Below, one piece after another: positions 1-39,845 of a stretch of 39,845 nucleotides of DNA. A program made the translations under genes and the position numbers. Below the pieces are notes generated by a model, which searched no databases, had not been told where the DNA came from, and saw only the letters and a list, made by a program, of their open reading frames with translations. Within the stretch, counting starts at the first letter, position 1. Each line of letters opens with the position of its first letter. Source of the DNA: a virus (Duplodnaviria; Caudoviricetes); IMG/VR virus record IMGVR_UViG_3300033076_001191, positions 1 to 39,845 of that record. One strand, given 5' to 3'.

Positions 1-1
1 T

Positions 2-1159
2 CGCCTCAAGTTCGCGTACCTCGAAAAGGACTCGGACGCGGAAGAGTACCAAGGCCACAACTACACTCGCATCTACATCGAAGAGCTCACCAACTTCCCT
101 TCCCCTTCGCCTGTTAATAAGCTCCGTGCTACCCTTCGCAGCGGTACTGGCGTGCCTGTTGGTATGCGCCTTACCGGAAACCCAGGAGGCCCCGGGCACA
201 ACTGGGTCAAGGCCCGATACATTGACCCAGATCCTCGCGGCTATCGGGTCATCACAGAATCCACAGAGCTGGAACTGGATGGAAAGAAAATCACCGTTTC
301 CCTCGATCGCGTCTTCATCCCCAGTAAGATCGGAGACAACCAGCTTCTCATCCGGAATGACCCTACATATGTCCTACGTCTTAAGCAATCCGGTTCCGAA
401 GCCCTAGTAAAGGCCTGGCTTGAAGGAAACTGGGACATCGTTGACGGAGCCTTTTTCGATGAGTGGTCACCGAAGCACGTCCTTAAGACCCACGAATGGA
501 TTACCAGGATCCCGCAAACCGCCAATGTCTTCCGGGCATTTGACTGGGGTTCCGCGAAACCCTTTTCCTGCGGCTGGTACGCCATTTCTGACGGTACTTG
601 GGGGCTTCCGCACGGCGCTCTGCTCAAGTTTCACGAATGGTACGGCTCCAGTGGCCCGAACAAGGGTCTCAAGATGACCGCGGATCTCGTGGCACAGGGG
701 ATTAAAGTCCGGGATAAGGACCTTCGCAAGCGCATTTCCTACGGCGTGGCTGATCCTGCTATCTACATCCGCGACGGCGGCCCTTCCATTGCGGAATCCA
801 TGGCTATCCAAGGTATCACATGGCGGCGGGCGGATAATAAGCGAAAAACAGGCTGGGAGCAGCTCCGCATGCGACTTGTAGGCGACGGGGAGACCCCGAT
901 GCTATACTTCCTCGACTGCTGCGAAGACACAATCCGCACCATCCCCACTCTCCAGCATGATGAAGGCGACCCCGAAGACCTGGACACCGAGGCCGAGGAT
1001 CACGCAGCAGACGAAACCCGCTATGCCTGCATGTCCCGCCCCTGGGTTCCCGCTGGTAAAATCGAACCAGGATCGGGCTTGCCTAAACTGCCAGGCCAAC
1101 ATACCATCAATGAGCTTATCGGCAAGATCCGCAAAAAGCGGCTTGCCCAACAGGATTAA
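2..1159 (+). CDS. terL: Terminase large subunit, 5'-truncated (C-terminal part of ATPase plus RNase H-like nuclease)
   Basis: Open frame from base 2 (RLKFAYLEKDSDAEEYQG..YIEE Walker B, LTGNPGG coupling motif), nuclease motifs AFDWG and EDHAADETRY. Same frame as ORF 152..1159. The N-terminal part is at the other contig end. Confidence 0.95.
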   Translation, partial: RLKFAYLEKDSDAEEYQGHNYTRIYIEELTNFPSPSPVNKLRATLRSGTGVPVGMRLTGNPGGPGHNWVKARYIDPDPRGYRVITESTELELDGKKITVSLDRVFIPSKIGDNQLLIRNDPTYVLRLKQSGSEALVKAWLEGNWDIVDGAFFDEWSPKHVLKTHEWITRIPQTANVFRAFDWGSAKPFSCGWYAISDGTWGLPHGALLKFHEWYGSSGPNKGLKMTADLVAQGIKVRDKDLRKRISYGVADPAIYIRDGGPSIAESMAIQGITWRRADNKRKTGWEQLRMRLVGDGETPMLYFLDCCEDTIRTIPTLQHDEGDPEDLDTEAEDHAADETRYACMSRPWVPAGKIEPGSGLPKLPGQHTINELIGKIRKKRLAQQD

Positions 1160-1170
1160 AAGGACCTATC

Positions 1171-2475
1171 ATGACAACTGTTGTCGGGTATCCAGCTGGA
1201 AACAGCCTGAAAAGTGGCACTGATGGATTGGTGCCCACGAATATTCACATCGGGCAGAACAAACTGTCCACTTTCAATCAAGGTCTGCGCGAAGCTCTGC
1301 GCTACTTCTCCGGCTACGTCCAGGTCGGTTCCGGTGCCACACTCGCTTACGCCACTCCGGTTCACGGTGGCTATGTCAGCACGTTGACCACGGAGATCCC
1401 AACCGACGCAGACGGCTTTTTCGTCATCCTGGCTAACGGGGACACTGCAAACACCGTCGTTGTTACCGGAGTCAGCTATCTGTGCCCGTCGGACATGTCG
1501 CAGAGGCCTTTCAACGGTGTCGCCCGGACAACTGGCAGCTTCGACGGCTCTGCCGGTGTGACGATCCCCGTCGCCCCGAGCACCCGCCTCCCCTCTTTCG
1601 TTCGCAGCGACACCACCTACCTCTCCACAGTCCCACGCACGGATGACCCTTCGCTGACCAGCCGCATCATTCACGTTCGCGTGAGCTTCGCGGCAGCGGC
1701 CGATACCACGTCCCTGCCTTACTGGTCGCGCGGCGGTACCCGCTGGACTTCCAACCCCACCGGCTATGACACCTGGACAACGATTTCCGCTGGCGATCAG
1801 ACGGACAACGTCACCGGCCTGGGCCAGCCTGTGGACCATGACGGTGGTTGCATGATCTTCGGGATTGGATACTTGTCTCGCGGGAAGGTGCGCGTCGTCG
1901 GCCTTTCCGGCGACTCCTTCATGAACGGCGAAGAGGAAGGCTCGGGCGCCCGTTCTTTCTGGGTCGAGGGCCTGCTCTCCGCCAGTTCGGCTTCCCAGCC
2001 TATCGAAGTCATGAATATGTCACGCGGGGGCGACACCACGGCTCAATCTGTGGACCGGGCTTTGGCGATCATGGCCCTGTACAACCCCACAGACATTGTT
2101 CAAAATTGGTTCACCCCCAACAGTGGGGTTACTGCTGCAAACCTGCTCACCCAACGCCAACAAGTCCAGCGTATGCTTCAGTACGCAGACGCGAACAAAC
2201 TCACACCTTGGCTTGCCACGGGTTCCCCGAATACAAACGCTGGAAACACTGCCAGCAACTATGATGCCGCGGCTCGTACTCGTCAGTACGCATACAATGC
2301 CGATGCTGTGAACTATGCGCGCGTTGTGGACCTGGCTTCCATCACGCTGGGCAACAAGGATCTCGGTCTGTGGCCCCTCGGAGCCAGCTCCGACGGTGTG
2401 CATCCGCAGGCTTCTTGGTCTACCTCGAATCTCGTGCCTTACGTTGCGCGTTTCTTCGCTGCGCAACCAGCTTAA
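1171..2475 (+). CDS. SGNH/GDSL hydrolase-domain protein with beta-rich N-terminus (possible virion-associated esterase/RBP)
   Basis: SGNH blocks in order: GLSGDSFMNG, NMSRGGDT, WFTPNS, SSDGVHP. AAGGA RBS upstream. Confidence 0.75.
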   Translation: MTTVVGYPAGNSLKSGTDGLVPTNIHIGQNKLSTFNQGLREALRYFSGYVQVGSGATLAYATPVHGGYVSTLTTEIPTDADGFFVILANGDTANTVVVTGVSYLCPSDMSQRPFNGVARTTGSFDGSAGVTIPVAPSTRLPSFVRSDTTYLSTVPRTDDPSLTSRIIHVRVSFAAAADTTSLPYWSRGGTRWTSNPTGYDTWTTISAGDQTDNVTGLGQPVDHDGGCMIFGIGYLSRGKVRVVGLSGDSFMNGEEEGSGARSFWVEGLLSASSASQPIEVMNMSRGGDTTAQSVDRALAIMALYNPTDIVQNWFTPNSGVTAANLLTQRQQVQRMLQYADANKLTPWLATGSPNTNAGNTASNYDAAARTRQYAYNADAVNYARVVDLASITLGNKDLGLWPLGASSDGVHPQASWSTSNLVPYVARFFAAQPA

Positions 2476-2487
2476 CAAGGGGCTACT

Positions 2488-4095
2488 ATGCCATACGGAT
2501 CAGATCCTAATGACGTCTACCACAATGGGCAGTGGTACAAACGTTCGTCAGTTCCTTTGAACGGGAGCCTCTTCCCGTCCATTCTTGCCACAGACTACAG
2601 TGGCAGTCCCTCGCGTTTGTCCGTACTGAAAACAGCCGTCGCTGCGAATTCCGCTGTCGTCTCGGTAGTTGGTATGAGCATTGAGGCCGCTGCCAACCAA
2701 GCTCCTGTCGCAGCGGGCCTGTTCCGTCTGTTGAAGCGCCGTTTGAAACAGGCTCTTCCGAACGTGACCTTTACGTTCAACAATCTGAGCATCGGCGGTA
2801 CAACTGCCGATCAGCCCCTGTCTTGGACTTCCAAACAAACTTCCCCAAGCGGTACGCAGTTCACTGTCCCCACAACTACCAATGCTAACTATGAAGAGCG
2901 TTGGACCGGTATTACGCCGACTGATGGTAAGCTGTGGATGCAGTACGCAGCAGACACCGCGCCTGATCTGTTGATCCTGCACTTCGATCTCAATGACGCA
3001 ACGCCTCAGACGTTCCGCACCAACATGTTGGCGCTGATCAATGACGTTGATACTGACGCCAAGTGGGCTGGAAAGCGTCCTTCCTTGATGATGGTGGCCA
3101 GCCATACCGGCCTGACCACTCCTTCCATCATCCGGCAGAATCACCGCATCCTGCGCAGCATCGCGGTGGAGAAGGGTATTCCGCTGATCGATGCCGGTCG
3201 TATCTATGACCTGATGACCACTGGTTACGATCCTTTGGATTATGGCGCTGTGTGGGACACAGAGCTGTTTGACAAGCCTTGGGTCGCGGGGGCTCCGAAT
3301 TACGGGCGCATCCCCGGCTCTGGCAGCGACTTCACCCTCGACCCTGTGTATTGGGACGCCGTGAACTGCGCCTCAAACACCACAGGTGTAGATTTGCGGG
3401 CTGTTGCTGCCGCGGCCATGTCGTTCCTGCGCAAGCGTCTGCATACGGACGGCGCCGTTCAGCAGCAGTTCCAGTCGTTCAACGCCTCGAACACCTTCAG
3501 CATTTTCTACCGTATCGATCCGACTGATGCCAACTATTCGGCAGCAACTGCCGGCGGCGGAACTGCGCAAGGCTACGAACTCCGCCTCTCCGGCACCACG
3601 CTGACTTTGTACTGGCGTGCCTCCGGGCAGGCAGTCTCTTCAATCGGTTCCGTCAATTTGACAAACGGGGTCAGCACTTCCAGTGTTCATCTGGTCCGTG
3701 TCGAGTACTCAGGCGGCCGGCACTACGCGGAAATTATCTGCAACTCCTCTGGAGCTTCTTCCGAACGCCGGGAACTGGAAGTTTTCCACGGCGGCTATAT
3801 TGGTGATGGGTATTCAGGTGTCGGTACCACAGGCGGCGCAACTGCTCGAGTTACCGTATCTTCGACAAACGTCAAGCAATCTTCTGTCATGGACTTTGCG
3901 GCGCCCGTGCAGGTCACCAATCCACAGATTGGAGAAGTGGAGGCCTTTGGCTCGGGACCTTCAACCGCTTTCCTCGCTACTTTCGGGCAGTCGCAAGGAA
4001 ACGGCACCAACCACCCGACTTCACTTGGCCTGACCTCTTGCTACGAAGCGGCTATCGGAGTTGCCTTGCGCGGTATCAAGGGGCTTTTGGCATGA
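2488..4095 (+). CDS. Second SGNH-like protein with a large beta-sandwich insertion (possible tailspike/deacetylase)
   Basis: VVGMSI (block I variant), NLSIGGTT, HFDLND, IPLIDA, C-terminal GTNHPTSLG. About 250 aa S/T/G-rich beta region lies before block V. Confidence 0.65.
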   Translation: MPYGSDPNDVYHNGQWYKRSSVPLNGSLFPSILATDYSGSPSRLSVLKTAVAANSAVVSVVGMSIEAAANQAPVAAGLFRLLKRRLKQALPNVTFTFNNLSIGGTTADQPLSWTSKQTSPSGTQFTVPTTTNANYEERWTGITPTDGKLWMQYAADTAPDLLILHFDLNDATPQTFRTNMLALINDVDTDAKWAGKRPSLMMVASHTGLTTPSIIRQNHRILRSIAVEKGIPLIDAGRIYDLMTTGYDPLDYGAVWDTELFDKPWVAGAPNYGRIPGSGSDFTLDPVYWDAVNCASNTTGVDLRAVAAAAMSFLRKRLHTDGAVQQQFQSFNASNTFSIFYRIDPTDANYSAATAGGGTAQGYELRLSGTTLTLYWRASGQAVSSIGSVNLTNGVSTSSVHLVRVEYSGGRHYAEIICNSSGASSERRELEVFHGGYIGDGYSGVGTTGGATARVTVSSTNVKQSSVMDFAAPVQVTNPQIGEVEAFGSGPSTAFLATFGQSQGNGTNHPTSLGLTSCYEAAIGVALRGIKGLLA

Positions 4096-4469
4096 TCCGC
4101 CTTTTGCCCCTCGCCCTCGCTTTGGCAGCTTCCGTGGGGGCAGCTCAACAACTTGACTGCACCCCAGTGAATCCACTGGCCATCTCTTTCCGGCAGAACA
4201 GTCTCGGTATCTGGGCGGCATGGATGTGCGGAAAGCGCATCAACATCGTCGCTTGCCGGACTGATCACTGTACCGAAGAGGTAGTCAACGCCGCGTCTTG
4301 GGTATGGGGCAGGGGCATGAAACTGCAAGACGCAAACTCCGCCCTCAAAAAGTACAAAGCTGGTGGTATCTGCGATCCTCAGGTATATTCTGTCTGGTGG
4401 CAGGATAAGTGGAAACTGCAGCAAGATTTTTCCCTGTCCAATGACTACATGAAAACAATCTGCCCGTAA
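4092..4469 (+). CDS. Small secreted/periplasmic Cys- and Trp-rich protein, unknown function (125 aa)
   Basis: ATGA overlap with upstream stop; signal-peptide-like MIRLLPLALALAASVGAA; 6 Cys in the mature part. Confidence 0.7.
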   Translation: MIRLLPLALALAASVGAAQQLDCTPVNPLAISFRQNSLGIWAAWMCGKRINIVACRTDHCTEEVVNAASWVWGRGMKLQDANSALKKYKAGGICDPQVYSVWWQDKWKLQQDFSLSNDYMKTICP

Positions 4470-4478
4470 AAGGTCATC

Positions 4479-6590
4479 ATGGAAAACACAGATTCCACAC
4501 CGAACAGTGCTGTTCAGTCTTGGCTGGAGGAGATCCAGCAAGCACAAAAACGGGAGCGCGAGTTTCGCAAGGAAGGTGCTCGTATTACGGCACTGTTCGA
4601 GGCGGAGAAAAAGGCTGAGTACCAGTTCAACATCCTGTACTCGAACACCGAAACCCTGGCCCCGGCCCTGTACAACAGCACGCCTCGCCCGGTAGTGCAG
4701 CGCCGTTTCAAGGATCCAGACCCTCTTGGCGGCCTAGCTTCCAAAGCTACTCAACGGGCTCTGGAGTATATGCTGGACGACGGCATGGCCTCTTATGCCA
4801 CTTTCGATGAGCTGATGAAGTCGGCTGTGTTGGAAGCTCTCGTCCCCGGGCGCGGTGTTACTTGGTTCAAGTATGATGCAAGCTTCGAAACTGTGCGGGA
4901 ACAGGCGCAGGAAGATGCAGAGACCACGGAAACAGGAATCGACACTGAAGCCACAGAACCCTCGGGCTATGAAAGTGTCGAAGGCGAGCAAGTATGCGGC
5001 GAAGAGGTCCCTTGGGACCGTTTCCTGCACGGCTACGCTAAAAAGTGGAAAGATGTTCCCTGGGTGTCCAGGGAACATTTCATGGACAAGGACGAGGTCG
5101 AGAAGAACTTCGGGGCTCCCATCGCTGCTCGTGTAGAGTTCGCCGCGCTGCAGGAAAATTCTACTGGAGACGAGGGGAACAGCAATCGCGACAAAGCCGG
5201 CATGGCTAACGTTAAAGTCGCACCTGTTTATGAGATCTGGGACAAGGCAACCCGCAAAGTTTACTTCGTCTCCCCGAACTTCAAGGATGATTTCCTCAAG
5301 CCTCCCGTTGACGACCCGCTGGGCTTGTCAGGATTTTTCCCTTGCCCGAAGCCCCTTACCTTCGTGCAAAAGATCACTACCCTGACGCCAGTTCCCCTCT
5401 ACGCCATGTACGAGGAGCAGGCCAAGGAGCTGAATAAAGTCACTGTCCGTATCAACAAGCTGATCGCAGCTTTGAAGGTGCGTGGCATGTATGACGGCTC
5501 CGTGGATGGCATCGACAAGGTCCTGGAAGCTGATGACAACACCCTGCTTCCAGCCCAAAACGTCGCTGCCTTATACGGCTCCGGCGGTGGCGGCGGTCTG
5601 GACAAGTCCGTCTGGCTCTTCCCGATCAAGGATATCATCCCTGTCCTGCAGCAGCTCTACCTCCAGCGCAATCAGGTCAAACAGACCATCTACGAAATCA
5701 CTGGTATTGCTGACATCATGCGGGGCAGCTCGCAAGCGAGCGAAACCCTCGGGGCGCAGGAGCTGAAGAATCAATGGGGTACGTTGCGACTGAAGCGGGC
5801 TCAAAAGGAGGTTGCTCGGTATGCCCGCGACTCTCTGCGCATCATGACGGAAATCGCCATGAGCAAGCTCCACCCGCAGACGCTGCAGGGGATGACTGGC
5901 CTGCCTATTCCTACAGGGGAGCAGAAGCAGCAAGTCCAGGCCCAGGCCATGCAGCTGCAAGCCACTGGTCAGCCAGTCCCGCCAGACTTGGTGAAAGTCC
6001 TGTCCGGCCCTTCCTGGACTGACATCCTTGCCCTGCTGAAAAATGACCTTCAGCGCAGCTATCGTATCGACATCGAGACTAACTCGACTATCGACGCTGA
6101 GGCTACTGAAGACAAGAAGGATATCGGGGAACTGCTCAACGCCCTTGCTCAGTTCCTGAATGGCATCGGCCCGCTGATCGAATCTGGCACTATGCCGTTT
6201 GACGCCGCCAAGAGCATGATGATGGTCATTGTTCGTCGCTTCAAATTCGGCAACGAGGTTGAAGAGCAGATCAATGCCATGCAGCCTCCTCAGGCCAAAC
6301 CCGACCCGCAGGCGCAGAAAGCTCAACTGGAAATGCAGCAGTTGCAGCAGGAAATGGCTGGAAAAGAGCGTGAGCGCGCTCAGACAGCCCAATTGGCGCA
6401 AATGGACATGGCGCTCAAGCAGCGCGAACACGAACTTCAAATGGAGGCGTTGCGCAGACAGCAAGAATTCGATATCCTTGCGCATCAAATGAAGTTGAAA
6501 GAATTGGCCGCGAAAACTGAAGCTACGCTAGTTTCTGCCCGCGTCAAGGCAACTTCCGCTAAAACGCCTTCCAAGCAAGGAGCTTCTTGA
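4479..6590 (+). CDS. Portal protein (long, with Q/E-rich coiled-coil C-terminal barrel)
   Basis: 703 aa; position between terL and scaffold/capsid; YEITGIADIMRG..ETLGAQ portal-like segment; helical C-terminus as in P22-type portals. Confidence 0.88.
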   Translation: MENTDSTPNSAVQSWLEEIQQAQKREREFRKEGARITALFEAEKKAEYQFNILYSNTETLAPALYNSTPRPVVQRRFKDPDPLGGLASKATQRALEYMLDDGMASYATFDELMKSAVLEALVPGRGVTWFKYDASFETVREQAQEDAETTETGIDTEATEPSGYESVEGEQVCGEEVPWDRFLHGYAKKWKDVPWVSREHFMDKDEVEKNFGAPIAARVEFAALQENSTGDEGNSNRDKAGMANVKVAPVYEIWDKATRKVYFVSPNFKDDFLKPPVDDPLGLSGFFPCPKPLTFVQKITTLTPVPLYAMYEEQAKELNKVTVRINKLIAALKVRGMYDGSVDGIDKVLEADDNTLLPAQNVAALYGSGGGGGLDKSVWLFPIKDIIPVLQQLYLQRNQVKQTIYEITGIADIMRGSSQASETLGAQELKNQWGTLRLKRAQKEVARYARDSLRIMTEIAMSKLHPQTLQGMTGLPIPTGEQKQQVQAQAMQLQATGQPVPPDLVKVLSGPSWTDILALLKNDLQRSYRIDIETNSTIDAEATEDKKDIGELLNALAQFLNGIGPLIESGTMPFDAAKSMMMVIVRRFKFGNEVEEQINAMQPPQAKPDPQAQKAQLEMQQLQQEMAGKERERAQTAQLAQMDMALKQREHELQMEALRRQQEFDILAHQMKLKELAAKTEATLVSARVKATSAKTPSKQGAS

Positions 6591-7009
6591 TGCCGCTTTA
6601 CACTTACAAATGCCCAAAATGTCACTGCAAGCAGCCTGTATTCAAAAAGATTGCGGAGCTTGAGGAAGCCGAGCTTTGCGATCGAGACGGAGCAGAAATG
6701 CAGCGGGTTATCGAGGCCCCAGCAGTCAGGGGAGACTACCCTGGCTATGAATGTCCGATTTCCGGTGCTTGGATCGAGGGGCGGCGTGCCCATGAAGAAA
6801 ACCTGAAAAAGCACGGCTGCCGTGTCCTGGAACCGGGGGAAACCCGGCAGGCAGAGCAGTTCCGTGCCCAACAGGATGCGGCTTTCGAGGCCGCGATCGA
6901 ACAAACAGCAGAGCAGCTTGTCGAGTCCCTGCCTGCTAGGAAGAGAGAGCAGCTAGCTGCCGAAATGGAACAAGGACTTGATGTATCTTTCGAGCGGCAA
7001 TCCGCTTAA
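6590..7009 (+). CDS. FmdB-like zinc-ribbon protein
   Basis: MPLYTYKCPKC N-terminus, typical of the FmdB zinc-ribbon family; TGATG coupling to portal. Confidence 0.75.
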   Translation: MPLYTYKCPKCHCKQPVFKKIAELEEAELCDRDGAEMQRVIEAPAVRGDYPGYECPISGAWIEGRRAHEENLKKHGCRVLEPGETRQAEQFRAQQDAAFEAAIEQTAEQLVESLPARKREQLAAEMEQGLDVSFERQSA

Positions 7010-7020
7010 TGGAGTTTTCT

Positions 7021-8058
7021 ATGCCTGGGGATCTGGAATTTGATATGGATGGTGCTTTGGGGGATATTTCCGAAGGCCTCGGTTTTTCCTCTGACAACAA
7101 CGACGACCTCAACTTGGAGGTTCCTGATGACAACACGCCATCTGACAACGGTGCTGGTAATACTGGCACTGGTGCTACTCCCACCGCAACTGGCACGCCT
7201 GCTTCGCCTACTGGCCAGACTTCCGCAACGCCTTCGGGCGATCCTGCTGCCGCAGTTCCCGCTACGCTGACTGCTCCTGTCACATGGCGGCAGGAGGCGA
7301 AGGCCGTTTGGGCAAACCTGCCGATCGAGGCTCAAAAGGAAGTCCTCAAGCGTGAACAGGACATCATGCAGGGCATCGAAAGCTACAAAGAACACGCCGC
7401 TTTTGGTCGTTCCCTGAAGAGCGTCATGGATCCTTATATCCCTGTCCTGTCTGCAGCTGGCCTCGACCCGGTCAAGCAGGTCGGCAATCTGCTCCAAGCT
7501 CACGTGGCCCTGTCAACCGGCAGTCCCGAACAAAAGGCTGCGTTTTTCCGCGCTATCGCCCAGGACTACAAGGTTGACCTGAATCAACTGGCAATCGAAG
7601 CACCCTACGTTGACCCGACAGTTCAGGCCTTGCAAACGCAGCTCAATGCTGTACAGTCCAAACTATCGAGCGACGAGCAGGCAAAACTTGCCGACAAGCG
7701 AGCTGCCTACGAACGGGAGATTACCCAGTTCGCGTCTGACCCGAAAAATCCTCACTTCGAGACCGTCGCCCCTCAGATGGCGCGCCTCATCCAGAGCGGA
7801 GTTGCAGCAACACTGCAAGAAGCTTACGAACAGGCGGTCTGGGCAAATCCTGTGACGCGTGCAGCAGAAGTTCAACGCCAACAAGCGGAAACTGCGGCAG
7901 CGGCAAAGGCAGAGGCGGAGGCTCGCGCTGCGGCAGCCCGCAAGGCAACCGCGGCCAACGTCAAAGCGCGTCCACGCAGCGGCACAGCAGCCGGTCCGTC
8001 GGGCACCATGGACGACACCCTGAAAGAAACACTCGCTGCGATCCAATCTCGCAGTTAA
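7021..8058 (+). CDS. Capsid scaffolding protein
   Basis: Acidic/disordered N-terminus, helical Ala/Gln-rich body, directly upstream of MCP. GGAG at 7011 favours ATG 7021 (7009 also possible). Confidence 0.75.
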   Translation: MPGDLEFDMDGALGDISEGLGFSSDNNDDLNLEVPDDNTPSDNGAGNTGTGATPTATGTPASPTGQTSATPSGDPAAAVPATLTAPVTWRQEAKAVWANLPIEAQKEVLKREQDIMQGIESYKEHAAFGRSLKSVMDPYIPVLSAAGLDPVKQVGNLLQAHVALSTGSPEQKAAFFRAIAQDYKVDLNQLAIEAPYVDPTVQALQTQLNAVQSKLSSDEQAKLADKRAAYEREITQFASDPKNPHFETVAPQMARLIQSGVAATLQEAYEQAVWANPVTRAAEVQRQQAETAAAAKAEAEARAAAARKATAANVKARPRSGTAAGPSGTMDDTLKETLAAIQSRS

Positions 8059-8073
8059 CCAAACGAGGCTATC

Positions 8074-9057
8074 ATGGCATCTCCCAATGCAGTTTTCACC
8101 GAACTGGTGTCCACGACCTTCCGCAAGCACTCGAAGGAAATCAAGGACAACGTCTCGAAGAACAACGCCCTCTACCGCCGGCTGGTGGACAAGGGCTCGC
8201 CCCGCAAGGAAGACGGCGGTCTGACCATCGTCACCCCGCTGGATTACGCAGCGAACAACACCTACCAGCGCTACTCTGGCTACGATGTGCTGAACATCGG
8301 CGCCAGCGATGTGATCAGCTCTGCTGAGTACCAATGGCGCCAGATCGCGGTCAACGTGGTCGCCAGCGGCATGGAGCTGCGTGTCAACAGCGGCGGCTCC
8401 CGCATCGTCAACCTGGTCAAGGCTCGCATGAAGAATGCGATCCGCACCTTCAAGAACAACTTCTCTGTCGACGTGTACAGCGATGGCACCTTGCCCAACC
8501 AGATCAACGGTCTACAGGCTCTAGTGTCCGATGCCGGCACAGGTACCGTTGGTGGTATCGACTCCTCGACCTGGACGTTCTGGAAGTCGCAGGTGCAGTC
8601 CGCTGCGGCTCCTCTGCAGGGCGGCGGCGCCATCACCCCCTCGGCCTCGACCATCGAATCACTGATGCTGCCCCTGTGGCTGTCCCTGGTTCGCGGCGAC
8701 GACAAGCCTGACCTGATCGTGATGGACAACACCTACTTCACGTTCTTCGAGCAGTCGCAGACCTCGATCAAGCGCTACACGCCTGACGGTTCGAAGGGCG
8801 CCAAGGCCAACGGCGGCTTCGTCGAGCTGAAGTACAAGAATGCCGATGTCATCTTCGACGGCGGCTCTGGCATCCCATCCGCCCATGCGTACTTCCTCAA
8901 CACGAACTACCTGGATCTGGTTGTCCACTCGGACGCCGATCTGGAGATCATGGACGAGCTGAAGCCCTACAACCAGGACGCCGCCGTGGTGCCTATCCTC
9001 TGGATGGGTAACATGGAGTGCTCGAACCGTCACCTGCAAGGTGTGATGAAGGCCTGA
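8074..9057 (+). CDS. Major capsid protein (HK97 fold inferred)
   Basis: 327 aa, strongly biased codon usage, INGLQALV..GTVGGID segment typical of these capsids, position after scaffold, GAGG RBS. Confidence 0.88.
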   Translation: MASPNAVFTELVSTTFRKHSKEIKDNVSKNNALYRRLVDKGSPRKEDGGLTIVTPLDYAANNTYQRYSGYDVLNIGASDVISSAEYQWRQIAVNVVASGMELRVNSGGSRIVNLVKARMKNAIRTFKNNFSVDVYSDGTLPNQINGLQALVSDAGTGTVGGIDSSTWTFWKSQVQSAAAPLQGGGAITPSASTIESLMLPLWLSLVRGDDKPDLIVMDNTYFTFFEQSQTSIKRYTPDGSKGAKANGGFVELKYKNADVIFDGGSGIPSAHAYFLNTNYLDLVVHSDADLEIMDELKPYNQDAAVVPILWMGNMECSNRHLQGVMKA

Positions 9058-9059
9058 TG

Positions 9060-9099
9060 TAGCACGGCCGCGTTATCCCGCCATAACGCGGCCGAGTTT
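9060..9099. promoter_or_regulatory. Double-box element copy 1
   Basis: tagcacggccgcgtta-tcccgcca-taacgcggccgagttt; 9065-9094 is also a perfect 12-bp inverted repeat. Confidence 0.8.
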
Positions 9100-9122
9100 C
9101 ACACAATCTCTGGAGTCCTATC

Positions 9123-9605
9123 ATGGCTTACAAGTTCACTGATCCGAAGGCAGGTCTGCAAGACATCGCAGTCACCTCCACAGTCCAAAATCACCCCATC
9201 GGCACTCGTGCACACGCTTACGACAGCACCTACGGTGAAGGTGAGTTCATCTACCTCAAGGGCCTGGCTTCCACAGCCGTTGGCGAAACGGTCATCTACG
9301 ACACTTACGCCAACACCACGAAGCGTGCTGTGGCCGGTGATCGTGGCCCAGCCGCTGTCGCCATGTCCGCCAACGTGGCCAACCAGTACGGTTGGTACCA
9401 GATTGCTGGCTCCGCTGTGGTCAAGGCCGGCACCGTTGCCGCGGCAGGCGCGTGTTACCTGACCGCTACCGCGGGCTCCCTTGACGATGCAGTCGTATCT
9501 GGCGACAAGATCGACGGCATGCGCTTCAAGACCGCTGATGGCACCCCGTCCGCAGGTTTTGCGGTCGCTCAGTTGGCCCGCCCGAGCCTGAACGGTAACG
9601 GCTAA
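9123..9605 (+). CDS. Probable capsid decoration/cement protein
   Basis: 160 aa, Ala/Gly/Thr-rich, YGWYQIAG motif, directly after MCP with GGAG RBS and capsid-like codon bias. Confidence 0.6.
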   Translation: MAYKFTDPKAGLQDIAVTSTVQNHPIGTRAHAYDSTYGEGEFIYLKGLASTAVGETVIYDTYANTTKRAVAGDRGPAAVAMSANVANQYGWYQIAGSAVVKAGTVAAAGACYLTATAGSLDDAVVSGDKIDGMRFKTADGTPSAGFAVAQLARPSLNGNG

Positions 9606-9630
9606 ACGCTTCCGCCTCCCCAGGGCGTTT

Positions 9631-9660
9631 CCCAAGGGGCCTATGCTCCTTGGGTTTTTT
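9631..9660 (+). terminator. Rho-independent terminator after capsid genes
   Basis: cccaagg...ccttggg stem followed by TTTTTT. Confidence 0.8.
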
Positions 9661-9714
9661 GGGGAGTTTCCTACAAGACCATTTTTCAACCCTTAACTTC
9701 CTGGGGAAGTCATC

Positions 9715-10344
9715 ATGAGCATCGCAGTTGCTGAAGCCCGCCCTCCTTTTGTGACCTTCGAGGTTCGCGCAGAAGAAGATCGCGACAAGACAATCGAGAC
9801 TGGGATCTACTCAGTCAAGAATGTCGACTTCGCTATCATCACCCCTCAGGGTTCCAAAGACCGCATCGAACGCAAAGTCGATGAGTGGTTCCCGCAGCTC
9901 GAACAACAGGTTCGCGAAGAGCGCTTTTCCTCCGTCTGGCTCGATGGCTTCAAGTCCCGTTATCGCATCTGGAAAGAGACGAACGAGATCCCAGAAAACG
10001 GCCATCCGATCGTCAACTGGCCTGCCGCCAGCCCCGCACAGGTCAAGACCCTGCTCGCAGGCGGTGTCCGCACGATCGAAGATCTGGCCGTGGCGAATGA
10101 AGAAGTCCTCGCTCGCTTGGGCATGGGCGCTCGTGCCCTGAAAAATCGCGCCGTCGAATGGATGGCAGCGGCTCAAAACGGGGGCGCCCAGGCTGAAGAA
10201 ATCGCAGCCCTGAAGCAGCAGAACGAAGACCTGTTGCTCCGCGTGCAGTCGATGACCGAACAGCTGGAAAAGCTTGCCCCGCTGCTCCAAGCTTCACAGG
10301 ATTCGGCTAAGACCGCAGCCGCAGGCACCCTGACCAAGCTCTGA
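9715..10344 (+). CDS. Hypothetical protein with helix-hairpin-helix-like segment and C-terminal coiled coil
   Basis: LLAGGVRTIEDLA resembles HhH motifs of the RNAP alpha-CTD/Rad51-N type; heptad C-terminus. Confidence 0.6.
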   Translation: MSIAVAEARPPFVTFEVRAEEDRDKTIETGIYSVKNVDFAIITPQGSKDRIERKVDEWFPQLEQQVREERFSSVWLDGFKSRYRIWKETNEIPENGHPIVNWPAASPAQVKTLLAGGVRTIEDLAVANEEVLARLGMGARALKNRAVEWMAAAQNGGAQAEEIAALKQQNEDLLLRVQSMTEQLEKLAPLLQASQDSAKTAAAGTLTKL

Positions 10345-10349
10345 TCATC

Positions 10350-11069
10350 ATGAACCTCCTCACCCTTGTCCAGACGTTCTGTGACCGTACAGGTCTCCCT
10401 CGGCCTTCTTACGCCATCTCTTCTACAGACTCCCAAGTCCTGCAGATTATTGCCCTGGTGAATGAAGTCTGCGAGGATATCTCTACGCGATGGGACTGGC
10501 AAACATTGGTGAAGGAGGTTCTCTTTACAACCATCGCTGGTGAGGATCAGGGCAATATCTACACCATCATGGAACTGGAACGGAGTTCCTTCAACAAGAT
10601 CTCCCAGCAGACCATTTTCAACCGGACGCTCCGCTTGCCACTTTTCGGGCCTATGACCGGCTCAAAATGGCAGGCCATCAAGGCTCTTCCCGCAACCGGC
10701 CCCTTTTACAAATACCGTATCCGCGGCGATCGCCTCCTCTTCAACCCCCCGGCAGCTGAAGGGCATGAGTGCGCTTTTGAGGCTCTGACAACACTCTGCG
10801 TACAAAGCGGCGCGGGCGATCTTCAGATTTCTTTCCAAGCCGACACTGATTCTTTCCGCCTCGACGATAAGCTGCTCTTAGCCGGTTTGCGCTGGAAGTG
10901 GAAGGCGGAAAAGGGACTGGATTACGCTGAAGAGTTCAACCGTTACGAAGCCCTCGGAGCGGATCTGGCTTCTCGTGATGCCACCAAGCCCACGCTCATG
11001 ATGGATGGGGGCGGTACGGACTTCCGTCCAGGGATCTTTGTCCCATCTGGGAATTGGAACGTATCATGA
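10350..11069 (+). CDS. Head-tail adaptor (tail tubular protein A-like)
   Basis: 239 aa, N-terminal MNLLTLVQ..C helix, C-terminal WKWKAEKGLDYAEE; position before nozzle. Confidence 0.7.
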   Translation: MNLLTLVQTFCDRTGLPRPSYAISSTDSQVLQIIALVNEVCEDISTRWDWQTLVKEVLFTTIAGEDQGNIYTIMELERSSFNKISQQTIFNRTLRLPLFGPMTGSKWQAIKALPATGPFYKYRIRGDRLLFNPPAAEGHECAFEALTTLCVQSGAGDLQISFQADTDSFRLDDKLLLAGLRWKWKAEKGLDYAEEFNRYEALGADLASRDATKPTLMMDGGGTDFRPGIFVPSGNWNVS

Positions 11070-12631
11070 TTCGTCAACCAGCTATCAAACGTGCATCAAG
11101 AGGCCTCAAGAAGGCCTCTACTTATTCCTTGCCGCCCCCCGTTGGTGGGTGGAATGCGCGGGATCCTTTGGCCAACATGAAGGAAACAGATGCTGTCGTG
11201 TTGGAAAACTGGTACCCAATGGCATCTGACGTGGCACTGCGAAAGGGTGTGCAGGAATGGGCCACAGGTTTTACGGATGAGCCGAAGACTCTGATGGACT
11301 GGAATGGCCCGTCGACGGAAAAGTTGTTCGCCGCCACGGATAATGGCGTCTTCGCGATCACCTCCAGCGGGGCTATCGGAAGCGCTGCCACAACTTCCAC
11401 TGATGGCCGCTTTATCCACACGAATTTTGCTGTTGCCGGCGGTTACTACATGATCGCAGTTAATGGCGTGGATAAACTGAAACTCTACGACGGCACTAAT
11501 TGGACTGATGTCGACGGTGCCTCTACCCCTGCCATCACAGGCCTTGCCACCACTTCCATGACTTACGTGGCTGTGCTAAAGCGCCGCCTATGGTTCGTCG
11601 AGAAGAACTCTCTGTCCGCTTGGTACCTCGGCACAGCGGCCATTGGCGGTGCCTTGACAGAATTCCCGTTGGGTCAGGTTTTCACTCTCGGTGGTCACCT
11701 AGTCAGCATGGCCTCCTGGACCATTGACGGCGGAGACGGTGCCGATGATTACACAGTCTTCATGTCCTCGAAGGGGGAGGTTGCGGTATATAAGGGCAGC
11801 GATCCCGCCAGTTCGACGACTTTTTCCAAGGTCGGTGTCTATTACATCGGAGAGCCTCTTGGCACAAATTGCTTCGCTAAGTACGGTGGCGATCTTCTGA
11901 TCCTTTCCCAGAACGGTTTGTTCCCGATGTCGAAGGCTCTGCAGTCCGCCACGATCGACCGTGCCCAAGCTCTGACTGCGAAGATCGACACGGCCTTTAC
12001 AGAAGCCGCTAGCTTGTACAGTCAGAATCCTGGCTGGTCTGTCACAGTATTCCCCCAGGGCAGTTTTGTCCTCGTCAATGTTCCTGTGGCCACGACGTAC
12101 TCTGAACAGTATGTTATGAACTCTATCACCGGAGCCTGGTGTAAGTTCAAAAGTATCTATGCTCAAGATTGGCTTGTGTTTGACAAGCAGATCTATTGTG
12201 CTTCCGGCACCCGTGTTGGGCTTGCCTGGACGGGGACAAGCGACTTTGGTGAACCCATCATTGGCAGCGCTCGCCAAGCCTACAACTACTTCCGTGCCCG
12301 TGGCCGTCAGAAGCACTCAGCCCTTGTCCGCCCGAACCTCAATACAAATGGCAGCCTGAGCCTCAGCCTGAGTCTCGACGTTGATTTCGCTGCCAGTGCT
12401 TTCTCCTCTTTTCCGTCTCCGGCCCCTACCCCAGGCTTTTCCTGGGATGCCGATGATGCTCTGTGGGACTCTGCTGATTGGGCTCCAGATACTGAAGTCT
12501 CCCATAATTGGTCGACTGTTCCCTGTGCTCCGTTCTTTGCGGCAGCGTTGGGCTTGCAGGTCTCTGCCAGCGATGCTACCATTAAATGGTCCGCGACAGA
12601 CTTTGTCTACCAACTTGGAGGCGTGCTGTGA
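11066..12631 (+). CDS. Tail nozzle / DNA-stabilisation protein (P22 gp10 / tubular B-like)
   Basis: 521 aa, beta-propeller-like, PPVGGWNARD..ENWYP N-terminus; ATGA coupling. Confidence 0.75.
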   Translation: MIRQPAIKRASRGLKKASTYSLPPPVGGWNARDPLANMKETDAVVLENWYPMASDVALRKGVQEWATGFTDEPKTLMDWNGPSTEKLFAATDNGVFAITSSGAIGSAATTSTDGRFIHTNFAVAGGYYMIAVNGVDKLKLYDGTNWTDVDGASTPAITGLATTSMTYVAVLKRRLWFVEKNSLSAWYLGTAAIGGALTEFPLGQVFTLGGHLVSMASWTIDGGDGADDYTVFMSSKGEVAVYKGSDPASSTTFSKVGVYYIGEPLGTNCFAKYGGDLLILSQNGLFPMSKALQSATIDRAQALTAKIDTAFTEAASLYSQNPGWSVTVFPQGSFVLVNVPVATTYSEQYVMNSITGAWCKFKSIYAQDWLVFDKQIYCASGTRVGLAWTGTSDFGEPIIGSARQAYNYFRARGRQKHSALVRPNLNTNGSLSLSLSLDVDFAASAFSSFPSPAPTPGFSWDADDALWDSADWAPDTEVSHNWSTVPCAPFFAAALGLQVSASDATIKWSATDFVYQLGGVL

Positions 12632-13059
12632 GGCACATTCTAACTGGGCACGACAGCGCAGTAGGCCCTTGGGTGGCCAGCCGAGTAGGGACTGTATGGT
12701 CCCCAGCTACGAGCACCACCATCGGCTTGTTTTCGGTTGATACCGGCATCATGGCTGGGGTCATTTACGAAGGCTACAACGGGGCTAATATCGGAGCGCA
12801 CATCGCTTCCGTCCCCGGCAAGTCCTGGCCGACGCGAGACTTCCTTCGCTTCATCTTCTACTACCCCTTCGAGCAGCTTAAAGTAAAGCGCATCACAGGG
12901 ATGGTGGCATCGTGCAATAAGGAAGCCGTTGACTTCAACCTTCGCCTTGGGTTTAAGCAGGAAGCTGTCCTGAAGGACGCCCATCCCCAAGGCGATTTGA
13001 TCGTATTTGTCATGCGCAAAGAATATTGCAAGTGGCTGCAACCGCGTAAAGGTGCCTGA
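12628..13059 (+). CDS. GNAT-family (RimJ/RimL-like) acetyltransferase
   Basis: YPFEQLKVKRITG..N..A..FNLRLGFKQE GNAT signature; GTGA coupling. Confidence 0.8.
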   Translation: MRHILTGHDSAVGPWVASRVGTVWSPATSTTIGLFSVDTGIMAGVIYEGYNGANIGAHIASVPGKSWPTRDFLRFIFYYPFEQLKVKRITGMVASCNKEAVDFNLRLGFKQEAVLKDAHPQGDLIVFVMRKEYCKWLQPRKGA

Positions 13060-13060
13060 A

Positions 13061-14065
13061 ATGGGTGATAACGTAACTTCTATGCTGGGCGCCGGTTTGG
13101 GGCTAGCTACAGGCGGTGTAGGCAGTGCGTTGATTGGCGGACTGCTTCCTTCCGTCACTGGTTCTATGGGAAAGCAAAGTTCTCCGGATGCCCCCAATCT
13201 CACAAAGGCTGCCCTGGACTCGTCGAATATCAGTCGTTACAACGAATCCGGCCCTTTTGGATCTGTGGCATGGAGTCTGCGTCCGGGGGCAGCCCCGAAC
13301 AATCCTCAGATCGGAGATTACGTTCGCACAACTTCCTTGTCGCCGGAGCAGCAGAAGTTGTACGACTTGGGCGTCGGGAATCAACTGCAAACAGGGCAGG
13401 CCGTTGGGTCGCAGTTGTCCGATCTGTCTGGCGGGGCGAAGTCAGTTGCTGACGCAATCTACAACAAGCAAACACAGTACCTGGATCAGAACTTCGGGGA
13501 TCAGACACGCGCGCTTGAGACGCAGCTGCAAAACCAAGGTTTGATGCCCGGGTCGGAAGCTTACGATCGAGAGCTTCGCAACCTCCGCCAAACTCAGCAA
13601 GGTGCCTACACAACCGCAGCGAACAATGCCACTATCGGTTCGGATGCTGCACAAAGTAATGCTGTCAGTCGGATTGCCAGTTTGTTGGCTGCCTCCAAGG
13701 GTAATGTTCCTACGTCCTCTAACGTGGGGACAACTCCTGACTTGGCAAGTGCCTTGATGCAGAAGTACCAAGCTGACCTTGGCGGCGTCAACGCCCAGAA
13801 TGCGCAGACCTCAAATACACTCGGTACACTTGGGCGGCTCGGCACTGCGGCATTGTTTGCTTTCAGTGACCGCAGGCTGAAATCTGATATCAAACACATC
13901 GGCACGGCTGGCAACGGCTTGCCCATGTATGAATATACCATTGGCGGGAAGCGCGAGCGCGGTTACATGGCGGACGAAGTTGCCGCTGTGTACCCAGACG
14001 CCGTTCGCGCGCATTCCAGTGGTTATTTGATGGTGAATTACGCTGACATCGGGGGCCGCCCATGA
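13061..14065 (+). CDS. DNA ejection (internal virion) protein with C-terminal peptidase S74-like chaperone domain
   Basis: Gly/Gln/Ala-rich body; C-terminal SDRRLKSDI..GYMADEV..YPDAV..GYLMVNY. Confidence 0.75.
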   Translation: MGDNVTSMLGAGLGLATGGVGSALIGGLLPSVTGSMGKQSSPDAPNLTKAALDSSNISRYNESGPFGSVAWSLRPGAAPNNPQIGDYVRTTSLSPEQQKLYDLGVGNQLQTGQAVGSQLSDLSGGAKSVADAIYNKQTQYLDQNFGDQTRALETQLQNQGLMPGSEAYDRELRNLRQTQQGAYTTAANNATIGSDAAQSNAVSRIASLLAASKGNVPTSSNVGTTPDLASALMQKYQADLGGVNAQNAQTSNTLGTLGRLGTAALFAFSDRRLKSDIKHIGTAGNGLPMYEYTIGGKRERGYMADEVAAVYPDAVRAHSSGYLMVNYADIGGRP

Positions 14066-15411
14066 GCCAAGCAATGTCCCTCCCTTTCGACCTGACTGGG
14101 GCTCAGGAACAGCTCGACCAAAAACGCCAATTGGCAGAGATGCTGATGGGCCGGGCAAACACGCCCGCGCAGGGGCAAATGGTCAGCGGCCATTACGTCG
14201 GCCCCGGACTGCTCGGCGCCGTCTCTCCGCTTATCAACGCCTTCCTGGCTAAAAAGGTCCAGAATGACGTCAGGACAGGCGGGGAAGAACTGCGTGGAAA
14301 GTACAATTCCATGCTGGCTGATGGCCTGGAAAAGTACTTCAACACCCGAGAAGGTACTCCTGCTGTCCCCTTCACCGGACCTATGCCTGCTGATCCCAGC
14401 AATCCGGAAATGGGGCAGATTTCTGGGAACTTGACGGAAGCTGTCGCACCTGACCCCAGGAAAGCCGCTATTCAAGCTCTGACCTCTGGCGTAGCTCCGC
14501 TGCAGCAGCTCGGTCAAATGGATCTGCAAAACATCGGGAAAAATTCTCTGACCCCGATCGAGCTTCTCAAGCTCGCTGGTGAGGGCAAGTTTACTCCGGA
14601 GTCGGCAGTTGCCGCCGCCACAACCCTCAACCCCCGTCAGTTGAAGGGCGCCCCGAAGGTGGAGGACAAGTGGACCGATCCTTACGAAATGAACGTCGGT
14701 AGCCGTCCTTTGCTGGTACGACGCAACCTGAAAAACAACGAGGTTGTCGCTATCAGCGGAGGCCAGACCATCAACATCGACACGCAAGGAAACAAGGCTG
14801 CCATCGAAAACTCAGTGAAGCTCTTGGGGCCTCTGCGTGAACAGATGCAGACAAGCCGTGGTATGCTGGAAACAGGTAGCCGAATTATGCAGCTGTCGAA
14901 GGATCCGCAAGTTCTGCAGGGGTTCGGTGCGGGTGTAGGCGTCGGGATATCCTCGCTTGCTGCGAAGCTCGGTTTCACTGGACCCGATGCCGCCGCAAAG
15001 ACGCAAGCCCTGATGAAGGACATGGCTACGAATGCTCTGGAAGCCGGGCAGAAGATGAAGGGTTCCTTCTCTGATGCCGACATCCTGTTCCTGAAAGAAG
15101 CTTCCGCTGGCAACATCAACCTCACGCCTGAGGCTATTCAGCATGCGGCTGGTCTGGCGATGATGGCAGGGCATAATACCCTGATGGATTCGATGAACCA
15201 GTTTGAAGAGGTCCGGAAGACTCCTGGGGCGGAGGCTATTGCCAATCAGTACCCACGTCCGCGGATCGGGAAGTATTCCCTGCCGAAGGACCTCTTTGAA
15301 GTTGATTCTGGCAACTACGCAACATTCCACAGCCCGCTGCAGCGGCCGTCCGCTCCCACACCCGGAGCGCCGATAAAAGCGGGCCAGCGTATCAAGTTCG
15401 AGGATATGTGA
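14062..15411 (+). CDS. DNA ejection/internal virion protein
   Basis: 449 aa, helical Ala/Gln-rich, QGQMVSGHYV N-terminal motif, position in the ejection cluster. Confidence 0.65.
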   Translation: MSQAMSLPFDLTGAQEQLDQKRQLAEMLMGRANTPAQGQMVSGHYVGPGLLGAVSPLINAFLAKKVQNDVRTGGEELRGKYNSMLADGLEKYFNTREGTPAVPFTGPMPADPSNPEMGQISGNLTEAVAPDPRKAAIQALTSGVAPLQQLGQMDLQNIGKNSLTPIELLKLAGEGKFTPESAVAAATTLNPRQLKGAPKVEDKWTDPYEMNVGSRPLLVRRNLKNNEVVAISGGQTINIDTQGNKAAIENSVKLLGPLREQMQTSRGMLETGSRIMQLSKDPQVLQGFGAGVGVGISSLAAKLGFTGPDAAAKTQALMKDMATNALEAGQKMKGSFSDADILFLKEASAGNINLTPEAIQHAAGLAMMAGHNTLMDSMNQFEEVRKTPGAEAIANQYPRPRIGKYSLPKDLFEVDSGNYATFHSPLQRPSAPTPGAPIKAGQRIKFEDM

Positions 15412-17522
15412 TGCCTGACAATCGCATGGAAGTTGAGATGCCTGACGGGAGTGTTATCGACGCTCCTGTCGGCACACCGAAAGCGGCTATCCAAGCTCGC
15501 TGGGAGTTGTCTCGTCTGCAGACGGCACGGGAACAGGCGGCGACGAAGGCTACGGCAGACCGAGCTGCTAAGGCCCCCGGAAAGACCTGGCTTTTCGACG
15601 CTACGAGTCCAGAACTGGATGCGATTGATAATGAAATCAGCAAACGTAAGGACATCGTCGCTAAGGCGAAAGCTGACACCGGCGGGTTTTTCGATAAAGC
15701 AAAGTACTATGCCGAGCAAGGTGCTTCGGCAGTTGCCCGCGGGCTTTTGCAGCTGCCCGCTATGGCAGCTTCTGCCGGCATGGCCACCGATCCTCAGAGG
15801 TACTCGAACCTGTCTTCTGGCCAGCCTTTGGCTGATGTTGGCAAGCTGGGGCGTCAACCACAAACAGCCGGCGAACGCTATGCCGCGCGGGCTATCGAAG
15901 GTGCTACTGGAGCCGTAGCTGGCCCGATGTCTGCTGGCACCGCTCCTATCCGAGCTGGACTGACGGGGGCGGCCAGCTCTGTGGGCAGCGAGGCCGCGGC
16001 AGACGTACTGGGGGATAACCCAGTGACACGTATTCTGGGCGGGGTGCTGGGCGGTGGCATGGCTTCCCTGGCAACTGCTCCGAAAACCACACGAGCTGAT
16101 CTTGTCCGTGAGGCTACGCAAGGCTCCACGGAACAGGAATTGCGTGATGCTCAGGCCTTGATGCGGGAGTCGAGGACCGCGGGTGTTCCGTTGAATCTTT
16201 CCCAAGCTATGCCAAAGGGAAGCAATATTGACGAAATGGTAGCGGCCCTTGCACAAAACCGTGCGGGCAAGATGACGGCGGAGACACTGCATAATCAACC
16301 CGGGGTTACGAGCACAGGCGTAGGGCTGGAAATCTCCCAACTGCCGGGGAAAGTGCTGACACCTCAAGAAGCTGCTAATAACGTCCAAGAGGCCACTACG
16401 AAGGTTATCAAGGACGTCAAGGCAGCCCGTACAAGTCTTACCAGTCCGCTGTATAATGCAGGTGGCGACCTAGGTGCGTCTGCTCCGAAGGAATTTGGCA
16501 ATACGATTGATCGTTTTGTGAACTCAGCTGGGGTCAGCCCGAAAGTCGCGCAGCAAGCCTTGGCGCTGAAGGAAGAACTGCTGGCAAGTTCCGCGAATGG
16601 CCAGCCTCGTACGCAGGCAACTGATATCAAAGCGGCAATTGACAGTTTCCGTGGCGGGATCAAGAATACCCTCAATCCACTGGATCCGAAGGAACAAGGG
16701 CAGATGAAGTTCTTGGTGGACCGGTTGTATCAACAGCTTGGCACAAAGTCGATTCCAGTCGCGGCCGGCAATGCCATCTACAGTCAAGTCTCGGAAAATG
16801 TCGTGGACCCTCTCAAGAAGAGTGTGGTTGGACGACTGGCCGGTACGGCTGGCGCACAGGCTGACAAGGAGGCTGTCGTAAGCCGACTGAACAGTGTGTT
16901 CGATAACGGAACTTTGCCCGGAGCTAAGTCGAGCGATATCCTGACCCTGGAAAAGTCCCTGCGCAATTCTGGGCAAGCTGAGGTGTTCCAGGATGCTGCA
17001 AAGACATGGCTGACAAACAAACTGGCTACCGCTACGAAAACACAAGGCGGCCGCTTGGCGGAGAACACCGCCGGGAATCTGGAAGCCGCCTTCGTGAAGG
17101 ATCCGAAGGCCCAGCAAGGCTTGCGGGACACCCTCGTGGCACTTGCCAGGAGCCAGGGACTGCCTGACGCTTCCCTGCTAAATGGGATGCAGAACATGAT
17201 GAAGTATGTGTCGGCGGCAGCCAGACGTCCCGGGCCAGTGGCAGGTACGAGTCCGCAGCAACTGGAAGAAGCCAGCCGCAGTCGTATCTTCGGCGGCATC
17301 GGAAACTTCAGCATGATGCAGCCTGTCCGCCAGCCCTTCAAGGCTATTGACGATGCCCTGAATCATGACGCGTATTCTTTCATGGACAAGCTGCTCAATA
17401 CTCCCGAAGGTGTGGATGTGCTTATCAAAATGGGCAAGGAACCCACGATCTCAAAGACAACGGCGCAGTCTCTGGCAACGGTTGTTGGCACCGCCGCTGG
17501 GGCTGAAGCGGGCCAGAAGTAA
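15411..17522 (+). CDS. Large DNA ejection/internal virion protein
   Basis: About 703 aa, Ala/Gly-rich with GxxxG stretches; third gene of the cluster. Confidence 0.65.
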   Translation: MPDNRMEVEMPDGSVIDAPVGTPKAAIQARWELSRLQTAREQAATKATADRAAKAPGKTWLFDATSPELDAIDNEISKRKDIVAKAKADTGGFFDKAKYYAEQGASAVARGLLQLPAMAASAGMATDPQRYSNLSSGQPLADVGKLGRQPQTAGERYAARAIEGATGAVAGPMSAGTAPIRAGLTGAASSVGSEAAADVLGDNPVTRILGGVLGGGMASLATAPKTTRADLVREATQGSTEQELRDAQALMRESRTAGVPLNLSQAMPKGSNIDEMVAALAQNRAGKMTAETLHNQPGVTSTGVGLEISQLPGKVLTPQEAANNVQEATTKVIKDVKAARTSLTSPLYNAGGDLGASAPKEFGNTIDRFVNSAGVSPKVAQQALALKEELLASSANGQPRTQATDIKAAIDSFRGGIKNTLNPLDPKEQGQMKFLVDRLYQQLGTKSIPVAAGNAIYSQVSENVVDPLKKSVVGRLAGTAGAQADKEAVVSRLNSVFDNGTLPGAKSSDILTLEKSLRNSGQAEVFQDAAKTWLTNKLATATKTQGGRLAENTAGNLEAAFVKDPKAQQGLRDTLVALARSQGLPDASLLNGMQNMMKYVSAAARRPGPVAGTSPQQLEEASRSRIFGGIGNFSMMQPVRQPFKAIDDALNHDAYSFMDKLLNTPEGVDVLIKMGKEPTISKTTAQSLATVVGTAAGAEAGQK

Positions 17523-17559
17523 TCCGGACGCATTAACACGGAATAACACGAACGAGGTA
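17520..17559. promoter_or_regulatory. Double-box element copy 2
   Basis: taatccggacgcatta-acacggaa-taacacgaacgaggta fills the gap from the stop codon to the RBS of the tail fibre gene. Confidence 0.8.
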
Positions 17560-17563
17560 TATC

Positions 17564-18382
17564 ATGCCCTTTAATGGTTCTGGGACTTATTCTCCCCCCT
17601 CTCCGCCTACGTTTCCAGCTGTAGCTGGGACAAAGATTCGGGCGAGTTACTTCAACTCCGTCGTCAACGACATCGCAACTGCCTTGAGCAATTGCGTGGC
17701 TCGTGATGGGCAAAGTACTGTCACCGGGACAATGAATCTTCTTGACGTTAACGTCACAGGGGATGTTTTGGTAACTGGCGATGTAATCGTCGCAGGACGT
17801 TCAGTTGTCACGTCTCGCTGGGCTACCGGGGAGTATGTGTTCTCGGCTTCTCCGACGGCTCCGTCTGGTACAGTATCCCCTAACGGCGGCACCATTGGGA
17901 ATAGCAGTTCTTCCGCTACTACCCGCGCTAACAGCGATACGGAAGCTTTATTCACGCTCCTGTGGGACAGTACGACGAACACGCAGTTGCAGTTGAAGAC
18001 AAGCGCCGGGGTTAATACAGCTCGCGGCGCTAGCGCGGCAGCAGATTTTGCCGCTAACAGACAGCTGTCCCTTCCGAATCTGGCGGACGGAGAAACATTG
18101 ATTGCGGCAGTCAGTTCCGCTGTGTCCAGTAAATCTGCTGGTGAGGTTATCTCCCACACCCACACATTTACCGGCAATCCAGTGCCGGACCACTTCCACA
18201 CAATCTCTCCTAGGGACCAGGAAACTTCTACCGGAGGCTTGGCAGCTGGCGGTGGTGCTTCCTATTCCGATGTCATTACAGCCGGCGGCGGTGGCCACAC
18301 GCCTTCTGGTACGAACAGCAACACTGGCGGCGCTATCAACAAAGCTGCGGGTGTGTTTGTCAAAGTCTACATTGCACTGTAA
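17564..18382 (+). CDS. Short tail fibre (N-terminal anchor plus collar-like domain)
   Basis: MPFNGSGTY..DIATALSNCVARDGQ anchor; ALFTLLW..LPNL collar-like segment; SHTH/HFH/GHT His motifs. Confidence 0.75.
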   Translation: MPFNGSGTYSPPSPPTFPAVAGTKIRASYFNSVVNDIATALSNCVARDGQSTVTGTMNLLDVNVTGDVLVTGDVIVAGRSVVTSRWATGEYVFSASPTAPSGTVSPNGGTIGNSSSSATTRANSDTEALFTLLWDSTTNTQLQLKTSAGVNTARGASAAADFAANRQLSLPNLADGETLIAAVSSAVSSKSAGEVISHTHTFTGNPVPDHFHTISPRDQETSTGGLAAGGGASYSDVITAGGGGHTPSGTNSNTGGAINKAAGVFVKVYIAL

Positions 18383-18391
18383 GGAGGGGCT

Positions 18392-18670
18392 ATGCAAGGT
18401 GAAGAAAAGTCGGATCACGTAGAACGGCGCAGACAGCAAATCACGATCAGCAAAGAAGAACTGGTCGAGGCTATCAAGGATGGGTTTATCCAAGCCTTGA
18501 ACTCTCCGCAGGCTGTGGAAGCTGTAGAAGGGGCCGTTACAACTTGGTTTGATAAGCAGTCTGGGAAGGCTGTTAGACGAATGCTGAATAGCATTGCCCT
18601 CGGCAGTTTGCTGCTCTTGGCCACGAATTTTGGCTCGATTAAATCGTGGCTGGCGGGGCTAGGGAAATAG
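18392..18670 (+). CDS. Small protein with C-terminal hydrophobic helix (possible holin-like)
   Basis: 92 aa, ERRR N-terminus, SIALGSLLLLATNF hydrophobic stretch, strong AAGGAGG RBS, last late gene. Confidence 0.5.
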   Translation: MQGEEKSDHVERRRQQITISKEELVEAIKDGFIQALNSPQAVEAVEGAVTTWFDKQSGKAVRRMLNSIALGSLLLLATNFGSIKSWLAGLGK

Positions 18671-18689
18671 CCCTAAACGGGCATAGAAT

Positions 18690-18712
18690 GGCCGGGGCGT
18701 TGCACCCCGGCC
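18690..18712. terminator. Hairpin between convergent late and replication arms (probable terminator)
   Basis: ggccgggg-cgttgca-ccccggcc; weak U tract. Confidence 0.6.
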
Positions 18713-18721
18713 GTTGCACTT

Positions 18722-19948
18722 CTACGCCGTCACATTTCCATTTTGCGCGCTAGGCAGGGGTTTACCTTTGACCAGGAAATGATCCCCTCCTCCCTGCTGC
18801 ATAATGATATACCCGGCGCGGACACATCCAGCCAGCGCGTCCTCAAATTCCCGCATGGAGGGGAAGCAGGTGTGGACATAGCGATAAGCCTCCGCAAAGG
18901 GTACCCGCTCGCGCGCGTGGACATAATTGACCAAGCGTTCGATGTGGAGGGATATGTCACTTCGCCCGATCTTGGAAAAGACGAATTGCATATCTGGTTC
19001 GAGGTCTGTAAGCATGGCATACGCGATCTCCAAGTGGTCTCTTTGGATCACCAGATTATCGGATTCGGAGGCAGCAAGTACCATAGCTAGTTTGTGCATA
19101 TGGGTTTGCTTACGCGCGATGTAACCTCCGAATCTATCCGGGTCCAGATTGGCCGCTCGCTGGCTATAGTGATCCTGATACCACATTTTCCCCCAGTCTT
19201 TAGCCTCCTTCGTCAGGACATAGGGACCGGCGAGTTGGCGACTGATATGGGTTAGATCCTCGACAAGCTTCCTTTCCGTATCGAGCATGTCCTTAGGGAC
19301 ATCGTCGTCAGGGTAGGCTACGTGCTTGGCTTTCTGATCCGCGTAGACGAAAACAGTCCGGGAAGTGAAGCCGCCACCGATCATGTATTCAGGGAAATTC
19401 CCTGCGATCCAAGCCGGAGTGGTGCAGGCGATCAGGTTGATCCAGGGGTTTTGCACGGAATCGGAACCGGAGTGCTTTGTCTTCTTGTCGAAACTGCCCT
19501 GCTTTCCATCCCAGAGAGATACCAAGAGATCGACCATTTCCTTATCTTGCGGATTGAGGAGATTGCCGAATTCGGAGGCTTCCAGGGTCATTGCAGACAT
19601 CGGCCAGTATGCGCCATCGTATTCGAAGGACTCCAAGGAATCCGCGAACGCAGAGACGAGAGCGGGCCACGTCACGACGTCCGGACCGAACTTGATATCA
19701 GGGACTTGTCGAAGCAGGTTAATCGCCACGCCGGCGGTTGTTGATTTACTGACGATTCCAGGCGGCGCAACGAAGCAAATGTACATATTGCAGTACCACT
19801 TGAAATACGCCATATCTATCCATACCTTTCTGCGTAGCGCGCCCGCTATTGCTGATACCCCCGCCCAGAAATACATCCGTTGAGGGGCTTCCCCGAAGGA
19901 GGCGTAAGACATGAAAGCCTTGAGCCAGTCGTCATAGTGGCGGGTCAT
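18722..19948 (-). CDS. DUF3987-like P-loop NTPase (putative replicative helicase)
   Basis: EAP..FW..VSAIAGALRRKVW, NMY..FVAPPGIVSKST (variant Walker A), SEFGNLL, GGGFTSR; TAATG coupling to polA. Confidence 0.65.
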   Translation of the reverse strand: MTRHYDDWLKAFMSYASFGEAPQRMYFWAGVSAIAGALRRKVWIDMAYFKWYCNMYICFVAPPGIVSKSTTAGVAINLLRQVPDIKFGPDVVTWPALVSAFADSLESFEYDGAYWPMSAMTLEASEFGNLLNPQDKEMVDLLVSLWDGKQGSFDKKTKHSGSDSVQNPWINLIACTTPAWIAGNFPEYMIGGGFTSRTVFVYADQKAKHVAYPDDDVPKDMLDTERKLVEDLTHISRQLAGPYVLTKEAKDWGKMWYQDHYSQRAANLDPDRFGGYIARKQTHMHKLAMVLAASESDNLVIQRDHLEIAYAMLTDLEPDMQFVFSKIGRSDISLHIERLVNYVHARERVPFAEAYRYVHTCFPSMREFEDALAGCVRAGYIIMQQGGGDHFLVKGKPLPSAQNGNVTA

Positions 19949-22317
19949 TACTCGCAATCTCCCCAGCTGCGTGTTGACGTTTTGATGCCGATTGGGATGA
20001 TCAGCGGATCGGAATAAGGCAAAGCGATTTCAGCCGCTTGCACGATCCGGGCCGCCGTCTGCTCGCCACCAATTGTTGGGAATTGACCCGCCAGGGAATC
20101 GTGTACTTGCAGGAGAATTTCCACTTCGGGCATTGTTCTGTCGATTTCGACGTAGGCCCGGTTGATGAGGCAGGCAACGGTCGATTGTGGGATCCACGCA
20201 GCCGCTTGGTTGAAAATCGTCCCTTCGATTCGGTCGAAGAAGTAGCAGCGATAGCCGAAAACGTTTTCCACCATCCGGCGCTTAGTGACCTGATCCTTGA
20301 GATCGTCCTGCCAGCGCTTGATCCGAGGGAATTTACCAAAATACCACTTTTGTGTTTTCTCGGCTTCAGATACAGACAAACCAAGCCGCTCGGCAAGCCC
20401 CTTAGCTGTACCAAGGTAATTGGTTCCGTGGCAGAAGGCCTTGAAGAGTTGGCGGCGAGGGTCCTTTTTCGACAAGCTCGGGTCATGGTAGAATTCCTTG
20501 GCAACTTCCGTGTATGGGTCCAGCCCCTCTCGGAGCATGGCCTTCATTTCCGGTTCATCAGCCTCCCAAACAACAATTCGTAGGTCAGCTGAGCTGAGGT
20601 CAATGTCGAAAAAGGTACATCCGGAATCGGGGATAAAGAGACTACGAACATTAGGCAGTTCGAGTTCTTCACTCCCTCCACCCTTAGGTATATTTTGCAG
20701 GTTGAGTCCGGTTCCGAACGCATTGGTTGAAGAGCTAAAACGGTATGTTTCCGTCCCAGCGATGTTGAAACTGCAGCGCATTCTTCCATCAATGTCGAGA
20801 GGAGCATTGACAAATGTGCTGAGGAACACTCCAAGCGAGCGGAGCTCCTGAATTTTCCTGACGACGGGTTTGAGCAGAGGCTCACGATCAGCGATCTTAC
20901 CGAGGGCCTCATCATCACAGGTGACGGTTCTCGTCTTACGGGACGTAATGGGTCGTTGGGCAAACTGCTCATAGAAAAGCTCCTTCATTTGCTTGGGAGA
21001 CTTGATGTTGACGGGATAGCCCAGCATTTCATTAAGCCAGGTTTCCCGTTGAGCGATTTCGTTAAACAGGGTCATGGCAAATTCCGCGCGCTTGGCATGG
21101 TCTATGCGAATACCCCTGTTCATTGTGCGGAGCACTGGCCAGAATAGCTTTTGCTGGAAGTCGTGAACCTCCCGCAGTCCCATCAAATCTACGTTACGTT
21201 GTTCGACTGTGTCGACTTCATAGGTGATGACAGCGTCTTTGCAGTTGTAGACCCAGAGCTGGTCTTCTCCGGTTTTTTCATCCCACTCTTTCCCTTCGTC
21301 CTTCCAGAACTCGTGGTGCTCACAGTACATGGAAGAGAGGAAGTCGAGGCCCTTTTGCATGTTTGAGAAGCAGACGTGCTGGGATAGCATTGTGTCCCGA
21401 ACCAAGCGTGGGATGTAGTGCAAATGACGGTAGAAATACTGAGCATCATAAAGGAAATTCTGGCCGACGACTTCGGCATTGGGATGGGTGAGGAGGCGCT
21501 GGGTGAGCTGGTAGATGACGAGTTCTTCATCCTCGGACCAGTAGCCGTCCTGACGCTCGACGCACATCAGTGGGATACAGATGGCGTGCAGATGGGTCCA
21601 TGCGATACCAATACAGGCAATATGCCCGGCGCGTGTTTCGATATCGACAGAGAGCTTTGTTTTGGAAACCTCGACTTTGGCTAGGAGCTGGATGAGGTAG
21701 TATTCAGCCTGCTCGAAGGTCGGCCGCGTTATGAATTGGTAATCCGGCCGTATTATCCCCGGAAAGCCTGCCTGAGTTTTCGCCCTGCGGAAGTCATGCA
21801 CGACGATCTGCCTCCAGGACCATTGCCGCATGATAGCGGAGGGATGGTAGGCTGGGACAACCTTTGGTTTGTAGTCCAGGGAGGTTTGAAGATCGCATTC
21901 GATAACGGAGCCCCGCCAGGACATCACGCCCCAGTTACCGGTCAAAGCCCAGGTGGAAAGGTTTCCCAGGGCAATGATGACATTTGGCCTGACCATTTCG
22001 ATTTCACGGGTCAAGGCTTCGATACCATCCCAAACAGGCGGCATGACATACTTGTCACGAACGAGGCCGTGTTGCGGGGTGATGTCTGCTTTGCGCAAGG
22101 CTACAAAAGCCCCAATGTCATTGCCCGGTGGACGGACGCGGCAGACATTTGTCAGGAAGCATTCGTTGCGGTTGATCCCGGCTTCGTGGAGCATCTTGGA
22201 AAGCTCCTGACCGGAGTATCCGACGAAGGGGATTCCTTCGTGGACCTCGCGCTCACCAGGAGCTTCCCCGACAATCATGATTTTGGCCGGGGCGGGGCCG
22301 GTTGGTCGTACTTGCAT
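19948..22317 (-). CDS. polA: Family A DNA polymerase with N-terminal family-4 UDG-like domain and 3'-5' exonuclease
   Basis: UDG: VGEAPG, PFVG, TNV, YHPS. Exo I/II/III: VDIET, QNFLYD, YNCKD. Pol: TYRFSSS..NLQNIP, motif A DLSSADLR, motif B RQLFKAFCHGTNY, motif C QVHDS. Confidence 0.95.
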   Translation of the reverse strand: MQVRPTGPAPAKIMIVGEAPGEREVHEGIPFVGYSGQELSKMLHEAGINRNECFLTNVCRVRPPGNDIGAFVALRKADITPQHGLVRDKYVMPPVWDGIEALTREIEMVRPNVIIALGNLSTWALTGNWGVMSWRGSVIECDLQTSLDYKPKVVPAYHPSAIMRQWSWRQIVVHDFRRAKTQAGFPGIIRPDYQFITRPTFEQAEYYLIQLLAKVEVSKTKLSVDIETRAGHIACIGIAWTHLHAICIPLMCVERQDGYWSEDEELVIYQLTQRLLTHPNAEVVGQNFLYDAQYFYRHLHYIPRLVRDTMLSQHVCFSNMQKGLDFLSSMYCEHHEFWKDEGKEWDEKTGEDQLWVYNCKDAVITYEVDTVEQRNVDLMGLREVHDFQQKLFWPVLRTMNRGIRIDHAKRAEFAMTLFNEIAQRETWLNEMLGYPVNIKSPKQMKELFYEQFAQRPITSRKTRTVTCDDEALGKIADREPLLKPVVRKIQELRSLGVFLSTFVNAPLDIDGRMRCSFNIAGTETYRFSSSTNAFGTGLNLQNIPKGGGSEELELPNVRSLFIPDSGCTFFDIDLSSADLRIVVWEADEPEMKAMLREGLDPYTEVAKEFYHDPSLSKKDPRRQLFKAFCHGTNYLGTAKGLAERLGLSVSEAEKTQKWYFGKFPRIKRWQDDLKDQVTKRRMVENVFGYRCYFFDRIEGTIFNQAAAWIPQSTVACLINRAYVEIDRTMPEVEILLQVHDSLAGQFPTIGGEQTAARIVQAAEIALPYSDPLIIPIGIKTSTRSWGDCE
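21716..21755. promoter_or_regulatory. Double-box element copy 3 (inside polA)
   Basis: aaggtcggccgcgtta-tgaattgg-taatccggccgtatta. Confidence 0.75.
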
Positions 22318-22436
22318 TGTTTTACTCTTTCGTCTTTAGCCCATTGGGTGAAGAATTCGGCGGCCATCCAGCGGGATGTTTGCAGTGCAACCCACCGCCG
22401 CCACCGGAAGTAAAGATAAACGTGCTCGTTGTGCAT
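22275..22436 (-). CDS. Small hypothetical protein (53 aa), not in the ORF track
   Basis: TAATG coupling with the MTase stop; MHNEHVYLYFRWRRWVALQ...PRPKS; overlaps the polA start by 43 nt. Confidence 0.5.
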   Translation of the reverse strand: MHNEHVYLYFRWRRWVALQTSRWMAAEFFTQWAKDERVKQCKYDQPAPPRPKS

Positions 22437-23848
22437 TACATCAGAGCGGGCAATTCCAGTGCCTTCAATCCCTGGATTCGGCGCAGTCCCATTCCATAAT
22501 AGTCCGGGTTGATCTCACAGCCGACCGCGTAACATTGATGAGAGTGGGCGGCTTCGAAAATGGTTCCGGAACCAGCAAAGCCGTCGAACACGCGGTCACC
22601 GGGTTTAACACTGCGCTGCAGGAGATTGTGGAAAACGGCAACCGGTTTCTGGGCTCCATGGGACATGTTATCATCTGCAGTAGCTGATAGCACGTCGGGA
22701 TAGATATGAGTGACAGGCTTCTTTCCCTTGATCGCATAGAGAATGATCTCGTACTGACGACGGGGTCCTTGATCAGGGAGCGGAACACGACCGGAGTTGA
22801 TCTTGTGGCAGATGATAGGCGTGCGGAAAACATACCAGCCGGCTTTCTGCATCATCGCTTTGAGTTCGTGGAAATTGTCGAAGTCGCAAAAGACATAGGC
22901 ATGGGCTTGGGGTTTGCAAACTTGATAGGACAGAGCGGTCCATTCGGTCATGAGCTTGCGCCAGGATTCAAGAGAGTCATCGTAGTGATGTTCGATACCG
23001 GAGAGCTTTCCGGCGCCGTCGCCGAAACTGTCGGCGTCCATGCCGTAAGGCGGGTCGGTGAGGATGACGTCGAACAGTTCGTCTGGAGACTGGCGTTTGG
23101 TCACTTCCCACATGTAATCGATGCAGCTCTTGTTCAAGAGAGTATGGCAGTCGGCGTTGAAGGTGGCGCCAACGGTCTTCGCGAGTTCGATATTCGCAGC
23201 CCGCTGTTCTTCCTTCTTGAGGATTTTGAAGGCTTCATCGACGGACTTGGCTTTTGCGATGGCAGGATTGGAGAGGTGTTGTGCGACGATGACTTCCTTG
23301 CGGACGGTGTCCTGGTAGGCGCCATCGGAGCGGCCGAAGAGTTCGGTGGCGGTGTCAGCGATGGTGTGGGGCTTGGCCTTGGCGGCAGCGGCTTGCTGCT
23401 CCTCTGGCGGAAGTGCCGCGATTTCCTTGGCCAGGGCCACCCCCTTTTGCCGAGCGCGGAGTTTGTGCAGGCGGGCATGGGCATCGGCATTTTCCTGCCA
23501 CGTCAGGTCGCGGCGCTTGAGGTTCTCATCGAGTTCGGCTTCTTCTGCGGACAGTTCGTCGAGTTCACCGATGTCACTGTAAGGCACCATGCCGCCCCGG
23601 AAGATCTTGAGATTGTGCAGGAACTCCCCGTCGAGATCGAAGATATCTGTGATAGCCTTGAGGCGGGATTCGCCAGCGACAAGGACCATACGCAGGGTGC
23701 CATCGATGATTTCTTGGCGCAACACCGGTGCGTGCAGAAGGCCATTTTTCTCGATGGATTCCCGAAGTTCACAGATATGCACCGGGTCAAACTCCTGCCG
23801 CTGGCGGTTCGGTTTGATGACGATATCGGATAGCTTGATGGTTGGCAT
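22436..23848 (-). CDS. ParB/Srx-domain plus beta-class N6A/N4C DNA methyltransferase fusion
   Basis: N-terminal RQRQEF..SIEKNGLLHAP..LVAGESRLKA..ELDENLKRRDL (ParB); HTH-like TIADTATELFGRS; DPPY precedes DGFAGSGT (beta order). CAGGA RBS favours start 23848. Confidence 0.9.
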   Translation of the reverse strand: MPTIKLSDIVIKPNRQRQEFDPVHICELRESIEKNGLLHAPVLRQEIIDGTLRMVLVAGESRLKAITDIFDLDGEFLHNLKIFRGGMVPYSDIGELDELSAEEAELDENLKRRDLTWQENADAHARLHKLRARQKGVALAKEIAALPPEEQQAAAAKAKPHTIADTATELFGRSDGAYQDTVRKEVIVAQHLSNPAIAKAKSVDEAFKILKKEEQRAANIELAKTVGATFNADCHTLLNKSCIDYMWEVTKRQSPDELFDVILTDPPYGMDADSFGDGAGKLSGIEHHYDDSLESWRKLMTEWTALSYQVCKPQAHAYVFCDFDNFHELKAMMQKAGWYVFRTPIICHKINSGRVPLPDQGPRRQYEIILYAIKGKKPVTHIYPDVLSATADDNMSHGAQKPVAVFHNLLQRSVKPGDRVFDGFAGSGTIFEAAHSHQCYAVGCEINPDYYGMGLRRIQGLKALELPALM

Positions 23849-24129
23849 GGTTAAGTTCCTGAAGTGCAAATGCCCGGGGGGTTAGGCCGGGCGGGTGTGG
23901 TGATGGGGAGGGGAGAGGCCCGGGAACCGGGCGGGATGGTCGCGTGTTGAGCGCGGATATCGGGGGAGGGGTGACTATACCCGGGGGCCAGAAAATCGCC
24001 TATGCGTCGATCTATGCCCGGACGGGTTTTAGTTATTACTGAGATCATACGGGCGATAGCCTCGATTTGTTTACTGGGCTAGGCCCGGAACGCTTGCGGC
24101 AGCAGGCAGAGGCCTGCTATCGAAAGAAT

Positions 24130-24153
24130 CCACGCAGATTACACGCTGCGTGG
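24130..24153 (-). terminator. Probable terminator after the ssb-like gene
   Basis: ccacgcag-attacacg-ctgcgtgg stem, followed on the - strand by ATTCTTT. Confidence 0.6.
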
Positions 24154-24166
24154 GCCGTGGCGACGA

Positions 24167-24619
24167 TTACAGCTTCGTCACACCCTTCACATCAACGTAA
24201 ATGTTGTCACCGTCGATGCGCTGCTTGACCAGCACCTTGGCCATCTGGCCTACCAATTGGCTCGGCGTCCAGGGACGACCGGGCACGTTTTGGCCGACGG
24301 CTTCACGCAGGCGACCCAGGCCGATGTTCTTGCCCTTGCCCATGTCGAAGCCGCCGTTGGACAGCATGTCCAGCATCAGGCCCTGACGGACAGTGACCTT
24401 GTCGCGACCAGTTTTCTGGCGCGCGGCTTCGGACTGGAGTTCCCAGGTGATGTCGAGAGCGAGGCCAGCCTTCGAGGGATCGGACTTCGATTGCCAGGGG
24501 CGGAAGTCGATCTTCTCGATTTGAGCCTGATACTCGCCATCATCGGGATTGATGATGGCAGTGTCATTGGCTTCGGTGAACTGCATGTCGAGGAACTGGC
24601 TCGGATCGAATTGAGACAT
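24167..24619 (-). CDS. Single-stranded DNA-binding protein-like (DUF669-type)
   Basis: PDDGEYQAQI..LGRLREAVGQ..LVGQMAKVLV OB-fold pattern; adjacent to the Sak4-like ATPase. Confidence 0.65.
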   Translation of the reverse strand: MSQFDPSQFLDMQFTEANDTAIINPDDGEYQAQIEKIDFRPWQSKSDPSKAGLALDITWELQSEAARQKTGRDKVTVRQGLMLDMLSNGGFDMGKGKNIGLGRLREAVGQNVPGRPWTPSQLVGQMAKVLVKQRIDGDNIYVDVKGVTKL

Positions 24620-24700
24620 GATGATCTGCTTTCTGAAAAGTCAACTGAGAGTGGAAGGACGGGGAAGGCCAGTTGACAACCGACACCGCCGGGGAGAGGT

Positions 24701-24729
24701 ATTGTTGGGCTTGAGCTGGAAGGTGTCAA
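24701..24729 (-). promoter_or_regulatory. sigma70-like promoter for the ssb-like gene
   Basis: TTGACA-N17-AACAAT in the intergenic gap. Confidence 0.6.
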
Positions 24730-24739
24730 GCCCGGAAGG

Positions 24740-25630
24740 TTAAGAAGCTTCCTTACGGGCAGTCCACTTGCGGACGATCGCGCGGAAGTCCGGTTCGAGG
24801 TTGCCTGCGATGGGGAGATTGCGGGTTTTGAGGTCGGCCTGGGCATTGGCGGTGTCCCAGTGCCACTTGTCGCCTTCGCGGCAAGTCAAGATGACATCGG
24901 AGAACATGGCAGGGAGCTTCGGGGCCAAGGCCTTGCCCAGGGCACTGGCCATGAGCTTGATGCCACCGAGAACGGGATCGACTTCGCGTTCCAGGTGGGA
25001 CAGGAGAACGAAGTGGCACTTGCAACCGTCACAGAGCTTGCGAAGGAGGGTTTCGACTTGCTGTTGTGCGATGCCCCAATCGGACAGGCCGCGGACAGGC
25101 TTGCCGCCAACAACGAGGGAGAGGGCGGCGGCACAGATGCCGGTCAGGCCGTCAATGACGAGGACGCAGTCGGTGTCCCAGTTGGTCACGTCACCGTAGA
25201 ACTCGCCGTTGCGGTCACTGCGGAAATTGTTGAGGGCTTCGAAGAGGCTGATGAACTGATTGTAGCGGGAACGGTTGGAGTCGTTCATCTTTGCCAGGGA
25301 CTCCAGGTTCATCGTGTTGATCTTGCGGGCATTGTCGATCATGTCGCTGAACGAGGTGTCCGGGGACTTGAGAACGTGCCACTGGAGGTTTTCCGGAATC
25401 GGGAGCTTCTTGTCGGCATAGTAACCCATCAAGGATTCCATGCCAGATTCCATGGCGAGGTAGAAGACCTTGAGACCAGAATCGACAAGGGTGCCGAGGG
25501 AGTGGGTCTTGCCGGTGCCGGAAGGGCCCATCAACAGTACGTTGAAGCCGGAGAGGGAAGGCTTGGTGACTTCCCAGGCGTTGGCGACTGCGGAGGGCTG
25601 GCTGGGGACGAGAGGCGATGGAGTGCTCAT
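24740..25630 (-). CDS. Sak4-like (AAA_24, RecA-fold) ATPase
   Basis: Walker A GPSGTGKT, Walker B LVIDGLT, LLSHLE, C-terminal DLKTRN; lies between Cas4-like nuclease and SSB-like gene. Start uncertain. Confidence 0.8.
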   Translation of the reverse strand: MSTPSPLVPSQPSAVANAWEVTKPSLSGFNVLLMGPSGTGKTHSLGTLVDSGLKVFYLAMESGMESLMGYYADKKLPIPENLQWHVLKSPDTSFSDMIDNARKINTMNLESLAKMNDSNRSRYNQFISLFEALNNFRSDRNGEFYGDVTNWDTDCVLVIDGLTGICAAALSLVVGGKPVRGLSDWGIAQQQVETLLRKLCDGCKCHFVLLSHLEREVDPVLGGIKLMASALGKALAPKLPAMFSDVILTCREGDKWHWDTANAQADLKTRNLPIAGNLEPDFRAIVRKWTARKEAS

Positions 25631-25707
25631 AAGTGTCACTGTAGCGCCGGGCGGCGTGTTGAGGGGGTTGGATAATGGGGCACTAGGCCACAGGCGGCAA
25701 GCGGAGA

Positions 25708-26232
25708 TCAACAAGTCTTGTTGTGCTTGTAGGGGCGGCTGAGGTTGAACGCCATCTTGGCCACAATGGCCTGAGCCAAGCGGAGGCCGAAGGCACCAGC
25801 GTAGTCGAAGCCGCGGATGAAGAGATCCGCGAGTTCTTCTTCTTCGGCGGTGAACTCTGGGATGTGTTCGGAAGGGCCGTTGTGCTTGCGGACGGCTTCC
25901 AGCATTTCCGAGAGTTCGGAGTGCATCAAGGCGATCTTCTCGCCCTTGTTGTAGGAATCCCAGAAACCTTGGTGAGAGTTCCAGGAAAAGGTCATGGACT
26001 GGATCGTGCCGAACAGACCGTGGAGGGTGGGCTGGATGGTGTAGAGAGAGTTTTGGATTTCTTCAGCCATCTGGCCGTGCTGAGCCTCACGAGCTTCTTC
26101 GCGGGCGATTTCCTCCTTGAGACGCTGGCGGCGCTCGCGCGCTGTTTCCGGGCGGGCAGACAGGCCGACGCCGACGCCGACTGATTGGCAGGCTTCTTCA
26201 CAGGCTTTGTTCAGGACTTGCTTTTCATTCAT
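25708..26232 (-). CDS. MazG-like NTP pyrophosphohydrolase
   Basis: IALMHSELSEMLEA..EEELAD..IR..D..KMAFNLSRPYKH all-alpha NTP-PPase signature. Confidence 0.85.
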   Translation of the reverse strand: MNEKQVLNKACEEACQSVGVGVGLSARPETARERRQRLKEEIAREEAREAQHGQMAEEIQNSLYTIQPTLHGLFGTIQSMTFSWNSHQGFWDSYNKGEKIALMHSELSEMLEAVRKHNGPSEHIPEFTAEEEELADLFIRGFDYAGAFGLRLAQAIVAKMAFNLSRPYKHNKTC

Positions 26233-26546
26233 GGTGATGGTTCCTTGGATAGATTCAGCCGGATTTCGATTTCATACAAGAGAACTTCCGGCGGGAGTTC
26301 ATTGTACGCCTTGCGCCAGGGCGCGATGAACGATCCCCCGACTTCGTCACACCAGGGATGCTTGCGGCATCCTCGGCGGACGGGGAGCCAGGGCTTACCT
26401 TCCTCAGCAATACGCCCCCAGGCATCGCCGCAGGTCGGGCAGACGAAGACGAGGGAATTGTCAGCTCGGCTTAAATCGTCCCAGAGTATCGGGAGTGGGG
26501 AGACAGCCAAAAGACGACTGCCGAGGAAGTAGGAAGCGTTAGGCAT
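26229..26546 (-). CDS. Small Zn-finger hypothetical protein
   Basis: MPNASYF..CPTCG..W..CRKH; overlaps both neighbours; 3' part of ORF 26229..27008. Confidence 0.65.
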   Translation of the reverse strand: MPNASYFLGSRLLAVSPLPILWDDLSRADNSLVFVCPTCGDAWGRIAEEGKPWLPVRRGCRKHPWCDEVGGSFIAPWRKAYNELPPEVLLYEIEIRLNLSKEPSP

Positions 26547-27564
26547 TATGCACGCCGTGCCCCCAGCTTGCTTCCCACTCCTCCACTGTGAGTTGCTTCC
26601 GTGCCAGCGGATCCCACACTCGCTGTTCAAAGCGGACTGGCAGCCAGTCTTCCGGGCTCGGGGACTTGCAGATGTCAACGAGGCTGCAGCCGCCGTACTC
26701 GGCACATGCGCCGTCCAGGGCGTAGTCCCAGTAGCCTTCCTTCCACATCTGGATGGCCCGGGTGATGTCACGCTCAGACTGGAACTTCCAGCGGGCAATC
26801 TCGTGCTGTGCGCGGTTGGTGATGACTTCCTGGGTGTCGTACTTGGTCTTGAGAATGGAGACACCACGGATGATGGTGCCAGCGACCGGGATGCCGGATT
26901 CCTTCGCTGCCCAGCAATAGCCGGTGAATTGGCCACGCATTTCCCACTGACGGCCCCACGAGGGGCCGAGGCTGGAAGTTGTCTTCTCGTCCACGATGTA
27001 GATGCCACCAGCGAACTCTGCGATCATGTCGGCGCGCCCGGTGTAGAGGATCGGGTCGCCGGTGACTGGGTGGTTGATGCCGAGCGGGAGAGCGAAGGAG
27101 AACTCGATGCCACGCCGACCATCGACGAAGGTGACAGGGATCTTGCTGTCAGTGTCGAGCGGGTACCGGGAAAAATAGAACTCCAGGGCACCGGCTGTGC
27201 GTTCGAGAGACTTGGCGGAGTCTGCTGGACACTCGAAGTCCCCATACGCGATCATGAGAGCGCGCAGGCCTTCGGCTTCGGCGACTTCCTTGTCGCCTTT
27301 GGCACCGGGTGTCCAGGCGAACTCGCCTTCGAGCTGCTTGGAGTGCCCGGAATCGTCCTTGCCGTAGGCAGGGTACAGGCCTTCGAAATAGACCTTGCGA
27401 GCAACTTCGATGCCCTTGGCGAAGGCTCCGCCCGCGACGAGGTGGACGGATTCGGTTTTCGGCTTCCAGTGCTCGACATAGGTGCGGAACATCTTTTGCG
27501 GGCAGGAACGGAATGCTGCCAACATGGTGGAGTCGAAAGTGTGGGGAAACATTGGGCGGATCAT
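26539..27564 (-). CDS. Cas4/RecB-like PD-(D/E)xK exonuclease
   Basis: GRADMI..IVDEKTT..QFTGY catalytic motifs; N-terminal CP plus C-terminal C..C..C as in Fe-S-binding Cas4/AddB nucleases. Confidence 0.88.
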   Translation of the reverse strand: MIRPMFPHTFDSTMLAAFRSCPQKMFRTYVEHWKPKTESVHLVAGGAFAKGIEVARKVYFEGLYPAYGKDDSGHSKQLEGEFAWTPGAKGDKEVAEAEGLRALMIAYGDFECPADSAKSLERTAGALEFYFSRYPLDTDSKIPVTFVDGRRGIEFSFALPLGINHPVTGDPILYTGRADMIAEFAGGIYIVDEKTTSSLGPSWGRQWEMRGQFTGYCWAAKESGIPVAGTIIRGVSILKTKYDTQEVITNRAQHEIARWKFQSERDITRAIQMWKEGYWDYALDGACAEYGGCSLVDICKSPSPEDWLPVRFEQRVWDPLARKQLTVEEWEASWGHGVHNA

Positions 27565-27896
27565 TGCGGCTTCCTTCTAGTTGCGATTGCGTGGACGTTG
27601 TAGGGAACGGGCTGGCCCAGGGCAATGAAGAGGTTTTCCAGCTCCCGGGCCAGAACCTGCACTCGGTCCGAGGCGCTGCCGTCGGCCTTGCTGGGACCGA
27701 GACGGATGTCGTTGACCTTGAGTGCTCCGATGATGTTGCCGACGGTGACTTCAATGCCGAGGTCGGAGGAGGCCTGCTTGGCGATGTGCTCACGGGAGCG
27801 GCCGGCGAAGGAGTCCTTGTTCCGCCCGCACCAGAGGTTGAGGCGGAAGACATCCTTGGCGGAGAGCATGTTGCGGGTGCGCTTGGGCTGGGTCAC
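27561..27896 (-). CDS. Hypothetical protein (possible HTH)
   Basis: Coupled at both ends; SREHIAKQASSDLGIEVTVGNI is HTH-like. Confidence 0.6.
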   Translation of the reverse strand: MTQPKRTRNMLSAKDVFRLNLWCGRNKDSFAGRSREHIAKQASSDLGIEVTVGNIIGALKVNDIRLGPSKADGSASDRVQVLARELENLFIALGQPVPYNVHAIATRRKPQ

Positions 27897-28306
27897 TTGG
27901 CACCGCCCTTCTGTGCGATGGCGAGGAAGGCGCCCGCCAAGCGAGTCACCACATTGCGGTAACCCTTGCCGTATTCCTTTTCATATTCACGAGCAGGGGC
28001 GCCTTCAACACCGTCAAGAACTGCGTGAGCCTGTTCGAGTTCGTTTTCCGCCTTGGTTTTTTCCGTTATGGCGTAATTGTAATTGCTGGTTTTGGTCTCC
28101 AAGTCTTTCGTGAGTTGCGCGATCTTCTCATCCTTCGCGGGGATTGTCGAGATTTGGGCACGCAAGGACCGGAGTTCCGCTTCCAAGCTCTCCACACGGG
28201 ACTCGGAGGAAGCCTGAGCAGTTTCCAAACCAGACTTCACCGACAAGAGGTGGTCAATTTTGACGTGTGCGTCGGCAAGTTGCTGGGAGATGGTCAGTCG
28301 TGACAT
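27893..28306 (-). CDS. Coiled-coil hypothetical protein
   Basis: 137 aa with heptad pattern; CAGGA RBS. Confidence 0.7.
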   Translation of the reverse strand: MSRLTISQQLADAHVKIDHLLSVKSGLETAQASSESRVESLEAELRSLRAQISTIPAKDEKIAQLTKDLETKTSNYNYAITEKTKAENELEQAHAVLDGVEGAPAREYEKEYGKGYRNVVTRLAGAFLAIAQKGGAK

Positions 28307-28382
28307 GATAAATTTCCTGTTATGCGCTACAGGAGCGTAGCTGAAAAGGCACCCGAAGATGCCCTTGATAGCTAGGCTCAGC

Positions 28383-28613
28383 CTAGAGGCCTTCCAGTTC
28401 GCTCAGCAGGTCATCCCCGCTGGGCTTCTTTGCAGCTGTGCTCCGTGTGCGGGAAACTTTGCTCCCAGCAGTCGGGGCTCCGGCCGCCGCCCGATCGCCG
28501 CGCAGGAGGCGGAGGGCTTCGCGGAGTTCATCTTGGGGAAGAGCCTCTCCGTTTCGGATACGGGCTCGCCAGGAGGCGAGCTTGGCGATGGTGTCGGGGG
28601 ATTGTGCTGCCAT
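28383..28613 (-). CDS. Hypothetical protein (76 aa)
   Basis: MAAQSPDTIAKLASWR...GDDLLSELEGL; starts 5 nt after the upstream stop. Confidence 0.65.
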   Translation of the reverse strand: MAAQSPDTIAKLASWRARIRNGEALPQDELREALRLLRGDRAAAGAPTAGSKVSRTRSTAAKKPSGDDLLSELEGL

Positions 28614-28618
28614 GATGA

Positions 28619-29311
28619 TTAAAGGCCGAGTTGAGGAAAGGCGCGGAGAAACTGGGCGCGGAGCTCTGGGTTGTCCAGACCCATACCTGTTTGGTGCAAC
28701 TTGCTCTCCAGCCAGGTGTTCATGGCTTCTCGCTGAAAAGTGCCCGCAGGGTAAAGTCTGCTGATCTTCTCCACGACTGCCCAATAAGACGAAAGTGGGC
28801 GCTTTTCTGCTGCTAGTTGTGCGAGCTGTGGCAGGGGGTTGGCCTTGCGACGGATAGTCTTTGAAGCGTAGGACCCAAAGGCGAATAGTGCACCCTCCCA
28901 GAGTTCGGGATGCTCGCGCAAAAAGGATGTGACGCCGGAATCTGCGTCTGTCTTAAGGTGGCGCATCCAGTCGAGTGCCGTCTGAGCTACGGTGCCGCCT
29001 TCTGCGATCGCCCCGCTCAAGCTGTCCAGTACGCGCTCGAATGTTGCCGCGTTCAGGTCGCTAAGGATCCCCCGGCTTTGCGGAGGCTTCGGCAGTTCCT
29101 GAAAAGGCGGCTTGAAGTCAGACTGCATGCGGCCAGTCACGGTTCCTTCGAATTTCAGGGCCTCGGGGGTGTAAAACACCTTCGTTTCGAAGTCACGGAT
29201 CAGCTTCTCGCGGGTGTCTATGGGCGCCTGCTTCTTCGGCTCGACTTTCCGGCCCAGGGCAGGTAGCGGGTCGAACGCGTTGAGGCAAGTGAGGGATAGA
29301 TATTTCTGCAT
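28619..29311 (-). CDS. Hypothetical protein
   Basis: 230 aa, GGAG RBS, directly downstream of promoter 29345-29373. Confidence 0.65.
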   Translation of the reverse strand: MQKYLSLTCLNAFDPLPALGRKVEPKKQAPIDTREKLIRDFETKVFYTPEALKFEGTVTGRMQSDFKPPFQELPKPPQSRGILSDLNAATFERVLDSLSGAIAEGGTVAQTALDWMRHLKTDADSGVTSFLREHPELWEGALFAFGSYASKTIRRKANPLPQLAQLAAEKRPLSSYWAVVEKISRLYPAGTFQREAMNTWLESKLHQTGMGLDNPELRAQFLRAFPQLGL

Positions 29312-29332
29312 AATGCTGCTCCGGTTAGGGCT

Positions 29333-29373
29333 AAACACGGACGTATTATCGCCGGATAACGCGTCCGCGTCAA
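29333..29373 (-). promoter_or_regulatory. sigma70 promoter overlapped by double-box element copy 4
   Basis: TTGACG-N17-GATAAT on the - strand; + strand aaacacggacgtatta-tcgccgga-taacgcgtccgcgtca. Confidence 0.85.
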
Positions 29374-29390
29374 TACCCTAACCCCCAGTT

Positions 29391-30671
29391 TTAGCCAAGT
29401 ACCAGCTCAGTCTTCGGCCGGGTGTCCGAGACGTAAAGGCACTGATAAGCTTCCTTGCGGTTGCGATTGAGCAGGATGTCCCGCCAGTTTGTGAACACGG
29501 ACTTGTAAGTCGAACCCTGCGCACGGTGGGCGGTCAGTGCATAGGCGTGACGGAGCTGATGGAAGGCGTCCTTGAAATCCCAGAACTTTCCCCACAGGCG
29601 ACGGTTTGCCCGGGCGGCTGCAGCGAGATCTTCCAGACGCTCGGCGTACTTGATCTGGGAATCCGGATGCAGCACCCAGGCAATAGTCGGCGCACCTTCG
29701 TCCATCGAGATCGTGATGCGGTAGCACTTGAAATCCCCATAGAGAGGGTGCCAGTCTGTCTCCACACGCTCAATCGTGCCTTCGTCATCCGTGCTGGCCA
29801 TGGGCTTATCGTCCAGGTCGCGGGCTGGCGCGGTGTAGATAACGCGATCAGTTGGGAGCCAGGGGCTGTCCGCGTCGTTTCGGTACAGCCGGGCGCGGAT
29901 GAGCTTGTTCAGGCTGTCAACTGTCACGTTCCTCCAGGCAATGGCCTTGGCCATGTCCGGCTTCGTGAACTCATCAGCCCGAGCGAGGATCTGGGCCCGG
30001 AACTCCTTTTCGTTAAAGGTCCAGACACCTTGCTTCCCGTCGTTGTCGTTGAGGAGCTTGATGGAGGGGATTGGGCTGTCGATGGCAGCGCGGATAGCGG
30101 TGGCATGGGCCAGGATTTGGTTGTCATACCGCATGATCTTGGTCAGAACAACACGGTTTTTGATCAGCCAGATCGGGGAGCGTTCCTCGCCCACCGGGGG
30201 CAACTGATACCTGTCCCCCATGAACAAGAACTTGACCCCGTAGTCCGCAGCGGCTTCCTTGATAAACCGGCGCAGGTTTTCATTGATCATGGAACCTTCG
30301 TCAACGACGACTAGGCGGAAGTCGGACAGGTCAACCGGGTCTTCCGGAGCGGAGAGTTCCTTGACTTCCCCATTCGGTTCGAGCTTCAAACCGAGCAGAG
30401 AATAAATGGTCCGGCATTCGGGCTTGTAGTCAGGGCTCGTGACTGACTTGCGAAGTTCACGGGTGGCTTTGTTGGTGGGTGCGGTGTAGACAGTCCGGCC
30501 TCGCATACGCTTACGCAGCTCGCGGATCAAGAAGGTCTTACCGACACCGGCGGGGCCTTCCAGAACCAGGAAAGGTTCGTTCGGATCTTCCAGCCAGCGC
30601 AGGATGACGTCAATAGCACCTTCCTGTTCTTCGTTGAGGGGGACTTCGGCGACAGTGTTTTCCTGGCTCAT
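29391..30671 (-). CDS. SF1B (Dda/RecD2-like) DNA helicase
   Basis: GPAGVGKT, APTNKA, VVDEGSM, GDRYQLPPV, YALTAHRAQGSTY, YV..TR. Confidence 0.93.
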   Translation of the reverse strand: MSQENTVAEVPLNEEQEGAIDVILRWLEDPNEPFLVLEGPAGVGKTFLIRELRKRMRGRTVYTAPTNKATRELRKSVTSPDYKPECRTIYSLLGLKLEPNGEVKELSAPEDPVDLSDFRLVVVDEGSMINENLRRFIKEAAADYGVKFLFMGDRYQLPPVGEERSPIWLIKNRVVLTKIMRYDNQILAHATAIRAAIDSPIPSIKLLNDNDGKQGVWTFNEKEFRAQILARADEFTKPDMAKAIAWRNVTVDSLNKLIRARLYRNDADSPWLPTDRVIYTAPARDLDDKPMASTDDEGTIERVETDWHPLYGDFKCYRITISMDEGAPTIAWVLHPDSQIKYAERLEDLAAAARANRRLWGKFWDFKDAFHQLRHAYALTAHRAQGSTYKSVFTNWRDILLNRNRKEAYQCLYVSDTRPKTELVLG

Positions 30672-31099
30672 TTCCAGAGACTCCAGTGGTTTTGAGCTGC
30701 TTCCAGCTCGGTGATGGCCCCCAGGCGGGATTCGAAGCCTGGGGGAAGGGATTGGATGATGCTGATGGGGCGGCGGTGTCTGGTGAAATAGTCGATCTCC
30801 ATGGCCACGCCCTTGCTAGTGCGCCAGCCATCGAGGGGGAGGACGAAAAGTTCGTCGCAAGCGTGGAGGATGCGAAGATCCTGACGCATCCAGAAGTCAT
30901 GGTCTGGCTCACGGACGAAATGCTGCTTGATGCGATAGCAGTGCGAGAGTGGGGAGAACACGACCAGCCCGCGCTCCATGAGCATTGCTGCCGCGAGGGA
31001 AGCAAGTTCGATTCGGTCGTTTTGGATGACCGGGGAGGGGTGTGCCAGCGGGCAGGCGAGGTAGACGAATCGGTGCGAATGCGGGGCTTTGTCAGGCAT
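30668..31099 (-). CDS. Nucleoside 2-deoxyribosyltransferase-like (DUF1937-type) protein
   Basis: VYLACP, FSPLSH, W..QDLRIL..CD, W..SKGVAME; AAGGAG RBS. Confidence 0.8.
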   Translation of the reverse strand: MPDKAPHSHRFVYLACPLAHPSPVIQNDRIELASLAAAMLMERGLVVFSPLSHCYRIKQHFVREPDHDFWMRQDLRILHACDELFVLPLDGWRTSKGVAMEIDYFTRHRRPISIIQSLPPGFESRLGAITELEAAQNHWSLWK

Positions 31100-31373
31100 T
31101 TGAAGGCTCCTTATCTGTTGGGGGAAGGACTGGGATCCAGGTATAGAGGCAAGCATCGCGGCCGCCTTTGCCACCTGCGGCAGGGATGAAAGATTCTGTA
31201 ATCAGGCCCTCTTCAATCAGAGCAGAGAGCATTGAAACGAGGCGTTGCTGGGAAGCTCGATCCGGCCTCGGTTTCCACCCCATCAGAGCTGTCAGCTCCG
31301 CGCGCGTTCGGGGCTTTTGCTGGAGGAAGAAGACAAGCGCGGCCATGTCGCGGTGAAGGCGGGCTCCTGGCAT
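31092..31373 (-). CDS. Winged-helix DNA-binding protein
   Basis: PRTRAELTALMG..LSALIEEGLI..GG..LY wHTH pattern; GGAG RBS. Confidence 0.65.
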   Translation of the reverse strand: MPGARLHRDMAALVFFLQQKPRTRAELTALMGWKPRPDRASQQRLVSMLSALIEEGLITESFIPAAGGKGGRDACLYTWIPVLPPTDKEPSNA

Positions 31374-31378
31374 GGCGG

Positions 31379-31654
31379 TTACTCCAGGAAGCCCATTGCA
31401 CGGGCTACTGCTCCCGGCGAACGGTCGCGGGTTGTCCAGACATGCTGGGCGGAGATATGCCCGCAACGGCAGCATTTTTCTACCACTACAGCAGGCATCC
31501 AGAAGCGATTGTAGGGCTGCTTGTCTCCGAGGTGCTCGTGCTCGATGGCAGCGATCTCCGTTGTGTGTTTGTGACGGCAGAAGAGCTTCACGATGATGTT
31601 GTGAAGGATGGAATGCTTGCGCCATTCGGCGACGTTGAATTCTGGGTGGGTCAT
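31379..31654 (-). CDS. Hypothetical protein (CRH..CxxC)
   Basis: Own AAGG-N-ATGA start (MTHPEF); in frame with the upstream ORF only because of an apparent frameshift. Confidence 0.55.
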   Translation of the reverse strand: MTHPEFNVAEWRKHSILHNIIVKLFCRHKHTTEIAAIEHEHLGDKQPYNRFWMPAVVVEKCCRCGHISAQHVWTTRDRSPGAVARAMGFLE

Positions 31655-32074
31655 GTCGATGCCTTTTGCACTGAGAGGGCGGCTCGGGCTTGCTGTAACG
31701 TATCGACGGACACGCATTTCCCACTTAGCAAGATCATCAATCAACGCCTCCCGCTCGTCAGGCAACTCCCCCGCCTGCGCTGGCTTGTCCTCTACGCGGG
31801 CAATCTGCCGGACCAGCCAGCGCATTGCGTCTCGCGTTCCTGCGTGACCTTGAATAGCGGCTTCGATCAGGCTCTCCATGTGTGAGTCGCCAACCCTCAA
31901 ACCTGGCGGGATTGACTGCGCTGGCTGGAGTTTGGCAAGGACTGCTTGCTCGGTGGCTCGGGCAATTCGGAATGATGTAGTTCCGGCGCGATCAAACAAG
32001 TTCGTGCTCGCTCGATTGATGCACTGCGCAACTTCGCCATCACTCAGCAGCGCGGATTGTGTTTGGTTAGTCAT
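31651..32074 (-). pseudogene. Hypothetical protein with apparent +1 frameshift near 31725
   Basis: MTNQTQSALLSD..PAQAGELPDERE. Removing one base gives ..LASGKCVSVDTLQQARAALSVQKAST-stop, ending at the ATGA of the next gene. Confidence 0.45.
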
Positions 32075-32278
32075 GTCAACCTTTGTGATTCGTTTTGGTT
32101 TGGTCTGGTGCTCAAGCACGGAAAGCTCACCACTAAGTTTCTTCAGCCTGTCAGCCCAATAGGCCCGGTCTTCTGGATTGGTGAAGTTACCTGCCAGCGT
32201 CACATTTGAAATACGCTTCGTCTCTTCGCGCAGCCAGTGCATGCGCCCCTGCAGCGCGGCTTGTGGGGTGGGGGTCAT
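32075..32278 (-). CDS. Hypothetical module (MTPTPQAALQGR...), reads in frame into the next module
   Basis: GGAG RBS and ATGA coupling at 32278; no stop before the internal start at 32074. Confidence 0.45.
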
Positions 32279-32481
32279 GTTGGCTTTCTCCAGTACTCTG
32301 TGCAGCAATCTCCAGCGGACAAGTCGCAGTCACAATCTGCACACGGTGACTCATCCCACTGGTATGCAATGCCACGATCTGAGACAAATTCGTGCGGGCC
32401 TGGGTGGCCGATTGGCAGTACGCATCCGCTTGTGTCACGGACGTTTGAGAACTCTGGCGGGTGGATAACGCCGCACTGCAT
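32275..32481 (-). CDS. Small Cys/His-rich protein
   Basis: MQCG..CVLPIGHPGPH..CADCDC..CC; coupled at both ends. Confidence 0.65.
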   Translation of the reverse strand: MQCGVIHPPEFSNVRDTSGCVLPIGHPGPHEFVSDRGIAYQWDESPCADCDCDLSAGDCCTEYWRKPT

Positions 32482-32756
32482 CACTCCTGCCTCCCGCTGG
32501 CTGCCGAAGTAGCAACAGCCACAGCAAAGTCCGTCATGGTTTTCCTGGCGGAGTCGAACGACCTCATGGCTTCGGTCATGTTCTTGCACGCCTGCTCGAT
32601 GCGGGCGCTGAAGTCGTACCCCTGGCCAAGGTTCACTTCTTGACCGACAGACAGCTTGTCGAGCTTGCCGTAGTACTGGTTGAGAAATTTCTCCAGCTCA
32701 TCGTGCGACACCTCGCAGATGTACTTGCTGTCGTTGGCTTTTGCTATGACCTTCAT
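32481..32756 (-). CDS. Hypothetical protein (91 aa)
   Basis: GGGAGG RBS, ATGA coupling, phage-like codon bias. Confidence 0.7.
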   Translation of the reverse strand: MKVIAKANDSKYICEVSHDELEKFLNQYYGKLDKLSVGQEVNLGQGYDFSARIEQACKNMTEAMRSFDSARKTMTDFAVAVATSAASGRQE

Positions 32757-33223
32757 GACTGCCTCCCGCTGGCTGCGATTGCTGTGTCGATGGCCTGCGA
32801 AACCTCGATGGCCCATGCGTTCAATTCGTCCACATCGTCAGGCCCGTAATTGTTCAGGTTCAGTTCTGGGCACACCGAAGCAAGGCGCTTCAGATCAGCC
32901 ACCACCTCGCCCGCACCCTGCGCTGCTGCGGGATGTGCTGGCGGGGTTGGGGAGGCAGCGAGCATGGCAGCCCAAATTTCTGCCGGTGGGTAGAACCTGT
33001 TGAAGTCCCATGTCTGTACGTTGCGCATTTCCTTGGTAGGCTCAACAGGTACCAGCTTCCACCCCTGCGCGGCCTGGGCTGGCTGTGTTGCGCTGAGGGT
33101 GGCTTCCAGGCGCTCAATGTACTCACCCAAGGCTGCGGCTTCGGTGCCACCAAGGAAATCCATGGCGAAGTCGAAGCACTCAGGGCGCTTCGGCGCCAGT
33201 GTGTCGTGCTGGCTCATCGTCAT
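32753..33223 (-). CDS. Hypothetical mosaic protein
   Basis: GWKLVPVEPT.EM and WAAMLAASP motifs common in proteobacterial phage accessory proteins; QPAQAAQG linkers. Confidence 0.7.
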   Translation of the reverse strand: MTMSQHDTLAPKRPECFDFAMDFLGGTEAAALGEYIERLEATLSATQPAQAAQGWKLVPVEPTKEMRNVQTWDFNRFYPPAEIWAAMLAASPTPPAHPAAAQGAGEVVADLKRLASVCPELNLNNYGPDDVDELNAWAIEVSQAIDTAIAASGRQS

Positions 33224-33423
33224 CTCCTAAAGTCCTGTGGCGCCACTTCATTCCAGACCTCATACTTCGGGTCCAGTTTCTTCTGCAGTTCCCGCAGGCG
33301 GGCGAGTTCCGCACTCCCACGGCGCCAGACGGTTTGATCCTCGCTGTATTCGAAGGTCCAGTCGTGCGCCTGGAGCAGGGCTCGGTATTCGGCCAGTTGG
33401 GCCTCGGTCGGGGGGAATGTCAT
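33220..33423 (-). CDS. Hypothetical protein (67 aa)
   Basis: HDWTFEYSED..WRRG motif; AAGGA RBS. Confidence 0.7.
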   Translation of the reverse strand: MTFPPTEAQLAEYRALLQAHDWTFEYSEDQTVWRRGSAELARLRELQKKLDPKYEVWNEVAPQDFRR

Positions 33424-33444
33424 TTGGAAGTTCCTTGTGTGTAG

Positions 33445-33801
33445 TTAGGCCCAGTGTCTCTTGTGCTTGTTCATCGCATCGACCAGTTCGCCGTACCCTT
33501 CGAGCTTGAGCAACTTGTCCGACAGAGCGCGGCAGGCACCGCCGTAGACTTCGGGATCGTGCATATTTCCAGGGCGGTTTGCTTGTTCAACCATAACAGG
33601 CACTCGCGCCAGTGCCTGCTTCACCCGCTCTTGCCGCTGGAAGTGCTCTTCGATGAGGCGGCAGATAAACGCCTGCCAAGCTCCGTGCGGGACTTTGCCT
33701 TCGAGTTCGGAGAAGAGCAGCAACTCCACCTTCCCCGCGAGGGACTCCGGCAGGTGCAGGTGTTTGGAAACGGGGCGATCAGTTCGTGCGGGACGTGGCA
33801 T
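33445..33801 (-). CDS. Possible ribbon-helix-helix DNA-binding protein
   Basis: MPRP..KHLHLPESLA..FICRLIEEHF: a strand followed by two helices. Confidence 0.55.
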   Translation of the reverse strand: MPRPARTDRPVSKHLHLPESLAGKVELLLFSELEGKVPHGAWQAFICRLIEEHFQRQERVKQALARVPVMVEQANRPGNMHDPEVYGGACRALSDKLLKLEGYGELVDAMNKHKRHWA

Positions 33802-34027
33802 GACGGGCTTTCTTTACTTCAGGTTGGCGATTGATGATGCAGATATCCTGCGCGGGTTCCCAGAGCATGTGCTTACTTGCGCACTCTGCTTCACGTTCGG
33901 TCTGGTAATCCCACTGCCCGGCCACACCATACAGGCAGGCGATGACGAGCAGGTACAGTGCGATCAGGCGTTTCTGCCCCCGGGACTGAAAGTCCCAGAT
34001 CATGGGGGCGGTCTTGTGTACGGGCAT
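33779..34027 (-). CDS. Small single-TM membrane protein
   Basis: LIALYLLVIACLYGVAGQWDY hydrophobic segment. Confidence 0.6.
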   Translation of the reverse strand: MPVHKTAPMIWDFQSRGQKRLIALYLLVIACLYGVAGQWDYQTEREAECASKHMLWEPAQDICIINRQPEVKKARHATSRTN

Positions 34028-34029
34028 GG

Positions 34030-34470
34030 TCAACCTTCCCAGGTAGTTGCATTGTCCAGGGACCAGCCACGGCTCGGCGCGCAGTCTTCGCACATGGCCG
34101 TGAACTTCGTCTGCACCACGACCTCATTCGGCAGATCCGTCTTGATCTCCGTCGTGGTCTGCCAGCGGTAGCTGTTCTTCAGATGCCGGTGCTCTTGCTT
34201 CTGCATGTAGTGGGAGAATGCCATGCTGACTGTATTGCAGTGCGAGCAGCCGGTTTCCAGGAACAACGCGACGTTCGAGACTGCGCGCCATTCGTGCTTG
34301 CGCTCCCACTCCGCGATGCGGGCGGCATCGGCTGCACGCTCTTCGGCTGAAAGCCCGCCGCGCTTCAAGCGCTCCCGCGCTTCTTTAGTCCTCTCGGCGT
34401 CTTTGACCTCGGCCATTGCCTGCCCTAGCAGGGCGTCGAGGTCGGCGAAATCGTCTTGGTTGATAGCCAT
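34030..34470 (-). CDS. Hypothetical Zn-binding protein
   Basis: CSHC and CEDC pairs; 146 aa. Confidence 0.7.
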   Translation of the reverse strand: MAINQDDFADLDALLGQAMAEVKDAERTKEARERLKRGGLSAEERAADAARIAEWERKHEWRAVSNVALFLETGCSHCNTVSMAFSHYMQKQEHRHLKNSYRWQTTTEIKTDLPNEVVVQTKFTAMCEDCAPSRGWSLDNATTWEG

Positions 34471-34486
34471 ACTATTTCCAGGTTTA

Positions 34487-34762
34487 TCAAAATGTCAAAC
34501 CACGCAGCAAGAGTTCTGCTGCCCCGTAAACTTTGTGTTCTCCACAGCCTTCGCATTTGTACTGCGCTGCATCTGGTTCTGCCATTTGACCTGCTTCACC
34601 GCAGTTAAGACAAAACCCTTCCGAGTTCTCATCGAGTTCCTGCAGGAGCTTCAAGCTCGGCTTGATCTGCAGCTTCCCTGACTTTGCCTTATAGGCTCTT
34701 TTATCTTCGCCCAGTGGCTCTCCGTCAAAAGGGGAGATGCTTGGGTCAATGCTCTGGCTCAT
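34487..34762 (-). CDS. Zn-ribbon hypothetical protein
   Basis: GFCLNCG..EPDA..YKCEGCG; GGAG RBS; first gene after promoter 34816-34844. Confidence 0.75.
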   Translation of the reverse strand: MSQSIDPSISPFDGEPLGEDKRAYKAKSGKLQIKPSLKLLQELDENSEGFCLNCGEAGQMAEPDAAQYKCEGCGEHKVYGAAELLLRGLTF

Positions 34763-34803
34763 GCTGAGACTCCAGGTTTGCGTAATGCGAGCACCATTGC
34801 TCG

Positions 34804-34844
34804 ATATACGTCCGTATTATCCCACGATAACGCGTCCGCGTCAA
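34804..34844 (-). promoter_or_regulatory. sigma70 promoter overlapped by double-box element copy 5
   Basis: TTGACG-N17-GATAAT on the - strand; + strand atatacgtccgtatta-tcccacga-taacgcgtccgcgtca. Confidence 0.85.
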
Positions 34845-34869
34845 CCCAGATCTACACCCCTAACCCCCA

Positions 34870-34909
34870 AGAGATAACGCCCGCATGGAGTATGGCTTCC
34901 ATGCGGGCG
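34870..34909 (-). terminator. Rho-independent terminator
   Basis: 12-bp stem cgcccgcatgga/tccatgcgggcg followed on the - strand by TTATCTCTT. Confidence 0.7.
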
Positions 34910-35013
34910 GTCCCCGGGTTCTATTCCCCCGCGTCATCCGGCATCCCGTGCCAGCTCGGACCAGCTTCGCGGGGAGTCGCCGTCCCCGGTTGCTGGATTT
35001 CACTTGCGGTCGA

Positions 35014-35592
35014 TTACTCGGCGGCAGGTGTTTCGTCGGCGGCTTCGCCGTTCAGCTCACCCAACAGCGCATTCGCGTCGATCTTGCTGGTGGACTTGCT
35101 GGCCTTCTCGGCCTCGATGCGGGCGATGATGGGCTTGAGCTGGTCCGTGCCACGCAGGGCCACCTTTTCCGCGTGGGTCTTCTTGGCCAGGAAGGCCTTG
35201 ATGACTTCCAGCGACTTGCCGGTGCTTTCGACCAGGGCCTTGACCAGCACGCTCGTGCCTGCCAAGCCGTTGGCTTCGCGCTTCTGGCTCCACTCGCCGG
35301 AGTACAGGCGGTCGATCAGTTCGTCGATGCCGATGACGGCATCTTCCACATCTTCCACGCCGGCGATTTCATCGCCCAGCTTTTGCTCCGCACCGTGAGC
35401 GGCGAACTTGCTCAGCATACCTTCCGGCACGGTGAACAGACGCGTGGCGCCGTTGCGGAAGTCCAAGCGGACTTGCACTTGACCCGAGGCGTTCACGAAG
35501 GATTCCTTCAGCAGCTTGCGCTTGCCGGCGAAGTCCACGACACGGCCGTCTTCCATCGTGACGGATTCGATTTGAGTTTCTTGCTTGGCCAT
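35014..35592 (-). CDS. Hypothetical early protein, paralog A (192 aa)
   Basis: GGAG RBS, strong codon bias, own promoter and terminator; homologous to 37234..37746. Confidence 0.85.
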   Translation of the reverse strand: MAKQETQIESVTMEDGRVVDFAGKRKLLKESFVNASGQVQVRLDFRNGATRLFTVPEGMLSKFAAHGAEQKLGDEIAGVEDVEDAVIGIDELIDRLYSGEWSQKREANGLAGTSVLVKALVESTGKSLEVIKAFLAKKTHAEKVALRGTDQLKPIIARIEAEKASKSTSKIDANALLGELNGEAADETPAAE

Positions 35593-35683
35593 TTTGGCAC
35601 TCCATGAAAAAGGCAGGCATTTAGAGGATCGCGGTGCTGAGGGTGCTTGCCGGTATGCCCTCATTTTGCGGCGCGATGGGTGG

Positions 35684-35711
35684 ATTTTAACTACCCGCGC
35701 GGGGCTGTCAA
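35684..35711 (-). promoter_or_regulatory. sigma70-like promoter
   Basis: TTGACA-N16-TAAAAT in the intergenic gap. Confidence 0.7.
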
Positions 35712-35731
35712 CAGGAAAAAGCGAGAACTTG

Positions 35732-36067
35732 TTAATTTTTCAGAATTTCCTCCAGGACACTGGCGTCCACACTAGGAGTAGCTACCATCATTTGCACTGA
35801 ATACCGAAACCATCGGAATTCCCAGGGTACTTTGCGGAAATGGATCTGCATTTGGGCCAGTCGCGCACTGGTGTCCGGGTGTACGCCAGGGAATTGCGAA
35901 AAGCTCTTCCCGAATGCCCGCAGGCGCTTCATCCGATTAACGCCTTGGCTCGCTGTCTGCACAGCCTCAACATCAACCCATTCCCCGGGAGTGTCCAGGC
36001 ACTTTTTGAGCAGCGTATGCCAAGCCACCGGGTAGTTATCGGGGCCGGTTGGTGTGTAAGTTCCCAT
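35732..36067 (-). CDS. Hypothetical early protein (111 aa)
   Basis: Starts 2 nt after the upstream stop; GAGG RBS. Confidence 0.7.
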   Translation of the reverse strand: MGTYTPTGPDNYPVAWHTLLKKCLDTPGEWVDVEAVQTASQGVNRMKRLRAFGKSFSQFPGVHPDTSARLAQMQIHFRKVPWEFRWFRYSVQMMVATPSVDASVLEEILKN

Positions 36068-36069
36068 GG

Positions 36070-36477
36070 TTAGTAATACCTCGTTGTCTTACCGTCCCCA
36101 GGCGTGCCCGCTTGCGAGACCTTCGCCATCCTCTCCCCGGCTTCCTGCAGGGCCAGTTCCTCGGACGACCTGACTTCCCCCGCCCCGGCTTCCCGGAGAA
36201 CTTCCGCGACTGTCTGCATCAGCCCCGACATCACCTTTTGCCGAATCACGACGACATGAGCCTTCTCTGGGTCAAAGCCAACGGAACAGTTCACAATCGC
36301 GTCCTTGAGCGCCTCATCCGCAGGTTCCTTCCCGGCCCGTGCCGCCTTCACCGCGTTATACAGGGCAAAGCGAAACTTCACGGCATCGCTCGCGGACTTA
36401 CACGGCACCGCGACCCCGTCTTCCTTGGCCATCGCACGCCGCCAGAGTTCTTGCATCATTGCCTTTTGCTTATCCAT
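36070..36477 (-). CDS. Hypothetical early protein (135 aa)
   Basis: AGGAG RBS; downstream of promoter 36556-36584. Confidence 0.75.
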   Translation of the reverse strand: MDKQKAMMQELWRRAMAKEDGVAVPCKSASDAVKFRFALYNAVKAARAGKEPADEALKDAIVNCSVGFDPEKAHVVVIRQKVMSGLMQTVAEVLREAGAGEVRSSEELALQEAGERMAKVSQAGTPGDGKTTRYY

Positions 36478-36555
36478 AATTGGGGCTCCTAAATTGGTCA
36501 GTAAGGCCGAACGGGTATCCCGGAAAAAGGCTTCCCCTAACTGGCCGGAATACGT

Positions 36556-36584
36556 AGTATCCCTAGCCCCTCTGCAGTTGTCAA
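36556..36584 (-). promoter_or_regulatory. sigma70-like promoter
   Basis: TTGACA-N17-GATACT. Confidence 0.7.
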
Positions 36585-36713
36585 TAGTATCCTTTCAATC
36601 CTTTGCGTGCGGAGTACCCCGGGGCGTGGTTGCACCGTCCCCCGCTATTTATTGCAATTGGCGGGAGTAGAAGGTCCGGTGCGGGGTGCTAACGGGTAGT
36701 GACCCCGTTTTAT

Positions 36714-36793
36714 AAAAAAAAAAATGTTACAACAGAATACAATGGGCACAATGGGTGCAATGGGTGCAACGCGTACAACGCGTACAACGATCA
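36714..36793. repeat. A11 tract followed by six degenerate 9-bp tandem repeats
   Basis: caatgggca caatgggtg caatgggtg caacgcgta caacgcgta caacgatca at 36740-36793. Confidence 0.85.
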
Positions 36794-37044
36794 CACGGGA
36801 ACGAGAGGGACCGGCCCCGGACCTTTTACTCCCGACAACTCCCACAAACACCGAGGGACGGTGCACGCAACCCAAGCGAGTACACCCCGGGCAAACAACC
36901 AAAACCCCGCCAATGCGTTTGCGAGGCCGGGCTGGTAGGGTAGGGTCACCCAGGACTAAAAACGCCGCCACGGGGCCGGGAGAGGGCATGGTGAGGGCGT
37001 TTGATGGGCACGGCGGATGAGGGGAAACGGTCCTGGGAGACCGG

Positions 37045-37084
37045 AAACCCGGCCGCATTATTGGCGGGTAATACGAACGCGCAA
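37045..37084. promoter_or_regulatory. Double-box element copy 6
   Basis: aaacccggccgcatta-ttggcggg-taatacgaacgcgcaa. Confidence 0.8.
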
Positions 37085-37126
37085 CGCGCCCCCGCACACC
37101 CATGCCCGTGCGCGAATAGCACAAGC

Positions 37127-37152
37127 AAAAACGCCCCGTCAATACGGGGCGT
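37127..37152 (-). terminator. Rho-independent terminator
   Basis: acgccccgt-caat-acggggcgt stem with T tract on the - strand. Confidence 0.75.
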
Positions 37153-37233
37153 GAAAGTTATGCGGGATCGGCTATCCCAAAACCTCGAATAACACGAACC
37201 ATTCGAGGGCGGAGAGGGTGACTTCCTCGGCGA

Positions 37234-37746
37234 TCATTCCGCGTCATCCAAGCCGGCGAGGAGGGCGGCCCCATCGATACCATCGGTTTTGGCCGATTCC
37301 GCCTTCAATTGTTCGATAATCGAGGCAATAGCGGGGAGTTTGCGGAGGGTGGCCTTCTCCGAGTCCGACTTCCCCTCCAAAAACTCCCGGATTTGCTCGG
37401 GGGTTTTGGTCGGATAGAGACGCGTGAGAGCGCGGAACAACAAACCGCCCGAACTGCCACCAGCCCCGCCCTCGCGTTGTTTATTCCATTGGCCCGACAA
37501 AAGCCGGTCGTATACCTCCCGCACCGCGTTGTATTTATCTTCCGTGGTTGCACTCCGTCCCGTATCCGGGTTTCGGCTGATGGCGGCCGCATCCACCAGT
37601 TTCTGTTTCAATCCGTGCATGAGGGCCGCGTTGCGAATTTCCTCGGTCAATTGGCTGGCGGAAATCGAGAGGGTTTGGCCATTGTCAAAAGCCATGCCCA
37701 AAACGGTTCCGGAAATCGTGGTCTCGATTGTGGGTGTACGTGCCAT
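37234..37746 (-). CDS. Hypothetical early protein, paralog B (170 aa)
   Basis: AAGGA RBS; homologous to 35014..35592. Confidence 0.85.
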   Translation of the reverse strand: MARTPTIETTISGTVLGMAFDNGQTLSISASQLTEEIRNAALMHGLKQKLVDAAAISRNPDTGRSATTEDKYNAVREVYDRLLSGQWNKQREGGAGGSSGGLLFRALTRLYPTKTPEQIREFLEGKSDSEKATLRKLPAIASIIEQLKAESAKTDGIDGAALLAGLDDAE

Positions 37747-37850
37747 GATAGATCCTTCCGGGGCTCGACGTCCCCATTAAAATGGTGTGACGACCACACC
37801 GGGAGGCCCGCACGCGACGGGCAACCCGCTATGTTCGAAGTCGAATTGTA

Positions 37851-38057
37851 TCAATAGATACTGTAATGGGCAACTGCCATACCATCTGCCCCGATCAATT
37901 CGAGCGTGCCGCACTCGGCGTCGTCAAAATCGCCGGCCTCATACCAATGTGACACGAGAGACAAAAAGGTTTCGCGTAATGCCTCGCCCGTTGCCTTAGT
38001 GGTGAGTGTTGTGTATGGCGCGCCGTCGAATGTGATTGCATATGTATATGTCGTCAT
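37851..38057 (-). CDS. First leftward early gene, small acidic protein (68 aa)
   Basis: GAGG RBS; directly after promoter 38090-38118. Confidence 0.7.
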   Translation of the reverse strand: MTTYTYAITFDGAPYTTLTTKATGEALRETFLSLVSHWYEAGDFDDAECGTLELIGADGMAVAHYSIY

Positions 38058-38089
38058 GGTCGGAACCTCTCGTTGATTGGTATGTCTCC

Positions 38090-38118
38090 AATGTAGGAGA
38101 GCTTCCGCACCATGTCAA
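38090..38118 (-). promoter_or_regulatory. sigma70-like leftward (early) promoter
   Basis: TTGACA-N17-TACATT. Confidence 0.7.
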
Positions 38119-38404
38119 CCATCGGAACCTGCCTGTTACATTTGTTACACTCCCCCTGCCATGTTGTTTTTTCGCAACGCAGGTTCCCATCCATAGGTAA
38201 GACACCCGGGGGTATGAGCAGGCAGGCGGGGGTGTGCGCGATGGCTGGTTTACGGCGAGTAGCCTCCCCACGCGCCACTGCCCAAAACCCCCTCTTTTTC
38301 CCTGACCGCTTCGACAACTGGCACGAAATGGGGGGGGGGCGTGGTGGATACCCAGTGAACATTACTGACGGGACTCCGCCCCGGAAAAAATCAAAGGTCG
38401 ATTG

Positions 38405-38444
38405 AAACACGGCCGGATTATCGGGTATTAACCCGGACGGATTT
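38405..38444. promoter_or_regulatory. Double-box element copy 7
   Basis: aaacacggccggatta-tcgggtat-taacccggacggattt, ending 26 bp upstream of the rightward -35. Confidence 0.8.
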
Positions 38445-38470
38445 CGGAACTAAGTTCTCTCCTCCCCGGC

Positions 38471-38499
38471 TTGACACTCCTCCCAGCCCGGGCTACCCT
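38471..38499 (+). promoter_or_regulatory. sigma70-like rightward promoter for the packaging/structural arm
   Basis: TTGACA-N17-TACCCT upstream of terS. Confidence 0.6.
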
Positions 38500-38534
38500 T
38501 GCAGGCAGTTAACCAACCGCGAAAAGAGGCCGAA

Positions 38535-39101
38535 ATGGACCCGAATGCAGCAACCAATGCCTTCCTGGGGGCGCAACTGAAGCAGAGCCCCCCGCTGGAA
38601 GGGACGACAAGTGCCGCCCTGGCGATCGACCGCGTCAAGTACACGCATGATGCGATGATTGACCTGATCATCACGAACCCCGCGATCAGCCAGGGCACGC
38701 TGGCAAAGCACTTCGGGTATACTCAGGCCTGGGTGTCCCGGATCTTCTGTTCGGATGCTTTTCAGGCCCGGCTGGCCCAGCGGAAGGCGGATGTCGTGGA
38801 CCCCGTGCTGGCCATGTCAATGGACGAGAAGATCAAGGCCATGGCGGCCCGCAGCCTCGACATCATCCAGGACAAGCTCGAAACCTCGCCGACCCTGGAC
38901 TCCGCGTTCAAGGCCTTTGAGCTGTCCACCAAGGCCCTCGGTTACGGCGCTCGGGCGGCTAATGTTGCGGTGCAGCAGAACTTCATCGTCCCGATGCCCG
39001 CAAAAGCCGAGAGCGCGCAAGCCTGGGCAGCTCAGCACGGGCATCTGGGGGCCGGGAAGCCAGTGGAAGCAACGGTCATCGAAAACGGGGCGACTGAATG
39101 A
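38535..39101 (+). CDS. terS: Terminase small subunit (HTH)
   Basis: ISQGTLAKHFGYTQAWVSRI HTH; ATGA coupling to terL; GAGG RBS. Confidence 0.75.
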   Translation: MDPNAATNAFLGAQLKQSPPLEGTTSAALAIDRVKYTHDAMIDLIITNPAISQGTLAKHFGYTQAWVSRIFCSDAFQARLAQRKADVVDPVLAMSMDEKIKAMAARSLDIIQDKLETSPTLDSAFKAFELSTKALGYGARAANVAVQQNFIVPMPAKAESAQAWAAQHGHLGAGKPVEATVIENGATE

Positions 39102-39845
39102 CTTGGCAGCCCACGCCTACGGCAGCCGCCCAGCTAACCCAAGTCCTCTGGCAGCCGCAGGAAGGGCCTCAAACCGCCCTGCTGGCCTGCCCGATCTTCG
39201 AGGTCTTCTATGGCGGCGCCCGGGGTGGAGGGAAAACTGAATCTTCCATCGGCGATTGGCTCCAGCATTCCTCCATGTATGGGGAAAACGCCATTGGCAT
39301 CTTCTTCCGTCGCAAGCTCGTTCAGCTCGCCGAAGTCATTGCGCGCACTAAACAACTCTTCCCCAAGCTCGGAGCAAAGTATAATGAGCAGCAAAAGACC
39401 TGGACGATGCCAGGTGGCGCGCGTCTGAAGTTCGTCTACCTGGAGCGCGACAGCGATGCTGAAGAGTACCAAGGTCACAACTACACGCGCATCTATGTCG
39501 AGGAAGTTACCAACTTCCCTTCTCCAAGTCCTATTAATAAGCTGCGCGCTACCCTTCGCTCTGGTGCTGGTGTGCCTTGTGGCATGCGTCTCACCGGAAA
39601 CCCTGGAGGCCTTGGCCACGGATTTCTAAAAAGAATCTTCATTGATAAAAGGTTTAATGAACGAGAAAGGCCTAGTGACTATGCATTTATCCAAGCTTTG
39701 GTCGATGACAACTCGGCCCTTATGGACAACGACCCTGACTATGTACGGCGATTGGAATCTGAACCTAATGAAGCTTTACGAAAAGCGTATCGTTTCGGAG
39801 ATTGGAACATCTTCGCCGGACAGTTCTTTCAAGAGATCAGTAAAG
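39098..39845 (+). CDS. terL: Terminase large subunit N-terminal part (runs off the contig; 3' part probably from another phage)
   Basis: WQPQEGPQ, Walker A YGGARGGGKT, FFRR, YVEE Walker B, TGNPGG. No stop, hence absent from the ORF track. Confidence 0.93.
   Translation, partial: MTWQPTPTAAAQLTQVLWQPQEGPQTALLACPIFEVFYGGARGGGKTESSIGDWLQHSSMYGENAIGIFFRRKLVQLAEVIARTKQLFPKLGAKYNEQQKTWTMPGGARLKFVYLERDSDAEEYQGHNYTRIYVEEVTNFPSPSPINKLRATLRSGAGVPCGMRLTGNPGGLGHGFLKRIFIDKRFNERERPSDYAFIQALVDDNSALMDNDPDYVRRLESEPNEALRKAYRFGDWNIFAGQFFQEISK

Follow-up and report, generated by a model that had tools for sequence, protein, structure and literature searches.

A dispersed 40-bp element in a phage family, with an RHH protein and a ParB-methyltransferase as its candidate readers

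Introduction

What would a phage gain from one 40-bp element repeated along its genome, and which proteins could read it? The question is raised by the Caudoviricetes record IMGVR_UViG_3300033076_001191, a window (the whole stretch of DNA analysed) of 39,845 nt, whose copies are numbered within positions 9,060 to 38,444 and in which an earlier note saw a global regulatory or genome-organising system. We suggest, with a probability of about 0.48, that at the element a ParB-clamp methyltransferase could be loaded under the control of an RHH protein and mark phage DNA in cis, and that the element would also serve as an operator at some promoters.

Architecture and location of the copies

The seven exact matches to a 30-bp core described earlier were recovered (starts 9065, 17525, 21721, 29338, 34809, 37050 and 38410), with no eighth core match anywhere in the window when up to three mismatches were allowed. 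Their excess over chance was likewise upheld, since with up to two mismatches the window holds 7 matches against a mean of 0.02 and a maximum of 1 in 100 dinucleotide shuffles, and the 8-bp spacers do differ between all window copies (7/7). The element consists of three overlapping 16-bp dyads offset by 12-bp steps, with the layout W4-core8-RTTA-N8-TAAY-core8-W4 (40 bp), in which GC-rich outer cores flank a central RTTA-N8-TAAY dyad and each RHH box overlaps the central site by 4 bp. The comparison with lambda OR1/OR2 made in the earlier note, with two dimers of one repressor, is incomplete, as it leaves out the third dyad, the central RTTA-N8-TAAY, which follows another protein. The copies, and the polymerase gene that carries one of them, are as follows.

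9060..9099, copy 1: 2 nt past the end of the major capsid gene, with its central dyad at 9072-9087
17520..17559, copy 2: opens with the stop codon of 15408-17522, a structural-module gene of 704 aa
21716..21755, copy 3: in polA, about 562 nt from the gene start
29333..29372, copy 4: 18 nt past the Dda-like helicase stop; over a sigma-70-type promoter on the minus strand, 29373-29345
34804..34843, copy 5: over a sigma-70-type promoter on the minus strand, 34844-34816
37045..37084, copy 6: inside a probably non-coding region, 36585-37230
38405..38444, copy 7: between divergent arms, about 90 nt ahead of a probable small-terminase start at 38535
19948..22317, minus strand: polA (family A DNA polymerase), carrying copy 3; directly downstream of the ParB-methyltransferase gene

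These positions agree with the locations given before (two promoters, structural junctions, polA and the non-coding region), except that of the late promoter only a TTGACA at 38471 was seen. A degenerate additional box, at 21740-21779, adjoins the polA copy. Several positions recur in related genomes: 27 of 30 genomes have a site at most 60 nt from the end of the capsid gene, the positional equivalent of copy 2 was found in 20 of 21, and the class of copy 7 falls within 300 nt in 12 of 14. The polA copy is retained beyond the needs of the peptide in 27 of 49 genomes (p<=0.0015 each), where synonymous codons match each genome's own version of the motif.

Distribution in related phages

Conservation in related phages, proposed as a check of the motif, was found in 70 of the 92 records examined, which carry 3-14 copies of constant architecture and genome-specific letters. 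The phage genomes of the family are about 40 kb and have one copy every few kilobases. Of 37 near-complete genomes, 36 have a largest gap smaller than the random median, although these genomes are not independent because even spacing is partly inherited position. Central dyads standing alone occur at chance level (23 against 19.5). Variants outside the standard form comprise a 9-bp-spacer type in G020 and G021, a weak version in G061 and two or three possible sites in G022, and a dyad search gave nothing clearly above controls in Mel-JY34, G026, G063, G064, G080, G084 and G090. Among GenBank phages only MW202489 clearly has both of the proteins considered below; distant ParB-methyltransferases occur in Mel-JY34 and a Vibrio phage, and Mel-JY34 contains distant forms of both proteins without a detectable element.

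Candidate binding proteins

Two of the candidates named in the earlier note have DNA-reading residues that track the element.

22436..23848, minus strand: fusion of a ParB N-terminal domain, an HTH and a beta-class N6A/N4C methyltransferase; open frame to 23869
33445..33801, minus strand: RHH-like protein of 118 aa, with a conserved core (aa 1-58) and a basic N-terminal arm

In Foldseek searches the ParB half of the fusion matched Noc, ParB and KorB folds (E 5e-7 to 5e-5; alignments of 200+ columns), and the residues of the G-E-x-R and E-N-x-x-R nucleotide motifs (G59, E60, R62, E108, N109 and R112) are invariant in 146 sequences. The structure model, limited to ParB residues 1-232, predicts an HTH with helices 163-171 and 176-189 (mean pLDDT 93) and a long helix 203-229 running into the methyltransferase. 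Residues 185 and 186 lie in the recognition helix, whose first turn is the part that follows the central dyad; a sequence profile failed to align this HTH to ParB because of an insertion. The methyltransferase domain (PF01555, E 6e-27) has its DPPY catalytic motif ahead of the FxGxG SAM motif, its nearest PDB sequences belong to CcrM and other beta-class enzymes, and DPPY/F is present in 56 of 57 sequences; judged by these conserved catalytic motifs, the enzyme is intact-looking. No methylation target word was identifiable from word bias in family genomes. Six-base palindromes are still avoided in the family (median log2 O/E -0.44; GGATCC -2.1), which argues against blanket anti-restriction methylation.

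The RHH gene occurs in 35 of 40 motif-bearing records, the five lacking it being 65-87% complete, and in 35 of 41 additional records, in keeping with the proposal that a reader of the motif should co-occur with it. By its predicted fold, an N-terminal strand with alternating exposed residues followed by two helices (pLDDT 92), the 33445-33801 product fits the RHH superfamily. Structure matches in VIA were mostly RHH proteins (YiiF Z 5.0, TacA1 4.7, NikR 4.5, TraM 4.2), at low Z values and with an rmsd of about 3 A over some 50 residues. Neither Foldseek with the model nor a PDB sequence search with the profile gave a significant match, and Pfam and PHROGs assigned the members to no family; Pfam RHH_6 matched 1 of 35 members (E 0.005). 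Several members have an AT-hook-like GRP in their arms, one with a weak Pfam AT_hook match (E 0.095). A predicted complex of two ParB halves and two RHH chains scored 0.31 against a mark of 0.32, with controls not folded, and is given no weight here.

Residue-to-base covariation

In 34 genomes, a set that left out the near-duplicates G001 and G005 and five RHH-less records, 11 proteins with together 2014 variable columns were scanned blind with tree correction. For the core, RHH residues 12, 16 and 14 ranked 1, 6 and 21; for the inner tetramer, ParB residues 186, 192 and 185 ranked 1 (r 0.70; next 0.47), 3 and 12. The covarying residues for the GC cores are thus the exposed strand residues S12, H14 and H16 of the RHH protein, which follow the core more closely than 11/13/15/17, and that for the central dyad is Q186 in the 477-aa frame of the fusion (Q179 counted from Met 23848; codon 23312-23314). 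By base, positions 6-12 are explained by RHH and positions 13, 14 and 16 by ParB, and HTH residues 185-192 have a minor core term as well (0.21, p 0.009).

With residue positions set in advance, 23 held-out genomes gave 0.39 for RHH exposed residues against the core (p<0.001) and 0.45 for ParB 185/186 against the inner tetramer (p=0.010), while the cross terms (RHH against inner tetramer, ParB against core) were not significant among the same 23 genomes. This set left out the near-duplicates G057, G066, G073 and G077 and 14 records with fewer than three sites or a missing protein; G028 and G036 lie outside the compared records. Blind ranks were weaker here, with RHH 14 at 24, RHH 12/16 at 263/264 and ParB 185/186 at 17/23 of 1791. 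The permutation p-values treat related genomes as exchangeable, so that significance is overstated. In independent pairs, RHH S16 followed core type in 5.9 pairs and opposed it in 0.1 (median p 0.03), RHH E12 reached p 0.125, and residue 186 had only 4 pairs, 3 the same and 0 opposite (p 0.25).

Individual genomes add to this picture. Identical HTH residues 185-192 go with different RHH strands and different cores in G000/G007, G000/G082 and G006/G091, and loss of Q/H186 accompanies an altered inner tetramer in three separate lineages (G012 with G013, G010, and MW202489). Counter-examples exist: Q186 is kept with AGTA in G053 and with ATAA in G015 and G019, and G065 lacks Q186 yet has mixed ATTA/AATA. 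Among the other candidates of the earlier note, neither 35014 nor 37234 had a known DNA-reading position among the top columns, and 27561-27896 had fewer than three BLAST matches in the family. Since the outer boxes vary with RHH and the centre with the ParB-methyltransferase, both proteins likely dock at the element. This support for binding is correlational, and on it we regard the two-protein map as probable.

Proposed mechanism

One RHH dimer would sit on each outer core, reading it through its beta-ribbon with its basic arms on the AT-rich flanks, and a dimer of the ParB HTH would sit on the central dyad, like ParB on the 16-bp parS. The centre alone is low in information, so that the RHH boxes would give the specificity that restricts loading to phage DNA. 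Once loaded, the enzyme would form a closed, CTP-gated clamp that slides along the phage genome and methylates it in cis; at the promoter-covering copies (29333 and 34804) the same complex would act as a repressor, the RHH operon included. Given the two-protein map, spreading methylation in cis is somewhat favoured. CTP gating cannot be assumed, as NTP-binding mutations had no effect on a phage ParB-like activator in the available part of PMC13229309. A bolder form of the proposal, which we hold tentatively, is that RHH would license the clamp to slide several kilobases and that the evenly spaced stations would tile the genome; the phage would methylate only its own DNA, and a fast-evolving two-protein code would separate the systems of relatives.

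Alternative explanations

The same two proteins might instead form a KorA/KorB-like network with a transcriptional output, methylation being local or incidental, a possibility that we consider unlikely but worth weighing seriously. The ParB clamp and RHH would repress near and far promoters and stop read-through at gene ends. Such a role would fit the two window copies over near-consensus promoters (29333 and 34804, both TTGACG-17-GATAAT on the minus strand). Copy 34804 precedes the RHH gene, which lies on the same strand as its promoter, by about 1.0 kb, and most genomes have a copy 0.3-1.4 kb ahead of that gene. The role would also fit the many copies at gene starts or ends across the family and the silencing by KorB, with a clamp-locking partner, of promoters up to 1.5 kb away, as described in the accessible text of PMC11790492. 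However, TTGAC lies in -35 register at only 16 of 758 arm ends (by a crude ORF caller), for which reason a phage-specific promoter or pure promoter operator was rejected; the strong window promoters at 35711, 36584, 38118 and 34498 lack the element, copies are retained in polA and the late module, and the methyltransferase motifs are conserved. With few copies in promoter register and an intact-looking methyltransferase, the global regulator of the earlier note is only one of two plausible outputs, the other resting on that enzyme.

It is less probable that the element is an RHH-only double operator or roadblock, stoperator-like, with the link to ParB 186 coincidental. The covariation of RHH is the broader one (positions 6-12), AT-hook-like GRP arms could read the AT tetramers, and residue 186 is backed by only 3-4 independent changes, with exceptions. 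Nevertheless, RHH terms do not explain the inner tetramer (0.004; the best column among RHH residues 1-24 ranks 56), whereas ParB 186 and 185, in the recognition helix, rank 1 and 2 of 2137 columns for it, and in G013 the outer tetramers (TAAT/TTAT) do not track the change of the inner one to TATT.

A nucleic-acid structure or recombination site, whether an RNA hairpin, terminator, processing site, cruciform or lox/dif-like site, is very improbable. Every copy is a dyad, and the arms seem to covary when genomes are pooled, but this covariation is gone in within-genome shuffles: over 379 sites in 57 genomes, 12.41 of 20 positions are complementary against 12.72 after shuffling of arms within genomes. 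A hairpin or cruciform was rejected on this ground, and the earlier statement that the arms do not covary stands except for the capsid-downstream class, which is over-paired (6.65 against 5.76 of 9) with a T-richer 3' end (23 genomes); in the other four positional classes pairing is no better than in shuffles, and in three it is worse. Partner sites of the lox/dif kind agree in their spacers and are served by a tyrosine recombinase, whereas the window has seven different spacers and no recombinase match in PHROGs or Pfam. A protein-binding element is most likely, as had been argued before.

A site for a host transcription factor or nucleoid protein, the alternative raised in the earlier note, is the least credible reading, as the element letters shift from phage to phage along with phage protein residues and the window's variant is not a shared motif of prokaryotes, its 65 exact matches in 185,579 GTDB genomes (596 Gb) being scattered over phyla and below the approximately 139 expected at uniform composition. 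Three of the 65 are family phage contigs within bins of unrelated taxa, and a GTDB protein scan for the host gave no match.

Comparison with known systems

In lambda OR, operators of the HTH repressors CI and Cro are clustered at divergent promoters; here the sites are dispersed and no CI/Cro match was found in PHROGs or Pfam. Arc/MetJ/CopG-type RHH repressors read DNA by a beta-ribbon with three exposed residues, two dimers occupying a double operator, whereas here the boxes are spaced by 24 bp with the site of another protein between them, and the RHH protein, of no Pfam or PHROGs family, has a conserved, longer inter-helix loop (FSELEGKVPHG).

In its proposed mode of action the element comes closest to RK2 KorA-KorB, without belonging to that system. 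Like the RK2 system of PMC11790492, it has a ParB-type clamp protein, a 16-bp site, a small site-specific DNA-binding partner and sites partly at promoters and partly distant; a TrbA variant appears in PMC13584720. The partner here is RHH, while KorA binds a separate 12-bp OA operator, and the sites here are interlocked at fixed 12-bp steps with two partner boxes per centre, while RK2 operators are separate. Furthermore, the clamp protein here bears a DNA methyltransferase and the carrier is a podovirus-like phage.

With ParB-parS and Noc-NBS, as presented in the available part of PMC7383237, the fusion shares the N-terminal and HTH fold and a 16-bp dyad, and Q186, aligned by eye, corresponds to R173 of ParB and Q158 of Noc, the residue that sets specificity at the beginning of the recognition helix. 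In contrast, the middle 8 bp of the central site are unconstrained and the site holds little information, the sites are evenly dispersed rather than origin-clustered and the C-terminus is a methyltransferase; no ParA was found among 62 ORFs with PHROGs or 27 with Pfam. Mycobacteriophage cluster A stoperators, in the accessible text of PMC9283540, are likewise many, genome-wide, in genes and at junctions, but each is an asymmetric site for an immunity repressor that binds as a monomer, whereas the element is symmetric, 40 bp long and tracks two proteins, and the PHROGs ORF scan gave no repressor-family match.

The window fusion is a member of the phage ParB-CTPase-fold/N6_N4 methyltransferase class (PF02195 with PF01555), for which the part of PMC12704722 at hand suggests an anti-defence or host-interaction role, gives no site, partner or mechanism and reports that in other fusions ATP or GTP is bound by this fold as well. 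The present analysis adds an HTH and candidates for the site and the partner. No published description of such a system was found in a literature search with few subscription journals in its coverage.

Implications

Phages commonly encode ParB-methyltransferase fusions, to which the accessible text of PMC12704722 assigns no target or mechanism. The present family offers candidates for both the site and the partner, together with a natural series of residue-to-base changes in dozens of genomes, so that binding, CTP-gated sliding and cis-restricted methylation become testable with a 40-bp oligo and two small proteins in purified form. If sliding methylation is true, the virus would tell its own DNA from that of the host by address and not by timing, and the family would be a source of orthogonal methylation tools that load at defined sites; if only repression is true, phages would have an equivalent of KorA-KorB assembled from other components.

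Distribution and architecture of the element

The window, which spans the whole of a 39,845-bp virus record, represents a podovirus-like phage whose nearest named relative is the GenBank phage MW202489 (PolA 73%). Its main genes lie as follows:

Plus strand: terminase, portal, capsid
Minus strand: primase, polA, ParB-methyltransferase, Sak4-like protein, exonuclease, Dda-like helicase

The 40-bp element, composed of three overlapping 16-bp dyads, occurs at 9060, 17520, 21716, 29333, 34804, 37045 and 38405, the seven positions first reported in the earlier note, and at no other place in the window within 3 mismatches; the shuffled window gave 0.02 matches with 2 mismatches allowed. A degenerate third box at 21740-21779 lengthens one copy by 24 bp more, as at L131 5332-5395, and a similar triple-box element occurs in the related phage G013. 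The window ends (2-199 and 39422-39619) have 198 nt in common, with no more than 78% identity, inside the split gene for the large terminase; this points to a circular join that is imperfect or strain-mixed. At 36631-36865, within the probably non-coding region, a 55-nt imperfect inverted repeat around short tandem repeats and an A-run is a possible origin or genome terminus.

The exact window core matched 107 places in IMG/VR. Per-genome motif discovery in 51 records (48 fetched, the window and two GenBank phages) recovered 3-9 copies in 41, against 0-1 in 18 Markov controls. A second set of 41 records, picked by ParB-methyltransferase and including 16 read as 13-18 kb loci only, held 3-14 copies in 29, 1-2 in 7 and none in 5 (20 controls, 0), so that the element is conserved among related phages. 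The architecture (W4, 8-bp core, RTTA, N8, TAAY, core, W4) is constant across the family while its letters are specific to each genome: core variants include CGNNCG, CCCNNGGG, TGTGTR, CACCCG and TAGTCC, and inner tetramers ATTA, AATA, ATAA, TTTA and AGTA. De novo search also found, in two sister phages, a variant 41 bp long whose spacer is 9 bp and whose inner part is conserved and ATTATATC-like; in these phages the ParB helix differs and the ribbon-helix-helix-like (RHH) protein is divergent and bears a GRP arm:

G020, centres 1258, 7519, 17217, 37724
G021, centres 855, 6465, 17448, 38140

The family model gave no sites in G061, G063, G084, G090 and G080, which hold both proteins; de novo search yielded about four weak TGAAC-type sites in G061 and none in the GenBank phage Mel-JY34. 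The window's capsid gene is absent from Mel-JY34 and 23 records above 35 kb (among them G004, G015, G017, G029 and G055) that contain the ParB-methyltransferase; most still bear the element, indicating that it travels with the replication module.

Candidate proteins and the parts they track

Each of the 40 motif-bearing relatives from the first set carries primase, polA and the ParB-methyltransferase. The 58-residue domain of the RHH protein (33445-33801, minus strand) was found in 35 of these, the other five being partial records, and again in 35 of the 41 records of the second set, with distant homologues in G020, G021, G022 and Mel-JY34 and a weak one in G026. Its structural model matched mostly RHH proteins at low Z, Foldseek, Pfam and PHROGs assigned it no family, and none of 325 relatives is named. 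The N-terminal 232 residues of the ParB-methyltransferase (22436-23848, minus strand) have a predicted fold like Noc, ParB and KorB with invariant nucleotide motifs, followed by a beta-class methyltransferase with a conserved DPPY.

A scan of 2014 variable columns from 34 genomes gave RHH residues 12, 16 and 14 (ranks 1, 6 and 21), alternating exposed strand positions, as the best predictors of the core, and ParB residues 186, 192 and 185 (ranks 1, 3 and 12) as those of the inner tetramer; the RHH pattern had been spotted by eye before the scan, from which the ParB signal itself arose. Both associations recurred in 23 held-out genomes when the positions were fixed (core from RHH 0.39, p<0.001; inner tetramer from ParB 0.45, p=0.010), and no cross term reached significance, although these permutation p-values take no account of shared ancestry. 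Genome comparisons agreed, the same recognition helix with another RHH strand accompanying another core, and the same RHH strand with another residue 186 another centre. Among the candidate binders of the earlier note, the RHH protein and the ParB-methyltransferase thus gained support. Held-out blind ranks were weaker (RHH 24, 263, 264; ParB 17, 23; of 1791), small independent-pair tests gave a median p of 0.03 for RHH S16, 0.125 for E12 and 0.25 for ParB 186 (3/4 pairs), and G053, G015, G019 and G065 are exceptions to a simple residue rule.

In the structural model, residue 186 falls within the first turn of the HTH's second helix. According to the available text of PMC7383237, the recognition helix begins with the specificity residue, R173 in ParB and Q158 in Noc. 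Residue 186 may correspond to this residue in a by-eye alignment; a profile search gave no confirmation. Since the outer tetramers did not track residue 186, the central RTTA-N8-TAAY is a more likely seat for the HTH than a single outer box.

Placement, arm pairing and host genomes

Copies recur after the stops of capsid (27/30 genomes), the 704-aa gene (20/21), Dda (20/45) and primase (20/59), and ahead of the probable small terminase gene (12/14). The polA copy is retained in 27 of 49 genomes via synonymous codons matched to each genome's own motif, the other 22 having a similar peptide and no site. A primase-end copy occurs in none of the former and in 13 of the latter, a pattern that comes mostly from one clade, so that compensation is only suggestive. 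Of 37 near-complete genomes, which are not independent, 36 have a largest gap shorter than the random median.

Hairpin formation as a general reading was rejected, since the arm covariation apparent in pooled genomes vanished under within-genome shuffling (complementarity 12.41 vs 12.72; 379 sites, 57 genomes). The earlier case against a hairpin therefore holds except at the capsid-stop copy, the only one of five positional classes tested to pair above chance (6.65 vs 5.76 of 9; 23 genomes; 0/300 shuffles as high). This copy (9060-9099 and equivalents), often with a T-rich end, may double as an RNA stem, either a weak terminator or one that stabilises RNA. Further on, at 9631-9654, there is a standard terminator.

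A host box, the other possibility considered earlier, is disfavoured by a 596-Gb GTDB scan, in which the window's variant had 65 matches, fewer than the about 139 expected at uniform composition. Three were family phage contigs (L435, L436, L448) in bins labelled Phycisphaeraceae, Aquaspirillum and Gammaproteobacteria, a disagreement suggesting that they may be mis-binned. Non-phage matches (L421, L442, L449; L474, L483, L485) form two small groups of alike dyads, one from Clostridiales and the other from a single Planctomycetota bin that has three copies; their neighbourhoods contain no family genes.

Proposed function

The most economical reading is that the RHH protein would gate loading, at the element, of a ParB-type clamp, which would carry the methyltransferase and spread over the phage's DNA; copies that cover a promoter would also repress it. 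The main rival, a purely transcriptional KorAB-like network, draws on the two window copies that do lie over good sigma-70 promoters, as the earlier note had it; however, across the family that register is seen at only 16 of 758 arm ends, and spreading methylation is favoured by the even tiling, by the copies inside genes and by the conservation of both catalytic and nucleotide motifs. Promoter-like sites with a perfect TTGACA and no overlapping element are:

35711, 36584, 38118, 34498, 24729, minus strand
38471, plus strand

Next comes an operator for the RHH protein only, which would suit the core; the centre tracks a second protein, the ParB-methyltransferase, and in this respect the earlier reading, sound as to a protein site, was incomplete. 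Solo central dyads occur at chance frequency, so the centre by itself could not mark phage DNA.

Judging from the available part of PMC11790492, the system is functionally most like KorA-KorB, but it differs in partner type and site geometry and falls outside that group; unlike in ParABS, no ParA turned up among the ORFs scanned with PHROGs and Pfam. The accessible text of PMC12704722 notes phage ParB-methyltransferase fusions without a target, and that of PMC13229309 and PMC7736820 describes other ParB-linked or plasmid-entry DNA-modifying enzymes. The literature searched held no description of this element; this family contributes a site of three interlocked dyads, together with a named candidate partner that has its own residue-to-base signal.

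Six-base palindromes are avoided in family genomes above 30 kb, most strongly GGATCC, ATCGAT, GAGCTC and GCATGC, and CTAG also. As this avoidance persists, restriction protection by the mark would be partial at best, so that its role may lie in a different step of self-recognition.
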